Notes under the pieces: generated by a model
Seen by the model: only the letters and a program-made list of their open reading frames with translations
Database searches by the model: none
Told to the model about the DNA's origin: nothing
In this document: one piece after another, positions 1-64,000 of the stretch
Numbering within the stretch: position 1 is the stretch's first letter
How the letters are laid out: the number at the start of each line of letters is the position of its first letter
Made by a program: the position numbers and the translations under genes
Virus record (IMG/VR): IMGVR_UViG_3300046002_004029
Coordinates: 3,576 to 67,575 of that record
From: a virus
Strand: one strand, 5' to 3'
Length of the DNA stretch: 64,000 bases

Positions 1-213
1 AACCTTGTTTGCAAAATCATCTGCTATTTTTTTGAACATATTGAAAGCATCAACCTCTGTTATAGGCTTATCCGCCATAGTTACCTTCTTGCCATCCAAA
101 TAGAACGTTGATCCATAACCTATAGTTGCAACTTTTGCCGAACACAAGTATGGTTTTGCTCTAAAACCTTCAAATCCAGTTATCAATTTATAACCTATAT
201 CATTTAACTTCAT
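1..213 (-). CDS. Endolysin, GH24 phage lysozyme (partial, runs off the window edge)
   Basis: Hand translation from the ATG at 213: MKLNDIGYKLITGFEGFRAKPYLCSAKVATIGYGSTFY. This has the FEG-x4-PY-x7-TIGYG GH24 signature. Not in the ORF track. Confidence 0.9.
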   Translation of the reverse strand, partial: MKLNDIGYKLITGFEGFRAKPYLCSAKVATIGYGSTFYLDGKKVTMADKPITEVDAFNMFKKIADDFANKV

Positions 214-214
214 A

Positions 215-388
215 TTATATCTCCACAGTGGGGCTTTTAAGTGCTTTAAACCAGTCGTATATTTTCATACACGTGTACACTATTGACACCAGTAGTAGTA
301 CTATTTTTAAAATATCTTCCAAATTTGTAAAACTTAATACCAATGTTAGGCTATTTAACAAATATAACTTTATTGAATCTTGATTCAT
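215..388 (-). CDS. Small membrane protein, putative holin
   Basis: MNQDSIKLYLL... is 57 aa with hydrophobic helices and lies directly upstream of the lysozyme. The start is taken as the internal ATG at 388. Confidence 0.55.
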   Translation of the reverse strand: MNQDSIKLYLLNSLTLVLSFTNLEDILKIVLLLVSIVYTCMKIYDWFKALKSPTVEI

Positions 389-570
389 TATCTTTTTAAT
401 TTTTCTACTGCAGTAATGAAAGTTTCTGCTCCAACATATGCAGTAGCTATTATAACCCAATCCGATGAGGTTAATGTTCCTACGAACAAACCTATGCAGG
501 CTACAATAAATACCATTAGTTTTCGACTTATCCATTTGCTTATTAATATATCTAATTGTTCTTTACTCAT
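388..570 (-). CDS. Two-TM membrane protein, putative holin
   Basis: SRKL followed by two hydrophobic segments, in the lysis cassette. Confidence 0.6.
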   Translation of the reverse strand: MSKEQLDILISKWISRKLMVFIVACIGLFVGTLTSSDWVIIATAYVGAETFITAVEKLKR

Positions 571-580
571 TATTCATATT

Positions 581-808
581 TTATTTATTTAAAATCGTTA
601 ATATTATTGGGGCTATAATTGTTGATAATAAATCTTTGTAGTCAAATCCTTTATAAACTATTTGGTCTCTAATTTCTTTACCTAATGCAAACACAATCAC
701 CACACATAGTGAGATTAAATTTGACATTATTAAAGAAGATAGGATAAATATAACAAATCCATATATAAAATGATTTGCTTTGTCGTGCGGTATTAATGGA
801 AGTCTCAT
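581..808 (-). CDS. Small multi-TM membrane protein (DK-x2-HF ... KE-x2-D type)
   Basis: Three hydrophobic segments with HDKANHF and GKEIRD motifs. Confidence 0.55.
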   Translation of the reverse strand: MRLPLIPHDKANHFIYGFVIFILSSLIMSNLISLCVVIVFALGKEIRDQIVYKGFDYKDLLSTIIAPIILTILNK

Positions 809-821
809 AATATTACTTGTA

Positions 822-3800
822 TTAAAAATCTGTTTCTATGTAAATCTTATTAATGCCTAACTGTACCGAGGTAACCGGTGTTAATGCTCCGTTACTTGCG
901 AGTACACCTGCGGTTAACATTGTTGTATTCGTTGGCAGGGTGAGTGTAGCGGTGCCACTAGCTTCTGTGCCTGCATTTAGATCCTCAATCTTCCAAGTAA
1001 TCTCGCTACTGGACGGAGCGCAATAAATATAAACATCGTATCCTCTACCAGTAGTAATCGTATATCCGGTACTGGCTTTTGTAGGGGCGGCGGTACCTCT
1101 TGTTAAAAAAGAAATTACTCCATTATCTCCTGAGTCTATACAAAATCCAACAGTATTATTTAAAGCACTTGGTTCCGCTGAAACAACCGCGGTCCCTGAA
1201 TGCATACCGGCAAATAATCTTGAACCATTAGTCCAAATATCCATACCAAATCTAGCATAAAAGAAGAAGCCCCCCTGTGGAGCAATAGGACCTCTAAAAA
1301 ACATCGCTTCCGTATTTCTTTGCCCCAATACCTGATTAGTTGTTGTTACTACATTAGCATACCTTGCACGTTTAATAGATGTGTATAATGATGTTGTGTT
1401 TGGTAGCGCTTGGGTAAAAGCTCCAGCTCCTGCGCCTACTGTTCCGCTCCATAATCCAGCTGTTGCATTGGTATTATTCCAAATTGTAACATTATTATCC
1501 CAAAAAGAGTTTTGTAATGAAAAGTCGACACCGTCTGAATCTTTTGTTTTTAAAACTGATTTACCGCCAATCTTTTTTGCATATAATTTTAGACTACCTA
1601 CAGATGGAGATGTTGGTTCGCTTGTTTGTATGGTATAGTTTGTAATAGTTGCAATACCACTACCAAAAGTAGCTATTGCCCAACTTTCTGTTGCTAAAGC
1701 ATTTAAAGCAGTAACACCGCCACCTGCTAAAAGTATATTAGCATCTGTATCGCCGGATCTTATAATATTATCAGCAACTAAGTCGCCACTTAATGTAAAA
1801 GTAGAACTCGTATCGTCTATTGTCATTGATGTTCCGCCTGCAATTAATGTAAGAATATCACTATTTGCTCCCAATGAATTGCTTGTAATTCCGTTTGAAA
1901 ACGTCTTAATGCCGGTAATAGTTTCATTTCCTGTTAAGTGTACCACCGATGCGTTATTAGCCGGGGTATATCCTAAAGTTGTGCCTATCGTTTTTGGCTT
2001 CCATAATAATGTAGCAGTATCATAAGTTAATACTTCGTTATTATTTGGAGCAATAGCCGATACGTTATGTAACTCTTCTAACTCATATCCATTATCTACT
2101 TTAACGAATATTGTTCCGTTAATGCCGTGAGCGTATATAACATAACCAACCGTGATAATATGAATTGGAGCAACGGGTTTGATGTTGGTAACTCTACCAG
2201 CAACTGTTCCGCTTAAGTATATTACGTCTCCATCTGCCCAAGTTTCTCCTTGTAAACTACCCGTTGTGTTTATCCCTCTTACTATACCGCTTGTGTTAAT
2301 AAATCCTTCTTGATTGTTCAAGATGGTCTCAGTGACCATACCTATGGTAGTACCGCTATTGACATCGTTATCCGCTAAAGCCAAATCAACTTTAGTCCTT
2401 TGTCCTTGCGCGCCTGTAATTCTTACCATTTGGTAATTTGATTCTAATAAAGTTATGTTTGTAGCTGTTTTATTAACTACTCTAATTACAGTTTCTTGTC
2501 CAATCTGCAATGTGACGTTTCCACCTTTTAGTCCTAAATCTAAAGTACCATCAGTATCGTTCCATTTTAATTTACCAACAGCGCTTGTCTGAGTATTTAT
2601 TGTGTTGAATTGAGTATAATCATTTGTCAAACCCCAAACCCCTAAGTTTACATTACCTGTAGCTCCAGTATAAGGAACAAATCCAGCAGTACTTGCATAT
2701 GTCGCGTCCGCGTATCCCTTGTCTATTAAAGTTCTCGCATCATAACTTGTTGACAAATCAGCTGCATATTTAACCGGAACAGTCGACTGTAATCTTGTTC
2801 TGCTAATTCTGAATATCCCTGACGTAATACCATCTCCTATTGAATTACCAATATTAAATGAGTGCTCTGCAACAGCGACTCCTGACACTTCATTACTTCC
2901 GGCCACGTAAGAGTTTCCAAAGTAATTTGTCGATGCATAACTAAATGGTTGAGTGATTTGTGGATTACCCAATGCAAAGTTAAATGAGGCTTGCAATCTA
3001 TTCATTGATAGATTCAATGCACTTAAATCTGAATATTGGTTTGCAACACCGTTGTAAATATGCAATGTACCGGCATCATTAAAATAAGACAATGCAGTAC
3101 CTGCGGCATTAAGAATTTGAAACTGTTTGGTTGTTTGTAATTTAACCTGTACGTTTCCAATATTATTATTCTGAATATCACTTCCAGTTAAAGTCCACTT
3201 ACTTCCTGAGACAGCTATTCCTGCATTCACAGCATCAACAGTAGGATATTTTACACCTGTTCCGTCAACCGTTAAACTATTCTGTTTATTAATAGTAGCT
3301 TCTTTTGTATCTACATATATCTTTTGAGGATAGTCTAGATCTGTGATGTTAGAGGAGAAGTCTTGGATACCCCTAAAACCTGTTGCAGATGGATTATTTG
3401 ATGAATATGTAAGAGCTTCATTGGTTATTACTACTTGACCAGTCCATCCTGTAGATTCATCATAAATTTCTATTTTTGGATTATCTTCATCAAAATAAAA
3501 GGCTCCTACACCATTTAGCCCATCTGTACTTTTAATTTTTACGTTTGAAAACAAAAATATATCCCCATTAACAGGATTACCTACTGTAGTACCTGTTAGA
3601 GGTATGTAGTTTGTTATAGGAGTTGGTATATCTGATGTTAATGCTATAGTCCCAGATGCATTTGGCAACTGATACGTGCTATTAGTATCTATATTATCAG
3701 CTTTAATAGTCGCCGTGTTCTCGTTTGCTGTCTTGCCCAGTTGAATAAACGGTAAATTATTTTCGTCGGTTGCTATTGTAACACTGCCGGTTTCGTCATC

Positions 3801-4397
3801 TAGACTATTTACAGCAAGGTAGGAACCAAGTAACTTTATATTATTAGTTGTGGTAGCTCCTATAGTAGTTACTTGTTGTAAATCCTGAGGACCACCACTT
3901 CCAGTACTTAAGGTAAAAGATGTCATATCGTAATACAAATCTTTCATCACATTTCCATTACCGCCAATAAATTCCAACGTTAATTTATAAAAGTTTACAT
4001 TACTAGTTACTACATAACTGACTATTCTGTAATGCCCAAAATTATTAGCCGTACTTTGCTGAGATAACAATATATTACTATTAATTAAATAGTCTAAAAA
4101 TATAGTAACATTTTGACCAGAGTTATCGGTTTTACCAACTATTAATTCTGTTATATTAGCAAATGGAGTATTGTCCCCACCAAGTAACGGTAAAGACATT
4201 GTTCCTTGAACTGGATTTATAACAACAAACTTCCATAACATTTGACCGCCAATAGAAACCTTACCATTTACGTTTAAGTAATTAGCAACAGTTTGCGCAG
4301 TAAAGTTTACAGTTTGCCTATTGATAATCTTAGTGCCAATAAACACATCGGAATCTTTTATATCCGTATCTCGCTGGTAAGAATTTATTATTGCCAT
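822..4397 (-). CDS. Tail fibre / receptor-binding protein
   Basis: 1191 aa, G/T/N-rich, with typical fibre linker modules (FVPYTGATGNVNLG, ELEELHNV, VVHLTGNETITGIKTFS). Confidence 0.8.
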   Translation of the reverse strand: MAIINSYQRDTDIKDSDVFIGTKIINRQTVNFTAQTVANYLNVNGKVSIGGQMLWKFVVINPVQGTMSLPLLGGDNTPFANITELIVGKTDNSGQNVTIFLDYLINSNILLSQQSTANNFGHYRIVSYVVTSNVNFYKLTLEFIGGNGNVMKDLYYDMTSFTLSTGSGGPQDLQQVTTIGATTTNNIKLLGSYLAVNSLDDETGSVTIATDENNLPFIQLGKTANENTATIKADNIDTNSTYQLPNASGTIALTSDIPTPITNYIPLTGTTVGNPVNGDIFLFSNVKIKSTDGLNGVGAFYFDEDNPKIEIYDESTGWTGQVVITNEALTYSSNNPSATGFRGIQDFSSNITDLDYPQKIYVDTKEATINKQNSLTVDGTGVKYPTVDAVNAGIAVSGSKWTLTGSDIQNNNIGNVQVKLQTTKQFQILNAAGTALSYFNDAGTLHIYNGVANQYSDLSALNLSMNRLQASFNFALGNPQITQPFSYASTNYFGNSYVAGSNEVSGVAVAEHSFNIGNSIGDGITSGIFRISRTRLQSTVPVKYAADLSTSYDARTLIDKGYADATYASTAGFVPYTGATGNVNLGVWGLTNDYTQFNTINTQTSAVGKLKWNDTDGTLDLGLKGGNVTLQIGQETVIRVVNKTATNITLLESNYQMVRITGAQGQRTKVDLALADNDVNSGTTIGMVTETILNNQEGFINTSGIVRGINTTGSLQGETWADGDVIYLSGTVAGRVTNIKPVAPIHIITVGYVIYAHGINGTIFVKVDNGYELEELHNVSAIAPNNNEVLTYDTATLLWKPKTIGTTLGYTPANNASVVHLTGNETITGIKTFSNGITSNSLGANSDILTLIAGGTSMTIDDTSSTFTLSGDLVADNIIRSGDTDANILLAGGGVTALNALATESWAIATFGSGIATITNYTIQTSEPTSPSVGSLKLYAKKIGGKSVLKTKDSDGVDFSLQNSFWDNNVTIWNNTNATAGLWSGTVGAGAGAFTQALPNTTSLYTSIKRARYANVVTTTNQVLGQRNTEAMFFRGPIAPQGGFFFYARFGMDIWTNGSRLFAGMHSGTAVVSAEPSALNNTVGFCIDSGDNGVISFLTRGTAAPTKASTGYTITTGRGYDVYIYCAPSSSEITWKIEDLNAGTEASGTATLTLPTNTTMLTAGVLASNGALTPVTSVQLGINKIYIETDF

Positions 4398-4398
4398 A

Positions 4399-4650
4399 TT
4401 AGCCTACTAATGTTACATTAGAAATTAATCCGTTAGCTACTACAATGCTGTATGTTCCAGGTACACTATTTACTTGTCCTAAAACAGATAGGGTACCGCT
4501 CCACCCATCCAAAGTGGCAGCCGCTAATTCTACTATGGATCCAATATTAAAAGATACTGTCTTTGGTTCCTTCGTTATATTATACGATGTCCCAATAACG
4601 GTGTCATCTATATTTGGTTGTGCAATTGGATATGTATTTAGTAGTGCCAT
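4399..4650 (-). CDS. Short virion protein sharing its N-terminal anchor with the tail fibre
   Basis: MALLNTYP...DTVIGT...KTVSF resembles the fibre N-terminus. The start is taken as the ATG at 4650. Confidence 0.55.
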   Translation of the reverse strand: MALLNTYPIAQPNIDDTVIGTSYNITKEPKTVSFNIGSIVELAAATLDGWSGTLSVLGQVNSVPGTYSIVVANGLISNVTLVG

Positions 4651-4651
4651 A

Positions 4652-4930
4652 TTATTTTTTTTTATTTTTATTTTTAACGCTAGTTCTATTCGTAGATTTG
4701 TCATAATTATAGTTACTCACTGGTTTTCCAGATTCTTTTGATGCTCTGTCCTTAGCTCGTTCCTCAGCCGTCATATTGTTCCGCTCTCTACCCTTAGCAG
4801 TTAATGTTTTACCATCTGCTTTAAGTTGCCCCCTTTTCTTTAATAAACCAATAGCCATTTCCCTACTACCAACTTGAGCAGTTAGTCTATCTATTAGTTG
4901 GCCTTTCCCCATACTTTTCTGTGTAGCCAT
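4652..4930 (-). CDS. Basic hypothetical protein
   Basis: K/R-rich 92-aa ORF in the late operon. Confidence 0.6.
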   Translation of the reverse strand: MATQKSMGKGQLIDRLTAQVGSREMAIGLLKKRGQLKADGKTLTAKGRERNNMTAEERAKDRASKESGKPVSNYNYDKSTNRTSVKNKNKKK

Positions 4931-4939
4931 ATTATATAT

Positions 4940-5212
4940 TTAACAGTTCCATTTATCAAGCGCTAACTTTTTTCTTGAAGGTTCACCGTTCGGTTTTGTC
5001 ATAGGTCCAGGCATACCAGACATTCTAGCGCAGAAAGATTTACGTCTATTTGCATCTTTGCTACCCGCTTTTAATTCAGATGGTTTTTTAGTTACAGCTG
5101 TTTGTAATTTACTACCAGGATGTTCAGCTCTATAACTAGCAACGCCTTTTGCGTTTAACCCACCTTTTGGGTCTTTGCCTTCTTTACGTGTCCATGCTGC
5201 TGTTTTTGCCAT
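4940..5212 (-). CDS. Conserved basic phage protein (RRKSFCARM family)
   Basis: Motifs GGLNAKG, RRKSFCARM and a C-terminal WNC, typical of a widespread phage family. Confidence 0.7.
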   Translation of the reverse strand: MAKTAAWTRKEGKDPKGGLNAKGVASYRAEHPGSKLQTAVTKKPSELKAGSKDANRRKSFCARMSGMPGPMTKPNGEPSRKKLALDKWNC

Positions 5213-5224
5213 TATAATTTCATA

Positions 5225-5719
5225 TTAATTATATACTCTTATTTTTCTATTTAAAGCAGACTCTCTCATTTTTGCTTTTCTTTCTTCACTATGAGGTTGT
5301 GTTTTTACCCCTTTTTTAGCTAAACTCATTTTATCTTTGGTCTCTTTGCTATGTCCTTTTCTTTTTACTCCTTTATTAGTTTTTGGAATTCCTTTAGAGG
5401 ATAAACTTCTTTTCATATTTGATTCAGGAGTCATTACTATATTTTTGTTCCCCTCTCCTCCATCAGTCATATTTACAAGAGTTCCTAACTTTAAATCTTT
5501 TCTCCCAAACCAACTTATTAAAAGTATTTCTAATTCTATAGCATCTTCCCAGGATAAATCATTTTTTAATATTTGAACCTCATACCCATATTTCTCAATA
5601 ATATTATGCCAGTATTTATTTCTATTTTGTTTACTGTTAGGCCTTTTGTCATTACCTATACCAATATAGAAAACTTCACCACAAGGTTTTAAATGATAAT
5701 ATATACAATTATTATTCAT
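5225..5719 (-). mobile_element. Free-standing GIY-YIG-like homing endonuclease with NUMOD3-type repeats
   Basis: N-terminal CIYYH...FYIGIG, LVNMTDGGEG, and C-terminal HSKETKDKMS and HSEERKAKM repeats. Confidence 0.8.
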
Positions 5720-6369
5720 TATGAATATACTCTTATTTCTATTGGGGTGTTATAAAGTAATTCATTATTAGTGCCACCAGCACCATCAACAATAGACGTA
5801 ATAAACTGATAAGTATTTGCATCATTAGCGTAATGGTCAGTTGATACAACAGGTATACCTATATTATTATCTAAAATACCCATAGAAAAAGTAGTTTTAT
5901 CTATTGTAAACAATGCACCAGAATTAATAGAATAAATTCCAAATCCATTATAAGTAAACCATATATTACCAATAGTGTTCTCTAGTACCGTTGCTACTGG
6001 AGCTCCTGTGTTGTATCCCAACATGCCTCCATCTCCCCAGCTATTAGGGGTTGTACCTGTAGCAACAAAATAAGTATCATTAATATTGTCTGGAGCACCC
6101 ACGTTTGTCCAATCCCCAAAAGGATCTCCAATATCAACAATTTTATAAGTTCTTCCAACAATAAGATCTCCGCTGTTTATTGTAGTAGGATCATCTCCAC
6201 CACCCTGTGTTAATAAAGCAGTATACACTTTATATGGTCTAATTGTATTGGATACGTCGTTCATTGTGTACCATTCACTTGCTGCTTTTAACGCTGCGCT
6301 ACCTGAATATCCTGTGTTAGCATTCTTACTAACCATAAATACTTTTTCTTCTCCTGGAATTATTGCCAT
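5719..6369 (-). CDS. Probable virion structural protein
   Basis: YKVYTALLTQ...VLENTIG...PIEIRVY motifs, G/T-rich, in the late operon. Confidence 0.6.
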   Translation of the reverse strand: MAIIPGEEKVFMVSKNANTGYSGSAALKAASEWYTMNDVSNTIRPYKVYTALLTQGGGDDPTTINSGDLIVGRTYKIVDIGDPFGDWTNVGAPDNINDTYFVATGTTPNSWGDGGMLGYNTGAPVATVLENTIGNIWFTYNGFGIYSINSGALFTIDKTTFSMGILDNNIGIPVVSTDHYANDANTYQFITSIVDGAGGTNNELLYNTPIEIRVYS

Positions 6370-6623
6370 TATTTTTTAGATTTAGTTATTTTATATTTTT
6401 TACCACTTTCGCTTTTGGTACCATTACCATCGTTGCCTCTGTTCTGCTTAGGGGATTCCCATCTACCATCTTCGTGGTCCCAATCCTTACCTTTACCTTT
6501 TGGATCAGCACGATGCCTTCTTTGGTCGTCTGCTTTCTTTGCTCTTCTATCCGGGGTTTTAGCATAAGCTAAATCTCTCGCTGCTTTATCCTTCGCTGCT
6601 TTAGGCGATAATTTCTGTGCCAT
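6369..6623 (-). CDS. Small HNH-like protein next to the putative terminus
   Basis: KDWDHEDG...NRG resembles a minimal HNH motif. It is the first gene of the leftward operon. Confidence 0.45.
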   Translation of the reverse strand: MAQKLSPKAAKDKAARDLAYAKTPDRRAKKADDQRRHRADPKGKGKDWDHEDGRWESPKQNRGNDGNGTKSESGKKYKITKSKK

Positions 6624-6650
6624 ACAATAAGTTTTAATATACTTAATATA

Positions 6651-6675
6651 CTTACGTGCAAAATAAACATCTTAC
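6651..6675 (-). promoter_or_regulatory. Putative late/middle promoter (class TAAR-N13-nnGTAAT)
   Basis: Minus strand GTAAG-N13-ACGTAAG, upstream of the leftward operon. Confidence 0.5.
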
Positions 6676-6678
6676 AAC

Positions 6679-6722
6679 GTGACGTTAGCCTACTATTTTT
6701 ATATATAACTACCTAATGTCAC
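6679..6722. repeat. GTGAC...GTCAC inverted element, copy 1 of 4
   Basis: GTGACGTTAGCCTACTA...CTAATGTCAC. Related copies at 8902, 9068 and 21676. Confidence 0.75.
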
Positions 6723-6795
6723 TCTTCTACCTTGTGTGTTTACTCTAATAAGATGTAAAAAAATACTGTAAAAATTTTTTTTGTAAAAAAAATAT

Positions 6796-6842
6796 TGTCA
6801 GATATATATATGTAATGTGTCAGATATATATATGTAATGTGT
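6796..6842 (+). repeat. 22-bp tandem direct repeat
   Basis: TGTCAGATATATATATGTAATG twice (6796-6817, 6818-6839) plus a partial copy. Confidence 0.9.
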
Positions 6843-6859
6843 TACACCCCTATTTCTAA

Positions 6860-7215
6860 GCTGCCAGCCCTAAAGGGAAACACGTTTCGTTGACCCCACG
6901 GGGGTTCCAAGTTCCAGTTTGTACCAAACGTTTCAGCTTTCGTGTCCCGAACCCTGGGATATTCCTGAGTTTCTGTCTGATGTTCTGTCTTCCCCATCCC
7001 CGCACTGGTCCTGCTCCGTGTCTGTATCCTGCTCTGGTCCTGTGCCCTGCTCTGTGCCCCGCCTGTGATTGGATCCAACGCGCGTGCCACGTCCGTGATT
7101 GTGTCCTTACGATGCGTACGATATGTTATATGATCCAGTGCATTACGATACGATACAGCTGGCATGTGAGCTGATCCTCGCGTTGTGCATGATATGATAC
7201 GTGAGCGTTAGCGAA
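6860..7215. other. GC-rich non-coding divergence region, putative genome terminus/pac or origin
   Basis: Much higher GC than the flanks, an A-poor + strand with repeated TCCTG/CTCTG/CTGTG, and located between the divergent operons. Confidence 0.5.
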
Positions 7216-7295
7216 CGCAATGTGTGTATAGCATTTCCCTACAGTCTAGATACGATAGGATATTGATAATATATATGAATCTAAATAATAACATC

Positions 7296-7535
7296 ATGAC
7301 AAGATTAAATGATCTGAATCCGCAGACAAGACTAGACCTAATTGAAGAATCAAGATGGCAGTTCGGACAAGAGCACGTTGCTGAATGTATTGCAGACAAC
7401 GCTGAGATAAACGGTATGTGCGACTGGAGTAAGACTAGGCAAGGAGCAGCTTACTGGGCATGGATAGACGCTGGTAGTCCAGATGATTCGATCATCCCTT
7501 TTAACAATCGAGTGTTCGATCCGCTAAGCAACTAA
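7296..7535 (+). CDS. Early hypothetical protein
   Basis: ATG downstream of the promoter at 7239. Contains a W-x4-G-x2-YW motif. Confidence 0.6.
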   Translation: MTRLNDLNPQTRLDLIEESRWQFGQEHVAECIADNAEINGMCDWSKTRQGAAYWAWIDAGSPDDSIIPFNNRVFDPLSN

Positions 7536-7546
7536 CATAAGGATAT

Positions 7547-7572
7547 AGGTCCCGGTAAACGGGATCTTTTAT
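7547..7572 (+). terminator. Intrinsic terminator
   Basis: AGGTCCCG-gtaaa-CGGGATCT followed by TTTATT. Confidence 0.7.
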
Positions 7573-7797
7573 TGCCCTCTCCCGGGTAATTGGCAGAGCG
7601 AAGCATGCGAGCTAGCGAGCATCGCTCGTGTATAGCACTTACAGTCTGAGTACGGAGAGTATTTGATAATATATATGAATCAAATAAGTAGTAACAATTT
7701 TAAATTAAAATAGAAGTTCTTACAATCTTAACACGAAGAGTATTTGATAATATAAATGTAAGTAAGTAACAAACAAATAACAATAAATAAACAAATT

Positions 7798-8169
7798 ATG
7801 AAAAATCAAGTAGAAATTGAAGTAGTAGAAGTAGAAGTAGTTTTAACTAATAAAGAATTGTTGGCTAATGCGATCGCGAAATTGAGTCCAGAGGACTTGG
7901 CATTGATCTATCCACCTATTGAAAGAGCGAACTTTGTAGTAAGAAAAAGTTGGTTTGGTAGAAATCAAATCATTAGTTTTGTTAACAACAAGAATCAAAG
8001 AGTTACCTATAATCACGATGAGGTACTTAAGATAATGTTACCTAAATTATCAATAATGCCTTGTTGGATTAAAAGAGAATATTGGTCTCAATCAACTGAC
8101 TTACCAAGTAATGTTAGAAATACTAGTGCAATCTTGAGTATTGAACTTCTAGAGCCTACTGAAAAGTAG
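7798..8169 (+). CDS. Early hypothetical protein
   Basis: 123-aa ORF behind the tandem promoters at 7639 and 7720, followed by a hairpin. Confidence 0.7.
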   Translation: MKNQVEIEVVEVEVVLTNKELLANAIAKLSPEDLALIYPPIERANFVVRKSWFGRNQIISFVNNKNQRVTYNHDEVLKIMLPKLSIMPCWIKREYWSQSTDLPSNVRNTSAILSIELLEPTEK

Positions 8170-8260
8170 GTTTTAGGTTTCCTAACGGAAAATGCTATAC
8201 ACTTTACAGTCTGGGTACGACCCAATAACGATAATAATAATGAATCTAAAAACAAACAAT

Positions 8261-8485
8261 ATGAGTCTAGTTAAAAACACTGCAACGAATGCGGCTGAAT
8301 TGTACAAATTACTATCCAAAGCGGATGCTATACAACATCCAAGCTTCTGGCCCAACCCAGGACTAAACAGAATGGATCTATTATTGAATCCTGCCGCAAC
8401 AGATGCGGTCGTATATGAACGCGATGGAAGCGATTACACGATCTCTATCAAGAGTATTACTAACATTGTAACATACGAGAACTAA
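8261..8485 (+). CDS. Early hypothetical protein
   Basis: ATG after the promoter at 8204. Confidence 0.55.
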   Translation: MSLVKNTATNAAELYKLLSKADAIQHPSFWPNPGLNRMDLLLNPAATDAVVYERDGSDYTISIKSITNIVTYEN

Positions 8486-8661
8486 TGAAAGAACTAATCA
8501 AATATGCAGCCCAGATGGCCTCAAAATATCCATCTAAATTGAATGAAATAAATGATCTGTTACAATTATGTAAGGATGAAATTGACCAAGGAGGATCTGA
8601 ATCCCACGAGATAGAATTATGTGCTGAAGATATTAAACAAACCTGTGAAGATGATGAATAA
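8485..8661 (+). CDS. Small acidic early protein
   Basis: Hand-translated 58-aa ORF (MKELIKYAAQ...CEDDE), translationally coupled through TAATG. Confidence 0.55.
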   Translation: MKELIKYAAQMASKYPSKLNEINDLLQLCKDEIDQGGSESHEIELCAEDIKQTCEDDE

Positions 8662-8896
8662 AGTAGCTTATTTTGCGAGCGGTATCATTATGGGTGCATT
8701 AATGATCGGTATTGGAACAAGTGTTAAACAACAACAACCAAAACCACATCCAAGACACGAGATTGTGTTCTTATGGAATGATGATGATGAATCCATACCT
8801 AAAGACGGGACCATGATTATGATCCAAGAGACTGTAGGAGATACAATCTGGATTGGTCCAAATGATGATGAGGAAACTTATGATTATACTAATTAA
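8651..8896 (+). CDS. Early membrane-anchored hypothetical protein
   Basis: N-terminal hydrophobic helix and an acidic C-terminus. Confidence 0.55.
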   Translation: MMNKVAYFASGIIMGALMIGIGTSVKQQQPKPHPRHEIVFLWNDDDESIPKDGTMIMIQETVGDTIWIGPNDDEETYDYTN

Positions 8897-8901
8897 AAAT
8901 A

Positions 8902-9112
8902 GTGACATTAGCCTGTTATTTGTAGTTTAATAGGCTTTTGTCACACTTTTAGCGAATAGCTTAAATGCTATACACCGGCCTGACTTTGTAATATAGTCGG
9001 AAGAGTAGACTCCGTCCAACTTTATATTTAAAGATGCTATACACCGCAGGTGATTAGATCAATTATAGTGACATTAGCCTACTACTTTATTACCTTAATA
9101 CCCTATTGTCAC
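8902..9112. repeat. Pair of GTGACATTAGCC...TGTCAC elements enclosing two TGCTATACAC sites
   Basis: Elements at 8902-8944 and 9068-9112, with 10-mers at 8966 and 9035 between them. The interval is non-coding. Confidence 0.75.
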
Positions 9113-9183
9113 ATTATTCACTTTTACAGTCTGAATACGGATCAATATTGATAATATATATGAATCTAAAAATAATAAAGAAT

Positions 9184-9459
9184 ATGGATACTATAATAGA
9201 AAGTAGAGAAATTATAAGATGCTCCGCAGATGACCGATATATATTGGTAGTCAAAGCACAAGGACTTATAATTGGATTAAATTTTATGCAAGGATGTGAA
9301 ATAGGAGAATTAGATTATTTTAGAAAAGAGTATGCAAGCATCGACTATGAATTAACTAATTTCTACAATGCTATACACCAGTCTTTAAGCGGATCTACGG
9401 AGATCGACCGTATTAATCAGGCAATGTGGGGATATGTTAACTTCTCTAATCCTTGTTAA
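9184..9459 (+). CDS. Early hypothetical protein
   Basis: ATG after the promoter at 9124. Confidence 0.6.
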   Translation: MDTIIESREIIRCSADDRYILVVKAQGLIIGLNFMQGCEIGELDYFRKEYASIDYELTNFYNAIHQSLSGSTEIDRINQAMWGYVNFSNPC

Positions 9460-9687
9460 TTCGTAAGGTACTGAGAGACACTACATTATACCTCTCTTAC
9501 TTTTAATACTAATAAACAGTTAATAACCCTTACAATCTGAATACGATAGCGAATTGATAATATATGTGTAACAAATTAAAACTAACATTATGAGTGAGAT
9601 TGAATTAATGGAATTGATTGCGGAAGAGACAGTTTATATACGTGAATGGCGTGATTCTCTTACTATTGAACAAATAAATAGTATATA

Positions 9688-10308
9688 ATGAGTATGCATG
9701 GTACTACCTCTGATGACCTAGATATTTTGACTCGTGAAGAGTTGATCGAGTGGTTATGTTGGAATGATAGAAATGGTTGTTACCGTGACGATGAAGCTAC
9801 AGCCGAATTCGGGGAAATATTACCCTATGAGGAAGCATATTGGATAGCGAAAAGACAAATTAACCAGTAAAATACAATAAAATGAGTGAAAAAAGTAGTA
9901 TAATTTATCGTGGTTTCGAATTTGATTTCGAATTTAACTACACACCGGGTAGACCACAAACTTGGGAAGATCCAGAAGAATATGAAGAATGGGAGATATA
10001 TAATATCACCTTAAATGGAGTTGATGCAGATGACCTGTTAGACCCTATGTTGCAGGATTTTGAAATTGAAGTAATTAATAACCTTAAAGATAATTAAAAT
10101 GACAAATAAAGAATGGTATTTAAGTCTATCTAATGACTTACAAGATAAAGTGGCACATAATTGTAACTCACTTAATGAGTACTATAGATTCGCCCAATGG
10201 TATGATGATAAAAAGGGCGCCTCTATATGCGGAGCGTTTTGTTGGGATGATTCTATTGAAGGTAATGAATTTTGGTATGGTGTTTATAAAACAATGGAGA
10301 ACTTATGA
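9688..10308 (+). CDS. Three small acidic early proteins (9688-9870, 9882-10097, 10099-10308)
   Basis: Tightly packed ORFs after the promoter at 9530. The first two are strongly D/E-rich. Confidence 0.6.
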
Positions 10309-10593
10309 GAAATTATAGTAAAGCATTTAAAATTCTTTTGGCAAGAATTATGTATGAATTGAGAGAAGCCGGGAGATCAGCGGCGTATGCTATACACAGG
10401 TAAGACATGGAAACTTTTAAAAAAGAATTCGAAACAAAAGGCGGTAGCGGTTATTTATTAATCACTAAACGAGATGAAACAGGTAGAAACGATACTTATG
10501 ACATTATAGTTGAAGAAGTATATACATTCCATAATGAGGATGAGGTTATACGTCAAGTAGAAAGTGATATATATAAATATTTATAAAGAAATT

Positions 10594-10767
10594 ATGGCAA
10601 AATTTACAGTAAAAATAACAGAAACTTTGGTTAAAGAAATAGCAGTAATCGCTAGCAATCCAGATATGGCAGTTGGAATAGTGGCGCGAATGTATCGCGA
10701 TGAAGACGTGGTATTAGATTATGCAGATTTTGACGAAGTGAACTTTGAAATAATTATAACAGAGTAA
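10594..10767 (+). CDS. DpnD/PcfM-like small protein
   Basis: KFTVKITETLVKEIAVIA...YRDEDVVLDYADF matches the family pattern. Confidence 0.65.
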   Translation: MAKFTVKITETLVKEIAVIASNPDMAVGIVARMYRDEDVVLDYADFDEVNFEIIITE

Positions 10768-10768
10768 T

Positions 10769-13700
10769 ATGAAACTAATAGAAGTAAGTAAGCAAGGGAA
10801 TTTATATTTCCAAATGAGTGATGGTCGATTTGGTATTATATACCCGAAGAGTGGTTATGTTAGAGTAAGCGGTAAAGGTGCAACAAGAAGTAATATGCAC
10901 TTCCCATTTAGACTATGGCAGATCAATAAGGTGGCTAAAGAGGATTATAGAACTAAAGCGGGAGTATCTAGAGTATTGATACCATCCGTAAAAGAACAGT
11001 TTGAAACGTTGTTAAAGTTTGACAACAGAAATTGTGGTGGCCTTACAATCTAAACACGATTAAGTATTGATAATATATATGAATCTAAAATAAACAAACT
11101 ATGAAAAAATCAATTAAATTCTTAAAGAATAACTTTATTAAACTTGATGGAGTGCTATACACACCCTACTTATTGAGTGATCTACCAACAACTTTTGGTT
11201 TCAATTTTAATAAAGAAAAAGATCAAGACGGATATGGCGAATGGTTTAATTTCAAAGGTTTAACCTATATAATCAAGAAATAATATGATAGAGATAGCGA
11301 ACAATATGAAAGAAGCGTGCCAATATCTAGAGGAAAAGAAGGCTCGTAATCGCGCTAATAGAATTTCTGTGGTAAATACAGATGGTCTGTGTGCAGAGTT
11401 TAATAGTGATGATTATAAACAAATCAAGACAAAAATGAAGTCGTCATATGGCGCAAAAGCAAGTGTATTTAGTAAAACAAAGTTGTGGAATCACTACAAC
11501 TTAACATTAACAGAAATTAAAGAAAAATATTAAAATGAAAGAAATTGTAACAAAATTTAGTGAAAAAGTATTGGTTGAAAACATTGATAACAGCAGTATC
11601 GTAGGCATTCAATGGGGAAGTAGTAACAAATCCCTTGTAATTGAGGCAAGAGACGGAGGCTTTACAGGCTTAGGTAATTGTAGCAGTAGATTATCACTTA
11701 GCAGTTGTTGGGTTGCTGATACTCAGAAGGAATATGTAGAAAGATCTTTAGGTCAGAGAATGGAAGTCAAAGCTTTTGAGTTTGAAACAGTAACTGCCGC
11801 GCTTAAATGGTTTAGTAAATAACAGAAATTATGGCAAAGTTAACTGGATTTGAAAGTTATTTAGTTATTCAGGGATTGAATGATTTAAGAGACAAAATGG
11901 TATTAGATATTATTGAAATAGAACGCAACGGAAAAAATCCGTTGATGACTAAAGAGTATGTAAAAATTACTATAGAGGAAGTTATGGAAAAGATTTTGCT
12001 ATACACTTATAAAACTAAACGATAGAAATTATGGCTGAAACAACAGGACAATTAGATAAATTACTAAGTGATAAAATAGACGAAAAGATTAGAGTGTTTG
12101 GGCAGTATTTAACGGAACAAATTTCTCAATTTTTAAAAGACAATGAAGACTACTCTGGAGATCATTTATATATGGTTAATGGTGGAACTGTTAATGAACC
12201 TAATTTTTCCTATGAATCTTTGGCTATATTTAAAAGAAATATGATAAAAGGCATTTCTAAACAAGTAAAGGATAAAATGATCCTTAAGGAAACTAAAGCA
12301 TTGTTAAAAAAACTAGAATTACTATCATGAGAACACTGAATACTTTTGAAGTTAACGTCATTGAAGCGGCGTTAACTCACCTTAGAGAAATGCACGATGA
12401 CCTTAAAAAAGGAACTGAAGATTTTGTAGATATAGAATTTAGTAATGATGTAGTTATAACTTGCGAGGAACTTTTAAGAATGTTTAAAAACGAAGGTATA
12501 TTCACTTATGAAAACTAAATATATTGCAATGAGAAACGGTAAAGTCCTTGATTGGTCAGTGCTATACACATATGCCGTGGATAAAGGATTAACTGTGCCA
12601 CCTGAACTATTTATGGCAGGAGCACAAGGATTAGATATTAACGAACTGCTAGATCAATTAGATAAAGAATTTGAATTAACAACCTTATGGGGTAAAGACG
12701 GATCATTCATAAAAGTAGTAGAATAATGGAAAAGAAATATAAACGTAATAAAAACGGGGAAGTAGAGGTTGGGGTACTAATATCCGCTGGATTTGGCGCT
12801 GGATGGAGTACTTGGGGAATGCCCGAAGAAGCCTTATTTGACCCAATTATAATAGATTTTGTTGAAAATGACAAACTTTTTACATCCGAATTTGATGAGT
12901 ATATAGAAAATACTTATAACGACTGTTATAGCGGTGGAAGTGGTGGTTTATATGTTTGTTGGATACCCGAAGGCAAGGAATTTAGAATAGATGAATATGA
13001 CGGAGCTGAAAGTTTAGTATTAAAAAATGACCAATCTTGGATAATAGCGTAGTTACAATCTGGACACGAATAACAATTGATAATATAAATGTAACAAATT
13101 AAAAATAAACAAAATGAAAGAGAATTTAACAGCATTAATGAGTATATTAGATGAATTAAGTATTGACCCAGATTCATTCTATGTAATTAGCATTAGACAA
13201 GGATATGTTTCTTTGCAAGGTGAGTTTAACTCCACTATATCCAGCTATTTAATAAAAAAAGGTTTTATAGCAAGCTTTAGTATGTCGGGTTATCCTCAGT
13301 ATATTTTAGGCGTAATTGAAGTAACCTTAACATAACAATTATGACAAATGAACAGTTAGCTTTTCAAAATGCAATAGCTTTTGAACAGTGGATGAGGAAT
13401 ACAGTAAAGACAATACATTATGCAAATAATGAAAAAATGTCTGAGGCTTATAATAGAGTTATGAAAAATTATTTAGAATTGAAATTATATGAGAATGTTA
13501 AACGATAAAGAGGAAGAATTAACAAGATTAGCAGTACTTGAGGGTATGACTGATATGATGGATCATTTAGCTATAGACTTTAAAGTAAATTGGAGAAGTA
13601 TAACTGTTCATCAAAGAAAACGGTTTGGTGATATTGAGGAGTTGCTATACACACTTTGCGTAGAGATGGTTGAAGATCACGGAGTCTTACAGTCTAAATA

Positions 13701-14430
13701 CGATCCAGAAACGATAATATAAATGAACTTAAAACAAATATAATGGAAAAAATTAATAAATTATTTGAAGCGGAAGTAATACAAATTACGGAGTCATATC
13801 CTAGTATTTACTCTAAGGGTGATGTGGTATCCCTATTAGTTACTTTAAGGCATCGTGCCCTACTAGTAATAAATGAGGAACTTAATGGACTGGTAGATGT
13901 GGCATTAGCAGAACGAGGATTAGGGTTTATTACAATAGACCATATGGAAGAGTTTATGTCTTCAGTTAGCGAAAGTTTAGAAAAATCAATATCACACGGC
14001 GAAATAGAATTAGTTGATAATAATAACATTGAATTATCAATGAGTTATGATAATCACGTAACTGTAGAATGTGTTGAAATAGATACAGATACTTTATGCA
14101 GAGAATTGGAAGATATAATGAGAAATGAATATGGAGAATTATTAAATTCTTTAAAAATAAAAGAAGATGAGTAAAGAGCGTGAAAAATTGGAAGTACCTA
14201 AATGGTTCACCGGTCAAGTATATGAAAGCGGTGATACAGTAAGAAATCCATTCAGTGGCGATAGTTATTATCTATCTGGGCCTGAGCTGAGTATGTATGA
14301 CTTCATTATGGGGTGTAATTATATATTAGAAAGGGGACAAGGTCACGATAAAATGTTAGCAGAATTTCATAAAGGTCTTACTTGGTTTAGAAGAGCAAAC
14401 CCAGAAGCATATATGGTTTTATTAGATTAA
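10769..14430 (+). CDS. Array of about 13 small early hypothetical proteins
   Basis: Contiguous co-oriented ORFs at 10769, 11101, 11285, 11535, 11831, 12031, 12327, 12508, 12726, 13114, 13489, 13743 and 14167, with promoters at 11043, 13053 and 13687. No function recognised. Confidence 0.65.
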
Positions 14431-14446
14431 TGTAAAAATATAAATT

Positions 14447-14884
14447 ATGGACGCAACAGAATTAGTGAATATATTGTTTGAAAATGGCGGATTTACATAT
14501 AATTGTAAAACTAAAGAACTTAATCCAAATGAAGGATACTTTGTGTCAATGGTCGGTGAGGGTCAGGTTTATAATGTTAATGGCTTCCATCATTTTGATA
14601 TACTCGAATACTATGCTATACACAGTGAATTATTATCTAGAGGTGATACATTTCTAGGTGGGTGGATATATCAAGACGAAGTATATTTAGATGTGAACGT
14701 ATCGACATTATCAATTGAAAAAGCTATCTATAGAGGTATGATTAATGACCAAAAAGTGATCTACGATGCTTATAACAAAACAGAGATTAAACTACCTAAT
14801 CGTCAAAAATCAGGTACTGAAACTCAACAAAAAGCATATAATACAATGAAAGCAGAACAATTAGCAAATGAATTAATAAGTTAA
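14447..14884 (+). CDS. Conserved phage hypothetical protein (GGFT...GY.VS...GGW...YLDV family)
   Basis: The motif pattern recurs in phage early regions. Function unknown. Confidence 0.6.
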   Translation: MDATELVNILFENGGFTYNCKTKELNPNEGYFVSMVGEGQVYNVNGFHHFDILEYYAIHSELLSRGDTFLGGWIYQDEVYLDVNVSTLSIEKAIYRGMINDQKVIYDAYNKTEIKLPNRQKSGTETQQKAYNTMKAEQLANELIS

Positions 14885-14888
14885 ATAA

Positions 14889-15241
14889 GGGGGCGAATGG
14901 CTTTGACAGGTTATGCAAACTAATACAATCAGCCAGAGAGATAACTGTAAACTAAGGTGAATTTAATAAATGACAACACAGTAAAATTGTTAGACATCAA
15001 TCAGATTGAGGCTAATATGAATATGGTTTTTGCATTGATTAACTCTAATGTTGAAGAGCTAGAAATAGCTGCGTAGTAGACATTAACAAGATTTCTTGGT
15101 TAGATTAAATCAAGTGGTGGTTTTGTCTACACTAGTAGACCCCAGTTGTATGATACTCCAACTTTAAAACCGTATCGACAAGCTGTATAAATTGTATTAA
15201 CTAAAGTAATCTGGACCTGGGTTCGAAACCCAGCGCCTCCA
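14889..15241 (+). ncRNA. ssrA: tmRNA
   Basis: Acceptor stem GGGGGCG/CGCCTCC with a G3-U pair, 5' TTTGAC, T-arm CTGGGTTCGAAACCCAG, and a tag ORF at 14972-15076 ending in IAA*. Confidence 0.92.
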
Positions 15242-15376
15242 CAACTGTTATTTGATCTTAGTGCTAGGAAAATAACAAGCGATTGGACGGAACTAAGCGT
15301 CTCGAATTGCCCTGTAACAACTCAGTGTTACCAGATAAGATAGGTTTGAATCCAAGTATGTGAAGTCTTATCAAAT

Positions 15377-15501
15377 GGTCAAGTGGTGGAATTGGTAGAC
15401 ACTAAACAACTGTATTGAGGTTAAGCGATCCTCACTTTAATAAAAAAATTGATCAACGCAGAAGTGCGGATGCGGTACAGGTTCGAATCCTGTCTTGACC
15501 A
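15377..15501 (+). ncRNA. tRNA-like RNA with an enlarged, non-canonical anticodon region
   Basis: GGTCAAG/CTTGACC stem, TGGTGGAATTGGTAGACAC D-arm and ACAGGTTCGAATCCTGT T-arm. 125 nt. Confidence 0.7.
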
Positions 15502-15578
15502 CGATGTCGGATAGCGACCGAATGAACTTAGTGGTAACAACGGAATAACCTAAGAGAGATTGACAAAAACTCCGTACA

Positions 15579-15671
15579 GATTGAGCGGTAGAATGGCTAA
15601 CTATCTATACCGATTCGGTTAGAGGCAAAAGAAAATAAGCCCTATTGCAGGTTCGAGTCCTGTCTCAATCA
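15579..15671 (+). ncRNA. tRNA-like RNA (no clear anticodon loop)
   Basis: GATTGAG/CTCAATC stem and GCAGGTTCGAGTCCTGT T-arm. 93 nt. Confidence 0.6.
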
Positions 15672-15735
15672 CTAATAATTAAATTAAATACTATGACTAA
15701 TGTAAACTTAGTGGAAACACTATAAACATAACAAT

Positions 15736-15912
15736 AACTAAGTGGCGGAATAGTTTAGCTTGTACCGCAAACGCAAGTGCTTAACGGATAAGCTTAAATA
15801 GTACAGACGCAAAAAGATAAGGATAGAGTCATCGCGGGTGTGGAATGGAAAAAGCCCGTTCGAGTCCTTACTTGGAAATCCACAAATGTAGGTTCGAGCC
15901 CTACCTTAGTTA
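15736..15912 (+). ncRNA. tRNA-like RNA with insertions in the D-loop and anticodon arm
   Basis: AACTAAG/CTTAGTT stem, split D-arm TGGCGGAA...AGACGC and GTAGGTTCGAGCCCTAC T-arm. 177 nt. Confidence 0.65.
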
Positions 15913-16040
15913 CTAATAATAAACGCTATAGTAAAAGTTTTTGCTATACACAACCGCTTGCTAATCAATTAATAATAAAATAAATGTTTACAGTTAATGT
16001 AAGTTTCAGCGTAAACACGTAATAATATAAATATAACCAA

Positions 16041-16472
16041 ATGGAAATAGATATGAATATAACGAGTTGGTCAAACAAAGACCTTGAAGCATTATGTATA
16101 CCTGAAAACCACAAAATTGTTTTTGATGGATTTGAGTATTGGTGGATGCATAAAATACATGGGAACAAATGGGAACTACATTGCATTGAAGGATTTAATG
16201 ATTGGAAGAAACCTTATAGTTGGCTTAAAGAATGGCTTTACAAATGGAGTCAAGAATTAAGTTTAAGAAAAATAGAGTCTTCCTCTATGTATCTTAATAA
16301 AATGAAAGAGTCTTTAGAGTCTACAAAACAAGTATTAATTATTAGTAATAATAAAAAGTTAAAGACTAAAGATAAAATTAAAATGATACAGGAACTTTTG
16401 CCTGAAGAATCGGTAACTTTTATAGCTAATGTACTTAATATAAGTAGACAAGCAATACATAGACACTTATAA
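16041..16472 (+). CDS. Protein with a C-terminal HTH
   Basis: SVTFIANVLNISRQAIHRHL. Preceded by GTAAG-N13-ACGTAAT at 15999-16023. Confidence 0.65.
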   Translation: MEIDMNITSWSNKDLEALCIPENHKIVFDGFEYWWMHKIHGNKWELHCIEGFNDWKKPYSWLKEWLYKWSQELSLRKIESSSMYLNKMKESLESTKQVLIISNNKKLKTKDKIKMIQELLPEESVTFIANVLNISRQAIHRHL

Positions 16473-16473
16473 T

Positions 16474-16917
16474 ATGAAAGCTTTAACAAAAGAACAAAAA
16501 GTAAAAAAAGCAATAAAAGATAAGGAATGGGTTGCTAATAATAAAGCAAAAGTAAATGAATATAAAAGAATATACAAAGCAAATAGAATAAAAACAGATC
16601 CAAATTTTAAATTATTAAATTTACTTAGATCAAGATTATATCATAGTTTTAAAGCATCACAATGGATGAAATCAGATAAAAGAGAAGCTTTATTAGGTGC
16701 AAATATTATTACAGTAAAAGCGCATATTGAATCTTTATTTACTGAGGGTATGAATTGGGATAATATGGGTGAATGGCATATAGATCATATACTACCCATT
16801 GGCAAATGTGAATCTTTAGAAGAAATGGTAAATAGATGTAACTATAAAAATCTACAACCTTTATGGGCAATAGATAATCTTAAAAAGTCTTGCAGTTTAA
16901 ACACGAATATAAAATGA
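16474..16917 (+). CDS. HNH endonuclease
   Basis: WHIDHILP...NYKNLQPLWAIDNLKK. Confidence 0.85.
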   Translation: MKALTKEQKVKKAIKDKEWVANNKAKVNEYKRIYKANRIKTDPNFKLLNLLRSRLYHSFKASQWMKSDKREALLGANIITVKAHIESLFTEGMNWDNMGEWHIDHILPIGKCESLEEMVNRCNYKNLQPLWAIDNLKKSCSLNTNIK

Positions 16918-16944
16918 TAATATTAATATATAAAAACAAATAAT

Positions 16945-17169
16945 ATGAATGTAAATTTAATTGAAAAACTAGAAGTAAACAGTAGCGCTATCTTTGAAGT
17001 TGCTTACTATCCTAATGTTGAAAGATTATTTATAACTTTCAAAAATGGTAGAGAATATGAATACTTAAATGTACCTATTCATATTATGTGTGGCTTACGT
17101 GAAGCATCGTCTAAAGGTAAATTTCTTAACAAGTATGTTTTAGCACAATACAGGTTTAAGAAAGTATAG
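16945..17169 (+). CDS. KTSC domain protein
   Basis: VNSSAIFEVAY...LFITFKNGREYEYLNVP...ASSKGKFLN. Confidence 0.9.
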   Translation: MNVNLIEKLEVNSSAIFEVAYYPNVERLFITFKNGREYEYLNVPIHIMCGLREASSKGKFLNKYVLAQYRFKKV

Positions 17170-17180
17170 TTGCTATACAC

Positions 17181-17449
17181 GGTCCTTGCTATTACTTGGG
17201 TGAAATAGTCGACTCAGGGTGCAGTGAGTTCGTTAAACAAGAACTGTACAAAATGTGGACACTCGGGGTTACGTGAAAATTAACCAAGCCTTGCTAGCTG
17301 GTTGTAACTGAAATATGGGATAAAGAATTTAACCGGTCCTCGGATTAACAAAAGAACTAAGTACTGGGCTAAATGTATCCTGTTCATTTAACGGAATGCC
17401 GGCATGTTACAACCGACGGGTTTTGGGGTTCGATTCCCCTTTTAGTTCC
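17181..17449 (+). ncRNA. Structured non-coding region ending in a tRNA-like element (17354-17449)
   Basis: GAACTAAG/TTTAGTTC stem, GGGGTTCGATTCCCC T-arm and a GGTTGTAAC/GTTACAACC long-range complement. Higher GC than the flanks. Confidence 0.5.
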
Positions 17450-17462
17450 TAAATTAAATATC

Positions 17463-17900
17463 ATGAGTAGGACAGTAAAACAACAGTACAGAAAATCTAG
17501 AAGATTTGATAAGCAATGCCGAAATAATGGCTGTTGTAGTTATTGTAAGGGTAATAGACTACATAGTTCAAATACAAGAATACAAGCAGCGTCTTACAGT
17601 CTGAACACGATTGTAAAATGATAATATAAATGTAACAAAAACAATTTAATTATGAAAGTAACATTAAGGTTTACATTACCAGAAGATGAAGCACAATATA
17701 ATCAATATTCTAAAGCTCCAGATATGGCTTATGCTTTATGGGATATAGCTCATAATCTTAAAAAAGAATGTATTAGATTAATAGAGGCTGATGCAAATGG
17801 TGGCCTAGCATATGACGCATATGATGGCGTTGAAGTAGTATTTACTCAAATATATAATATATTAGAGCAACATAATATAAACACTGATGAATTAATGTAG
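17463..17900 (+). CDS. Two small hypothetical proteins (17463-17621, basic and Cys-rich; 17652-17900)
   Basis: MSRT...CRNNGCCSYCKGNR motif, and an 82-aa ORF after the promoter at 17594. Confidence 0.55.
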
Positions 17901-17901
17901 T

Positions 17902-18489
17902 ATGAAAAAATTAACAAATTACCAACTAAACAAAGTATCTAAGAGTCTTGATTGTTATCTAGAACTCGCCACAAGTAAGGACTTTACCGAAGGTGTTTTA
18001 TGGTATGAGCAAGCCCATTTTATTTGTAGAGATTTAGCTAAAAAGTATAACACTACTACATATATTGTAGCCGGTATTATAAGTTCACTATCTCCTAGAA
18101 ATAAATGGCCTCAAAATATTAAAGATGCAGAAATAGTGTTGAGTGCTATACACGCTGGCCTTGAGCCAAAAGATGTTAAAGTATGCACTTTCCATAGAAA
18201 TAAAGATAAAGCATTTTCTATAGCTAAAGGCGAATCAATTATTACCGATCAAAGTATGAAAACTTTTAGTTTCATTAATAACATTGCTAACCTTAATAAT
18301 TTCTATATAACCATTGATGTGTGGCATTTAAGGGCTTGTTTTGGTAAAGATATACGTACAACTCCAGGTAAAATTGCTTATGAACAATTACGAAAATTAA
18401 CCATAAGTAAAGCTAAAAAATTAAATTTACAAGGATTTGAGTATCAAGCTGTTTTATGGAACTCTGTTAAAAATAATTTTAAAAAATAG
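17902..18489 (+). CDS. Conserved phage protein, possibly HhH-glycosylase-like fold
   Basis: WY...SLSPRNKW..N...TIDVWHLR...QAVLW motif set. Confidence 0.5.
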   Translation: MKKLTNYQLNKVSKSLDCYLELATSKDFTEGVLWYEQAHFICRDLAKKYNTTTYIVAGIISSLSPRNKWPQNIKDAEIVLSAIHAGLEPKDVKVCTFHRNKDKAFSIAKGESIITDQSMKTFSFINNIANLNNFYITIDVWHLRACFGKDIRTTPGKIAYEQLRKLTISKAKKLNLQGFEYQAVLWNSVKNNFKK

Positions 18490-18492
18490 AAA

Positions 18493-18693
18493 ATGGTTAG
18501 TAAAGAAACAAGAGAATTAGCAAGAGATAAAGTATATTCAATATATACTGTAAAAATGTTTAAAGTGGATGACAAAGACCCCTATTGGAGTGTGTCTCAA
18601 GAATCAGCAGAATTTTGCAAAGAATCAGATCAAAGGGATTTGGACGCTTGGAGTTATATATTAGGTCTAATAGAAAAAGATAATAAATTATGA
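18493..18693 (+). CDS. Hypothetical protein
   Basis: ORF within the operon. Confidence 0.55.
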   Translation: MVSKETRELARDKVYSIYTVKMFKVDDKDPYWSVSQESAEFCKESDQRDLDAWSYILGLIEKDNKL

Positions 18694-18879
18694 AAATTAC
18701 AATAGAAGCAGAAGATAGAGTGCATTCATCTTCGATTAATAGTGATGATTGCGCAATAAGTGAGTATATAGATATTTTTTATGCATTATTGATATGTACT
18801 ACATTCCATCCAGAAACAATAATAAACGGATTCAAAGAATTTATAGAAGAAAAAGAAGCATTTAATTAAACAATAAGTT

Positions 18880-19557
18880 ATGAAAATATGGCATATATCA
18901 GATACTCACGGGTATCATGACCTATTGAAAGTTCCTGATGGAATAGATATGGTTATTCATTCCGGCGATTGTAGTAATCCAAGAGATCCTTATAATAATG
19001 AACCAGAAGTAAGAGAATTTATACATTGGTATAAAAATTTACCTATAAAACATAAAATATATGTAGCTGGTAACCACGATACTAGTATTGAAAAAGGTTT
19101 AGTTAGCGTTTCTCAATTCTATGAATATAATATTCATTATTTAGAAAATGATTACGTGGACATTGAAGGTATTAAAATATTTGGTTCACCTAATACACCG
19201 AATTTTGGTAATTGGGCTTTCATGAAAGATAGAGCTAAACTGGAAAGACATTGGAAACTTGCTATACACGAAGAATGTGATATTATTGTAACTCACGGTC
19301 CGCCAAAAGGAATGTTAGATTTATCAGTAAATAGAGACCATAAACTAGAATTCTGCGGTGATAAATCTTTACTTAATAGAGTATTAGAAATACAACCAGC
19401 ATACCATTTATTTGGACATATTCATAATACTGGTGATATAGTAAATGCTGGAATACAAAAATTAAGTACTCATAATACTTGGTTTAGTAATGGATCAGTG
19501 GTAACAGATAGAAAGTTTGGAATATTAACTAGTAATGGCAATATATTTAAACTATGA
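18880..19557 (+). CDS. Calcineurin-like metallophosphoesterase
   Basis: SDTHG, HSGD, AGNHD, THGPP and FGHIH motifs. Confidence 0.93.
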   Translation: MKIWHISDTHGYHDLLKVPDGIDMVIHSGDCSNPRDPYNNEPEVREFIHWYKNLPIKHKIYVAGNHDTSIEKGLVSVSQFYEYNIHYLENDYVDIEGIKIFGSPNTPNFGNWAFMKDRAKLERHWKLAIHEECDIIVTHGPPKGMLDLSVNRDHKLEFCGDKSLLNRVLEIQPAYHLFGHIHNTGDIVNAGIQKLSTHNTWFSNGSVVTDRKFGILTSNGNIFKL

Positions 19558-20465
19558 AAAACATACACATATTACCAACAGAACGCACGAGTAGGCTCTA
19601 TTACAATAGTCAAGAAAAAGCATATCAATTATGTGAATTTCCAAAATACCATACAGATATTAAGTCTACACATAATTTGTACATCACTAATGATGAAGAA
19701 ATTAAAGAAGGAGATTGGGTAATAGACGATGAACAAGATGTGTTCCAAGTTTTAGAAGTAAATAATTTACAAGGTATATTAAGAAGTGATGGATTTACCT
19801 ATGTAATAGATGTTTGTAAAAAAATCATCCTAACAACAGACCAAGACTTAGATGGGGTACAAGCTATTGATGATGAGTTTTTAGAATGGTTTGTGAAAAA
19901 TAGTAGTTGTAAAGAAGTTGGTATTGTTAATGATACTTTAACAGTTGGAGAGATGTCTAAGCTTCCATTAGGAACAAGAAATCATAAATACAAAATCATC
20001 ATTCCAAAAGAAGAACCTAAACAAGACTCTGTATTTGATAAATTAGAAGTAGAAAAAGAATATGAGCAAGAGATATTTGAATTAGGAGAAGAACCTAGAC
20101 AAGAAATTACTATTAACGAAGTTTCTAAAAAATTAAAAGGAAAAGAGTTGTTTAAAGAAAGTAATGACAGAGCAAGAAAAACTTTATCTGAAATCAAATC
20201 ATTACCTATACAAGAAACACTTGAAGAAGATGCTTTAAGACTATTGCCTGATAGAAATGGTTTTACAAATAGAGATAGATTTAATTTTATTGAAGGAGCA
20301 ACTTATAAACAAATTGAGATTAATGCTTTGAAAATTAAACAAGAAAGAAGTTATAGTGAGGAAGATTTAGAATATGCTTTTGAACAAGGAAAACTAAATT
20401 CAAATATATGTTATAGACGAACATTTAGAAATGTACTTGAAATTTTACAATTTAAAAAGAAATAA
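19554..20465 (+). CDS. Modular hypothetical protein
   Basis: 303 aa, with KKIILTTD/IDDEFLEWFV modules and a QERSYSEED repeat. Confidence 0.7.
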   Translation: MKNIHILPTERTSRLYYNSQEKAYQLCEFPKYHTDIKSTHNLYITNDEEIKEGDWVIDDEQDVFQVLEVNNLQGILRSDGFTYVIDVCKKIILTTDQDLDGVQAIDDEFLEWFVKNSSCKEVGIVNDTLTVGEMSKLPLGTRNHKYKIIIPKEEPKQDSVFDKLEVEKEYEQEIFELGEEPRQEITINEVSKKLKGKELFKESNDRARKTLSEIKSLPIQETLEEDALRLLPDRNGFTNRDRFNFIEGATYKQIEINALKIKQERSYSEEDLEYAFEQGKLNSNICYRRTFRNVLEILQFKKK

Positions 20466-20469
20466 GATT

Positions 20470-21072
20470 ATGGACTTTAGAACAGAATTATCAAAATGGG
20501 GTTACAATAAAGGTAACTCAATTGATGTTGAAATATTGGTTAATGAAATACTGCCGAGTTTGTTTTCTCAACAAGAAAGAAGTTATAGTGAGGAAGATAT
20601 GATTGAAGCATTTATCGCTGGTGGAAACTCACAAATTGAAGAGGATGATGCTTATGGCAGTGCCTATATGGAATATATGGAAGAATGGTTTGAACAATTT
20701 AGAAAGAAATAAGATTATGGATTATTACGTTATAGGGTATAGTTATTTAATAATAGCTATAGTGGTTATAATAACATATATTATGGATACATTTAAACAT
20801 AGAAAAAAATGAGTACAACATTTGGAATACCAGAAAGACAAGTTGAATTAAACAAATTAGTAGACGAAGATGGCGATTTATTAGACTATATTAGTACAGA
20901 TTTTTTTATACCTGTATTTTTTAGAGGTGGTAATAGTAGATGGTTAAGTTCATTAGCTTCTCGTTTAACGGATGATACTTTAGTATTTCCGTTAGATAAC
21001 TCCGCTCAAGGAATATTTACAATTAAAGATATTAAAGAATTTTTAAGATCAAAAGATGAAACCAATTTATAA
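20470..21072 (+). CDS. Small hypothetical proteins (20470-20712 and 20809-21072)
   Basis: The first shares the QERSYSEED...QF.KK module with the upstream gene. Confidence 0.6.
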
Positions 21073-21358
21073 ATTTAATAATGGTAATGGCGCAACATTA
21101 TGTCATAAATGTCGTGCAATAATTTCTACAGGTAAAATGACTGATGATTTATATTGCGAACAATGTCTTAATGATCCATCTCTTTACGGCAAAATTGCTG
21201 TATCTAAAACAAATAACAGTAACTACGATGGTGTAATGCTTAACAGTAATATAATTGATGAAGCCAGCCAGTTTGTAAAACCCGGCAGTGCTATACACAG
21301 TTTCTGGGATCAAATGGATCAAGAGGTTCATAAAGGATTAAATGATCTAAATATATAG
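21056..21358 (+). CDS. Zn-finger hypothetical protein
   Basis: CHKC...CEQC. Confidence 0.6.
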   Translation: MKPIYKFNNGNGATLCHKCRAIISTGKMTDDLYCEQCLNDPSLYGKIAVSKTNNSNYDGVMLNSNIIDEASQFVKPGSAIHSFWDQMDQEVHKGLNDLNI

Positions 21359-21405
21359 TCTTACAGTCAAGACACGAACAATGATTGATAATATTAATAT
21401 AAAAA

Positions 21406-21669
21406 ATGAATATGACAGACGAAGAGATTGAAAAAATTGCAGAAACTATTTTCCAAAAAATGTTAGCAAAACAAGACCAATGGGATAAAGAATTTATTAC
21501 TAGTATTAGTACTCCTGCTGTTATTGGCCGCGACGCAGTTATTAATGAGATAACTGAGTTAAATTTAATGAAAGCTGAGTTTGTAAAAGAAGAAAAGTAT
21601 GAGGAAGCTTATAAGGTTATGAAAAAAATAAAAATCTTAAGTGACCAATTAAGGAACAATAAGGACTAG
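21406..21669 (+). CDS. Protein with a UvrB/UvrC-like C-terminal motif
   Basis: KAEFVKEEKYEEAYKVMKKIKIL. Confidence 0.5.
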   Translation: MNMTDEEIEKIAETIFQKMLAKQDQWDKEFITSISTPAVIGRDAVINEITELNLMKAEFVKEEKYEEAYKVMKKIKILSDQLRNNKD

Positions 21670-21712
21670 AGTTATGTGACACTAGCCAATTAATATAAAA
21701 AATAGCAGGCTA

Positions 21713-22336
21713 ATGTCATCATTTGATAGAAATACAGAATTTTTAAATAAAAGAAGAGTGATATATCGAAGAGGACCAATTAATGACAAACCAACAGAAG
21801 AGTTCGAATGGGGTTCTTTCTACGAAAGCGGTACTACGGAATGCTACGAGTTATTCAGAAGCAAAGCTAAAATACCAACATATAAGGCGCTAAAGTGGCA
21901 TTTGTATGTTATATGGTATCTGAATCCTAGCATCGATCAAAATGAATTTGAGGCCATTGTAAGACACATTTGCGACAAAAAGAATGGATTTGTAACATTT
22001 AATGTTAGCGAACAGTTATTGCAAAATATGATGTACGACGTCTCTTTAAAAGATCTTGAAGATCCTCCTTATAATAAAGTAAGAAAAATTATATTTAAAG
22101 ACAATTGTAAACTTACCTTAAGTGAAAAATTATCTATAGTTGGCAAAATGATTGGTAAAACTAAAAAAGTAACTGAATCTGATATTTACGATGCGATGCT
22201 ATACATAAATGATTTGAATACTAAGATAACAATTAAAGGATTAGCAGATCATTTTGGATGTGTTATGAGAACGATACATCGTAATATGAGTAATGAACTA
22301 AAAAAAGAAAAAGAACTATTAAATCAAAACTTATGA
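21713..22336 (+). CDS. DNA-binding protein with a C-terminal HTH (possible PriCT+HTH replication initiator or regulator)
   Basis: KITIKGLADHFGCVMRTIHRNM HTH. The start codon lies inside the GTGAC element at 21676-21719. Confidence 0.55.
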   Translation: MSSFDRNTEFLNKRRVIYRRGPINDKPTEEFEWGSFYESGTTECYELFRSKAKIPTYKALKWHLYVIWYLNPSIDQNEFEAIVRHICDKKNGFVTFNVSEQLLQNMMYDVSLKDLEDPPYNKVRKIIFKDNCKLTLSEKLSIVGKMIGKTKKVTESDIYDAMLYINDLNTKITIKGLADHFGCVMRTIHRNMSNELKKEKELLNQNL

Positions 22337-22508
22337 ATGTATTTGATGTCGAAGCAATAAATGCGCAAATAGAAGCTAATCAAAAAGAAATAGATGATTT
22401 TGCTATTAACTTTGGAGGTTGGTTTATCTGCCATTATATAGAAGAAGCGTTTTATAACAAAGAGTATATAAAAAAGATGTTAGAAATCTATAAAAAAGAA
22501 AAAGGATT

Positions 22509-22709
22509 ATGACACCGAAAGAAAAAGCAGAAGAATTGGTTAATAAGTTTATTCAATTTACTCCAGCTGAAGAAGAATTTGAATATGATTATGCCAAACA
22601 ATGTGCATTAATAGCAGTTGATGAATTAATATACGAAACACAATTTGAAGTCCCTAATATTAGACAAAGATATTGGCAAGAAGTTAAACAAGAAATAAAA
22701 AAATTATGA
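22509..22709 (+). CDS. Conserved small phage protein (MTPKEKA...AKQCALIAVDE)
   Basis: Recurrent motif in Bacteroidota phages. Confidence 0.65.
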   Translation: MTPKEKAEELVNKFIQFTPAEEEFEYDYAKQCALIAVDELIYETQFEVPNIRQRYWQEVKQEIKKL

Positions 22710-22839
22710 AAGATTACATAAAAAAGTGGTGGAACAGAGAATGGAGCAACTGGGAAGTATATTATGATGGCAGTTGGAAACTTTTACTTAAAAGAATTTC
22801 AAATGATGGATTAATTGAATTTAAAGCAATACTTAAATA

Positions 22840-23604
22840 ATGAAAAGTTATAACATACCAAATTACGTAAGATATAAAGAGGATATTAAACAAGCAAACA
22901 AAGATAGTTTGTCAAATAATTTCCATTTATACGATAGAAATAAATTAATTGTCAAATTCCTTCCATTAGTAGAGAACATTGCTAAGAAATTTTCTACTAC
23001 AACTCAAGCATCAGGAGTATTAGATATTACAGATCTTATACAATGCGGGTCTAAAGGTTTAATACAAGCAGTTGATAAAATAGAATGGACTACAATAAGC
23101 GAATCTATTGATCCAGAAAAAACTATTAAGTCATTTCTATCAAAAAGAATAAAAGGCTCAATTAGAAGAGATATAGACATCCATAGAGGCAGTATAAAGA
23201 TCCCGGAACACAAACTAAATGAGATTAGAAAAGACAATGGTCAAGACCACTCGATGGTTGCAATGTTTTTTAACTCTATATTCTTAAGTATTGATGAACA
23301 ATTAGCTGACGAAGATGACGACCATATGTTGTATCAAATTCCAGATCAATCTGAACCATATAATATTCAATTAATGAATATCTATTTAACTAGTTTATTA
23401 AAAAAGCATTTAGATGATAAAGAATTTGAAGTATTGCGATTAAGTTATGGATTAGATTGCGATAAACATTCCGCAATGGCAATTGCTATAAAATTGGGAA
23501 TTGAAGGAACTAGTTCATATGTGCGAGTTTCTGAACTAAAAAAACAAGCAATTAAAAAGTTAGTTGACAACGTTGAGCCCTCCCAAGTCCTTGATTACCT
23601 ATAG
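22840..23604 (+). CDS. Phage sigma70-family (FliA/SigF-like) RNA polymerase sigma factor
   Basis: Region 2 is LPLVENIAKKF...DLIQCGSKGLIQAVDK...RIKGSIRR. Region 4 is EFEVLRLSYGL...IAIKLG...RVSELKKQAIKKL. Confidence 0.9.
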   Translation: MKSYNIPNYVRYKEDIKQANKDSLSNNFHLYDRNKLIVKFLPLVENIAKKFSTTTQASGVLDITDLIQCGSKGLIQAVDKIEWTTISESIDPEKTIKSFLSKRIKGSIRRDIDIHRGSIKIPEHKLNEIRKDNGQDHSMVAMFFNSIFLSIDEQLADEDDDHMLYQIPDQSEPYNIQLMNIYLTSLLKKHLDDKEFEVLRLSYGLDCDKHSAMAIAIKLGIEGTSSYVRVSELKKQAIKKLVDNVEPSQVLDYL

Positions 23605-23611
23605 GTTAAAT

Positions 23612-23636
23612 GTAAATTGAACACAAAATGTGTAAT
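23612..23636 (+). promoter_or_regulatory. Putative middle/late promoter
   Basis: GTAAA-N13-GTGTAAT, directly after the sigma gene and ahead of the replication genes. Confidence 0.5.
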
Positions 23637-23660
23637 TATAATAATATAAAACAAAAACAA

Positions 23661-23909
23661 ATGAAAAAAATCTTATTAATGTTATTTCCTGTTAATAGTA
23701 CTTTAATTGAAGGAGCATCAGAAAAAGCCTTAGGATCATTTTACAAAGTCGTAGATGAACTAAAAATGTTGAATAAGTTGTCCCAAGTAAAAAAAGATAA
23801 ATTAGTTTCAAAACAAGATGAAATTGAAATTGAAATAAAAAGATTTGATTCCATTACTTTAGCAAATACAAAAGTAATCAATAATATTGAAAGATTTTTA
23901 AAACAATAA
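23661..23909 (+). CDS. Coiled-coil hypothetical protein
   Basis: ORF after the promoter. Confidence 0.55.
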   Translation: MKKILLMLFPVNSTLIEGASEKALGSFYKVVDELKMLNKLSQVKKDKLVSKQDEIEIEIKRFDSITLANTKVINNIERFLKQ

Positions 23910-24101
23910 ATTAAATTATATGGAAACACTAGTAACGCACGAAATAGGGCGAAAAACAGATGGAACAAGGATTGTTAGAAACTTCTTCTTTAACGAAGAC
24001 AAAACAAATTATCTTGTACAAGCTCAATCTTATTTCACTAAAGATGAAAAGAAAAAAGCAAAATTAGCATATAAAAATAGTAACAAGTCAAATTAAATCT
24101 T

Positions 24102-24662
24102 ATGGCAGAAAAGAAAGAAGTGGAAGTATTAACGCTTAACAAAAAGTTAGCAATAATACAAACAGAATTTAAGTCTAAAAAGTCTAGATTCAATTCATTT
24201 GGAAAGTACAACTTTAGATCGGCTGAAGATATTTTAGAAGCTACCAAACCATTTTTACTAAGACTTGGTGTAACTGTTGTTGTAACAGAAGAACTTATTA
24301 CATCAAACCAATTGTTCCCTATCTTAAAGTCTACAGCGACAATTTCCGACGGAAGTGGTGCTATACACGCTGTAGCAATCGTCGGGGTTGATCTTGACCA
24401 AAAAGGTATGCAAATGCCTCAGAAGTTTGGCTCAGCATCAAGTTATGGTAAAAAATATGCGCTTGGTAATCTGTTCTTAATTGATGATACTCAAGATGCA
24501 GATCACGGAAAGGCAGAGCCTGTCGCAAAGATTAAACTTGATGTTACCGATGCTGCTTTTGATAAAGCATTACAATTTGTAACAACAGGGGGCAAACTCG
24601 ACCTAATTAAAAACAAGTATGACTTATCACCAGAAGCTGAAACTATTCTAGGAAAACTTTAA
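24102..24662 (+). CDS. ERF-family single-strand annealing protein
   Basis: NSFGKYNFRSAEDIL...QKFGSASSYGKKYAL.NLF.IDD..DAD. Confidence 0.9.
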   Translation: MAEKKEVEVLTLNKKLAIIQTEFKSKKSRFNSFGKYNFRSAEDILEATKPFLLRLGVTVVVTEELITSNQLFPILKSTATISDGSGAIHAVAIVGVDLDQKGMQMPQKFGSASSYGKKYALGNLFLIDDTQDADHGKAEPVAKIKLDVTDAAFDKALQFVTTGGKLDLIKNKYDLSPEAETILGKL

Positions 24663-24663
24663 T

Positions 24664-25395
24664 ATGACAAAAGAAGAAATATTAGAAAAGTTAAAAGAAG
24701 ATGAACATTATTATGGCAAATTTGGTAAACAGTTCTTAAGTAATTCTAACATATCTACATTGTTAACTAATCCATTATTGCTTGGGGAACAACAAGCTCC
24801 TAATATAAATTTTGCTATTGGAGGTTATTTTCATACTGCAATATTAGAACCAGAAAAGTTAATAAAATATAAGATAATAGATGCAACTACAAGAAATACT
24901 AATAAGTATAAAGAATTATCAGATGGTGAAATGTGTTTGCTACAACATGAAGTAGACAAGATTGAATTAATGAAAGATAAGATGCTATCAAACGATATAT
25001 GTGGTGGTCTTATAAAAGGTTTTAATGTTGAATATGAAATACCTGGTATTACAGAAATAAATAATGTAATGTGGAAAGGTAAAGCGGATATTATAAACCA
25101 CGATGAGGGACTAATTATAGATTTAAAGACTACATCAGATATTTCATCATTCCCTTATTCTGCTAAAAAGTATAATTACGACAGTCAAGCATATATTTAT
25201 AGAAAGTTATTTGGGTATGACCTAATATTTATGGCAATTGACAAACAAACCAGTCAAATAGGTATATTTGATTGCTCTGAGGCATTCTTAAAGAGTGGTG
25301 AGGATAAAGTTATGAGAGCAATAGATGCTTATACATTATTTTATAAAACAGAGGATTTTGATCCTCAACAACATTTAGTTACAAAAACACTTTAA
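24664..25395 (+). CDS. PD-(D/E)xK exonuclease (RecE/ExoVIII-like)
   Basis: LSNS, FHTAILEP, KGKADI, IDLKTT and YDSQAYIY. Confidence 0.85.
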   Translation: MTKEEILEKLKEDEHYYGKFGKQFLSNSNISTLLTNPLLLGEQQAPNINFAIGGYFHTAILEPEKLIKYKIIDATTRNTNKYKELSDGEMCLLQHEVDKIELMKDKMLSNDICGGLIKGFNVEYEIPGITEINNVMWKGKADIINHDEGLIIDLKTTSDISSFPYSAKKYNYDSQAYIYRKLFGYDLIFMAIDKQTSQIGIFDCSEAFLKSGEDKVMRAIDAYTLFYKTEDFDPQQHLVTKTL

Positions 25396-25415
25396 TTAAA
25401 CAAACAACGAAAATT

Positions 25416-25730
25416 ATGGCATCGATCATTAAAGCGAGTATCAATTTGAATGAAATCCCTAAACACAAAATTATTGAGGGAAAAAAAGGAAAGTATCTTC
25501 CTATTACAATTACAATCAACGACGAAGTTGACCAATTTGGTAACCAAGGTCCTGTAACTGTAGAACAATCTAAAGAAGAAAGAGACGGCAAAGTAGCAAA
25601 AGTTTACTTAGGCAATGTTAAAGTTGTATGGACGAATGATAAAAACGTACCTGCAGCGCCAAGAATGGACAGCCAAACAAACCAACCGGCCCAAAAAGCA
25701 TCTGCGCCTGCAGACGATTTGCCTTTCTAA
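25416..25730 (+). CDS. Single-stranded DNA-binding protein
   Basis: C-terminal DDLPF tail, located between the recombination genes and the primase. Confidence 0.75.
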   Translation: MASIIKASINLNEIPKHKIIEGKKGKYLPITITINDEVDQFGNQGPVTVEQSKEERDGKVAKVYLGNVKVVWTNDKNVPAAPRMDSQTNQPAQKASAPADDLPF

Positions 25731-25753
25731 AAAAATCCAACTAAAACATTCCT

Positions 25754-27466
25754 ATGAACGTAGAGACAACAGAAATTAACGGCTTCTTAATTGATTCGTT
25801 TAATCAACATGGTTTAGATGAAGGAAAAACACAGGGGATTTGTCCTCTGTGTTCACCTGATAGAAAACCTAAGAATGAGAAAGCTAAATGCGCGTCCTAT
25901 GATTGGGAACGCGGTATTGGAACTTGTCATAACTGTAACAAGACATTCCAATTACATACTTATAAAAGAAAAGGTAATGGCGATAAGATATACCTTAAAC
26001 CTGAATCAGTTACAATTTCACCACCAAGTTCTAAAATAGTTGAATGGTTTGGAACACGCGGAATATCAGAACAAACATTAGTTGATTTAAGAGTTTCAGA
26101 AGGTATTGAATTTATGCCTCAAACTGGTAAAACTGAGAATGCTATACATTTTAACTATTTTATTGGAGATGAATTAATCAACATTAAGTACAGAGATGGA
26201 CATAAACATTTCAAATTATTTAAAGGAGCTGAAAAAGTATTCTACAATATTGATAGCATTGTAGGGTTTGAATATTGTATCATTGTTGAAGGAGAAATGG
26301 ATGTATTGGCATTACACGAAGTTGGAATTACTAATTCTATTTCAGTTCCAAATGGTGCTACGCTACATTCTAACAATCTAGAATATCTAGATAACTGCAT
26401 TGATTACTTTGAAGACAAAGCAAAAATAATTATTGCAGTTGATTCAGATGCTGCTGGACAAGCGCTACAAACAGAATTGGTTCGAAGACTAGGATCAGAA
26501 ACGTGTTATATTGCAACTTTCGATGATTGTAAAGATGCAAATGAGTATTTAATTAAATATGGTAAGGAAGCATTATCTCAAAGAATATCGAGAGCTAAAC
26601 CTGTGCCATTAGAAAATGTTACAACTTTTAGAGACATTGAAGATGAGGTTACTGATTTTGTTAGGAATGGATTTAAACCGGGCTTCCAAATTGGCCTCGA
26701 TAATTTCGACAGTATTTTTTCTACTTATACAGGCCAGTTTATTACTGTTACCGGTATACCTAGCTCTGGAAAGTCTGATTTTGTTGACCAAATGGTTATA
26801 GGTTACAATGCAAAATATGGTTGGAAAACTGCTTATGCATCTCCAGAGAATTCGCCTACATATTTGCATGCTCATAAGTTAATGAGAAAGACTTGGCAGG
26901 GAATGCCTGGTATTGAGGATATTAAGACTGAAAAGTGGAACCAAGTAGCAGATCAAGTTAATGATAATTATTTCTTCATTGATATGGAACGTTATACATT
27001 AGATTCCGTACTTCGTAAAGGAGCTGAATTAGTTAAACGTAAAGGAATAAAGTGCCTTGTTATTGATCCATTTAACAAAGTTAGAGATAACGATGCTTCC
27101 GGCGATGTAAACGTTTATACCTTAGAGTACCTTACTAAAATAGAAATCTTTGCTAAAAAATATGATGTATTAGTTATGATTGTTGCTCACCCCACTAAAA
27201 TGTACAAAGATAGTAGTGGTAAAATTGAAGAGCCAACTATGTACAACATTAAAGGCGGTGGTGAATGGTATGACGCTTCTTATCACGGACTATTAGTTCA
27301 TAGAAATTATGAAGATAAAACTGTAAAAGTAAAGGTACTTAAATGTAAATTCCAAAACTTAGGTGAGAATGGAGCTGAATGTCATTTCAAATGGGATCCA
27401 GCGTCGGGATGCTTCATACCACACGAACCGATTGCAAGTAGCAATGACAAAATGCCGTGGGAATAA
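25754..27466 (+). CDS. T7-like/Twinkle primase-helicase
   Basis: Zn finger CPLC..CHNC, TOPRIM VEGEMD/DSDAAG/KDANE, Walker A GIPSSGKS, and VIDP and VAHP. Confidence 0.95.
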   Translation: MNVETTEINGFLIDSFNQHGLDEGKTQGICPLCSPDRKPKNEKAKCASYDWERGIGTCHNCNKTFQLHTYKRKGNGDKIYLKPESVTISPPSSKIVEWFGTRGISEQTLVDLRVSEGIEFMPQTGKTENAIHFNYFIGDELINIKYRDGHKHFKLFKGAEKVFYNIDSIVGFEYCIIVEGEMDVLALHEVGITNSISVPNGATLHSNNLEYLDNCIDYFEDKAKIIIAVDSDAAGQALQTELVRRLGSETCYIATFDDCKDANEYLIKYGKEALSQRISRAKPVPLENVTTFRDIEDEVTDFVRNGFKPGFQIGLDNFDSIFSTYTGQFITVTGIPSSGKSDFVDQMVIGYNAKYGWKTAYASPENSPTYLHAHKLMRKTWQGMPGIEDIKTEKWNQVADQVNDNYFFIDMERYTLDSVLRKGAELVKRKGIKCLVIDPFNKVRDNDASGDVNVYTLEYLTKIEIFAKKYDVLVMIVAHPTKMYKDSSGKIEEPTMYNIKGGGEWYDASYHGLLVHRNYEDKTVKVKVLKCKFQNLGENGAECHFKWDPASGCFIPHEPIASSNDKMPWE

Positions 27467-27817
27467 ATGGGTAGTGGATCTAAAAAAAAGAAAGGCGAAA
27501 TAGATATGGGTAATTATTCTGGTAATGTTAAAGAACGTTTAGCATACGAATGGTGCATGCACAATGGTATATATATTTCTCCATTTGCTAGAACCCCAAT
27601 TGAGTGGTATATTTGCATTGTAATAAACGGCAAATCAAACATCAGTCCAGAGTCATATAAAAAAGATGATATATGGAAAAACTTGTATAAGTTCTACGTA
27701 TATTATTATGATAAATATAATAATATACCTAAGAAAGTAGAGGAAGTTACAAATAAAAAAGTACCTACAAAACGGACACAAAAAGTAATTAGTACTGATA
27801 ATTTAAAACTATTTTAA
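27467..27817 (+). CDS. Hypothetical protein
   Basis: ORF within the replication operon. Confidence 0.6.
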   Translation: MGSGSKKKKGEIDMGNYSGNVKERLAYEWCMHNGIYISPFARTPIEWYICIVINGKSNISPESYKKDDIWKNLYKFYVYYYDKYNNIPKKVEEVTNKKVPTKRTQKVISTDNLKLF

Positions 27818-27818
27818 T

Positions 27819-28589
27819 ATGAAAGAAAGGTATGAAACGCAATACAAATCAATATTATGGGAATGCCTACAATATGGCATAAACAGAAACGATAGAACAG
27901 GTGTTGGGTGTAAATCTATATTTAACGCCTCACTTAAGATTGATATATCTGAACGTTTCCCTATAATCACAGGTAGAAAAATGTTTCAAAAAACTTTTGA
28001 CACAGAATTCGATTGGTTTATGAATGGTGAAACAAATGTAAAAAGATTCCAAGACGCCGGCGTAAAAATATGGGACGCTTGGGCAGATGAGAATGGAGAC
28101 TTAGGACCTGTTTATGGGCATCAAATGCGCAATTTTAACGATCAAAACGTAGATCAAATGCAAATACTTATAAAAAATTTAATAGCTGATCCAGACGGCC
28201 GTAGGCACATCATAAGTTTATGGAATCCAGCACAATTGGATCAAATGCGATTACCGCCTTGTTATTTATATTTTCAATTCTTTGTAGATAACGGTAAACT
28301 TAATATGTTTGTTATACAACGATCTGGTGATATGTTTTTAGGCGTGCCTTATGATATTGCTTTATTCACTAAGATACTTTTATACGTATCGTGGAGGGTA
28401 GGTTTGAAAGCTAACTTACTAGAAGTACAAATTATAGATGCTCATATTTATAATAATCAACTCGATGCTATACACAAATACTTCGATGAAGAGTCATTTG
28501 ACTTGCCAAAGTACACATATGAAAACGGAGCATTAAACCTAATTAATTATGAACACGGACCAATAATAACAGCAAAAGTGGCTATTTAA
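27819..28589 (+). CDS. Thymidylate synthase-family enzyme (Asn->Asp variant, possible dCMP methylase/hydroxymethylase)
   Basis: DRTGVG, DLGPVYGHQ, LPPC, QRSGDMFLGVPYD and DAHIY. Confidence 0.9.
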   Translation: MKERYETQYKSILWECLQYGINRNDRTGVGCKSIFNASLKIDISERFPIITGRKMFQKTFDTEFDWFMNGETNVKRFQDAGVKIWDAWADENGDLGPVYGHQMRNFNDQNVDQMQILIKNLIADPDGRRHIISLWNPAQLDQMRLPPCYLYFQFFVDNGKLNMFVIQRSGDMFLGVPYDIALFTKILLYVSWRVGLKANLLEVQIIDAHIYNNQLDAIHKYFDEESFDLPKYTYENGALNLINYEHGPIITAKVAI

Positions 28590-28598
28590 CCCATATTT

Positions 28599-29474
28599 AT
28601 GGAAAAAGAAAATGAAATTTACTATATTTATCACATTTTTGGTAAAAAAATAGGAGTGACGCGTAATCTTAATAGAAGATTAACCTCACAACAAGGTTAT
28701 CAGCCTGGAGAATATGAAGTTCTTGAATCTAGTAATGATATAGACTATATATCAGAACGAGAATCAGAACTTCAACTTATCTACGGTTATAAAATAGATA
28801 GAGATTCATATAAAAAATTAATGACTAAAAACAAAAATCAAATGGTATTAAATGTAACTGAACAAACAACAACTTTTCCGTGTCCTTTAAATAAGTTAAA
28901 AGGCAACCTATTCGACAATATGGGAATACAATTTGTAACAAATTTTGGTAGTTATACATTAACACCTGTAATTGTTGAATGGATTGTGGCGAATGCAAAA
29001 GAATCTATGTATAACCAGTCGCGCTCTTATGTTTATAATAAAGCATTACACGAATTCGCAAAAAAAATAGGTAACAAACCAGACACTACAGAAATATTTG
29101 TTGCTGACCCCACTATTTTTGACCATATTAGAGATTGGGCGTATGAAAGAGGAATATATACGTCTGGTGATGCTAAAACGCAATTTATAAAATTACAAGA
29201 AGAAACTGGCGAATTGGCAAGAGCTATCCTTAAAAATGATCGGAATGAGTTAATTGATGCTATTGGCGATGTTGTTGTTGTATTAACCAATTTAGCGGCT
29301 ATAGAAGGACTAAGAATAGAAGAGTGTATTGAGGATGCTTATAATGTTATTAAATCTAGAAAAGGCTCTATGGTTAATGGTACATTTGTAAAAGAACAGC
29401 CTCAAGTTGCTCAAGGAGTTGCTTATGATATAAATAGAGGAGTATTAAATTACCATTTAAAATCAACACTATAA
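28599..29474 (+). CDS. MazG-like nucleotide pyrophosphohydrolase with a GIY-YIG-like N-terminus
   Basis: C-terminal KLQEETGELA...DAIGDVVVVL...AYNVIKSRKG and N-terminal YYIYH..KIGVT....R. Confidence 0.8.
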   Translation: MEKENEIYYIYHIFGKKIGVTRNLNRRLTSQQGYQPGEYEVLESSNDIDYISERESELQLIYGYKIDRDSYKKLMTKNKNQMVLNVTEQTTTFPCPLNKLKGNLFDNMGIQFVTNFGSYTLTPVIVEWIVANAKESMYNQSRSYVYNKALHEFAKKIGNKPDTTEIFVADPTIFDHIRDWAYERGIYTSGDAKTQFIKLQEETGELARAILKNDRNELIDAIGDVVVVLTNLAAIEGLRIEECIEDAYNVIKSRKGSMVNGTFVKEQPQVAQGVAYDINRGVLNYHLKSTL

Positions 29475-29788
29475 TGAGAGAAAAAACTATTGTTTTTCGT
29501 GATCCAACAGTTGAATCAGTTGTAGACAAATTTGTTGAAAGATCCGATGTTGGCTTTAAAAAGTATGGTACAACTATGCGTAATGACCCATCTGATTTAT
29601 TTGTATGGCTAAACCATTTACAAGAAGAATTGATGGACGCAACGTTATATATCCAACGTTTAAAAGAAGAAGTAACAAATCTACGCGAGGAAGAGTCATT
29701 AATGAATGATCTAGAAATAATGGAGGTTGTGGACGCGTTTGTAGAACGCGGGTATCCATATTCAATTACTATTGATGAAGAGGATTAG
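29474..29788 (+). CDS. All-alpha NTP pyrophosphatase-like small protein
   Basis: GFKKYGTT...WLNHLQEELMDATLY. Confidence 0.6.
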   Translation: MREKTIVFRDPTVESVVDKFVERSDVGFKKYGTTMRNDPSDLFVWLNHLQEELMDATLYIQRLKEEVTNLREEESLMNDLEIMEVVDAFVERGYPYSITIDEED

Positions 29789-30221
29789 TAGAAAAAAAGG
29801 ACCGGTTGTTTCAAAAGTGGTATCATATGATGGTATCACTTTTGCCTCTGGCCTTGAGAAGTATATGTATATAGCTTTAAAGAAAGCTGATATTGATTTT
29901 GACTATGAAGGCAAAACGTTTGAGCTTGTTCCATCGTTTACTTTTAAAAATGAATGCTTTGAAAGGCAATCAAATGGCAAGGGTGATTTTATAAATAGAG
30001 GGTGTAAAAAAGTATTAAACTTGAAGTATACACCTGATTTTCTTGGTATTGATTTCATTATAGAAACTAAAGGCAGGGCTAATGATTCATTTCCTTTACG
30101 TTGGAAGTTATTCAAAGAGTGGATGATGGATAATAATGACGATAGAACCTTATATAAACCCCAAAATAATAGCGAGTGCGACAAGACAATAAAGTTAATT
30201 ATGGACAAGAGAAATTCTTAG
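29772..30221 (+). CDS. T7 endonuclease I-like Holliday junction resolvase
   Basis: FASGLE...YE...YTPDF...IIETKG. Confidence 0.85.
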   Translation: MMKRISRKKGPVVSKVVSYDGITFASGLEKYMYIALKKADIDFDYEGKTFELVPSFTFKNECFERQSNGKGDFINRGCKKVLNLKYTPDFLGIDFIIETKGRANDSFPLRWKLFKEWMMDNNDDRTLYKPQNNSECDKTIKLIMDKRNS

Positions 30222-30351
30222 CCCGTAAACGCTATGCCGAAAGACAGTTTGATAAATGGATCAAATGGTCATTTGAGGTATGCGGTAAAATAAAATATAA
30301 AGATATAATAAGAATGCAGGAAGAATTAAATATAACACAAAAACCTTAATT

Positions 30352-30534
30352 ATGAAAAAAGCAAAAATGAAAGTTGTTCCCGAAATTGAACCAGAAAATG
30401 AAAGTTATTGGTGTATTACAGTAGGTTTTTATCCAGGAATATTGTTTGGAATACGGACATATGATGAACCAACATTTTCAACACACGTATTATATTTACC
30501 ATTCGTAGACATCGCAATCGAAATATCAAAATAA
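30352..30534 (+). CDS. Hypothetical protein
   Basis: Small ORF before the RNR gene. Confidence 0.5.
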   Translation: MKKAKMKVVPEIEPENESYWCITVGFYPGILFGIRTYDEPTFSTHVLYLPFVDIAIEISK

Positions 30535-30537
30535 AAA

Positions 30538-32406
30538 ATGAGTTTAAGTTTAGACAAACAAATTTTATCGGACATTACAGTATACACAAAGTATGCAAAA
30601 TATTTACCAAGTAAAGAGAGAAGAGAAACTTGGGAAGAATTAGTAACAAGGAACTTAGAGATGCATGTCTCTAGGTTTCCTCAAATGAAAGAATCAATTG
30701 AACAAATTTACAAGAATTTTGTCTTCAATAAAAAGGTTTTACCTTCGATGCGAAGCTTACAGTTTGGCGGTAAAGCTATTGAACTTAATAATGCTCGTGT
30801 TTATAACTGTGCTTTTCTACCTATTGATAGTATCTATAGTTTTTCTGAGACTATGTTTTTATTACTTGGTGGAACCGGTGTTGGTTATAGTGTCCAAAAT
30901 CACCAAATTGAAAAGTTACCTGAAATTAGAAAGCCTAATTACGAACGTAAAAAAAGATATGTAGTTCAAGATTCTATTATCGGGTGGGCCGACGCGGTTA
31001 AGGTATTGCTTAAGTCTTATACTGGTGAACTAACGTCACACATCCAGTTTGATCTGTCTGATATAAGACAAAAAGGCGCATTATTAGTTACAGCTGGGGG
31101 TAAAGCTCCTGGACCAGAGCCATTAAGAATTGCGTTAGTCAAAATTGAAGCTATCTTACGTAATAAAAAAGATAGGTCAAAACTTACAGATATTGAATGC
31201 CATAGAATACAATGTTTTATTGCAGATTCTGTTTTAGCTGGAGGTATTAGAAGGGCAGCTATGATCGCTTTATTTGATCTTGATAGTGATGCAATGTTAA
31301 ATTGTAAAGCTGGTAGTTGGTGGGAAACAATGCCTGAACTTGGTAGAGCTAATAATTCTGTAGTATTGCTACGCCATAAGATTGATAAGAAAACATTTGA
31401 CAAAGTATGGGAACGTATTGAAGCTTCTGGATGTGGTGAGCCTGGTATATACTTAACTAATGATAAAGATTGGGGCACTAACCCTTGTTGCGAAATCGCT
31501 TTAAGACCTTATCAGTTTTGTAATTTGACGGAAATTAATATGTCAGATATTGAGGATCAAGAGGATTTTAATGCTAGATCTTCTGCCGCCGCGTTTATAG
31601 GAACATTACAGGCATCGTATACTGATTTTCATTACTTACGTGATATATGGAGAAAAACAACAGAGAAAGACGCATTACTTGGTGTATCTATGACTGGTAT
31701 CGCGTCAGAGTCAAACTTAAAATTAAATTATGAAGAAGCCGCGCAAGTCGTTAAAGACACAAACAACGTTATCTCGGCTGCTCTCGGAATCAATAAAGCC
31801 GCAAGAACCACAGCTGTCAAACCTGCCGGAACCACTAGTTTGGTTTTGGGGACTTCTTCTGGGATCCACGCCTGGCATAATGATTATTATATCCGTCGTA
31901 TGCGATTAGGTAAAAATGAAGCTATCTATTCTTACCTTGCTATACACAATCCAGAATTGCTAGAAGATGAATATTTTAATCCAACACTACAGGCGGTCAT
32001 TTCTGTTCCGCAGAAGGCTCCTAATGGCGCTATAACACGACACGAGTCAACGCTTGATCTATTGGAAAGAGTAAAACTTATATCTAAAGATTGGGTTAAA
32101 ACTGGGCATACAAAAGGCGAAAATACACATAACGTTTCTTGTACAGTTTCAGTGCGGGATGATGAATGGAAAATAGTTGGTGAATGGATGTGGGCAAATA
32201 AAGATTATTATAATGGTCTATCTGTTTTACCATTTCACGGTGGTACATATAAACAAACGCCATTTGAAGATTGCACTAAAGAATTATACGAGGAAATGAT
32301 GTTAAAACTGCATACCATAGATTTATCTAAAGTAATAGAAATACAGGATAATACAAATTTTAGTGATGTAGTAGCTTGTGGAGGCGGTAATTGTGAAATA
32401 ACTTAA
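30538..32406 (+). CDS. nrdJ: Class II (AdoCbl-dependent) ribonucleotide reductase
   Basis: YNCAF, GGTGVG, TNPCCEI, FCNL, VKPAGT and C-terminal CGGGNC. No NrdB nearby. Confidence 0.9.
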   Translation: MSLSLDKQILSDITVYTKYAKYLPSKERRETWEELVTRNLEMHVSRFPQMKESIEQIYKNFVFNKKVLPSMRSLQFGGKAIELNNARVYNCAFLPIDSIYSFSETMFLLLGGTGVGYSVQNHQIEKLPEIRKPNYERKKRYVVQDSIIGWADAVKVLLKSYTGELTSHIQFDLSDIRQKGALLVTAGGKAPGPEPLRIALVKIEAILRNKKDRSKLTDIECHRIQCFIADSVLAGGIRRAAMIALFDLDSDAMLNCKAGSWWETMPELGRANNSVVLLRHKIDKKTFDKVWERIEASGCGEPGIYLTNDKDWGTNPCCEIALRPYQFCNLTEINMSDIEDQEDFNARSSAAAFIGTLQASYTDFHYLRDIWRKTTEKDALLGVSMTGIASESNLKLNYEEAAQVVKDTNNVISAALGINKAARTTAVKPAGTTSLVLGTSSGIHAWHNDYYIRRMRLGKNEAIYSYLAIHNPELLEDEYFNPTLQAVISVPQKAPNGAITRHESTLDLLERVKLISKDWVKTGHTKGENTHNVSCTVSVRDDEWKIVGEWMWANKDYYNGLSVLPFHGGTYKQTPFEDCTKELYEEMMLKLHTIDLSKVIEIQDNTNFSDVVACGGGNCEIT

Positions 32407-32416
32407 ATAAAACAAT

Positions 32417-32635
32417 ATGAAAGAACAAACATTGGTTGAAATGAAAAACAAAGTTGATGGTTTAGTAACCTTTAGTAAACAAATGGCAGCGCAATTAGAC
32501 AATTTAAGGGATCTATCCGTTGGAACATTAGAAATACTTAAGAATATGCCGGCTTATCAAGATGCGGTTAATAAGTTAAAAGACGATGTCTTAAATAGGA
32601 AGGATGGGCAGCTTTTAGAAATACCCAAAGAGTAA
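32417..32635 (+). CDS. Hypothetical protein
   Basis: Last ORF of the + arm. Confidence 0.6.
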   Translation: MKEQTLVEMKNKVDGLVTFSKQMAAQLDNLRDLSVGTLEILKNMPAYQDAVNKLKDDVLNRKDGQLLEIPKE

Positions 32636-32642
32636 ACAAAAT

Positions 32643-32682
32643 AAAAAAAGGGGATCCTCATCACGAGGTCCCCTTTCCTTTA
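32643..32682. terminator. Bidirectional intrinsic terminator at the convergence of the two arms
   Basis: AAAAAAAGGGGATCCTC-atcac-GAGGTCCCCTTTCCTTT. Confidence 0.85.
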
Positions 32683-32711
32683 TTAAGAACGCTTGAGTAT
32701 GGTGCTCAATT

Positions 32712-35700
32712 TTATTTGTTCTTATTTTTTTCTGCTATATCCCAAATCATTTTTCTTTTTTTTGCTTGAGCCCTTTTTTCTGTTTTTAAAGAATCTTTAT
32801 ACACTTTTTTTTCTTCCAAAGTCATTCCGCGAAGGCGTTCCCTTAGCTTTATTCTTTCTGCTTTATTTTTTTCAACAGTTGCGACTGAACTTTCAGTTTT
32901 TCTTACTTCTTTAGCTTTTGCTTTTATTTCAACATCCGCTTTATTTTCAATACCAATAGTAAAAGGATTCCATCCAAGGCCAACCATAACTCTTTGCCAA
33001 GCTTCATTTTGCGAATTTAATGCTTGAGATACATTTTCAATTTTGGAAACTAATCTATCCATTGGAATATTTGTACCAGCCTCAACTAACTTTCCAGTTA
33101 TAGAATACATAGGCCCTAAATGTACCCTACCATCTTGCATAATACTCCACCCTCTTTCTTTTATAAGATCTTTATCATATTTAGTAGATTGTAACCCGCT
33201 ATATATTTTTCTAAGTTTGGATCCAATTGGTGGAGATATATTAGCTGCCTCTAGAACCACTTTTGCGTAATCTGCTTTGAACTTTTTGTCTTTTTCATCT
33301 AAGTATTTTAAAGCAACATTTTTTAACGTAGCAGCAACGCCTCCATAAAAACCAGTACCCCTTAATATTGTATCTAATACTCCATCTGCGGCATCTATTA
33401 TTTTACGTTTTTTATCTTTAGCTTTAGCTTTAGCTTTTTCTTCATCCTCTTCATCATCAGAACCAAAACCAACAGCAAATAATCCATTTTGCAAAGCAGA
33501 GAACATTATATTTTGTATTGCTAAATAATAAACAATCTTAGCCATATGTGTTTTAGCATCTCCTCTACCATTTTTAAGATCCAAAAAGGATTTTTTAACA
33601 ATTCTGGATTGTTGCATTGCAGTATTTTGGAATGTAAGCAATAATCTACCTGCGCCACTTGCTTGCTGTTTTGATATATCTCTTGGATCACCAGATTGTT
33701 GCGTTTCATCTGATACTTTAGTAAAGTCATTCCAAGCGGCTTTTTCAGCTTCTGCATCAGACATGCCTTCTTTTAAATAAGACTTAATTCTATTCCTATA
33801 AAATGATGCTCCTCCTGAAGCAATCGCAAAACTATCTGCTAATTGCGTAGGTGTATACCCTATTTTTAAAAGATAAGACGTAACCGCAACAGCTTTGTTT
33901 TTACTACCAGCAGCAGAATTAGCTATTTCAGCGGCAGCAACATCATCTTTTAATCCGCCTCGCCTTTCTTTCATTTTATCTGAATTCCATATATGAGCAA
34001 AATCTTTCCAATATTGTGGTTGATCTGCGAATCTTGCCGCGGCAGATACTGGATTATTATCTCTTAAATTCAAGAAATTGACAGCTCCGATTAACTGTAG
34101 CACAGCAGATCTTGTATTCAAAAACATAATAGTTCCAGTAGAGCCATTAATCCAATTACTCCAAGCGCTTGTTTCTTTGTCTTTTCCTGAACTTCTATTT
34201 TTACCAGATGTCATTCTATATACAACATCCTCGATGGCTTCCCTTACATTTGTCCCATATACAGCTTCAATTTTATTCATATTAGGGCCTACTAAACTGC
34301 CTTTATCCCATTTGCCAAATATCTGTTCAACATTAGCAATAAATTCTCCTAAGAATTTTTTTCTGCCATCGCCTTCTGTTATGTTGTGTAAATCAGCAAT
34401 AATTGTATCGGCATCCCAGTGCTTAGTTGGCTCAATCCAACCTGGACCTTGGCGGCCCATTACAATCAACCCATTCTTAAAAGCATTAAGTTCAGGATCA
34501 TCTGCAACTAATTGTGTTAATTTTGTAGCATCACGCTCTGATAAACCGGGAATATCTATGCCAGCCTCGGTCCACATTGCTACACGGATGGCTTGGTCAT
34601 ATGTAAAATCTTTATCGGGCGTTAGTGTTTCTATCTTTTTTCTAACTTCTGGAAATGCGTTTGTTAATGCTTTATATTCTCTTTTTATAGATTGTCTAGC
34701 TGCGTCCATTAGGTCGTTGCCATTTGTATAGGGCTTTAACAATGCATCGTTAAAAAACTTAAGATGCTCCTCCCCTTGTTTGCCTTTTCCAACAAAGTTG
34801 TATAGCAATAATTCAAAGTCAGCAGCGGACGGCGGAACATAAAAATCGAATTTGTTTTTAGTTGCCCCTCTTCTCCTGGCTACAATGTCCGAGAACTCTT
34901 TATAGTGTTCCATTCCGCTAGTCTCCTCAATTATTTTATTAAACTCAGGACTAAGTGTTTTACTCTCCCTTACTTTTTCTGCATCAAAAGAATTAGAAGC
35001 AATCTCGGAATTTTCTATATTTTGTTTTATTTCAGTATTACGCTTGTATTCTGAAAATAAGGCATTGTTAGATGTAGCGTTATCTACATTATATTTTGAT
35101 TTTTGTTTAAAATTAACTAAGGTAGGGAATACTCTAATTCTATTATAATCTCCTCCTCTAACTATTCGAGCTGTTAATTTAACATCACTAGAAAGCAATG
35201 GAACCCCCAAATTTAATTTATCTTTACCTAAAGCAAACAATCCGTGTTTACCTATATTAATATAGTGGACATTTTTTCCATTATATAACTGTTCTATTAT
35301 TTTTTGATCGGTAGCAATAGAAACTGTTAAACTTTTTTGGAAACCTTTTGTTTTTAGTATTGAGTGTTGCTCTTTGGTAACTTTGTATGGCCAAGAATCC
35401 GTTTTTACACCCAGTTTTTCTGCCTCTTTTTTATATTCTTCAAATTTATCAAGTTTACTTTTTAACAAATCTATTAATTCATTAGAAATATTTAACTCTT
35501 TTGTAGGAGAAAATGTATTATTATCAAAGTTAGCATTAATAGTAAAGCTACCCATCTGAGCTAAAGCATTTAATTTAACTTCTATATTTAGCAAATCTTT
35601 GCCCAATTGCAAGTGTATATCCCCATCCCCAGTAGAATCATACCCTTTTACTTCTTTAGTTAATACTTTTACGCCTTTAATTTTTAAAGCTTTTAATTCC

Positions 35701-38700
35701 TTTAATATTATTGACTCATAAGCAACGCCACGAATACCAGCTTTAATTTTTTGCATTTTAGCAACAAGATCAATATGGTCTTCAAATACGTGCTGTTTAA
35801 TTTTATATCTATCCTCCTCGGGGATGGAATTTAATATGTTTTCAACTTCTAAGGACTCGATGCCGTATTCATCGGCGGTATGAAATAATTTGGACGAAAT
35901 GGCATTAAAGTCTTTTGTTGGCATTGATAATTTAACATTACCTCTTTCTACTTGGCGGGAAACTTCAATAGCCACGTCATTAACTAGCTCAACGCCCAAT
36001 CTTTGTTGATTAGCGGTAAATGCTTCATAGATTAATCCTTCATTATTTAGATCATCGGTAATTATATCAAATGCAGATTCTTCTGAGATAGCTTTAGCTA
36101 AAGATTCTTTTCTGCCTCTTAGTGGGTTACCATCTGGTCCAATAACCTGGTTCAAAAATTCTTCGTTTGAAATATTATTAGCTACATTAGGTAATCTTCT
36201 CGCTAACTCATGACCTGATGTTCTACCGGCTTGATCCGTTGAAACGCTCTCTCTGTCTATGGACTTACCAACCCATTCGGGGAAACTTACCCATCGGCCA
36301 TCAACTCTTTTTTGAACGGCAATAGGCATTCCTCCTTGGCCATCTTTACCCATAAGCCAAGTAGTTGTCATATTTTCAAGAACATATTTTTTATTCTTTA
36401 ATAACCAGTTTTTTAATTGGTTATCTTTTTTACCGCCCATTGCGGTCTTAACGTCAATGTCAATTTGTTTACCAATTTCGTCTCTAATTTCAGCAATTAG
36501 GGGGGTAACGGTTTTATTTAGCGAAACAGGTTCGTTTATTTTACTTTTAAGAGTTCTAACAACAGTCAGTATCTTATTATTGATTGTTTTTAATACATCT
36601 GGTTCAAAAACATTTGATTCTAATACATTTTTATACTTTGGTTTTTCGAGCGCATTTACAGTCATATTTTGATCTGCAGTTTCTGTGGCTTTCAAGCCTA
36701 CTTCTTCTGCAGCATCTTTCATAAACTCTGTGCCTAATACTCTTTTCGAGGCGGCAATAGCCCTCATAGGTAAATATTTATTTATCCATGCTGCTAATGG
36801 TATTCCGCTTTCTGGTTTATATTTAGTAATTAAATCTAATATACCACCTGTTCCGGTTTCTATTTCATCAGTAAGTAATTCTCTATCAAATCCAGGAGCA
36901 TCTCTTCTTTTGTCAACAATCTTTTTTGTAATGGGTTTGAACAAACTAATTATTTCAGCAGCTCCTTCTTTGCCTTTCTTATCATAAATTTGTTGTACTT
37001 TGTCAGATGATAAAGTACCTCTCTCATTTTTTATAATTTCTTTTACTTCATCCTCTTCTGTAACCTCTTTACTTTTTGTAGGTTCGGTAGTTTTAGCCTC
37101 AGATTCTTTTTTTATAGCAGACTTTATTTTTGCTTCTAAATTTTGTTTTTTAGGCAAATATTCAGCTTCATCCATATCGCCATAACCTTCATCATACTTT
37201 TCGTTAAGATCCTCAAGTTCTTTTTTTAGTTCTAAAGATTTTGATTCTTTTACCTCTTTAGTTTCTGAAATCTTGCCTTCAGTTCCTAATTTTTTAAATG
37301 CTTTTGTAAATTCTCCTTTCTCAAAACTTTTATTATAATCTCTTACAAAATCAAATACGTCTTTTCCATTACCAAAATTAACGTTTTTTATACCGATATT
37401 TTGTAATACTTGCCTAAGTAAATCTCCAAGTTTGATAAAAAATGTTTCATTATATTTTATATCGCCTTTAGACAAAGATTCAGATAATAACGGTAAAGTC
37501 TCTTCTAACATATTACCTTTAGCTTTGGCTAAGCTAGCATTTGTTTTTTCAACTATGGCATCATGATCCTCTTGGGATACTTTTCCTTCTTTTAAATTAG
37601 ATGCGTTAGTCCCTAATATAGATTTTGCTTTAGTATTTTGTTGTTCAAATTCCAATTTATAACCATTATACCGATGCTTAAATTCCGATCTATTGAAAGC
37701 TTCTGTACCTAAATAATCCTCAATATGCCTATATAACGACTCTCCAACTTTAGCTTGCATTTCCGGGTTTTGACCAATAGCTTTATTCACCAATTTATGC
37801 ATAAATTCGTGCTGACCTGTAGTTATATTAAAACCCATAGCAGCTTCTTCTTGATTTACAATTAAAGCCTGCTTCCCGTTGTTTAATGTAACAAATAACC
37901 CATTACTATCCTCATATTTATTAATATCCTCCGGTGACAACTTTGTATTATTTTCTAAATATGTTCTAACATCATTTGCTGTTTTTAATTCTGGAATTTC
38001 TGTTTCATTACTAAGACCCAATTTTTCAACAGCAACTCTTGCCTTATTAACGTCGTCAGATATATTAGCCTCAATGGCCTCCTCATTTGTTAATTTGTCT
38101 TTATCACCGGTTCTTTTTGCCGCGGTAGCTTCAACTGATTCTCTGGCAATGCCTGTTAATTGAATATTTATTTCAGCAATTCTTTCTAACTGTGGGGTAG
38201 TAAGTTCTTTATCTCCAACATGTTTAACTATTCTAAGAAGATCATTTTTCTCTTTAGATAATTGTACCGCTTCTGGTAATTTAGATTCTAATAAGTTTAA
38301 CGGCTCTAGTTTTTTGCTTATTCCATAGGTTGTAGCAAAATCTTTTTTAATTTGATTACCTTCATCCTCTGTCATATCCCCTTTATTTATAGCATCTTGT
38401 ATTTGATTACTTAATACTTTAGGAGCGCCTTTTATTTTTGTTATATTTATTTGGGCTTGTGATACTGGTGTATTTGGATTGAATGCTTCTAACATTGAGT
38501 TGGAAACATCCGATTTTAACTCTGAATTTACTCTATATAAAGCAACGCCATCTTTAAATCCCGATATACCTTTAGCAATAGTTATAGGTGATCCATATAA
38601 ACCGCCGCCGGCAACGCCTTGAATAAATGAATCTAATACATTATCAAATGGTTTTTTATTGTCAATTAAATTTTGGGTTATTGTAGTAGCAACTTCTTCA

Positions 38701-39971
38701 ATTCCTTCGCCAGCCATAGCAACTGGCATACCGAATTTTTTAAGCGCCGTTTGATACGCGAGAACTAAACCATTCTTCATTATAGAAGCACCTTGATCTA
38801 TACCCTCTTTTTTTATTATATCTTTATACACTTTACCAATACTACCTTCCCCTATAGATGAAAACACGCTTTCAGCCGCGGCCATACCAAATCCACTTAG
38901 AACTTGAGACATTTCAGAGTCCTCTGGATGTTCCTCTTTTTGTTGCCTAATATTAGGCCCAGCAAATAATGTTGTAGCTCCAATTGCTGTTTTAGCAATG
39001 CCCACTTCAGCTCCTCCTAACATCATCCCAATACTTACCGGAGCACTTTCTGCAATCCCGCTGCCAATTAATTTAAAAGCATCAGTCCAATTTCCATCAG
39101 CCATATTTTGAGATATGCTAGTTGAATCATAATTGGCATTGTCATATATATCGTTTTCTTTACCTATTCTTTTCTGTTCATTTATAAAATGATCCATTAC
39201 AGGGTTAGATGTACCGGTTTGAGTTTTAAATTTTTCGGGGGATGCTTCTAAATCTTTATTACCGGTAGCCCAAGCAATAGCATTTTGCGGCAAAGCAAAG
39301 AAACTATATGTAGTTTCAGGAACAGAAGCAAACATCTCTCCAACATAATTCAATCCTTTAGCAAGTCCGCTTAAACCACGTTCCGCATATGTTTCATCTT
39401 CAACTGATTTTTTCTTATTATTAGCTTTAGATAATAACTCCATAGATTTTAATTCTATGTCCGATGTCGAAAGTTTGTAATCCTCACCTTGCTCATATCC
39501 TTTTGATAGTAATGAAACTGCGCTGTCATCTATAGATTGTTTTTCTTCTGGTGATAAATATTTATAATTAAAAGTAGAAAAAGTGTCAAATACATTAGAA
39601 ACTGTTTTTTGTTCTTCTTCTTTTACTTTAATGCCGCTTGTTTTGATATTCTTTTCGCCTTTTGTATAAAATCCTTTAACAGAATCCAGTGTTTTTTCTT
39701 TAGCAAACTTTTTTGCATCAAATTCAATTTCGGGTTTTTGAACAACTGATTTGCTAACTGGCATTTTTTTCATTTTTTCTACTCCAAGTACGTCTATTTC
39801 CTGTGCCTTTGGAAATACCTCTTTTTGTTTTGGTACTGTTTTTTGTTTAGGTCGTAATGTTAAATTATTTTTCTTAATATACTCATTAATAGTCAACCCG
39901 TTCTGTAAAGCACGGGTTGTTATCTCGTTTTCTGGTAGTGTTACTCCATCTGTATCTACGTATTCAAACAT
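32712..39971 (-). CDS. Giant internal virion/ejection polyprotein (zincin + sigma region-2-like + PD-(D/E)xK-like)
   Basis: 2419 aa and last of three ejection-type genes. HEFMH at aa 721, sigma-like segment at about aa 1003-1075, nuclease-like segment from about aa 1415. Confidence 0.8.
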   Translation of the reverse strand: MFEYVDTDGVTLPENEITTRALQNGLTINEYIKKNNLTLRPKQKTVPKQKEVFPKAQEIDVLGVEKMKKMPVSKSVVQKPEIEFDAKKFAKEKTLDSVKGFYTKGEKNIKTSGIKVKEEEQKTVSNVFDTFSTFNYKYLSPEEKQSIDDSAVSLLSKGYEQGEDYKLSTSDIELKSMELLSKANNKKKSVEDETYAERGLSGLAKGLNYVGEMFASVPETTYSFFALPQNAIAWATGNKDLEASPEKFKTQTGTSNPVMDHFINEQKRIGKENDIYDNANYDSTSISQNMADGNWTDAFKLIGSGIAESAPVSIGMMLGGAEVGIAKTAIGATTLFAGPNIRQQKEEHPEDSEMSQVLSGFGMAAAESVFSSIGEGSIGKVYKDIIKKEGIDQGASIMKNGLVLAYQTALKKFGMPVAMAGEGIEEVATTITQNLIDNKKPFDNVLDSFIQGVAGGGLYGSPITIAKGISGFKDGVALYRVNSELKSDVSNSMLEAFNPNTPVSQAQINITKIKGAPKVLSNQIQDAINKGDMTEDEGNQIKKDFATTYGISKKLEPLNLLESKLPEAVQLSKEKNDLLRIVKHVGDKELTTPQLERIAEINIQLTGIARESVEATAAKRTGDKDKLTNEEAIEANISDDVNKARVAVEKLGLSNETEIPELKTANDVRTYLENNTKLSPEDINKYEDSNGLFVTLNNGKQALIVNQEEAAMGFNITTGQHEFMHKLVNKAIGQNPEMQAKVGESLYRHIEDYLGTEAFNRSEFKHRYNGYKLEFEQQNTKAKSILGTNASNLKEGKVSQEDHDAIVEKTNASLAKAKGNMLEETLPLLSESLSKGDIKYNETFFIKLGDLLRQVLQNIGIKNVNFGNGKDVFDFVRDYNKSFEKGEFTKAFKKLGTEGKISETKEVKESKSLELKKELEDLNEKYDEGYGDMDEAEYLPKKQNLEAKIKSAIKKESEAKTTEPTKSKEVTEEDEVKEIIKNERGTLSSDKVQQIYDKKGKEGAAEIISLFKPITKKIVDKRRDAPGFDRELLTDEIETGTGGILDLITKYKPESGIPLAAWINKYLPMRAIAASKRVLGTEFMKDAAEEVGLKATETADQNMTVNALEKPKYKNVLESNVFEPDVLKTINNKILTVVRTLKSKINEPVSLNKTVTPLIAEIRDEIGKQIDIDVKTAMGGKKDNQLKNWLLKNKKYVLENMTTTWLMGKDGQGGMPIAVQKRVDGRWVSFPEWVGKSIDRESVSTDQAGRTSGHELARRLPNVANNISNEEFLNQVIGPDGNPLRGRKESLAKAISEESAFDIITDDLNNEGLIYEAFTANQQRLGVELVNDVAIEVSRQVERGNVKLSMPTKDFNAISSKLFHTADEYGIESLEVENILNSIPEEDRYKIKQHVFEDHIDLVAKMQKIKAGIRGVAYESIILKELKALKIKGVKVLTKEVKGYDSTGDGDIHLQLGKDLLNIEVKLNALAQMGSFTINANFDNNTFSPTKELNISNELIDLLKSKLDKFEEYKKEAEKLGVKTDSWPYKVTKEQHSILKTKGFQKSLTVSIATDQKIIEQLYNGKNVHYINIGKHGLFALGKDKLNLGVPLLSSDVKLTARIVRGGDYNRIRVFPTLVNFKQKSKYNVDNATSNNALFSEYKRNTEIKQNIENSEIASNSFDAEKVRESKTLSPEFNKIIEETSGMEHYKEFSDIVARRRGATKNKFDFYVPPSAADFELLLYNFVGKGKQGEEHLKFFNDALLKPYTNGNDLMDAARQSIKREYKALTNAFPEVRKKIETLTPDKDFTYDQAIRVAMWTEAGIDIPGLSERDATKLTQLVADDPELNAFKNGLIVMGRQGPGWIEPTKHWDADTIIADLHNITEGDGRKKFLGEFIANVEQIFGKWDKGSLVGPNMNKIEAVYGTNVREAIEDVVYRMTSGKNRSSGKDKETSAWSNWINGSTGTIMFLNTRSAVLQLIGAVNFLNLRDNNPVSAAARFADQPQYWKDFAHIWNSDKMKERRGGLKDDVAAAEIANSAAGSKNKAVAVTSYLLKIGYTPTQLADSFAIASGGASFYRNRIKSYLKEGMSDAEAEKAAWNDFTKVSDETQQSGDPRDISKQQASGAGRLLLTFQNTAMQQSRIVKKSFLDLKNGRGDAKTHMAKIVYYLAIQNIMFSALQNGLFAVGFGSDDEEDEEKAKAKAKDKKRKIIDAADGVLDTILRGTGFYGGVAATLKNVALKYLDEKDKKFKADYAKVVLEAANISPPIGSKLRKIYSGLQSTKYDKDLIKERGWSIMQDGRVHLGPMYSITGKLVEAGTNIPMDRLVSKIENVSQALNSQNEAWQRVMVGLGWNPFTIGIENKADVEIKAKAKEVRKTESSVATVEKNKAERIKLRERLRGMTLEEKKVYKDSLKTEKRAQAKKRKMIWDIAEKNKNK

Positions 39972-40003
39972 ACTATTTTTTTATTTTATATTATAATTAT
40001 ATT

Positions 40004-41503
40004 TTATTTGCCAACATTAGCAATTATTGTAGCTTCATCCACAGGTATAAAATCACTTACGCCACTAACATCACTTTTTTGGTAATATCCAAATGATTTT
40101 TCAACTGGGTCATATACAAACTTAGTACCAAATACAGTGCCTTTGCCTGCTTTTTTTACTCTTGTTACTTCTGCACTTAACTTCTTATTGAATGCGGCGT
40201 TTTTAGCTCCGCTTACTCCGCCCGCTCCACTTTTTACGGTTTTTTGTTTTGGAGCAACGTATTTTTCAATAGTGCGCATTGGCTGACCGTTAACATCTGT
40301 TTGTACATATTCACCTTTTGGCAATGCTTGAGCAACGTAATAATTAGCAAATGCTTTTGCATATTTTTCATTATTTGCTAAAGCTTCCTGAGCGGACTCA
40401 ACATTTTGGCACATTGAATTATCCCCGCTAAAGTCGGGGTCATATTTATATCCAATACTATTATACCACATATTAAGTTTCATTGGACTATCCTGCATAC
40501 CCTCTATTTTAGCTTTTGCTAACTCCATTATTTCAGGTTGCGATGCTATAATTTTTATATTTGGTATTATTGTTTTAGTCTTGTAACTTGTTAAAGGGTT
40601 ACCTGTTTTTGCATCAGTTGTAGCAGTGCCTGATTCACGGGAATTTTCAGTAAATCCTCCACTTATGCTTTTAATATAGTCAATATTTATTTCCTCTGTA
40701 TACCCTTTGTTCTTATCTTTGTCAGTCTTTTTTTGAAATATAGAAGTTCTTACATTCATATCATTTATTGCATCCTTAGTGGATGGTAAACTAAATCTAG
40801 TGCTGCCTCCATAATTATTATTATAAACTGTCAACCCAGACTCTGTTATTTCTGGTAATGGTACATTTTTACCATCCATACTTGTAACATTAAATTTAGC
40901 CTGTACATCAAGTAGTTCACCATCGCTACCAAAAATAGCTCCGGGATTCATTGTGTTTTTAGAAAACCCTTTATTTTGGTATACTTTATTAATTGTATTC
41001 TCTTCATCCCAAGCAGCTTTCAACTCAGGACTAAATCCATATGACGTATTTGACATACCGCCTTCGGTACCTATATCGTGAGATAATACGTCCAGAGCCG
41101 CATCTGATCTAACTCCAGACTGAGTATAAAAAGATGTAAGTTTCCCCATTGAAGCCTGTTTAAGCCTATTAACCTTATTTATACTATCTGCGGTATTTTT
41201 ACCTTCTTGCTTATATATAGTATTAACTTGCGGAGCAAGAACAGCGGTAATATCATTAAAGTAGGCGTCATTATTACTATTGTTTACTCCTTTCCCTATA
41301 CCTGTTACTTCGCTACTATATTTATTAATATAATCAGCTTCTTTAGCTTCTGCTTCTTGTGCTAGTTTCCGTTCTTCTTCGTGTTTTTTAGAGATTGCCT
41401 TTATAGCTTCCGACGCGCTATTAGATACGGAACTAAGCATTTCTCTAATGTATTGTCCTGACTGAGTGTCTATCGCTATTTCTGGATTTGTGTATGCTCC
41501 CAT
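40004..41503 (-). CDS. Probable internal virion/ejection protein
   Basis: Position between the pilot-like and giant genes, with a helical N-terminus. Confidence 0.6.
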   Translation of the reverse strand: MGAYTNPEIAIDTQSGQYIREMLSSVSNSASEAIKAISKKHEEERKLAQEAEAKEADYINKYSSEVTGIGKGVNNSNNDAYFNDITAVLAPQVNTIYKQEGKNTADSINKVNRLKQASMGKLTSFYTQSGVRSDAALDVLSHDIGTEGGMSNTSYGFSPELKAAWDEENTINKVYQNKGFSKNTMNPGAIFGSDGELLDVQAKFNVTSMDGKNVPLPEITESGLTVYNNNYGGSTRFSLPSTKDAINDMNVRTSIFQKKTDKDKNKGYTEEINIDYIKSISGGFTENSRESGTATTDAKTGNPLTSYKTKTIIPNIKIIASQPEIMELAKAKIEGMQDSPMKLNMWYNSIGYKYDPDFSGDNSMCQNVESAQEALANNEKYAKAFANYYVAQALPKGEYVQTDVNGQPMRTIEKYVAPKQKTVKSGAGGVSGAKNAAFNKKLSAEVTRVKKAGKGTVFGTKFVYDPVEKSFGYYQKSDVSGVSDFIPVDEATIIANVGK

Positions 41504-41522
41504 TTATGTTTTTATATTTTAT

Positions 41523-42314
41523 TTATAAATTTGGTGATCCGTCCGCATTTACGGAATAGTTTGGTAGACTGGATTTTACATTACTAGGGGTTGATTTTGC
41601 ATAAGAACCTCCAACTGCACCAGCTATATTAGAAACAGCTCCTATACCCCCCGTAATCGCGCCCATTTTATCCGCGCTAGCTTGAGTCTGTTGTTGTTGT
41701 GCTCCCCCTAATTGAGCAGCAACACGATCCATTTTTTGCATTTCTCTGCCTTCCCGTGTTTGAAACATAAATTGAGCACCAGCAGCCTCTGTACTTTGTA
41801 TTCTTTGAGCTTCCGACATTTGTATATCTTGTACTCTTTGAGCTTGTTGCAATTGTACTTGTTCCATTTGTTGTTGGCCTTGTGCTTTTAATTTTTCATT
41901 ATTGGCCTCTTGCTGTTCTATGTCTGCAGTAACACCTTGTTTAGATTTTAATGCTGCCATTGCTAATGCAGTCGCTCCGCCGGCGCTTGCTCCGGTTTCT
42001 CTTAATGTATCTAACGTATTCGCTAAAGCTTGATCTGTTTCTTGTATTTGCATTTCTGTAGCAGCGGTAGCAACGCCAAGATTAGCATAAGGATTACTCA
42101 TTATTCCAGATAAATCTGTAGCCATACTACTGACATCTTTTGATGTAGCGTATGGGTTTATTATAGCTTGCCTATTAGCCTCCAATGAATTTAATTCTCT
42201 CTGCAATGCAGCCGCTTGTTTTTTAGCTGCCTTTTCTTTTTTGCTGGCTTTGCTAGCTCCAAATATACTACCAACAACTGATATGGCCATTCCGCCGACC
42301 GCTATATATGACAT
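41523..42314 (-). CDS. Probable ejection/pilot protein
   Basis: A/Q/G-rich coiled coil with Gly-rich hydrophobic ends. Confidence 0.65.
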   Translation of the reverse strand: MSYIAVGGMAISVVGSIFGASKASKKEKAAKKQAAALQRELNSLEANRQAIINPYATSKDVSSMATDLSGIMSNPYANLGVATAATEMQIQETDQALANTLDTLRETGASAGGATALAMAALKSKQGVTADIEQQEANNEKLKAQGQQQMEQVQLQQAQRVQDIQMSEAQRIQSTEAAGAQFMFQTREGREMQKMDRVAAQLGGAQQQQTQASADKMGAITGGIGAVSNIAGAVGGSYAKSTPSNVKSSLPNYSVNADGSPNL

Positions 42315-42317
42315 ATA

Positions 42318-42755
42318 TTATTTTTTTAATTGTTTAAATTTTTCATATTCTAAATAGTTTTTAGCTATCCAAGTGTTTTCAATACTTTCTAAGTCCATTT
42401 CATTATTTGGGTTTGGGTATACATTTATAAAAACGGAATCCTCATGGGCAACAACCGCTTTTTTTTCACCTGCTTTTGCTTTAACGTAACACGGAGCTTC
42501 ATAATCTTCTGTACCAGATATTGTAGTAACCGTTAATCGACCCTTCAGTAATATCCATAAATGTTCATATTTCTGTAGTTTTCCAATAGCAAAGGTATCT
42601 TTAGCCATTGTTAGTTCTCTAATATATAAACCATCCACAAATGTATGTTTTAAAGGGAACATTTCTGAATCCCCAACTACTAACCCTAATTCTTCACTAT
42701 GTTCAATTAAAGCGGTCTCCAATGCATCTATTTTGTCCCTTATTGTTAATTCCAT
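42318..42755 (-). CDS. Cupin-fold protein
   Basis: HTFVDGLYIRE...GKLQKYEHLWILLKG...APCYVKAKAGEK. Confidence 0.7.
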   Translation of the reverse strand: MELTIRDKIDALETALIEHSEELGLVVGDSEMFPLKHTFVDGLYIRELTMAKDTFAIGKLQKYEHLWILLKGRLTVTTISGTEDYEAPCYVKAKAGEKKAVVAHEDSVFINVYPNPNNEMDLESIENTWIAKNYLEYEKFKQLKK

Positions 42756-42768
42756 TTAATTTGTTTAT

Positions 42769-44448
42769 TTAGCCTGCATATGTAGAACTAACTGCCCACA
42801 ACTCTTTTTTTCCGCCAACATCAGTTATATTATCAGTTGATATTGTTACAGTTGCATATCTACCTTTTATTCCAGATATTTTATCACCCCAGATTATCTC
42901 GCCATTTGTAGGTTGGCTATTATTTATTAGGTTTGCATAGTATTTATTTTCATTTCGAACGAAACCAGCATAGTTGATTGGGGGTATTAATATAGCTGGG
43001 TATACACTACCATAATCATCATATGAACCACCTAAATAACTTCTTACCAATGCAATACTATCTTTAGTCATTTTCCAATTACCAAAAGTACCGTTTATAT
43101 CCTGCCCACGCTGGTCGCTATTAAAACTATTCACTTGCCATCCACTATCACCCTCGTAATTAACTGTTTGATATACCTTCGATGTACTAGATTCTTGATT
43201 AAATATAAAAGTTATAGTAGATGGACTAGCTATATTATAAAATGTGCCGGCATTTGTATTGTAATAACCGTTACTGTAATGCTCATACAGGTTGTTATGT
43301 TTAAAACTGTAAAATTTATTTTTAAGACTAGTAATAAATGTAGGTTTATATGTAAAATAACTTATCCATCCCGACACAAGCTCATCGAAAGATAGGGTAT
43401 TATAGTAATCGGAACTATCTATCCACGTTGGGCTTGACTGAATTGACAACGCATAGTTCTTGTTATGTATGTCATACCCACCTATAACTTTACTGCTAAA
43501 TAATGTAGTAAAAGATATTGTATCACCTAATGTTACACTACACCCTGGGTTTGATAAAATTATATTATTACCAGATTTATTTCTAACATATACTCCAGGT
43601 ATTACAGCATTATTTACATTTACACTCATACCAATCTGTATATTAGCAGTTTCGCCTGTAACAAGGATGCTGGTTAATACAGTATTAGTTTCGGAAACTA
43701 TAGTATCTATAATAAGTTCTCCACTATCTGGTAGTGCTGTTAATTGATCCCTAAAGTAATTAGACATCCCATAAGATGAAATTTCAGTAAGTCCATCCTG
43801 TGACAACCTTAACACCACATTACGATATTTATCTGTAAAGTATTTTTGATAACCATATGTAGCAAAACTTTCCGGGTTTTTACTTATGCCATAATTACCA
43901 GAATAAGCTTGGATAGTGCCTATCACGGCATCGGATGTGGTCATTGTTCCGCCTCCCTCTGCTGAATAGATTATATTTTTATCTATTGGCGCTCTACTCA
44001 CTTTATTCTCTTGTAATACTATCAAGTTCGTATCTTCAGCAAATAACTTTTGTATTGATCCATTAGCAGGATCTGTACTTTTGGTTATATCTTCTCCAAC
44101 AGAAAACTGATTTGAATTATTTACACCGGTTCTAGAATTAAATATTCCGGAATATATAAGGGAATTAAACCTATGTTGCTGGTTAGGATTTGACTCTACC
44201 AAATATGCTTTAACTCCTAAATCAACTTGAGTATTATTATACCCACCGTGTATTCTAGATTCTTCTATTACCCATTGGTCTATAGCAGCAACCGAGGCAT
44301 CACCTGGAAATGCAGGAACACCTTCTATTGGTATTACCGCATTATATGGATAACCATTAGGCCAAGTAGCTACTTCTGGTGCTCCTGTTTTTGATACCTG
44401 TTTTAACCAAAACGAATTAAAGTAGGATACTTCTATTACTGTTGCCAT
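42769..44448 (-). CDS. Tail stabilization/nozzle protein (C-terminal-type part)
   Basis: YGISKNPESFA, YFTD, RLSQDGLTEISSYGM..YF and ENKYYA, typical of crAss-like stabilization proteins. Confidence 0.75.
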   Translation of the reverse strand: MATVIEVSYFNSFWLKQVSKTGAPEVATWPNGYPYNAVIPIEGVPAFPGDASVAAIDQWVIEESRIHGGYNNTQVDLGVKAYLVESNPNQQHRFNSLIYSGIFNSRTGVNNSNQFSVGEDITKSTDPANGSIQKLFAEDTNLIVLQENKVSRAPIDKNIIYSAEGGGTMTTSDAVIGTIQAYSGNYGISKNPESFATYGYQKYFTDKYRNVVLRLSQDGLTEISSYGMSNYFRDQLTALPDSGELIIDTIVSETNTVLTSILVTGETANIQIGMSVNVNNAVIPGVYVRNKSGNNIILSNPGCSVTLGDTISFTTLFSSKVIGGYDIHNKNYALSIQSSPTWIDSSDYYNTLSFDELVSGWISYFTYKPTFITSLKNKFYSFKHNNLYEHYSNGYYNTNAGTFYNIASPSTITFIFNQESSTSKVYQTVNYEGDSGWQVNSFNSDQRGQDINGTFGNWKMTKDSIALVRSYLGGSYDDYGSVYPAILIPPINYAGFVRNENKYYANLINNSQPTNGEIIWGDKISGIKGRYATVTISTDNITDVGGKKELWAVSSTYAG

Positions 44449-44484
44449 TATTTAATAATTACTTGTTTTTTAATATATTTAAGT

Positions 44485-47400
44485 TTAGGTTGTTAGGTAA
44501 GCATCTACTATAAAGTCATCATCACTCTCTTCTATTGTAGTAACGGTATAAGAGTAGTTTATAGCGCCTGTATTATTTTCATAGTGAACCGTAGATCCTG
44601 GAATAATGTCTCCATTTTTTACCAAACGCACGGTTAATATTTCACCAAATCCTAATATTTCCGAAGTATAGAATCTACCTATTAATGTTGTATCGGGCAA
44701 AGGCCATACTATTGCTTTAATTTGGAGATCCAGTTTTGCATCGTAGTTTGTCGTAAGTACCTTGAAGTACAATGAAGTAAATGTGCTTCTCAAAAAACTT
44801 GCATTTGCCGTAAAAGATGGATCATCTATAGTTTGTAACGTAAAACCAAATGTTTTGTTTTGTGTTAACATTGCATATATAACTTCAAAATCATATAGTT
44901 CATATAACCCTCCAGCATCTTGTAGTTTAATATATATTCTATAGGGGGTTGTAGATACCACGGTAGAACTATTACTGACTATACCTAACCCTGATATTGA
45001 AAACCCTCTAAGTGTTGAGTCGTCCAAACCGCCAAGAGTAACATTTACTATAGACCAGGTTAGGCCTTGAGTTTGCATAGATAACAAAGCTAAAGTATTA
45101 ACTCCATTTATACCGTTAAAATCATATACTGTAGTTACACCATTTTCTAAGGAAATTGTATTACCACTAATTTTATTTGTTATTAAAGGAACAGTATTTG
45201 ATAATGACCCGGTTAATTGTAACTGTGTTGTAGTAGAATTTAGTACATCATAACAGTCAATGTTAAATGTAAAGTTTCTGGCATTTGCATCAAATGAACT
45301 TGTACTACCATAATAGAAAAAATCATCTGTAAATAATTTAAACTTTGATGGAGTAAGAATAGACGGGGTTACTGCATAGTTAAACAACGTAAACTTGGGA
45401 CTTATATCAGCTCCATTACCATCTATAACAGATGCTAAAGTGAAAACGATTTCAGTACCAATATTCTCACCTGAGGAGGATACGGTAGATACATTATCGA
45501 TAACCGTAGTGCCAATGTTAAAATTTTCATTTTGTGAATAAGGAGTACCTATTTTTAATCCAACTGGGCCAACAAATGTTTGACTTACTAGTCTATTTAA
45601 CTCTGAAATTAATCCAGTTGTACTAGTCTCAAAATATATATCTAATAAAGATTCTACAGGTGATGTTTCATAAATCCCTAACTTAATATTGTAACCAGCA
45701 GCAGCACTAGCGAGTTTTCCAATAGGTTGTTTAATAGATACTCTACCTATCAACGGATTTGTATCGCTTTGATAAAATTCAGGATATGCTAGGACAGTCC
45801 CTAATTGTTGATTATAATTTGTATCCGCTAATGTTGATATAGACACTACCGTATCTGCTAATATTCCAGGATAGTATTGTATACTGTATATATCTGTAAT
45901 AATTTCTTGCGGAGTAACTCTGCCGTACATTTGTACACTACTTCTATATTGCCTTTGGTCAGGGCCTACTTCTGTTAAGTCTCTGGGCACTTTGTTTATA
46001 TTATCATTAAATAAAACTATATTTGCTATTTCATCAGTTTCATCTAAAGTAGGTGTAGTACTATATGGATAACCATTAAGAATACCTGGGAGGTACACAT
46101 TATAGTAGTCTTGCTCAGTCTGTCTTACAACTATTTTATAAGAATACCAACCAAGTGGATTAGGTAGATTTACAGTCAATGTTAATGTCGCGTCAGTAGT
46201 TCCGCCCGTTACTTGTACTATATCACTATTTTGATAGCCAGTTCCTGGACTATGCACAGCAACGGTAATTAATCCACTGCCATCACTAGTATAGTCAACA
46301 GTAAGTCCAGAGCCAGAACCGCCGGTACAAGGTACATTAGTAGCGTCTATTGTATAACCCACGCCGGCTGTTAAAATAATTGCATTGTCAACACTATAAC
46401 TTGCGTCCTTATATATACCAGGATAACCATTTATAGTTGATATCGGCGGTATTGCAGAACTTGATCCTTCGGCTGTGTCAAATAATATTTTAAGAGAGTA
46501 ACCAGGCCAATTTAAAGCATTTGTACCAGCTGGAATATACGGAACATATATAGTTGATCCACCATATAAGGTGCCAGCATCAGTGGAGCCATTATCTTTA
46601 GATGATAATATTACAGAAGATTGTCTACCAAACCTATCGGATAAAACAATCCCTACTTGGTAATTTCTATTCTGTTTTAATGTTGAATTAGGATATTCTA
46701 TTTGAGTATATGCTTTGTTTTCTAATGGATCAACCGTTGGTTTTACACTATAACCTACTCCATAATTTAAAGATATAGGCGGTGAGTTTTTATCAAAAAA
46801 GTTTCCATAAACTATTCTATTACTAATTATTTCTTGAGTAAGAGACCTAACAGGTACTTTATCATATACTCTGATTGTTTGACTATCTGATATAGTCCTA
46901 AATGGTTTGGTTGATATATATTTAAAATCATATACATTTTTTACTGTATTACCAGCCATTTTACTAAGAATTTGTTGTATTGTAATTGTCTCTACAACTT
47001 TAACATTAGTACTATCTGATTGTTTATATAATATATCAACCTCAGACACGTGTAGGTCTGTTTTAGGATCATTTGATGGAAATATTATATTTAGTATTAC
47101 TTGTGATACGTTATTCTCCATAAATGATACTATGGTGCTTCTATATGCATTAGTAGCATCATCTGGTCCAAAGTATCCTTGTTGTTTTGGTATAAAACAT
47201 ATTTGTGTAAATGGTGCAAATATAGAGTATTCGCCATCATCAAACTTAAGCCTATAACTAAACCTAACTAACCTTTGCTGTAAATATTGTGGATCACCAC
47301 CCCAACTAGCTAGATAATCTGGATTGTCTACAGAAGGTATATCAGCAAATCCTTCATCAAGATATTCTTGGGATGGGTTTGACATAGTGGATTCTTTCAG

Positions 47401-47979
47401 AATACCGTCTTTTGCATTTAATAATTGTATGGCAGTAATCGGGGCATATTTCGCTACAGATATATGGTCTTCATTAAAATAATAGTTAAGGTTAACAGCG
47501 GCAGTGTCAATATTTATCTTTCTAGGTTGGTTTCTATTGTCCGTCCAAAAAAGTAAATTTTCAATAACATTCATACCGGTTATTGGACTATTTTTAGAAA
47601 AGTTAAGAAAATACCCTTCAACTAATTTAGTAGTAACATTTGTATCTGTATTAATTCTATATATATAACACTTAGCTGTTGTAGGAGCAAAGTTAGCTAA
47701 TCCTGAGGCAGAACTATCTACATAATTTGTTAGAAATATATAAAAACAACTTTTAGATAAATCTGGATATTGTCCTATAACATCCAGATTACTAATTGTT
47801 GTTTCTAAAGATTTTACTAAAGTATTGCCTAATACAGTTCCTAATGCTCCAACGTCAGAACCTTCTGCTCTACTTATTGAAATATTTTGAGCGCTTCTAT
47901 ATTCTCCACTAGGAACCAACCTATCATCTAGGTCCTGGTTCATTTTAGATTGTACAAAATTATTTTTAATTTCAATCAT
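44485..47979 (-). CDS. Tail stabilization/nozzle protein (N-terminal-type part)
   Basis: KMNQDLDDRLVPSGEYR.A.N, LLFWTDNRNQPRKINI, RIVYGNF and NRNYQVGIV. Confidence 0.8.
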   Translation of the reverse strand: MIEIKNNFVQSKMNQDLDDRLVPSGEYRSAQNISISRAEGSDVGALGTVLGNTLVKSLETTISNLDVIGQYPDLSKSCFYIFLTNYVDSSASGLANFAPTTAKCYIYRINTDTNVTTKLVEGYFLNFSKNSPITGMNVIENLLFWTDNRNQPRKINIDTAAVNLNYYFNEDHISVAKYAPITAIQLLNAKDGILKESTMSNPSQEYLDEGFADIPSVDNPDYLASWGGDPQYLQQRLVRFSYRLKFDDGEYSIFAPFTQICFIPKQQGYFGPDDATNAYRSTIVSFMENNVSQVILNIIFPSNDPKTDLHVSEVDILYKQSDSTNVKVVETITIQQILSKMAGNTVKNVYDFKYISTKPFRTISDSQTIRVYDKVPVRSLTQEIISNRIVYGNFFDKNSPPISLNYGVGYSVKPTVDPLENKAYTQIEYPNSTLKQNRNYQVGIVLSDRFGRQSSVILSSKDNGSTDAGTLYGGSTIYVPYIPAGTNALNWPGYSLKILFDTAEGSSSAIPPISTINGYPGIYKDASYSVDNAIILTAGVGYTIDATNVPCTGGSGSGLTVDYTSDGSGLITVAVHSPGTGYQNSDIVQVTGGTTDATLTLTVNLPNPLGWYSYKIVVRQTEQDYYNVYLPGILNGYPYSTTPTLDETDEIANIVLFNDNINKVPRDLTEVGPDQRQYRSSVQMYGRVTPQEIITDIYSIQYYPGILADTVVSISTLADTNYNQQLGTVLAYPEFYQSDTNPLIGRVSIKQPIGKLASAAAGYNIKLGIYETSPVESLLDIYFETSTTGLISELNRLVSQTFVGPVGLKIGTPYSQNENFNIGTTVIDNVSTVSSSGENIGTEIVFTLASVIDGNGADISPKFTLFNYAVTPSILTPSKFKLFTDDFFYYGSTSSFDANARNFTFNIDCYDVLNSTTTQLQLTGSLSNTVPLITNKISGNTISLENGVTTVYDFNGINGVNTLALLSMQTQGLTWSIVNVTLGGLDDSTLRGFSISGLGIVSNSSTVVSTTPYRIYIKLQDAGGLYELYDFEVIYAMLTQNKTFGFTLQTIDDPSFTANASFLRSTFTSLYFKVLTTNYDAKLDLQIKAIVWPLPDTTLIGRFYTSEILGFGEILTVRLVKNGDIIPGSTVHYENNTGAINYSYTVTTIEESDDDFIVDAYLTT

Positions 47980-47984
47980 CTATA

Positions 47985-49229
47985 TTAGTGTTTTATCCAT
48001 TTAGATTGCCCCCTTAACACTTGAGTTATTTCTTCAAGTTTTATATTTGACAATCTTATTTTAGTATTTCTTAATTTAGCACTTCTTTCTTGTTTCAACC
48101 TCTGCACAAGGTATTCAGGTTGATTAGCGCGTGTTGCAATTATGGCGTGTAGTATATGAGCATACATAGCTTCTTCCGCCATTTTCGGCACTCTAGTGTC
48201 CCTGTCATAAGCCAACCCATCAGAAACATATTCTAATACAATCAATAACCCAACAAGTTGACTAGAAAAAGAGATCTTACCTTCCCTGTCATTTATTGAA
48301 AACCATCCATTTATATTAGCATACTGTGGCTCCATGCCAAAACGTTTTTGCGAACTCCATTGACTGCCTGTCCCCCAATCATAACCCCACCAGTCCAATC
48401 CAGCATTATAATCAAGCGTACTGTAATATCCGTTAATCAATGTGCTTTTCGCTGTATCCCATCTTTCTTCTGTTAACGATGTCCCCTCAATATTGTCATT
48501 AAAATTTCCCTGCGTAGGCACTCCTTTATTGTCTTGTACAGGATTTTCATACGGGTTAATTGTTAAATTATTTGCCGGGTAGATAGGATGTTTTATCCCT
48601 AAGTTATCAATCCAGGCAACCTTAACGTAGTTAACATAGTCTTGTGGTAATATAACGCTTAATGAGGGCGGTATTGTTAGTTCCTGAGATTTTATACTTT
48701 TTAATGTATCATAACTAAACTCTTGTAATCCACGTTTGGCGTGAAACATTATGTCGGTTCTTTTTACGTCAGGTATTAACTTCCCGACTCCAACATAAGC
48801 AACTATAAAGTTATTTATAATATCGTCTAAAGTAATGTAAGCATAACCTCCATAATTATTTTCAACAGTATTACCGTAAGCTTCTCTATCGCCATATTCT
48901 CCTCCACTTAAAATCTTTAACTGGACAACAATATTAGAATATTGTTCAATACTACCTGTTATTTTTATTGTATTATTTACTACAGTATAAGGCAATATAT
49001 ATTCTTCATAAACCATACCATTTTGAATAGGAGTACTCAAATATAACTTAAAGTTATTCAATGCATAATTTATATCATTAGGGTCCCAACTACCAAATAC
49101 TAAATCAGTATTGAAAGTAAATGTCCACGACTTACCCAATGCAGTGATAGATTCATCAAAGAATCCTTGCGCACCGGCGTAATATTGTCTATTTGTTTCG
49201 GTAATTAAACCTCCATTCGGGATTGGCAT
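47985..49229 (-). CDS. Tail ring/adaptor protein
   Basis: LPQDYVNYVKV and LEYVSDGL, located between the capsid and nozzle genes. Confidence 0.7.
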   Translation of the reverse strand: MPIPNGGLITETNRQYYAGAQGFFDESITALGKSWTFTFNTDLVFGSWDPNDINYALNNFKLYLSTPIQNGMVYEEYILPYTVVNNTIKITGSIEQYSNIVVQLKILSGGEYGDREAYGNTVENNYGGYAYITLDDIINNFIVAYVGVGKLIPDVKRTDIMFHAKRGLQEFSYDTLKSIKSQELTIPPSLSVILPQDYVNYVKVAWIDNLGIKHPIYPANNLTINPYENPVQDNKGVPTQGNFNDNIEGTSLTEERWDTAKSTLINGYYSTLDYNAGLDWWGYDWGTGSQWSSQKRFGMEPQYANINGWFSINDREGKISFSSQLVGLLIVLEYVSDGLAYDRDTRVPKMAEEAMYAHILHAIIATRANQPEYLVQRLKQERSAKLRNTKIRLSNIKLEEITQVLRGQSKWIKH

Positions 49230-49235
49230 ATTTTA

Positions 49236-49955
49236 TTAGCTTTTAGAATTAATCATTTCTGCTTGCGCTTGTTGTGCGGCTACTTGTATAAATTGGTAGT
49301 CTTGTATTATTATACCCATATACATCAGTACCTTAATAATAACTGTTGGTTGTTCAGACACATCTAATTCAAAATTAGTAGATCCAGCCGCGTCATATAT
49401 ATATTGCCCAACAGATCCTTGAGTAAAAGCCCATTTTACATTAGATGGTTTCCTTATATAAGATGCTGTTATATTAGACACTATGGTTTTTGGATATACG
49501 TATATATTAGGAATATCAGAAGTTGTTGAAATTCCGCCTTCTCTTTCGTATATATAAACTGGATATGTTGTTGTTGGTTTTGTTAACTTAGATTTATTAA
49601 TATATAATATATCATTTTTTTGTACCCTTTGTAGTTCAGTATCATCATTATATATGATGGTTCCTATTCGATACATATTAGTTGGTAATGAAAAATAACC
49701 AGACGCATAAGTGCATGCACCGGTTGTTTTAAATGGAGATATTTTGTCGTCTAAACTTTTTTGTCTATCGGCATATTCTGAATCATTTTGAGTAACCCTT
49801 AATTGTTGGTTAAGATCTTCAAAATAAGACTCTAGTATTTCTAATTGTACTTGAGTACTTATCTTACCAAATTCTTCAGGTGTTATATAACCACGTTGCT
49901 CTTTATTAAGTATTAGCAAAACAGTTTTATATACCCAATCTACATTTATTGCCAT
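49236..49955 (-). CDS. Tail ring/head-tail connector protein
   Basis: NKEQRGYITPEEF and YIRKP, plus gene position. Confidence 0.7.
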   Translation of the reverse strand: MAINVDWVYKTVLLILNKEQRGYITPEEFGKISTQVQLEILESYFEDLNQQLRVTQNDSEYADRQKSLDDKISPFKTTGACTYASGYFSLPTNMYRIGTIIYNDDTELQRVQKNDILYINKSKLTKPTTTYPVYIYEREGGISTTSDIPNIYVYPKTIVSNITASYIRKPSNVKWAFTQGSVGQYIYDAAGSTNFELDVSEQPTVIIKVLMYMGIIIQDYQFIQVAAQQAQAEMINSKS

Positions 49956-49978
49956 TTTCTATATTTATTATAATATTA

Positions 49979-50014
49979 AGGTAGATACTGTAGGTTTATT
50001 TACAATATCTACCT
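49979..50014. promoter_or_regulatory. Intergenic hairpin in the leader of the tail operon
   Basis: AGGTAGATA...TATCTACCT, just downstream of an ACGTAAT promoter-like box (50025-50031, minus strand). Confidence 0.5.
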
Positions 50015-50032
50015 ATATATTAGTATTACGTA

Positions 50033-50797
50033 TTATTTTAATTTTTTCTCTATAGACTTAAAGATTTCTACACCTTCATCAGTCTTGAAAAATACAGCCA
50101 TCGCTGAATATGGATTTTCATCAAATGGCACTGTCATTAATTTCTTATCATTAGTTCCCCAAGTAAATGTGCGTTGGTCTTGCGATAATTTTATAATATT
50201 CATTTCACTTGCTTTAATTGCAATATTACGAAGATGTACATTTTCATCACTGGCTAATTCTAAGAACAAACTAGGGTTTCGTTTAGAGAATATTAACAAA
50301 TCTCTTTTTATCTCCTTAGAAGTCATTTTAGATACCTTAGATCCAAGTTCTACTCTTAATATTGCTTCTGCTTGGTCAACATCCATTGTTGATGCAGCAT
50401 TCATAGCTTGTAATTGCAATTCTAGATCATCTAATTCATCTACTGCTACGGCAACAGAATCAAATTCATAGTATTTATTATTTAGCATTGGGTGGTATAA
50501 AGACAATAACTTCTGTAAGTTTTGTTTTGCTTTAGGTACCGTTAAAACCCCATCTTCAAACATAATATGGCCTAATGTAGCTTCGCCTTTTTGAGCTTCC
50601 ACAAACGGACTATTTTGATTAGTTGCGTATCTTAATTCTTTTTGTTCACCGGTACTCTCGTCAAACCATAATAATGGAAATCTTCTTGAGTGTCTAGCGG
50701 AAATTGTATATGTTAACGGACTATAATCGCCGGTTAATAAATAAGTTCTATCTTTTACTTCCCAAACTGCGGAATTGTCTGTTTTTTTTGTTGACAT
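50033..50797 (-). CDS. Conserved protein downstream of the major capsid gene
   Basis: 254-aa ORF. Function not recognised. Confidence 0.7.
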   Translation of the reverse strand: MSTKKTDNSAVWEVKDRTYLLTGDYSPLTYTISARHSRRFPLLWFDESTGEQKELRYATNQNSPFVEAQKGEATLGHIMFEDGVLTVPKAKQNLQKLLSLYHPMLNNKYYEFDSVAVAVDELDDLELQLQAMNAASTMDVDQAEAILRVELGSKVSKMTSKEIKRDLLIFSKRNPSLFLELASDENVHLRNIAIKASEMNIIKLSQDQRTFTWGTNDKKLMTVPFDENPYSAMAVFFKTDEGVEIFKSIEKKLK

Positions 50798-50825
50798 GAT
50801 ATGATATAATTAATTGTTTTATTTA

Positions 50826-50861
50826 AAATAAAAATTACCCCCACTGATATAGCAGGGGTAA
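50826..50861 (-). terminator. Intrinsic terminator after the major capsid gene
   Basis: TTACCCC...GGGGTAA stem with a U-tract on the minus strand. Confidence 0.7.
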
Positions 50862-50879
50862 GATTTACATATTCTAATA

Positions 50880-52334
50880 CTATACTGTGGCAGTAAACAA
50901 TACGAAGTTGTTTGCTCCTTGTACGCATAGACATCTTTCAGACAAGAAGTTTACCTCCATTGCATCAAGATCGGAAGTATAAGCACCTCCAACAGATCCA
51001 GTTACCCAAGACTTCATTTTTCTATCGTCAGCCTGTGCAGCTCTATAACGAACGTGAAGGAATGGTCTACGAATATTTGTTCCTAGGATTTGATCGTATA
51101 CAGTAGATGTTCCGGCAGGAACCAAAATACCATCAATGCTTGAATGAGCCATTGCACCACGAGTGGAAGCGTCATTTAAATATTTCCAGTCTGTTTTGTA
51201 GAAATCATAAGATCCTCTACGGAAACCAGAAAATCCAAGGTTAAGCGCCATCTCAGATGAATTTTCAAACAAACCATAAGCAACACCACCATTTGCGCCA
51301 GCTGATAACTGAGCAAGCATATCGTCAAAGTTAAGCGAAGTTTGACGGTTCAAGAATAACATATTTTCTTCAATAGCTCCTTGAGTATCTAAGTTTTTTA
51401 AGATAGTATCAAATTCTACTAATCCACCAACTGCATCAAAGTTATTCAATACATTACCTCTGGATTTAACAGCAGCAAATAGACCTTGAGTACCTTTTTT
51501 ACCAGCGGTAGCAGCAGCTGATCCTGTACCCGCTAATTCACCTTCAACAACAGCCATTTCAAGGTAATCCTCAAAACGCAATCTTGTTTCAGATTCAGCT
51601 TTCAAATACCAGTAGTATCCAGAAGCACCTTCTTCAGTAGCAATTTCTACCCATCCAATCTGAGCCGTATCAGATCCATTAACAACATATTTGTTACGGA
51701 TAATAATAGGGGAGTTGCTAAATTGAGTAAATGTTGGAGTAACGCTATTATAGTTATCATTAGCTAATGTTGAACCTTTAGCATATTCAGAACCATAAAC
51801 GAAGATTTTCAAATCATCCATACCATCTGTAAATCCAGCAGCAGCTAAAGTAGCAGCAGTATAGGGAGCTACAGTTAATGCCCCTGTAGTAACATTACTT
51901 GCGGTAACAATTGCTTTTACTTCTAATCCAGTGGCTGGATTTATAATAACAATAGTCTGGTTAATTGAAATAACATTTTGCACAAAATCTTTTGGAAGCG
52001 CAGGTGTTAAATTAACTGGTATAAGCAATGTATTTGCAGCAGCACTTACTACATCAACACCTACATAAGCAACGTGTAATCTATTTTGTTCTGACCAAAT
52101 AACTTGATCGGAAGACATAGGCATTTCTGCTCCTACCATACGTAAGAAACCAGAAAGAGTTCTATTACCATAACGTTCTACTTCTTGTTCGTAGATCTCA
52201 GGTAAATATTGTTTAGCAAAAGACGAAAAGTCAGGATTTGCTGGGTCTGTAAAATTTAAGTAGTTAGTACTTAATGCTTGTTGTCTTTGAGAAGGCGTAA
52301 TGCTACCAAAAGACGGCGAAACTGCGTCTGCCAT
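50880..52334 (-). CDS. Major capsid protein
   Basis: 484 aa, after portal and scaffold, followed by a terminator. Contains W.EQ.RLH and GTQGLF motifs. Confidence 0.85.
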   Translation of the reverse strand: MADAVSPSFGSITPSQRQQALSTNYLNFTDPANPDFSSFAKQYLPEIYEQEVERYGNRTLSGFLRMVGAEMPMSSDQVIWSEQNRLHVAYVGVDVVSAAANTLLIPVNLTPALPKDFVQNVISINQTIVIINPATGLEVKAIVTASNVTTGALTVAPYTAATLAAAGFTDGMDDLKIFVYGSEYAKGSTLANDNYNSVTPTFTQFSNSPIIIRNKYVVNGSDTAQIGWVEIATEEGASGYYWYLKAESETRLRFEDYLEMAVVEGELAGTGSAAATAGKKGTQGLFAAVKSRGNVLNNFDAVGGLVEFDTILKNLDTQGAIEENMLFLNRQTSLNFDDMLAQLSAGANGGVAYGLFENSSEMALNLGFSGFRRGSYDFYKTDWKYLNDASTRGAMAHSSIDGILVPAGTSTVYDQILGTNIRRPFLHVRYRAAQADDRKMKSWVTGSVGGAYTSDLDAMEVNFLSERCLCVQGANNFVLFTATV

Positions 52335-52356
52335 AATTTTTTAATTTTTAATTAGT

Positions 52357-53529
52357 TTATCTTTTTTGAATTCTAAGTTTTGAGGTATCAACCCCGTTTA
52401 TTGCTCTAACTTTAAATCCTCCTACATTCAAATCCCCTGCATTTTTGCGGGGTTCTAATGAAATATTGTTTGATTTTGCAACCAGTTCTTTTAGGCCGTC
52501 GGCTTTGCCTTGTTCATAAAAGTGTTTGGCTATAGAGTCTGCATTCTCCGCAGCATACATTGCTTTGTGATAACCTTTAACATCTGACACTTGACCTTCT
52601 GTATCCAAGAACTTCTTGATTAGGTTAGTGATGTTTGATTGTTTATCAGCAACTACTTCCGGATTTGCTACATTATATCTAAAACTTTTTTCACCTAAGT
52701 TGAAATCAAAACCTTTGAAATCTTGTGTGAAAAATTCTTTAGTGTTGTTTTTAAATCCTTCGTGTTTTTGTTCCACGGATTGTTGCTCTTCATTATATCT
52801 ATTAAAAAAGTCAGTTGCTTTTTGTTGGTCCTTGTTTACCGATGGTCTCAACCTGATCTCATCATAGTATTTACTCTTGGTCTCCTCTAAAAAGGTTCTA
52901 GCTTTATTAACTTCTTCTTTAAAAGCAAGTTTTTTTCTTTTTATATCTCGTTCCTCATCCTCCTCCTCATCATAACTAAAATTCTCTTCCATTATGAATT
53001 GAATTTCTTCTGCGTCTAAATGAGGTCTAGACTTTCTATAATATTCTTTTAATAACGTCTCAGACGATACTGATGAATAATCAGCGTTTAAACGTACATA
53101 GTCTTCAACTGTGCCCCCTGTTTCTTCCATAAAGGAAACTAGTTTTTCTATGTTATCCGGTAATTTTCTACCTTGATTTTGAACAGGATCGATTACTTTA
53201 CTTAACTCTTCGACTAATGCCACCTGAGTTGGCGTAATTTCTACATTAGGTATTTCAGTAATAGACCCAACTATTTCTTCGGCTTGCTCTGGTTTTTCAA
53301 TGGTAACGACTTTATTGATTTCGTTTCCTTCGCCCACTTTTGGCAATCCCACTTCGGATTGTTTTGGGACCAACAAGCTTTCATCTGTTCTTTGTTCTTG
53401 AATGGCATCTACTGATTGTTTATTGGTTAAATTTACTTTTGCTACCGTATTCTCGACGTTTAATTTTTTTACCGCTGGTTTCCTTTTTTGTACTTTAAAA
53501 GTCCCCTCTTGTTTTACTTCTTCTGACAT
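52357..53529 (-). CDS. Scaffold-like protein
   Basis: Acidic and helical, located between portal and capsid. Confidence 0.7.
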   Translation of the reverse strand: MSEEVKQEGTFKVQKRKPAVKKLNVENTVAKVNLTNKQSVDAIQEQRTDESLLVPKQSEVGLPKVGEGNEINKVVTIEKPEQAEEIVGSITEIPNVEITPTQVALVEELSKVIDPVQNQGRKLPDNIEKLVSFMEETGGTVEDYVRLNADYSSVSSETLLKEYYRKSRPHLDAEEIQFIMEENFSYDEEEDEERDIKRKKLAFKEEVNKARTFLEETKSKYYDEIRLRPSVNKDQQKATDFFNRYNEEQQSVEQKHEGFKNNTKEFFTQDFKGFDFNLGEKSFRYNVANPEVVADKQSNITNLIKKFLDTEGQVSDVKGYHKAMYAAENADSIAKHFYEQGKADGLKELVAKSNNISLEPRKNAGDLNVGGFKVRAINGVDTSKLRIQKR

Positions 53530-53560
53530 GATATAATATTATAAAATTGGTTATTATTTT

Positions 53561-55972
53561 TTATTCAAACAAACCTGTACCTAATCCACTTAGGTTATCA
53601 AAGTTGGATTCAAAATCTTTAGGCATTGAATCATTCTGTCTCTGGTCTATTAATTGACTTTGTTGAGTGCCTTGCATTTTTATTCTTTTATCTTTACGAT
53701 TTTCAATATCATCAACTTTTTGTTTTTGATTTTGCATTTCCGCAGTGGCTAGTTGCATCTTGTAATTAAACTCCTCTGCCATTAATTGTTTCTTTATAAT
53801 CAATTCTTGTTGGAGTCGTTGTATTTCAAAATTAGATTTGGCTTGTTCAATCTGTATTTGTGTTTGCGCTAACGCTTGTTGCTTTTGTACTTCGGCCATT
53901 GCAGCGCTTTCCGCCGCTTGTGCATTAAGTTGATTTTGCATTTCCATATTAGCTTGTTGGGCTTGTTGCAATTGTTCCGCTTTCCTCTTACGTCGATATT
54001 TCAAAGACTGATTAGCTAATTTTAAATTCTTAATCTGTCGTATATCAATTACATCCTCCAAATCTATTCCTCCAGTCTGTAACGCTATCTGTATATTTTG
54101 TTCTAGTTGAGCTTTTTCTTCTTCGTCCGGCTCTATTTCTAAAAATATGCCAAAGTCGTGTAAATTAAGTGCAGATAGTTCTTTTAATGTTTCAACATTA
54201 AATATTGATATACTCTGTTTTAATGATTCTGCTGTTAATGGAAATTGTAAAGCGTCTGCTACTCTTAAAGAAATATTTTCACAAAATCTTAATGTAAGGT
54301 ATTGACTAGACTGGTTTATATGCCTAGTAGCAGTGTTTGAACTTGCTGCCGCCATTTTTTGTAAACCAACTAATGAATCTGGATCTGGCATACTTGCATC
54401 TCTCGCTTCATTGAGTCCAGTAACATCCCTTATCATTTGCAAATAATACTGGTACGTTGAAATTAATGATTGTATTTTAGCTCCACCCGACGACGTTTGT
54501 AGTTCCTGAATTGGCACCTTGCCGGGGTTCCCAGATCCATCCTGGGTCATAGACCTACCAACAATACTACCAGTTTGGAAATACATATTAAGGGCTTCCG
54601 CTGCATTATAATTTGTACCATTGCCTAAGTCAACCTCTGATAATCCATCAACATCCACAAATACACCATCAGGTACCATTCTGGATAATACTTGTTGTAA
54701 TTTTAAATGTGTTAGTTGAATCATATCTGCAAAACCAGTAATTCTACTAACCGTAGACTCAATATTACCTTTATACATTCTTGGTGCGCAAATAACATAA
54801 TTCATCTCTACTTTCGTAGTATCTGCGCCGGATCTTGTCATATTTTCAGCAAGTTCCCACTTTAGCATTTTTTTATGCCCCAATATTTTAGCTCCAGAAT
54901 ATAATACTTCTATTGATCTAGAAATAGTTGTAAAGTTATCACTAGGAGGTGGGTTGAACGCATCAGTTTTTTGTAATGCTTTTTCAAGACCTGTATCGGT
55001 TTGTTTTATTTTAAAAACCTGGTTTGCATAAGTAAGATATTCAAAATATAATACCTGCACATTTGATCCTTTATAATCCTGTCCACTCCAGTTATTTATA
55101 TAGTTACGATCACCTGGATACTTCTCTATTTCTAATAAGTCTTCTTCAGTTAAATCGGGGAATTGTTTTTTTAATTCTTCTAAACTTATTGATTTAGCTT
55201 CACCTACATAATACAAGTCTTCAAAATATGGGTCTTCTGTATAAGAATATACTAAGTTTGCTGGATCAACATATTCAAGTTTAATACCTTCCGCTTTTGT
55301 AAAACTTGTTTTACCGGAAGCAATACCTAAAGTAACTAAATCGTAGTTTAATCTTTTATTAAGCAAATTATATTTATTCCTGGCTAATACACTATTTATT
55401 ACTTCTTCTTCCGCTATTTCAACAGACTCTTTGTAACTTAGTTGTAAACGCAGTTGTAGTTCATCGTCGTCTTGCGGTAATGAGTCAGGATCAGCGGTAC
55501 TAAAAAGGTTTACACCATACTGTTCTTTTACTTGTGAAAAATATGCTTTGTTTTGCATATCTTTAATCATATTCTGAGCAAATGTTGTTTTCTTGTTTAT
55601 CGATTCAGGATCTTGCGCATAAGCGTTAATCTCAAATTCTTTTGCTGATATGCCATTTACCATAATATCCACAAATTTTGGTATAACAGGTACAACCTTC
55701 CAGTCTAAATTTAAGTAAGATAAATCACCATTAATAGACAATTCATCTTTGTACTTTTTTATTGATTGTTCTCCTCTAGCATATAATCGTAGGTTATTGA
55801 ACTTATTCCAATTTGAACCCCATCTATTACCAGCGCCGAACCCAGATTTATTACCTGTAAACCATTCATTTTCAATAGCTCTCCCGACGGCTTCGCCATA
55901 TTCTAAACTTTGTTTTACCTCATCTGGTACTACCTGACTTGGGAAAGAACTATTAGTATTAGTATAAATCAT
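53561..55972 (-). CDS. Portal protein
   Basis: 803 aa after the terminase, with IRDVTGLNEARD and a Q-rich C-terminal coiled coil. Confidence 0.85.
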   Translation of the reverse strand: MIYTNTNSSFPSQVVPDEVKQSLEYGEAVGRAIENEWFTGNKSGFGAGNRWGSNWNKFNNLRLYARGEQSIKKYKDELSINGDLSYLNLDWKVVPVIPKFVDIMVNGISAKEFEINAYAQDPESINKKTTFAQNMIKDMQNKAYFSQVKEQYGVNLFSTADPDSLPQDDDELQLRLQLSYKESVEIAEEEVINSVLARNKYNLLNKRLNYDLVTLGIASGKTSFTKAEGIKLEYVDPANLVYSYTEDPYFEDLYYVGEAKSISLEELKKQFPDLTEEDLLEIEKYPGDRNYINNWSGQDYKGSNVQVLYFEYLTYANQVFKIKQTDTGLEKALQKTDAFNPPPSDNFTTISRSIEVLYSGAKILGHKKMLKWELAENMTRSGADTTKVEMNYVICAPRMYKGNIESTVSRITGFADMIQLTHLKLQQVLSRMVPDGVFVDVDGLSEVDLGNGTNYNAAEALNMYFQTGSIVGRSMTQDGSGNPGKVPIQELQTSSGGAKIQSLISTYQYYLQMIRDVTGLNEARDASMPDPDSLVGLQKMAAASSNTATRHINQSSQYLTLRFCENISLRVADALQFPLTAESLKQSISIFNVETLKELSALNLHDFGIFLEIEPDEEEKAQLEQNIQIALQTGGIDLEDVIDIRQIKNLKLANQSLKYRRKRKAEQLQQAQQANMEMQNQLNAQAAESAAMAEVQKQQALAQTQIQIEQAKSNFEIQRLQQELIIKKQLMAEEFNYKMQLATAEMQNQKQKVDDIENRKDKRIKMQGTQQSQLIDQRQNDSMPKDFESNFDNLSGLGTGLFE

Positions 55973-58195
55973 TTATTTTATTATTTGTGAATTATCTCCT
56001 GAATTATTATATTTTCTAAAATTTAATGGTAACTTGTCTTTTGTAAAATTTGCTACTGGAGTATATAAATGTCTATTACAAGCCATAATAGCTAAGCCAG
56101 AGCTTATAGAGGCATCGTGTTTAGTTCTATCATTTATATTAAATCTGGACCAGTCATTTAGTGTATGTTGAAAATACATAGTGCCATACCCATCACCTAT
56201 CCTTCCAATGTGATTATCAATGTGCGATTCTATAGCCGAAGCGTGTGCTTGTTTTATATCTTCACTAGAGTTTGGTATTCCACCTATTTCCTTTTCACTG
56301 ACCGACAAATTATTCCACACTTTGTCTGGTCTATTCATTGAGAAACCCCTATAACCTCTTCGTTTGAAATGATATAATAGCCTTGGCTTATTATTCTCAG
56401 CAAGAATAGGCATTCCATAAAATATACAAGCCATTAATACATCCTCAAAAAATATCTCTGCAGTCTGTGGTCTTGCTACATATTCTAAAAAAAAATGATT
56501 GGGAGGCACATCTTCCATTGAAAATTTAGTTAGCCCGTGTAAAGCCCCGTTTGAACCCTTACCATCAACAGTACCCGATATATCATAACTATCACAGCCA
56601 AAAGCGCCACAGTGTTCATTACCTGGAAATTTTATACCATCCTTTATTATTACACGGTTTTGCAAGTGTTTAGGTGGTGCCCAGGATATTAAAAATCTAC
56701 CGTCTTTATTAGGATAGAATTCCACTAATGTATCTTGTATTCCGTTCTGCCATTGAAAGCTTCCTCTGGTCACTACGCTAGTGTTACGTAGATCATCATT
56801 GTAATCAATTTGCTCGTATATCTTTGTAAGATTGAATAATGATTGTTTTGCTTCATCCCTAAAAGCGTGTTGCTCTGTTCTTGGAAATTGGCGATAAAAT
56901 TCATTTAAAGCATCTGGATCTCCTTTCAAACCTTCCACTTCATTTTCCCAATGCTCTATAACACCATAATCTATTGTATTCCCATCTACGCCAGTGACGG
57001 CGGTTTTTGGTTTATCGAATACAGGTATGCCATAAGCATCAATAAATCCTTCGTAGGACCATTCCATAGGTATGAACAAATTATATAGTCCTGAGCTAGT
57101 CTGTCCATTGCGGTTTCTTTTTGTGACATCGGAATTGTAGTAAAGTTTTTTAAAATTTTCTCCCCCCTTATCTAAGGCATTTGAGGTAGAGCCCATCATA
57201 CACCTACCAATAATCTTACTCCCTAACCTTAAAGTTGTTTTTGTTACCCTCCAGTTATTTAGAATGTTGTCAGGTCTCTCCCATTTGCCACTCTCGTCGT
57301 GTGCTAATAGTTTTAACTTTTCACCATCATAGGAGTTGTCTCCTGTATTTTTCCAGTCAATCGTTGTATCAAGTCCGTCTAATTCTTCTAATTTCTCATT
57401 AGAATCTAATTTTCTTCTTGTTAACTTAGACGCTGGTATTCTATATGCTAATTCTGTTTTAGGTCTATCCATACCATCTTGGATAGGTTTAAAAAAGAAT
57501 GGGTAATTTACAGATATTGGCACTACCTTGTCTGTAAACATTTTCTTAGCATCTGCTCCAGATTTTGATAATATACCAAACCTAGAATCACTTGATATTG
57601 TCGCTAGGTTGACTAACTCTGACGATGCCATAAATGAGAAACCAGAACGTCTATTCTTTAAATAACATATCCCGTAACATCTTGAATCAGCTTTGCAAGC
57701 TTCCCAAAATATAAAGAATAATCTATTCGATTCCCTAAAATTTGGCGCACCGACATCAATCTTGCTCCATTGTAGATACATATAGTGGCTACCTGTAACA
57801 TATGTTGGTATTCCATTATTATAAAAAAACATACCCTCTTCACGGTATTTAAACTCGTTGTCTATATAATCATACCAACGTTCTTTAAATACATCCGGTT
57901 GTTTATTCCAATCAAAAGTACTTTTTATCTTACTTATTTCTTTTGGGAAATTCATTTGTTCCCAATATTGGTCTTCTTTTTTATTAGATCTTGAATAAAC
58001 TGATTCTGATAATGGCAAAGCTATCTTTAAATTTTTAATCTCGTATATCTCACCAATCTTTCCAGTTTTACTAATAACAACCATATCATAGTCCTTATTA
58101 TACCCATACTTCCATTTATTAAGGCGATTGTTTTGTTTTATAACGCTAGGCTTTATATGGTCCTTTGTTATATTATAAAGTGTTTGATCGTACAT
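55973..58195 (-). CDS. terL: Terminase large subunit
   Basis: Walker A-like KNRRSGFS, HDESGK, GST, and nuclease motifs GCDSYD...ENN...HD. Confidence 0.92.
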   Translation of the reverse strand: MYDQTLYNITKDHIKPSVIKQNNRLNKWKYGYNKDYDMVVISKTGKIGEIYEIKNLKIALPLSESVYSRSNKKEDQYWEQMNFPKEISKIKSTFDWNKQPDVFKERWYDYIDNEFKYREEGMFFYNNGIPTYVTGSHYMYLQWSKIDVGAPNFRESNRLFFIFWEACKADSRCYGICYLKNRRSGFSFMASSELVNLATISSDSRFGILSKSGADAKKMFTDKVVPISVNYPFFFKPIQDGMDRPKTELAYRIPASKLTRRKLDSNEKLEELDGLDTTIDWKNTGDNSYDGEKLKLLAHDESGKWERPDNILNNWRVTKTTLRLGSKIIGRCMMGSTSNALDKGGENFKKLYYNSDVTKRNRNGQTSSGLYNLFIPMEWSYEGFIDAYGIPVFDKPKTAVTGVDGNTIDYGVIEHWENEVEGLKGDPDALNEFYRQFPRTEQHAFRDEAKQSLFNLTKIYEQIDYNDDLRNTSVVTRGSFQWQNGIQDTLVEFYPNKDGRFLISWAPPKHLQNRVIIKDGIKFPGNEHCGAFGCDSYDISGTVDGKGSNGALHGLTKFSMEDVPPNHFFLEYVARPQTAEIFFEDVLMACIFYGMPILAENNKPRLLYHFKRRGYRGFSMNRPDKVWNNLSVSEKEIGGIPNSSEDIKQAHASAIESHIDNHIGRIGDGYGTMYFQHTLNDWSRFNINDRTKHDASISSGLAIMACNRHLYTPVANFTKDKLPLNFRKYNNSGDNSQIIK

Positions 58196-58470
58196 TACTT
58201 AGATCTCCCTTCCGCAAAACCTTTAAAAACTTTATCACTAGTCTCTTTTTCGCTGTCAACTAATATTTTTTGTTCTTCTTCTATTCTATTCAAAATTTCA
58301 AATGCATCAAATATCGCTAGTTTTTTAGTAGCTGCTGCATTCTTTAATTTGTCTGCGCTTAAATCATCATCCCCATTATCTAGTATAGCTTCCTCAGCTA
58401 CCTTAATTAATTCAAGTACCGCTTTGTGCCCAGCTAGGATTATATTCTGTTTCGTTTCCTTTATATTCAT
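58195..58470 (-). CDS. Possible terminase small subunit
   Basis: Small helical protein translationally coupled to terL. Confidence 0.5.
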   Translation of the reverse strand: MNIKETKQNIILAGHKAVLELIKVAEEAILDNGDDDLSADKLKNAAATKKLAIFDAFEILNRIEEEQKILVDSEKETSDKVFKGFAEGRSK

Positions 58471-59020
58471 ATTTAATTACAATATCATTAGATTTCATAC
58501 AATAAAGTCGTTGATTATCTATTATAAATTCAAATTCCCCATATGGAGTATAACCAACAAGGTCACCCTCATTTATTTTAAGCGCTTTTAAGGAACTATT
58601 ACCGTATTTTAATATACCAATAAGCTTTTGTTCTTTATCTAGCTTTAAATAGTCTGTATTCCTTATTGGTTTTACAAAACATCTATCGCCAAAAGCTTTC
58701 CAGTTGCCTGAATCGCCATACATATAAATTTGGTCGAGTGTAACAAAGAACATATCTTCCATAAAATAAGCACGACTATTTTTTTGTTCTCCTCGTATAT
58801 TATAGAATCTTCTAAATACATTGTGGTGCATAATTATCTTATCACCCACTTTTATATCAGTTTTAAAAGCTAATGGTATTGCAGTTACTTCTGCTAAATT
58901 ATTAACTGCCTTAAAACTTTCTATTTTCGTATTTATAATTAATTCTGTACCACCAATATTTACAGTATTGTCATATCTATAACCAACTGGTTTTACTATA
59001 AAACTGGAAAATGCTCTCAT
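58412..59020 (-). CDS. Tandem GroES-like fold protein
   Basis: Two repeats: FIVKP...DIKVGDKII and GDRCFVKP...INEGDLVGY...LYCMKSNDI. Confidence 0.55.
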   Translation of the reverse strand: MRAFSSFIVKPVGYRYDNTVNIGGTELIINTKIESFKAVNNLAEVTAIPLAFKTDIKVGDKIIMHHNVFRRFYNIRGEQKNSRAYFMEDMFFVTLDQIYMYGDSGNWKAFGDRCFVKPIRNTDYLKLDKEQKLIGILKYGNSSLKALKINEGDLVGYTPYGEFEFIIDNQRLYCMKSNDIVIKYEYKGNETEYNPSWAQSGT

Positions 59021-59485
59021 TAGTATTCTAGATCATATTCAACCGAAATAGCCATATGAAGATTAAACTTTTTCCACGGCATAACTTCTTCTCCCTTTTT
59101 AATATAAATATTATAAGAGTTGTCAGACTCATCAAACAGTATATGGGAAATCTCGTGACCACCATATACTATTTGATTTATTGAATAATGCATTGCATCA
59201 TTTTTGTAGTCTGAACCGATGCTAATTTTTCTAATTAGCTTTGACATCTTCCTCTATTTTTGTAAATTCCCCTGTAGATAGGTTTATAGATACTGGACCG
59301 TATATTTCTTCCAATACTTTTTTATATTCTTCTACGCTTCTATTCAGTTCCGCTAGGTTATGTAGCAATCCGTGCTTTTGTGATTCTAATACACCGATAT
59401 TTCCAAGAACATTTTGCAAGTCAGTTTGTTGCGTTGTTAGTTTTGTTAATTGTTCCTCAGAAATGTAATTTGTTGTTTCTTCCAT
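59020..59485 (-). CDS. Two small hypothetical proteins (59020-59247; coiled-coil 59231-59485)
   Basis: Coupled ORFs. The second ends in YG.VSINL.TGE. Confidence 0.6.
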
Positions 59486-59516
59486 TTGATTTAATTTAAT
59501 TGTTTATTTATTTTTA

Positions 59517-59879
59517 TTATGATAATGTTAAAAGGTATTTCATTCTAGCAGCTTCCCCGGATAGTGATTGTGCCATATTACATATATCTCCAAATTTATT
59601 TGAATCACCATAAGACTCTAACTCTTTGGAAAACTTTAATACTTCATCCACTATTTTTGTAGAATCTGCTTTAGAGGAAATAGGTTCAATTTTTAATGAT
59701 TGAATTCGTTTACCAGTATACCCCATTATTTTTTCTATAACATCATCTTTGAAGCATTGTAGAAATTCATAAAACCCACCAGTTGCCTTATGCTCTGCAA
59801 AACTTCTAGTCTCCCAATGAATCATATGAATCTGTTCGTGGAAGAATGCTAATTTACCTGCAATCTCTTCTGTTGTCAT
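59517..59879 (-). CDS. Ferritin/Dps-like four-helix protein
   Basis: HMIHW...AEHKA...FYE...D..IE...YLLTL. Confidence 0.7.
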   Translation of the reverse strand: MTTEEIAGKLAFFHEQIHMIHWETRSFAEHKATGGFYEFLQCFKDDVIEKIMGYTGKRIQSLKIEPISSKADSTKIVDEVLKFSKELESYGDSNKFGDICNMAQSLSGEAARMKYLLTLS

Positions 59880-59893
59880 AATAATTTATTTAA

Positions 59894-60364
59894 TTATTTC
59901 CAATCTGCTATTTTAACGTTTTTTCCTGGATTTTTACTTCTAACATAAGAAGCGATCTCTTCTCTATGAGTAGGATTCATTACCCTTCCCTTTACCGTAG
60001 TGTATGTTTGAGTGGTCTCACCTGGGCCAGACGTAGACATACTACCTTTAGTTACATAATCCTTGTATTTACCTAAGTTTAATTCAACATTTTTTGTATT
60101 ACTAGGCTGTGCAATAGAATTAATGCCTTCTTTTGTAAATTCAATACCAGTTGCTCCTTTAACTTGACCAATTGCGGTTTTGTTTGCGTAACTAGTATTG
60201 GTAGTTGTGGTATTACCTTCTTTTGTAGAAGTATTTGTAGAACTTAATTTTTTAACAGGAGGATCAATTAACCTGCTTGCAGTAGATCCGCTATTTAAAC
60301 CTGTAGGTAATTTATCCCCCGTTTTTGGGTTATTACCTCTGCCTGGTATTTGTGTATATGCCAT
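59894..60364 (-). CDS. Hypothetical protein
   Basis: T/G/K-rich. Preceded by CTAAA-N13-GTGTAAT (60398-60422). Confidence 0.6.
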   Translation of the reverse strand: MAYTQIPGRGNNPKTGDKLPTGLNSGSTASRLIDPPVKKLSSTNTSTKEGNTTTTNTSYANKTAIGQVKGATGIEFTKEGINSIAQPSNTKNVELNLGKYKDYVTKGSMSTSGPGETTQTYTTVKGRVMNPTHREEIASYVRSKNPGKNVKIADWK

Positions 60365-60408
60365 TTTATTTACCGTTTAATATGTTATTTTATTATTATT
60401 ACACTTAT

Positions 60409-60549
60409 TTATTTCTTTTTAGTCATTTCCTTCTTTTCAAAAGGTTTAGTCTCTTTTTTTTCGTGTTTTGCTTCTGCTTTTTTAGAGGTATATTTTTCTA
60501 CTTTACCTTTTTCAAAACTTCCTTTTTCTACAATTTTTTTCTTTGTCAT
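60409..60549 (-). CDS. Very small K/E-rich protein
   Basis: Hand-translated 46 aa: MTKKKIVEKG...YTSKKAEAKHEKKE. Confidence 0.5.
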   Translation of the reverse strand: MTKKKIVEKGSFEKGKVEKYTSKKAEAKHEKKETKPFEKKEMTKKK

Positions 60550-60559
60550 AATATTACTA

Positions 60560-60901
60560 TTATTTTATTAAGTTATCTAATACAACTGTGCTTTCATATC
60601 CTGCAAAACCGTGCCGTACATTTGTTGGAAATATTTCATTTGTTCCAAAGTCAATCACTTGTTCACACATAATATCATAAGCATATCCATCAGCAAATAT
60701 TGAGGCAGTTAATTCTACAAAATTCTCATCATACGTTCCATTTGTCAAAACTATTTTTCCAATTTCAACTATTGCTTGTATTCCTTGTCCATAAGATAAA
60801 GATGTTTCTTCTTCAAATGTTCTTTCTACGTAAACTCCTTTTGCTAATAAATCAGTAATTGCAGTTTCTTTGTTTGTGTAATTTAATTTATATATGTTCA
60901 T
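60560..60901 (-). CDS. Fibre-associated small protein
   Basis: Directly follows the fibre gene. Confidence 0.55.
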   Translation of the reverse strand: MNIYKLNYTNKETAITDLLAKGVYVERTFEEETSLSYGQGIQAIVEIGKIVLTNGTYDENFVELTASIFADGYAYDIMCEQVIDFGTNEIFPTNVRHGFAGYESTVVLDNLIK

Positions 60902-60902
60902 T

Positions 60903-62570
60903 TTATAGAGTTGTTAAGGCGATACACTCGGTATCTAATAATGGTGTTGGAAATAACATTGATGATTTTATGTAAAGAGGAACTGATAAGTTTGTATTTA
61001 TTTTACTCATTAATGTACCCGTGAATACTGTAGCTAAAATTACTTTAACTCCATTTACAAAAACATCAGCAGTTGTTCCATTCCATTTAATTACTATATT
61101 AACAATATTTGTTAATGTAGTATATAGTATAGTTTCAACACTCGCTTCCACTTTAGAAATAAGAACTCTATTTCCGCTGCCACCTGCAGTTTTAATTCTA
61201 AATCCAAAAATAGTCTCAGTTGAATCCATTAAAAGCATTCCGCTTCCAGCACTATCTCTTATATAAGCTATATTATTATTCAATTCAACAAACCACGTTC
61301 CACCCGCAGAAGTAATCAATCCATTTGTATAAATATTATTTCTACTAATAACATCAGAATTTCTTGTTACTGTACTTGCTACTGTTGGAATGTAAGAAGT
61401 TGGATATGCTCCGACTTCTAATTGTCCATTCGTACAACTTCCAGTAACTGTTAAAATTAAATTACCAATAGTTGGTGTAAATGTTAAACTAACTCTATTA
61501 TTTATTCCAGTTCCAACTAATGAACCTATAAAAGTTCCAGTTAAATTTATTGTTCCAGTTCCATAAAAAGAAATAGTATTTGCTACAGCAGTAGTTATTA
61601 TAATTTGATTTGTAACTATTGTACTATTTAACAATAAATTAGTTCTTTGCGGTTCTGATAATATACTTGGACAACCTCCTGCAGCATCATAGTTTAATCT
61701 AGGAACGTTTAATCTATCTGTTGTCGGGAAGTAATCTTTAGGGGTTGAACCTGTAACTAATTGTGCTCCCCAAATGTAAACAGACGTATCTAGAGTATTT
61801 ACTTCTGCTCTAGAAGAAGTACTTGAAGAAACTATACTTATAACAATGGCTCTATCTGTAGCGGTTGCAGTAGCGGTAGCTGTCATAGTACATCTATACC
61901 ACCCATTACCAAAATCTATAATAGATGAAGTTGTTCCTGTTCCTACGGAACCAACAACGCCATTATTAAGGTCAAAATTAGCAAAAACAAGTCCTGATGT
62001 ATAAATACCACTATTACCTACAATTTGCATAAAATTATTTGTTCCTTTTTTAGCAAAAATACTTGTAGTGTAAGTTGTATTACTATTTACCGATAAAGAA
62101 GCCTGTATCGAATGAAATGCTGATAATCCATTAGAAGTAAGTGTATCGGCAGTTAACGTTCCATTTGGAGAAATTTGAGTATTTGTTATAACTGTAGAAA
62201 ATGTTAAAATCCAAGTAGTTAAAAAATCTTGACTATATTTTGCTAAATTATAAGGAGTCTCTTCAATAAACCCTTCTGAATTTACTCTCGTGGCAGTAGT
62301 TGCTCTAACTACAGTCATATCTCCTAATGTTGTATTAGGAATAGCAGAATATAATATACTTTCTTTATAAGCGTTTGGTGTTGTTAATAAAGATACTTTG
62401 TTTAGTAAGTTTTTAGAATCTAATTTAGTTAAATAAGTATATAAACAAGAACTAGCTTCAAACATACTATTACCATATGATGTTACTCTGCTTTTAAAAC
62501 TAATTAAAGTATTAGAAACAATGTTAAACGAGGCTTTAAGCCAATCTACTCCAATACCTATACCTATCAT
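60903..62570 (-). CDS. Head/tail fibre or spike with carbohydrate-binding-like domains
   Basis: RATTATRVN, GNGWYRC, IWGAQL, EPQRTNLL and PTSYIPT..TVTR motifs. Confidence 0.75.
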   Translation of the reverse strand: MIGIGIGVDWLKASFNIVSNTLISFKSRVTSYGNSMFEASSCLYTYLTKLDSKNLLNKVSLLTTPNAYKESILYSAIPNTTLGDMTVVRATTATRVNSEGFIEETPYNLAKYSQDFLTTWILTFSTVITNTQISPNGTLTADTLTSNGLSAFHSIQASLSVNSNTTYTTSIFAKKGTNNFMQIVGNSGIYTSGLVFANFDLNNGVVGSVGTGTTSSIIDFGNGWYRCTMTATATATATDRAIVISIVSSSTSSRAEVNTLDTSVYIWGAQLVTGSTPKDYFPTTDRLNVPRLNYDAAGGCPSILSEPQRTNLLLNSTIVTNQIIITTAVANTISFYGTGTINLTGTFIGSLVGTGINNRVSLTFTPTIGNLILTVTGSCTNGQLEVGAYPTSYIPTVASTVTRNSDVISRNNIYTNGLITSAGGTWFVELNNNIAYIRDSAGSGMLLMDSTETIFGFRIKTAGGSGNRVLISKVEASVETILYTTLTNIVNIVIKWNGTTADVFVNGVKVILATVFTGTLMSKINTNLSVPLYIKSSMLFPTPLLDTECIALTTL

Positions 62571-62571
62571 A

Positions 62572-62838
62572 CTATCTTACTAATAAAATGCTACCCACTG
62601 GTATGTTTACCGCTGATGTAATTTGTGTTACTATAACCGGCAAAAACATACCGCTGGCTAAGCCAGAGAATGTTACGTCTGTAGTATTGCCATTTGGTCT
62701 TACTGTTATTGATGTTGCTAACGTAGGATCCGTAATTGCTCCTATGTATATCGCCGCTGGTTTAATGCCCAGGGTAGGAAATGCGCTAATAGTATCTACT
62801 GCCGTTGCAAAATCCGGTTGATTTAAATATTGTCCCAT
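62572..62838 (-). CDS. Small virion protein (spike base-like)
   Basis: AIYIG...DVTFSGLASG.FLPV.V, upstream of the fibre gene. Confidence 0.55.
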   Translation of the reverse strand: MGQYLNQPDFATAVDTISAFPTLGIKPAAIYIGAITDPTLATSITVRPNGNTTDVTFSGLASGMFLPVIVTQITSAVNIPVGSILLVR

Positions 62839-62842
62839 AGTA

Positions 62843-63291
62843 TTATAGTCTTGATTTTACTCGTTGTGTTATTGGCATTCCAGTTGGCTCGTTTGGTTGG
62901 TCAAAACGTAATTTAATACCATTTTTACCAGCACTATATCCAGGCACTTTGGGATATGCGGTCGTATCTAATGGTCCATCCCATATTGCGGTTGCCCCAA
63001 CTCCATTCATAGCTGCTTCTTTATCAATAGGAAACATTGGGTGTACTTTTGCTTTTATATTCATAATAGTTATATTTATTAAAAAGTAGTTGGTATTACT
63101 TGTTGTGGTTGATTTTGTACGCCTTGCGGTTGTTGCATACCAATTTGTGAATTAAAACTGTTGGGTACTGGTGTTCCATATACTCCCTGAATAGTTGATG
63201 GAGCAGAAAATAAACCAGGGTTTATTGGTGATGGTTGTACCTGGTTAGGATTTTGTAATCCTGTTTGGTCAATAAGGGTTGGTGCTATCAT
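62843..63291 (-). CDS. Two small hypothetical proteins (62843-63064, 63079-63291)
   Basis: Co-oriented ORFs. The second is P/Q-rich. Confidence 0.5.
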
Positions 63292-63731
63292 TGTCTTTTA
63301 TCTTTGTTTACGTTATCTATTGCAGTTCTTAATACTGTGTCTGTATATGTTTTACCTGTCATTATTGTATTTCTATAGCTTGTTGGTATATCTTCTTTAC
63401 CCAACATTATACGATACATTTTACTAATTAGTTGTTTACACTTAAATGAAACTTTGTATATGTGATATTTTTGGGTTGTATGGTTTCTTTCTCTCCAAAC
63501 CACAATCCATCCCTCTTTCAATAATCTGTTCCAGCGTTTATTGTCCCAACTATAAGCATACGTACCTATCTTGTAATCTTGTTTGGTAAATAAATCCATA
63601 CAATCAAAATATATTAGCAGTTCAAGGTCTGCATCAACCAAGTCATTATTTCTACAAGCCCAACGCCTTATTATACGATAATGTTTTAATAAACCTAGAT
63701 CTTTTATATCTATGGCTTCTAATCGTTTCAT
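63288..63731 (-). CDS. Hypothetical protein, possible winged HTH
   Basis: DLELLIYF...RLLKEGWIVVWR...YKVSFKCK pattern. Confidence 0.5.
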   Translation of the reverse strand: MKRLEAIDIKDLGLLKHYRIIRRWACRNNDLVDADLELLIYFDCMDLFTKQDYKIGTYAYSWDNKRWNRLLKEGWIVVWRERNHTTQKYHIYKVSFKCKQLISKMYRIMLGKEDIPTSYRNTIMTGKTYTDTVLRTAIDNVNKDKRQ

Positions 63732-63988
63732 AATATTACAGCGATGTCTTGCAACTTAATAACCGTGTATTTTTTACCTTCAGGTTCAATGCCAAATCCG
63801 GCTGCTTTATCATAAAGTATTTTATCGCCGGGTTGTATAACTTGTATATCCTCACTTACATAGTCTACGGTTGCTTCTTTATACCTTATGTTTTCTTTAT
63901 CTTTGTCTGCTAGTAATAATCCTCCTTCTGTTTTTTCTACAGTTAGTTTTGCTGGTGTTATAACTATATAATTACCTATTGCCCTCAT
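63728..63988 (-). CDS. groES: Co-chaperonin GroES
   Basis: EKTEGGLLL, QPGDKILYDK.AG and YTVIKLQDI. Confidence 0.85.
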   Translation of the reverse strand: MRAIGNYIVITPAKLTVEKTEGGLLLADKDKENIRYKEATVDYVSEDIQVIQPGDKILYDKAAGFGIEPEGKKYTVIKLQDIAVIL

Positions 63989-64000
63989 TTACTCTTAGAT

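What the first reader, a model, noticed from the sequence alone, without database searches (positions are those of the whole stretch)
7224..31947. Strand-polarised 10-mer TGCTATACAC written into early genes with a density gradient
Seen: 18 exact forward copies (8193-31938) and 2 reverse copies (7224, 7628), plus near-copies at 8326, 22197 and 26140. I found none in the ~38 kb of late genes. A rough chance expectation at ~30% GC is under 0.1 per strand. Thirteen copies lie within unrelated ORFs in two different frames (reading AIH or LYT), including ERF, the ThyA homolog and NrdJ, so selection acts on the nucleic acid rather than the protein. Spacing widens from under 1 kb near the putative terminus to about 1 kb, then 2-4 kb. 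Orientation flips between 7637 and 8193, and three copies abut early promoters. Inference: a directional signal of the Chi/KOPS type, for example ratchet sites for DNA entry, antitermination or loading sites, self-marks against a nuclease, or decoys for a host defence protein.
Basis: partly seen in the sequence, partly recalled or inferred. Interest (0 to 1): 0.88.

Follow-up and report, generated by a model that had tools for sequence, protein, structure and literature searches.

The report
Strand-specific nick-site-like motif in phage
A ten-letter DNA word written about once per kilobase on one strand of this lake phage's early genes looks like the marks where some phages cut one DNA strand, a habit whose purpose is still unknown.

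Summary
TGCTATACAC occurs 18 times forward and 2 times reversed (0.15 expected). It is the most enriched 10-mer of this 67.6 kb lake-water Bacteroidota-type phage.

The same word, with the same layout, is found in many IMG/VR relatives. Sites turn over and are regained at new places. Sub-lineages switch letters 9-10 (AC, AT, GC, GT). No flanking letters are conserved, and position within genes is random. Spacing is over-dispersed.

The word is not enriched in 401 Bacteroidota genomes, so it is not a Chi- or KOPS-type host word.

Its closest known match is the nick-associated motif of Pseudomonas phage tf and its relatives, which shares these features and the genome layout.

Best reading (about 0.5): recognition sites of a phage-encoded strand-specific nickase. 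The candidate reader is an 84-aa late protein at 6369-6623(-), which co-occurs with the motif. Physical nicks could not be tested.

One feature is new and unexplained. Reversed copies, often in tandem, sit at a fixed distance upstream of early promoters.

The parts
7224..7233 (-). exact 10-mer, reversed; ends 31 nt upstream of the GATAATA box of early promoter P1
7628..7637 (-). exact 10-mer, reversed; lies after terminator 7547-7567 and ends 27 nt upstream of the box of promoter P2
8193..8202 (+). exact 10-mer, forward; lies after a hairpin plus T-run and ends 27 nt upstream of the box of promoter P4
8966..8975 (+). exact 10-mer, non-coding
9035..9044 (+). exact 10-mer, non-coding
9369..9378 (+). 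exact 10-mer
10388..10397 (+). exact 10-mer, 10 nt before an ATG at 10407
11153..11162 (+). exact 10-mer in ORF 11101-11283 (LYT frame); orthologous site in G001
11997..12006 (+). exact 10-mer in ORF 11831-12025
12560..12569 (+). exact 10-mer in ORF 12508-12726
13643..13652 (+). exact 10-mer in ORF 13489-13722; ends 60 nt upstream of a promoter box
14614..14623 (+). exact 10-mer in ORF 14447-14884, inside a 2.4 kb insert that G001 lacks
15942..15951 (+). exact 10-mer, non-coding, inside the same insert
17171..17180 (+). exact 10-mer just after ORF 16945-17169
18144..18153 (+). exact 10-mer in DUF7178 ORF 17902-18489
19260..19269 (+). exact 10-mer in phosphoesterase ORF 18880-19557
21289..21298 (+). 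exact 10-mer in ORF 21056-21358
24359..24368 (+). exact 10-mer in ERF gene. G003 has the same site, G004 has the GT variant, G001 has a decayed copy, and G002 regained a copy about 25 nt upstream in another frame
28466..28475 (+). exact 10-mer in thymidylate synthase gene
31938..31947 (+). exact 10-mer in ribonucleotide reductase gene
8326..8335 (+). one-mismatch copy TGCTATACAA
22197..22206 (+). one-mismatch copy TGCTATACAT (the AT variant is common in relatives)
26140..26149 (+). one-mismatch copy TGCTATACAT in primase/helicase; some relatives have an exact copy at about this place
34798..34807 (-). one-mismatch copy in the 2419-aa late ORF; several relatives have an exact copy in their giant late ORF on the same strand
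6369..6623 (-). candidate reader or nickase. It is an 84-aa basic protein and the first gene of the late strand, next to the junction. Invariant residues are D47, D49, H50, N61, R62 and N64
6624..7223 (.). non-coding junction between the late and early gene blocks: an AT-rich part, the inverted repeat GTGACGTTAGCC..., and a GC-richer pyrimidine-skewed part. By analogy with tf it is the likely place of the physical genome ends (inference)
7240..7285 (+). early promoter P1 (TACAGTCT...TTGATAATATATATG, a Bacteroidota TAnnTTTG-like -7 box); drives the 79-aa gene 7296-7535
7640..7685 (+). early promoter P2
7721..7766 (+). early promoter P3 (no 10-mer beside it)
8205..8250 (+). early promoter P4
9125..9170 (+). 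early promoter of the same family
9531..9576 (+). early promoter of the same family
11044..11089 (+). early promoter of the same family
13054..13099 (+). early promoter of the same family
13688..13733 (+). early promoter of the same family
17595..17640 (+). last early promoter of the family

Best explanation
The 10-mer is the recognition site of a phage-encoded, sequence- and strand-specific nicking system. Such systems are known from T5, phiKMV-like and LUZ24/tf-like phages.

Proposed course of events:
- Late in infection a phage protein cuts one strand of progeny DNA at each TGCTATACAC. The candidate is the 84-aa product of 6369-6623(-), encoded at the head of the late strand.
- Virion DNA then carries single-strand interruptions about every 1 kb on the + strand of the early region. 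That strand is the non-template strand, so early transcription of the incoming DNA is not blocked.
- The interruptions become sparser with distance from the junction of the early and late blocks, which is probably the genome end that enters first.
- After entry the nicks are sealed.

Reversed copies, often in tandem, lie about 27 nt upstream of the -7/-10 box of several early promoters. This suggests that the same reader, or nicks on the other strand, also act on these promoters.

Shown here: the motif, its polarity, gradient, regular spacing, turnover, lineage-specific variants, absence from host-type genomes, and co-occurrence with the late-module gene.

Inferred: that the sites are nicked, which protein does it, where the genome ends lie, and any purpose.
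For: 1. Anatomy matches proven nick motifs.
- tf has 14 nicks, all in the top strand, in 5'-TACT/RTGMC-3'. Its relatives use TACTATGAC, and 11 of 14 nicks lie in the left half (PMC3517423: abstract, section 14 and passages of the discussion).
- In the tf record I found 14 forward and 0 reverse sites, with gaps of 1392, 721, 1052, 1358, 2008, 1336, 2575, 1054, 2100, 5096, 3926, 9129 and 3266. Twelve sites lie on the coding strand of the + strand early block, and the late block is convergent on the - strand. Our phage has the same layout.
- Rembedalsseter has 13 WACTRTGAC, all on one strand and matching nanopore coverage drops. The word is enriched in 61 relatives (9.0 against 0.7), is spread through and outside CDS, and its function is unknown (PMC11780129: passages).

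2. Our word behaves the same way.
- It occurs 18+/2- against 0.15 expected.
- 58 of 80 primase loci of relatives hold it, mostly on +.
- Of 25 full relative records, 16 hold 5-20 copies and the reversed control pattern scores 0-2. The exact word was counted in G001-G005, and TGCTATACRY in the other 20 records.
- 55 non-redundant forward sites carry no flank information.
- There is no preference for place in an ORF or for distance to the next start: median 239 against 249 for random places, 67 sites.

3. Spacing is over-dispersed in both systems.
- G000 9369-19260: CV 0.21, P=1.5e-5.
- G001: CV 0.12, P=1.3e-4.
- tf, first 10 sites: CV 0.37, P=0.003.
- The sub-ranges were chosen after seeing the data.

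4. The motif evolves in concert.
- G004 uses TGCTATACGT(G) four times, including at the ERF site where G000 and G003 have AC.
- G002 regained a copy nearby in another frame.
- A 2.4 kb insert of G000 brings its own two copies.

- The 84-aa family is found by HMM in 13 of 14 motif-bearing full genomes and in 0 of 8 motif-poor ones. The one miss, G002, has its contig end where the gene would lie.
- On the TerL and portal trees the motif-less genomes are one clade (1 change).
- On the early-module primase tree the label needs 4 changes, at least 3 of them forced. Motif content of early DNA therefore follows the late module, not early-gene ancestry.
- The tf paper says that the T5 nicking genes sciA and sciB map to the late region.

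6. Hints on the protein.
- D, D-H and N-R-x-N are invariant.
- The AlphaFold model shows helix-helix-beta-beta-helix, mean pLDDT 68.6.
- The nearest Pfam-bearing ESM clusters are HNH_3 and HNH, scores 0.91-0.92.
Against: - No physical evidence of nicks. The only public runs holding the phage are kept as contigs.
- In tf every site is on one strand genome-wide. Here the orientation flips at the junction and in the late block, so it follows transcription. The reversed copies stand at a fixed 21-33 nt from promoter boxes, often as tandem arrays with an 11-14 bp period. That looks more like operators or iterons for a DNA-binding protein than like nick sites.
- The candidate protein has no Pfam hit, no PDB sequence hit and no Foldseek hit. 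It has no homolog in tf or in INPHARED by tblastn. Its HNH likeness rests on weak leads.
- Its co-occurrence with the motif could reflect any gene of the late module. On the late-gene trees there is only one change.
- About 5 of roughly 96 in-ORF copies lie on the template strand of conserved genes.
Confidence: 0.5

Rival explanations
1. The word is the operator of a phage DNA-binding regulator and no cutting occurs. The protein binds the arrays just upstream of the early promoters to switch them off or on. The single sites scattered in the early genes are auxiliary sites. They are kept in the orientation that lets RNA polymerase pass, or that blocks traffic coming the other way.
For: - In 14 genomes, 40 of 220 GATAATA boxes in the early region have a copy within 75 nt upstream. 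The nearest copy ends 21-33 nt upstream in 30 of these (9 forward, 21 reversed).
- Tandem arrays of 2-3 copies have an 11-14 bp period.
- The copies sit between a terminator and the next promoter.
- From my own recall, not from any call: phage P1 C1 repressor has scattered asymmetric operators.
Against: - Most copies (88 of 131 exact copies in 13 genomes) are forward and have no promoter box within 80 nt downstream.
- A double-strand DNA binder gives no ready reason for near-uniform polarity, kilobase-regular spacing, or the gradient.
- Proven nick motifs show all of these features.
Confidence: 0.2
2. The word is a single-element promoter, or a sigma-dependent pause site, for RNA polymerase carrying the phage sigma-like protein (22840-23604). 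It reads like an extended -10 element (TGnTATAnn).
For: - The phage encodes a sigma-like protein (phrog_351, E 7e-22; Pfam Sigma70_r2 below the cut-off).
- Copies are co-oriented with genes.
- The form TG-n-TATA resembles an extended -10 element; this is my own reading.
Against: - Copies are not enriched upstream of gene starts.
- No letters are conserved downstream.
- Tandem copies 12 nt apart are odd for promoters.
- The sigma gene is present in motif-less relatives at 58-69% identity.
- Regions upstream of late genes lack the word.
Confidence: 0.08
3. The word acts in RNA. UGCUAUACAC in early transcripts is a cleavage or binding site, for example for a phage endoribonuclease that shuts off early messages.
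For: Of 96 in-ORF copies, 82 are on the coding strand, including those in late genes. The word is enriched in early genes.
Against: - Reversed copies and arrays lie in spacers after terminators and upstream of promoters, at a fixed distance from the promoter box. That points to a DNA-level role.
- No RNA data exist for this phage.
Confidence: 0.07
4. The word is a Chi- or KOPS-like signal read by a host nuclease or translocase, or a priming site for the gp4-like primase on the lagging-strand template.
For: - The polarity flips at the junction, and density is highest near it.
- The + strand is the lagging-strand template for a rightward fork (inference).
Against: - In 401 Bacteroidota genomes the word occurs 0-6 times as a rule (maximum 22), like its reversed control. 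The true host is unknown.
- Ten letters is long for Chi.
- Letters 9-10 change in concert within phage lineages.
- 42 kb of late genes almost lack the word, so it cannot serve general lagging-strand priming.
- The primase is present in motif-less relatives.
Confidence: 0.06

Closest known systems
Nick-associated motif of LUZ24/tf-like Pseudomonas phages (5'-TACT/RTGMC-3', WACTRTGAC)
   Same: - An exact 9-10 nt asymmetric word with 13-20 copies.
- The copies lie on the coding strand of a + strand early block that starts at a cluster of promoters.
- Spacing is about 1 kb and widens to several kb.
- The word occurs inside and outside genes without positional preference.
- It is conserved across many relatives, with one-letter variants by lineage.
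- The late block is convergent.

   Different: - The word itself, the host phylum and the gene set differ.
- Here the orientation flips at the junction and in the late block, whereas tf has 0 reverse sites.
- Here reversed and tandem copies sit at a fixed distance upstream of early promoters, whereas tf has none in its first 2 kb.
- Nicks are proven in tf and untested here.
Localized single-strand interruptions of T5 and of phiKMV-like phages
   Same: Site-specific nicks in one strand, unevenly spread along the genome. Nicking genes are late, and nicks are repaired early and reappear late. All of this is as told in PMC3517423.
   Different: The consensus sequences differ: R/GCGCRGG in T5 and CGACxxxxxCCTA/CTCCGG in phiKMV-like phages. 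They have far fewer major sites. I did not examine their genomes here.
Chi (RecBCD/AddAB) and KOPS (FtsK) polar words
   Same: Short, strand-polarised words whose orientation flips at a special point of the replicon.
   Different: Chi and KOPS are host-chromosome words, present hundreds of times. This word is at chance level in 401 Bacteroidota genomes, and it is confined to one block of a phage genome.

Membership tests
Phage nick-associated motif (localized single-strand interruptions) | Physical single-strand breaks at the motif in virion DNA | not testable with these tools
   Only Logan contigs of DNA runs hold the phage; there are no raw reads
Phage nick-associated motif (localized single-strand interruptions) | Short exact asymmetric word far above chance | tested here: met
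   20 copies against 0.15 expected; top 10-mer of the window
Phage nick-associated motif (localized single-strand interruptions) | All copies on one strand | tested here: inconclusive
   18 of 20 are on + in the window. The 2 reversed copies lie at the junction. In 13 genomes, 82 of 96 in-ORF copies are on the coding strand. tf has 14 of 14 on one strand
Phage nick-associated motif (localized single-strand interruptions) | Uneven spread, dense in one part of the genome | tested here: met
   All exact copies lie in 7.2-32 kb, and gaps widen from about 1 kb to 2-4 kb. tf shows the same pattern
Phage nick-associated motif (localized single-strand interruptions) | Word conserved in relatives, with lineage-specific variants | tested here: met
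Phage nick-associated motif (localized single-strand interruptions) | A phage-encoded nickase | tested here: inconclusive
   The candidate 84-aa late protein co-occurs with the motif (13 of 14 against 0 of 8; trees). It has only weak HNH leads and no Pfam, PDB or Foldseek hit
Chi / KOPS type host polar word | Strong over-representation in the host chromosome | tested here: not met
   In 401 Bacteroidota genomes the counts match the reversed control, and likewise in 5 further genomes. The true host is unknown
boxA / nut-type antitermination RNA element | Likeness to the host rrn leader boxA | tested here: not met
   No such word in the rrn leaders and spacer of two Bacteroidota genomes. Bacterial matches are not beside rRNA genes
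Phage-specific promoter (T7-type or sigma-specific) | Placed upstream of genes, with a conserved start region | tested here: not met
   Distance to the next start is like that of random places. There is no flank information
Operator or iteron of a DNA-binding protein | Clustered copies at a fixed distance from promoters | tested here: met
   In 30 of the 40 promoter boxes with a nearby copy, the nearest copy ends 21-33 nt upstream of the GATAATA box. Tandem arrays have an 11-14 bp period. This covers only the minority of copies near promoters

The most novel reading that the evidence does not exclude
The 84-aa basic late protein is a new kind of minimal His-Me-finger nickase that reads TGCTATACAC. 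It nicks the non-template strand about once per kilobase. The nicks serve as swivels or entry marks for transcription-coupled entry of the early end of the genome. The inverted tandem arrays at about -50 of early promoters tie nicking, or the bound enzyme, to early promoter control. Natural motif-less sister clades and early/late-module recombinants in lake viromes would then make the 50-year-old question 'what are phage genome nicks for?' directly testable.
Probability: 0.15. Interest if true: 0.8.

Novelty: new variant of a known kind. Interest (0 to 1): 0.62.

Why it matters
Site-specific nicks in phage DNA have been known since T5, yet both papers I read call their function unknown, and neither names the enzyme for the tf group.

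If this word marks nicks, several things follow:
- The phenomenon extends to an abundant, uncultured group of freshwater Bacteroidota-type phages. At least 445 IMG/VR contigs encode the related primase.
- There is a concrete candidate enzyme.
- There are natural controls: a sister clade without the motif, lineages with changed letters, and genomes whose early module sits beside a late module of another lineage.
- There is a new link between the sites and early promoters.

If the sites are not nicked, the word is still a strongly selected, polar, kilobase-spaced signal of unknown mechanism.

Tried and rejected
- RNA evidence: no RNA holder listed.
- Read laying on four runs returned contigs only. 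Unitig depths differ (800 at 6685-7749 against 462 and 244-635 beside it), but they cannot show ends, nicks or a terminal repeat.
- Host word (Chi, KOPS or uptake sequence): rejected for the genomes sampled.
- boxA mimic: rejected.
- A seeming second polar word in motif-less relatives (GGCAACGTCGGGAT) is a protein repeat, GNVGIGTTSP, in tail-fibre genes.
- Clade-B relatives have no analogous word. Their top 10-mer, TTACAAACAA, lies upstream of a promoter box where I looked in G005.
- The 53-nt match to Cellulophaga phage phi14:2 is the tmRNA gene, not the motif region. The first 30 kb of phi14:2 has no such word.
- crAss-type virion RNA polymerase: the 2419-aa protein has no DFDxD and no tblastn or PHROG hit.
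- Gene-content correlation on the 80 partial loci was confounded by coverage.
- The predicted terminator scan added little.
- For the 84-aa family:
  - Pfam: no hit for the 84-aa protein, its 44 aligned members or nine fused relatives; one fused relative has a sub-threshold DUF6973 match.
  - PDB sequence search found only chance rows.
  - Foldseek against PDB gave nothing.
  - There is no homolog in tf or INPHARED.
- The exact word is in none of the papers searched.
- Supplements of the papers were not opened, so the tf supplementary figures and the phi14:2 promoter tables may bear on details.

Full report
**Observation.** TGCTATACAC occurs 18 times on + (8193-31938) and twice on - (7224, 7628). 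Shuffles give 0.15. The whole record is 67,575 b, the window is bases 3576-67575, and no further exact copy exists. One-mismatch copies are on + at 8326, 22197 and 26140, and on - at 34798 and 44278. It is the most enriched 10-mer of the window.

**The genome.**
- Genes on + from about 7.3 to 32.6 kb are early and DNA-metabolism genes: a sigma-like protein, ERF, exonuclease, T7-gp4-like primase/helicase, ThyA, MazG and ribonucleotide reductase.
- All other genes are on -. They include large terminase, portal, virion proteins and a 2419-aa ORF.
- Composition skews flip at about 7.5 and 32.5 kb.
- The nearest cultured relatives, by primase, are Bacteroidota phages at 44% identity or less.
- The runs that hold the phage are lake-water metagenomes.
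- A family of about ten early promoters lies on + between 7.2 and 17.6 kb. Each has TTACAGTCT, about 20 nt of spacer, then TTGATAATATATATG, a -7 box of the Bacteroidota TAnnTTTG type. That consensus is recalled, not from a call.

**Relatives.**
- The primase finds 445 IMG/VR stretches, of which 80 loci were kept. 58 of the 80 hold the exact word, mostly on + upstream of the primase.
- Among full records, G001 has 15 copies, G002 has 11, G003 has 5, and G004 and G005 have 0. In the other 20 records TGCTATACRY occurs 0-20 times, and the reversed control pattern 0-2 times.
- The layout recurs:
  - Reversed copies, often 2-3 in tandem with an 11-14 bp period and GC or AT at letters 9-10, sit at the left edge of the early block.
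  - Forward AC copies run through the early block.
  - One copy on the late coding strand sits in the giant late ORF.
- G004 uses TGCTATACGT(G).
- At the ERF site, G000 and G003 have AC, G004 has GT (changing His to Arg), G001 has decayed, and G002 has a new copy about 25 nt upstream in another frame.
- A 2.4 kb insert of G000 that is absent from G001 carries two copies of its own.

**Properties.**
- In 13 motif-bearing genomes there are 131 exact copies. 82 are in ORFs on the same strand, 14 are in ORFs on the other strand, and 35 are intergenic. The frames are AIH 51, LYT 27 and CYT 4.
- Only about 5 of the 14 opposite-strand copies lie in conserved gene families.
- 55 non-redundant forward sites show no information outside the ten letters.
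- Place within ORFs and distance to the next start codon are like those of random places.
- Spacing is over-dispersed: G000 9369-19260 has CV 0.21 (P=1.5e-5) and G001 has CV 0.12 (P=1.3e-4). The ranges were chosen after seeing the data.
- Near promoters the copy ends 21-33 nt (mode 27) upstream of the GATAATA box, in either orientation: 9 forward and 21 reversed among the 40 boxes with a copy within 75 nt. It usually lies between an upstream terminator and the promoter.

**What it is not.**
- Not a host chromosome word. Five plus 401 Bacteroidota genomes hold it at the level of the reversed control, and the matches I looked at are ordinary genic places.
- Not like rrn leaders.
- Not placed like a promoter.
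- No crAss-type virion polymerase is evident.
- The word is in no paper of the library.

**Closest known.**
- The tf paper (abstract, section 14 and discussion passages read) reports 14 nicks, all in the top strand, in TACT/RTGMC. 11 of the 14 lie in the left half, relatives use TACTATGAC, and the authors propose co-evolution of nickase and sites.
- The tf record shows the same genome plan and the same widening, over-dispersed spacing.
- The Rembedalsseter paper (passages read) shows that 13 one-strand motif copies equal nanopore coverage drops. It also reports enrichment in 61 relatives, no positional preference and unknown function.

**Candidate reader.**
- Of 623 protein clusters from 22 genomes, the family of 6369-6623(-) tracks the motif best. 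By HMM it is in 13 of 14 motif-bearing and 0 of 8 motif-poor genomes. The miss, G002, ends its contig where the gene would lie.
- The gene is the first of the late strand. It lies 0.5-2.3 kb from the first reversed copy (my arithmetic).
- On the TerL and portal trees the motif-less genomes form one clade. On the primase tree the label needs 4 changes, at least 3 of them forced. So the motif content of early DNA follows the late module.
- The protein is basic, with invariant D47, D49, H50, N61, R62 and N64.
- The model has two helices, a hairpin and a helix, with mean pLDDT 68.6.
- The ESM Atlas places HNH clusters nearest among those with a Pfam family, at 0.91-0.92.
- Pfam, PDB and Foldseek give nothing.
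- The family has 679 relatives in one search and 189 representatives in another, some fused to longer proteins.

**Verdict.** The finding is real and strongly selected. It most likely marks strand-specific nick sites (about 0.5). The promoter-coupled reversed arrays are not known from nicked phages and keep a DNA-binding regulator reading alive (0.2). Nicks, the enzyme, the genome ends and the purpose are all inferred.

Noticed in passing
window 14889-15244 (+) and 15377-15501 (+): The phage encodes a tmRNA (Rfam RF00023, 77.4 bits) and a 125-nt tRNA-like match (RF00005, 38.1 bits) that ARAGORN does not call. Both lie in a 2.4 kb insert that G001 lacks. The 5' part of the tmRNA is 92.6% identical over 53 nt to Cellulophaga phage phi14:2 4054-4106. 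That place lies in phi14:2's early non-coding stretch, near where a preprint reports two abundant early non-coding RNAs.
   Followed up: partly
window 6679-6722, 8902-8936, 9068-9102: The inverted repeat GTGACGTTAGCCTACTA...CTAATGTCAC recurs at the junction and between early genes. Like elements stand at the same place in G001 and in motif-less G005.
   Followed up: no
window 6842-7220: A GC-richer, pyrimidine-skewed non-coding stretch with short direct repeats lies between the late and early blocks. G001 has a counterpart with GATACG repeats. It may hold the genome ends or an origin.
   Followed up: no
window 5225-5719 (-): A homing-endonuclease-like ORF (phrog_314, E 3e-19) that is absent from the five relatives compared.
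   Followed up: no
G000 record ends (window 62843-64000 and the 3.5 kb before the window): ORFs at the start of the record repeat those at its end: the same tblastn targets appear for both. The record therefore overlaps itself by roughly 1.2 kb. This is an assembly overlap, not proof of a terminal repeat.
   Followed up: partly
window 27819-28589 (+): The ThyA-like gene is 75% identical in G001 but only 24-35% in G002-G005, although its neighbours are conserved. This suggests replacement by another thymidylate-synthase-family enzyme.
   Followed up: no
window 32712-39971 (-): A 2419-aa late ORF with no PHROG family and no phage tblastn hit. Relatives have ORFs of 2500-3000 aa at the same place.
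   Followed up: partly
G005 (L093-L096) and G004 (L089-L092), tail-fibre genes: Nine to 15 copies of a DNA repeat that encodes GNVGIGTTSP. At first it mimicked a polar motif.
   Followed up: yes
G005, about 9.2 and 8.8 kb upstream of the primase: The motif-less relative has the palindrome TGTCATGACA after gene ends in its early control region. It may be its own operator.
   Followed up: no
window 22840-23604 (+): A sigma-factor-like gene conserved in all five relatives compared, at 56-74% identity. Its promoters are unknown.
   Followed up: partly

What the first reader, a model, noticed from the sequence alone, without database searches (positions are those of the whole stretch)
32712..39971. 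Giant ejection protein looks like a self-cleaving polyprotein that delivers a sigma-factor domain
Seen: aa ~1003-1075 (nt ~36745-36965) read IISLFKPITKKIVDKRRDAPGFDRELLTDEIETGTGGILDLITKYKPESGIPLAAWINKYLPMRA. By eye this aligns with sigma70 region 2 (FliA-type L..Y.PLV..IA...DDLIQ.G..GLL.A...YDP..G..F..YA...IRGA) and with region 2 of this phage's own sigma gene. Upstream is a zincin motif, HEFMH (aa 721, nt 37797-37811). I see no DxDGD RNA-polymerase catalytic motif in the protein. Established: crAss-like phi14:2 injects a whole RNA polymerase, and phage polyvalent proteins carry zincin peptidases thought to release their domains. Inference: this phage injects a sigma-like module that redirects host core RNAP to the 12 non-host early promoter motifs before any phage gene is expressed. 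I do not know of a described case of this. I cannot identify a region-4 HTH.
Basis: partly seen in the sequence, partly recalled or inferred. Interest (0 to 1): 0.92.

Follow-up and report, generated by a model that had tools for sequence, protein, structure and literature searches.

The report
Sigma-like domain inside giant phage protein
A 2,419-residue protein at the end of this phage's virion gene block contains a conserved look-alike of the part of bacterial sigma factors that grips RNA polymerase, so the phage may bring a grip on host transcription in with its DNA, though packaging, binding and activity are untested.

The parts
32712..39971 (-). Giant ORF, 2419 aa, with no cysteine. It is the last and largest gene of the minus-strand virion block (TerL 55973-58195, portal 53561-55972, virion structural proteins 42769-52334).
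38055..39971 (-). Variable N-terminal region, aa 1-639. It includes a Gly/Ala-rich hydrophobic stretch at aa 301-330 (nt 38982-39071).
   Evidence: Conservation profile. Hydropathy. tblastn with aa 1-120 finds a match in only 6 of 80 related loci.
37254..38054 (-). Zincin-motif region, aa 640-906. HEFMH is at aa 721-725 (nt 37797-37811). Invariant residues are N706, H721, E722, H725, E824 (nt 37500-37502), D871, F875 and Y879.
   Evidence: 26 sequences; H, E, H in at least 90% of 72 sequences. No Pfam or PDB sequence match.
37239..37253 (-). Boundary motif 1, VKESK (aa 907-911).
   Evidence: Ser in 41 of 41 and Lys in 35 of 41 aligned homologues
37017..37238 (-). Charged linker, aa 912-985 (pI 4.8).
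   Evidence: residues 1-10 of the model (aa 960-969) are below pLDDT 50
36729..37016 (-). Sigma region 1.2/2-like helical domain, aa 986-1081 (pI 9.4).
   Evidence: AF2 model. VIA-align. Co-fold. Sub-threshold sequence matches.
36651..36728 (-). Acidic linker predicted as disordered, aa 1082-1107 (pI 4.1).
   Evidence: (model residues 122-148 below pLDDT 50)
35937..36650 (-). Second conserved domain (D2), aa 1108-1345. It is mostly helical with a small beta hairpin and has 32 invariant residues across 55 sequences. Its fold is unassigned.
35922..35936 (-). Boundary motif 2, VKLSM (aa 1346-1350), at the end of the conserved ERGN[VI]K-x-S.
   Evidence: Lys in 41 of 41 and Ser in 41 of 41. K388 and S390 are nearly invariant in A3.
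34974..35921 (-). Variable cargo region, aa 1351-1666, with a PD-(D/E)xK-like pattern (GDGD ... EVK near aa 1448-1467).
   Evidence: The pattern is read directly from the sequence. tblastn with aa 1380-1560 finds the region in only 4 of 80 related loci.
34959..34973 (-). Boundary motif 3, VRESK (aa 1667-1671).
   Evidence: Ser in 38 of 41; Lys in 33 and Arg in 3 of 41
32892..34958 (-). Conserved all-helical C-terminal core, aa 1672-2360. No fold assigned.
22840..23604 (+). The phage's separate sigma-70-family gene (254 aa). It is a rival reader of the early motifs.
   Evidence: Sigma70_r2 E 0.0037, below the cut-off. In one search homologues carry PF04542/PF04545 and source names 'sigma-70 family'. 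Present in 10 of 10 relatives.
7639..17626 (+). Nine exact copies of the composite promoter-like motif TTACARTCT-N17-GATAATA.
   Evidence: 9 found against 0.01 expected, and 0 of 100 shuffles reach 9.

Best explanation
The gene encodes a giant modular ('polyvalent') protein that is most likely packed into the podovirus-type particle and ejected with the DNA. It is built of modules separated by a conserved [VI]-K-x-S-[K/Q/M] linker motif. The modules are a variable N-terminal part with a hydrophobic Gly/Ala stretch and a zincin-type HExxH...E region, a ~49-kDa module (aa ~910-1346), a swappable cargo domain (here PD-(D/E)xK-like), and a conserved helical C-terminal core. The 49-kDa module holds a domain that folds like sigma regions 1.2-2.4, an acidic disordered linker, and a second, even more conserved domain of unknown fold. 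The most likely mechanism is that, once in the cell, this module docks through its region-2.2-like helix on the beta' clamp helices of host RNA polymerase. That is the site every sigma factor uses, so the module would take hold of host transcription at entry. It may be free after cleavage at the linker motifs or still tethered. Shown here: the sequence features, their conservation, the predicted sigma2 fold, and a co-fold that passes its controls. Inferred: packaging, ejection, cleavage, which protease cuts, actual RNAP binding, and the consequence of binding. I give about half of this reading to true sigma-like promoter direction and half to tethering or competition.

For: Docking. Complex prediction scored 0.67/0.67/0.66, with the best of 3 controls at 0.00. 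The mark was reached by 58 of 80 solved complexes and by 2 of 110 mismatched pairs. Runs agree in at least 87% of contacts and the partner's pLDDT is 79. The interface is beta' 288-319 against partner residues 51-73, which are aa 1027-1049.

Sequence. The family profile aligns aa 1033-1062 without gaps to RpoS 116-145 (E 0.14).

Conservation. The module is the best-conserved part of the protein. It sits inside one long frame in 77 of 80 related loci.

Polyprotein signs. HExxH plus a downstream Glu are invariant in 26 diverse members. The pattern [VIL][KR].S[KMQRI] occurs exactly three times in the protein, each time at a module boundary. Ser is kept in 41/41, 41/41 and 38/41 homologues.

Virion signs. 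The gene closes the TerL-portal-structural block. The positional analogues in Elemovirus (gp18) and Cellulophaga phage phi38:1 (gp101) are annotated as structural proteins. The protein has 0 Cys in 2419 aa, against about 17 expected from 26 other ORFs.
Against: No sequence method reaches significance for sigma. Pfam Sigma70_r2 matches 0 of 55 family members even at E 10. hhalign against the phage's own sigma gives P 0.019 and 0.056, with probabilities of 1-2.4%. In the PDB profile search RpoS (E 0.14) ties with annexin A2 (E 0.12).

No sigma4 or HTH was found, and the melting residue that aligns with sigma70 W433 is not aromatic here (Lys).

No homology to any protein proven to be in a virion. 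The cultured phages' giant proteins are only positional analogues. PHROGs gives 0 families.

The promoter-like motif persists where the sigma2-like segment is 16-26% identical. The phage also has a separate sigma gene that could do the promoter work.
Confidence: 0.45

Rival explanations
1. The sigma2-like module is an RNAP-docking device without promoter specificity. It could be a decoy that competes with host sigma for the clamp helices (host shut-off). It could instead be a tether that couples the entering genome end to host RNAP so that transcription helps pull the DNA in. The early motifs would then be read by the phage's separate sigma or by the host holoenzyme.
For: Only the core-binding half of a sigma is recognisable, and no sigma4/HTH was found. 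The predicted interface is the region-2.2 helix. The promoter-like motif is conserved in relatives whose sigma2-like segment has diverged to 16-26% identity, while the free sigma is kept in 10 of 10 at 56-80%. The downstream part of the motif (TGATAATAT) resembles an extended -10 element; that is my reading of the sequences.
Against: The second domain fused to it is the most conserved part of the family, with 32 invariant residues, which suggests a further specific function such as DNA recognition. In the relatives checked, the free sigma gene lies inside or downstream of the motif-bearing block, and in this window it lies downstream of the nine copies. The free sigma therefore cannot start that block by itself.
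Confidence: 0.2
2. The helical domain is a structural part of an internal virion or ejection protein. Its likeness to sigma2 is either an old, now functionless inheritance or a convergent helical bundle, and it has no role with RNA polymerase.
Against: Sigma chains fill the match list (50 of 50 rows), not assorted bundles. The sub-threshold sequence alignments all fall on the same region 2.1-2.4 positions. In the co-fold all 3 controls scored 0.00. The domain is under much stronger constraint than its flanks.
Confidence: 0.2
3. The protein, or at least its sigma-like module, acts in the producing cell and is not injected. It could, for example, be a late-gene specificity factor made with the virion proteins and cut out of the precursor before or during assembly.
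Against: The module is never a separate gene in the 80 loci examined; it is in one long frame in 77. It shares the cysteine-free make-up of the virion block (0 of 437 residues), whereas this phage's replication ORFs hold about 1-2% Cys. The phage already has a free sigma.
Confidence: 0.1

Closest known systems
Sigma-70 family, domain sigma2 (regions 1.2, 2.1-2.4; Pfam PF04542)
   Same: The predicted fold matches. There is a gapless motif match to region 2.2-2.3...D-x-I-E-x-G-x-x-G ... K-[FY]-x-P-x-x-G ... against RpoS 116-145. Docking on the beta' clamp helices is predicted through the same helix.
   Different: The domain is embedded in a 2419-aa late protein rather than being a free subunit. 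It falls below every sequence threshold. No sigma3 or sigma4 is recognisable. The position that aligns with sigma70 W433 is Lys (numbering recalled).
Polyvalent proteins of phages and conjugative elements (Iyer, Burroughs, Anand, de Souza, Aravind 2017, PMC5512222; passages read)
   Same: A very large multi-domain protein encoded with virion genes. It has a zincin-type peptidase motif, for which that paper proposes autoproteolytic release of domains. Cargo domains are swappable between orthologues.
   Different: The word 'sigma' occurs 0 times in that paper's main text; its supplements could not be seen. None of its Pfam families (MPTase, LPD domains) matches here by HMMER. LPD23, LPD38 and LPD39 appear only as language-model neighbours.
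Virion-delivered transcription machinery: N4 gp50 virion RNA polymerase and the crAss-like phi14:2 virion RNA polymerase (N4: search listings and abstracts, e.g. PMC4496689; phi14:2: recalled)
   Same: A giant protein encoded with virion genes that would give the phage control of early transcription before any phage gene is expressed.
   Different: Those proteins are complete polymerases. Here there is no polymerase motif (no DxDGD), only a sigma-like docking domain that would have to use the host enzyme.
Free-standing phage sigma factors (T4 gp55; phiEco32 gp36 / SU10 gp32)
   Same: Small, diverged sigma-like proteins that redirect host core RNAP. The T4 late-transcription complex chain 7d7d_F is among the top structural matches.
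   Different: They are separate genes made after infection. The only hint of one in a particle preparation is a single peptide of the SU10 sigma, listed among other non-structural proteins (PMC4281155, proteomics table, passages read).
Positional analogues in cultured relatives: Elemovirus gp18 (3694 aa), MW202828 giant (3859 aa), Cellulophaga phage phi38:1 gp101 (1691 aa)
   Same: Each is the last large gene of the same TerL-portal-structural order. gp18 and gp101 are annotated 'structural protein'. gp18 and the MW202828 protein also carry HExxH, and gp101 is also cysteine-free.
   Different: No detectable sequence similarity to any module of this protein. gp101 has no HExxH and no boundary motif.

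Membership tests
Sigma-70 family (sigma2 domain) | Helical sigma2 fold (regions 1.2-2.4) | tested here: met
   [not shown]
Sigma-70 family (sigma2 domain) | Match to Pfam Sigma70_r2 (PF04542) at or above its gathering score | tested here: not met
   0 of 55 family members match even at E 10. Also 0 of 15, and no match for the whole protein.
Sigma-70 family (sigma2 domain) | Region 2.2 helix binds the beta' clamp helices | tested here: inconclusive
   The in-silico co-fold passes: 0.67 against a best control of 0.00, a mark reached by 58 of 80 solved complexes and 2 of 110 mismatched pairs. The interface is at aa 1027-1049. The pass may be from memory of solved complexes, and nothing was measured.
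Sigma-70 family (sigma2 domain) | Region 2.3/2.4 residues for -10 recognition and melting | tested here: inconclusive
   The alignment, extended by eye, gives W1062 at the sigma70 Y430 position, K1065 at W433, and Y1066 at W434. The sigma70 numbering is recalled.
Sigma-70 family (complete factor) | Region 4 helix-turn-helix (sigma4) | tested here: inconclusive
   [not shown]
Sigma-70 family (complete factor) | Free-standing subunit | tested here: not met
   Embedded in one long frame in 77 of 80 loci. Release by cleavage is only inferred.
Polyvalent proteins (Iyer et al. 2017) | Several unrelated domains in one giant polypeptide, encoded with virion or transfer genes | tested here: met
   Module map. 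Virion gene context.
Polyvalent proteins (Iyer et al. 2017) | Cargo domains vary between orthologues | tested here: met
   The nuclease-like region is found in 4 of 80 loci, against 66 of 80 for the C-terminal core. Extra inserts are present in some homologues.
Polyvalent proteins (Iyer et al. 2017) | Recognised MPTase or LPD Pfam domains | tested here: not met
   No such Pfam hit. LPD23, LPD38 and LPD39 appear only as language-model neighbours at 0.94-0.96.
Zincin metallopeptidases | HExxH plus a third ligand, conserved | tested here: met
   H721, E722, H725 and E824 are invariant in 26 sequences. H, E and H are present in at least 90% of 72 sequences.
Zincin metallopeptidases | Zincin fold and proteolytic activity | not tested
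Only 2 of 26 members weakly match Peptidase_M78 (E 0.022).
Podovirus ejection / internal virion proteins | Presence in purified virions and ejection into the host | not testable with these tools
   Only context is available: the last gene of the virion block, 0 Cys, and positional analogues annotated as structural.
Podovirus ejection / internal virion proteins | Sequence or fold similarity to a known ejection protein | tested here: inconclusive
   [not shown]
Virion RNA polymerases (N4 gp50, crAss-like) | Polymerase catalytic motifs (for example DxDGD) | tested here: not met
   No D-x-D-x-D anywhere in the protein. No polymerase family in Pfam.

The most novel reading that the evidence does not exclude
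The phage packs a sigma-like initiation factor into its particle as part of a polyprotein. The protein's own zincin cuts it at the [VI]K-x-S-[KQM] sites. The released ~49-kDa module (sigma2-like domain plus the conserved second domain acting as the DNA reader) then programmes host core RNA polymerase onto the TTACARTCT-N17-GATAATA promoters before any phage gene is expressed. This would be a third route to early transcription, besides using the host holoenzyme and injecting a whole polymerase.
Probability: 0.17. Interest if true: 0.85.

Novelty: new variant of a known kind. Interest (0 to 1): 0.62.

Why it matters
Phages are known to start early transcription in two ways. They use the host holoenzyme, or they inject a complete RNA polymerase (N4, crAss-like phages). 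A virion-delivered sigma-like module would be an intermediate strategy: it brings only the specificity or docking subunit and borrows the host's catalytic core. The family is large. The representative search found 453 clusters at 50% identity, and the word-indexed search found more than 1000 proteins, on 60-68 kb phage contigs related to phages of Flavobacteriia. The mechanism, if real, would therefore be widespread in aquatic Bacteroidota phages. It would add a new cargo class to polyvalent proteins. It would also give a defined ~440-residue fragment, a motif-bearing promoter set and candidate cleavage sites that can all be tested directly.

Tried and rejected
Virion RNA polymerase reading: rejected. 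There is no DxDGD or D-x-D-x-D and no polymerase family.

ADP-ribosyltransferase reading of D2 (R ... TTT ... E pattern seen by eye): rejected. The confident model puts these residues in helices, not in an ART beta core.

Pol-beta nucleotidyltransferase reading of G-x3-DxD in D2: rejected for the same reason.

Homology of the giant protein to cultured phages' giant proteins: none found. tblastn of the whole protein against 50,697 phage records gave no match. Profiles A3, A4, A6 and A7 against Elemovirus gp18, the MW202828 giant and phi38:1 gp101 gave nothing significant. A weak repeat match in MW202828 was a low-complexity repeat, not sigma2.

D2: no clear fold.

The top row is an uncharacterised protein of an uncultured virus (prob 0.99), and phage sigma factors appear among the weak rows.

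Co-variation test of promoter motif against sigma2-like segment: it came out both ways and supports neither reader.

Strict Bacteroidota-type promoter pattern, recalled consensus TTTG-N17-21-TAnnTTTG: 9 hits against 3.6 expected, none on the + strand within 7-22 kb. This is a weak negative only.

Literature: searches, and passages, gave no described sigma domain in a virion or ejection protein.

The genome search with PF04542 on the phage's own record found no match at E 10, even for the free sigma.
Full report
What is there. The window is 64 kb of a 67,575-bp IMG/VR virus record. On the minus strand a virion block runs from the large terminase (55973-58195, PHROG E 5e-163) and portal (53561-55972, E 1.5e-131) through several 'virion structural protein' families. 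It ends with one 2419-aa ORF at 32712-39971. The quoted segment is aa 1007-1071 (nt 36759-36953). HEFMH is aa 721-725 (nt 37797-37811) and is the only HExxH. There is no D-x-D-x-D motif. The whole protein matches no Pfam family better than E 0.31, no PHROG, and no phage record by tblastn.

Family and module map. The protein belongs to a very large uncharacterised family. The word-indexed search with aa 900-1400 gave 1019 proteins at E 0.001 or better among 8000 candidates scored, and the 120 listed are 1451-3352 aa long. A full HMMER scan of 1.84 billion representatives with aa 960-1360 gave 453 clusters (388 at 1e-10, 251 at 1e-30), nearly all in giant proteins.

A 41-sequence full-length alignment shows two strongly conserved cores. 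These are aa ~960-1340 (59-84% mean identity to the query per 40-residue block) and aa ~1680-2360 (51-88%). Most of the N-terminal 640 residues and aa 1360-1680 are variable at 14-35%.

The first core is itself two units. Many distant relatives match only query positions ~135-392, and a few match only ~1-185. The variable region at aa 1380-1560, with a PD-(D/E)xK-like pattern, is found in only 4 of 80 related loci. The C-terminal core is found in 66 of 80 and the zincin region in 49 of 80.

The sigma-like domain. I built a 55-sequence alignment of aa 960-1360 from IMG/VR loci cut by coordinate and folded it. The model has mean pLDDT 77 and pTM 0.55. It shows a helical domain at model residues ~11-120, a disordered acidic linker at 122-148, and a second domain at 150-385 with pLDDT about 85-93.

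Foldseek against the PDB gave nothing at E 0.001. Even so, 14 of the 46 rows shown are sigma chains, and they carry the highest probabilities, 0.09-0.30.

Sequence-level tests. All of these are sub-threshold but point to the same place. Pfam Sigma70_r2 matches 0 of 15 and 0 of 55 family members even at E 10. A profile of the domain searched against PDB sequences lists RpoS at E 0.14-0.31 and a SigE N-terminal domain at E 0.31, mixed with annexin A2 at E 0.12 and above. The RpoS alignment is gapless, aa 1033-1062 onto RpoS 116-145, and shares the D-x-I-E-x-G-x-x-G ... K-[FY]-x-P-x-x-G pattern.

hhalign against a 26-sequence alignment of the phage's own sigma (22840-23604) aligns region 2.2-2.3 at P 0.019. 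It aligns the whole domain, 85 columns, at P 0.056. More distant family members keep an 'FDPxK[NQ]..L..[FY]I' string in the same place.

Docking test. I co-folded the domain (alignment A4, aa 977-1087) with residues 1-420 of Flavobacterium johnsoniae beta'. The score was 0.67, 0.67 and 0.66 in three runs, and the best of 3 controls scored 0.00. The mark was reached by 58 of 80 solved complexes and by 2 of 110 mismatched pairs. These counts hold only roughly here because my own alignment was used. The runs agree in at least 87% of contacts, and the partner's pLDDT is 79.

The interface is beta' 288-319 (plus residues 42 and 46) against partner residues 25-29, 51-73 and 101-104. These correspond to aa 1001-1005, 1027-1049 and 1077-1080. 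The central stretch is the helix that aligns with sigma region 2.2. Beta' 288-319 is where I expect the clamp helices by analogy with E. coli 260-309; that is recalled, not aligned here. Because sigma-beta' complexes are solved many times over, the pass shows likeness and does not show that this copy binds. The host is also a stand-in.

Polyprotein signs. In 26 diverse members the zincin region keeps N706, H721, E722, H725, E824, D871, F875 and Y879 invariant. H, E and H are present in at least 90% of 72 full-length sequences. No peptidase family is detected by sequence: 2 of 26 members weakly match Peptidase_M78 at E 0.022, and the PDB search gives nothing.

A separate first-reader note pointed to a V[KR][EL]S[KM] motif, and I tested it. 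The pattern [VIL][KR].S[KMQRI] occurs exactly three times in the protein, at aa 907, 1346 and 1667, which are the three module boundaries. In 41 aligned homologues the Ser is kept in 41, 41 and 38. The Lys is kept in 35, 41 and 33, with 3 Arg at the third site. Extra cargo inserts in some homologues are flanked by further copies (QQA..KFS). The mean count is 3.1 per protein in 120 proteins, against 1.3 in shuffles.

This fits site-specific processing. It would release a 437-residue, 48.9-kDa fragment (aa 910-1346) made of a charged linker, the basic sigma2-like domain (pI 9.4), an acidic linker (pI 4.1) and D2. Which protease cuts, and whether cutting happens at all, is inference. The 2017 polyvalent-protein paper proposes such autoproteolysis for zincin domains (PMC5512222, passages read).

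Virion signs, all indirect.
- The gene closes the virion block.
- By portal similarity (27-51% identity among the rows listed) the nearest cultured phages are Flavobacterium Elemovirus, Maribacter, Cellulophaga and Tenacibaculum podophages, plus one uncultured spring phage.
- Three of these were inspected and keep the same gene order, ending in a giant gene. These are Elemovirus gp18 (3694 aa, 'structural protein'), the MW202828 giant (3859 aa) and phi38:1 gp101 (1691 aa, 'structural protein' by similarity to phi18:1 gp101).
- They are positional analogues only. No profile of mine matches them.
- The protein has no cysteine in 2419 residues, where the mean of 26 other ORFs (0.69%) predicts about 17. 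The virion-block ORFs have 0-0.69% Cys apart from the terminase (1.08%), and most replication-region ORFs have 1.2-2.3%.
- A Gly/Ala-rich hydrophobic stretch lies at aa 301-330.
- In 77 of 80 related loci the module sits in one uninterrupted frame, with 881-1370 aa before it. Where the frame closes inside the locus, 1409-2079 aa follow. Twenty frames run off the stored DNA, and three have a nearby stop.

The promoter link. The composite TTACARTCT-N17-GATAATA occurs 9 times, all on the + strand between 7639 and 17626. The expectation is 0.01, and 0 of 100 shuffles reach 9.

The motif is conserved in relatives. It is exact in 5 of 5 close ones, with 2-8 copies and reversed-pattern controls at 0. 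It is exact in 2 of 5 distant ones. Allowing up to 2 mismatches, it appears in 5 of 5 distant ones, with 12, 2, 5, 1 and 11 copies and controls of 0-2.

It does not track the sigma2-like segment. The genome holding L066 keeps 12 copies, although its segment is 21% identical to this one. The free sigma is present in 10 of 10 relatives at 56-80% identity, and D2 is conserved throughout. The motif's reader could therefore be the free sigma, D2, or the host enzyme.

One point favours an injected factor. The free sigma gene lies inside or downstream of the motif-bearing block in this window and in the relatives checked, so it cannot by itself start that block. A strict Bacteroidota-type pattern (consensus recalled) has no + strand hit in the 7-22 kb region.

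Known and new. My literature searches and the passages I read found no described sigma domain in a virion or ejection protein. The passages were in PMC5512222 ('sigma' 0 times in the main text), PMC7824862, PMC4281155 and PMC7881722. The nearest item is a single peptide of the free SU10 sigma, in a proteomics table that also lists DNA polymerase and other non-structural proteins. Supplements were closed.

The scan itself has noted the same feature on several other genomes. Earlier follow-ups reached the same partial verdict, and one later check priced the bold reading at 10 in 100. I treat those notes as leads and scored on my own tests.

I class this as a new variant of a known kind: a polyvalent or ejection protein with a new cargo type. 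I put the odds at about 0.85 that the sigma2-like fold is real. I give 0.45 to a virion-delivered module that acts on host RNAP, and 0.17 to the full injected-sigma, self-cleaving, early-promoter story.

Noticed in passing
window 34974-35921 (-), aa 1351-1666: A variable cargo module with a PD-(D/E)xK-like pattern (GDGD ... EVK near aa 1448-1467). It is found in only 4 of 80 related loci, so it looks like a swappable cargo domain.
   Followed up: partly
window 32712-39971 (-): There is no cysteine in 2419 residues, against about 17 expected from 26 other ORFs. Most of the virion block is Cys-poor (0-0.69%; terminase 1.08%), while most replication-region ORFs have 1.2-2.3%. The positional analogue phi38:1 gp101 is also Cys-free.
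   Followed up: partly
window 7639-17626 (+); relatives G001-G010: The composite motif TTACARTCT-N17-GATAATA has an invariant 17-nt spacer and a conserved internal yACG. It is strand-specific and conserved across related phage genomes. The spacing from TTACAR to GATAAT is 20 nt, too long for a standard -35/-10 pair. The 3' part looks like an extended -10 element.
   Followed up: partly
L097 (Elemovirus gp18) and L098 (MW202828 giant): The non-homologous giant proteins at the same genome position in cultured or near-cultured relatives also carry HExxH motifs: HEIFH at aa 1543, and HEFGH at aa 1615 and 2500. MW202828 has a repeated '...LTKYKP...' unit at about aa 1080, 1324 and 1475.
   Followed up: no
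window 22840-23604 (+): The free sigma gene is extremely abundant in public data. All 8000 candidates scored were at E 0.001 or better, and the 120 listed are 78-100% identical and exactly 254 aa long. This suggests a very abundant aquatic phage lineage.
   Followed up: no
model m85873b4bbf7d against BFVD: The top Foldseek row is an uncharacterised 1475-residue segment from an uncultured virus (A0A218ML07_1, prob 0.99, E 0.12, 249 columns). It may be a distant family member already in UniProt.
   Followed up: no
[not shown]
   Followed up: no
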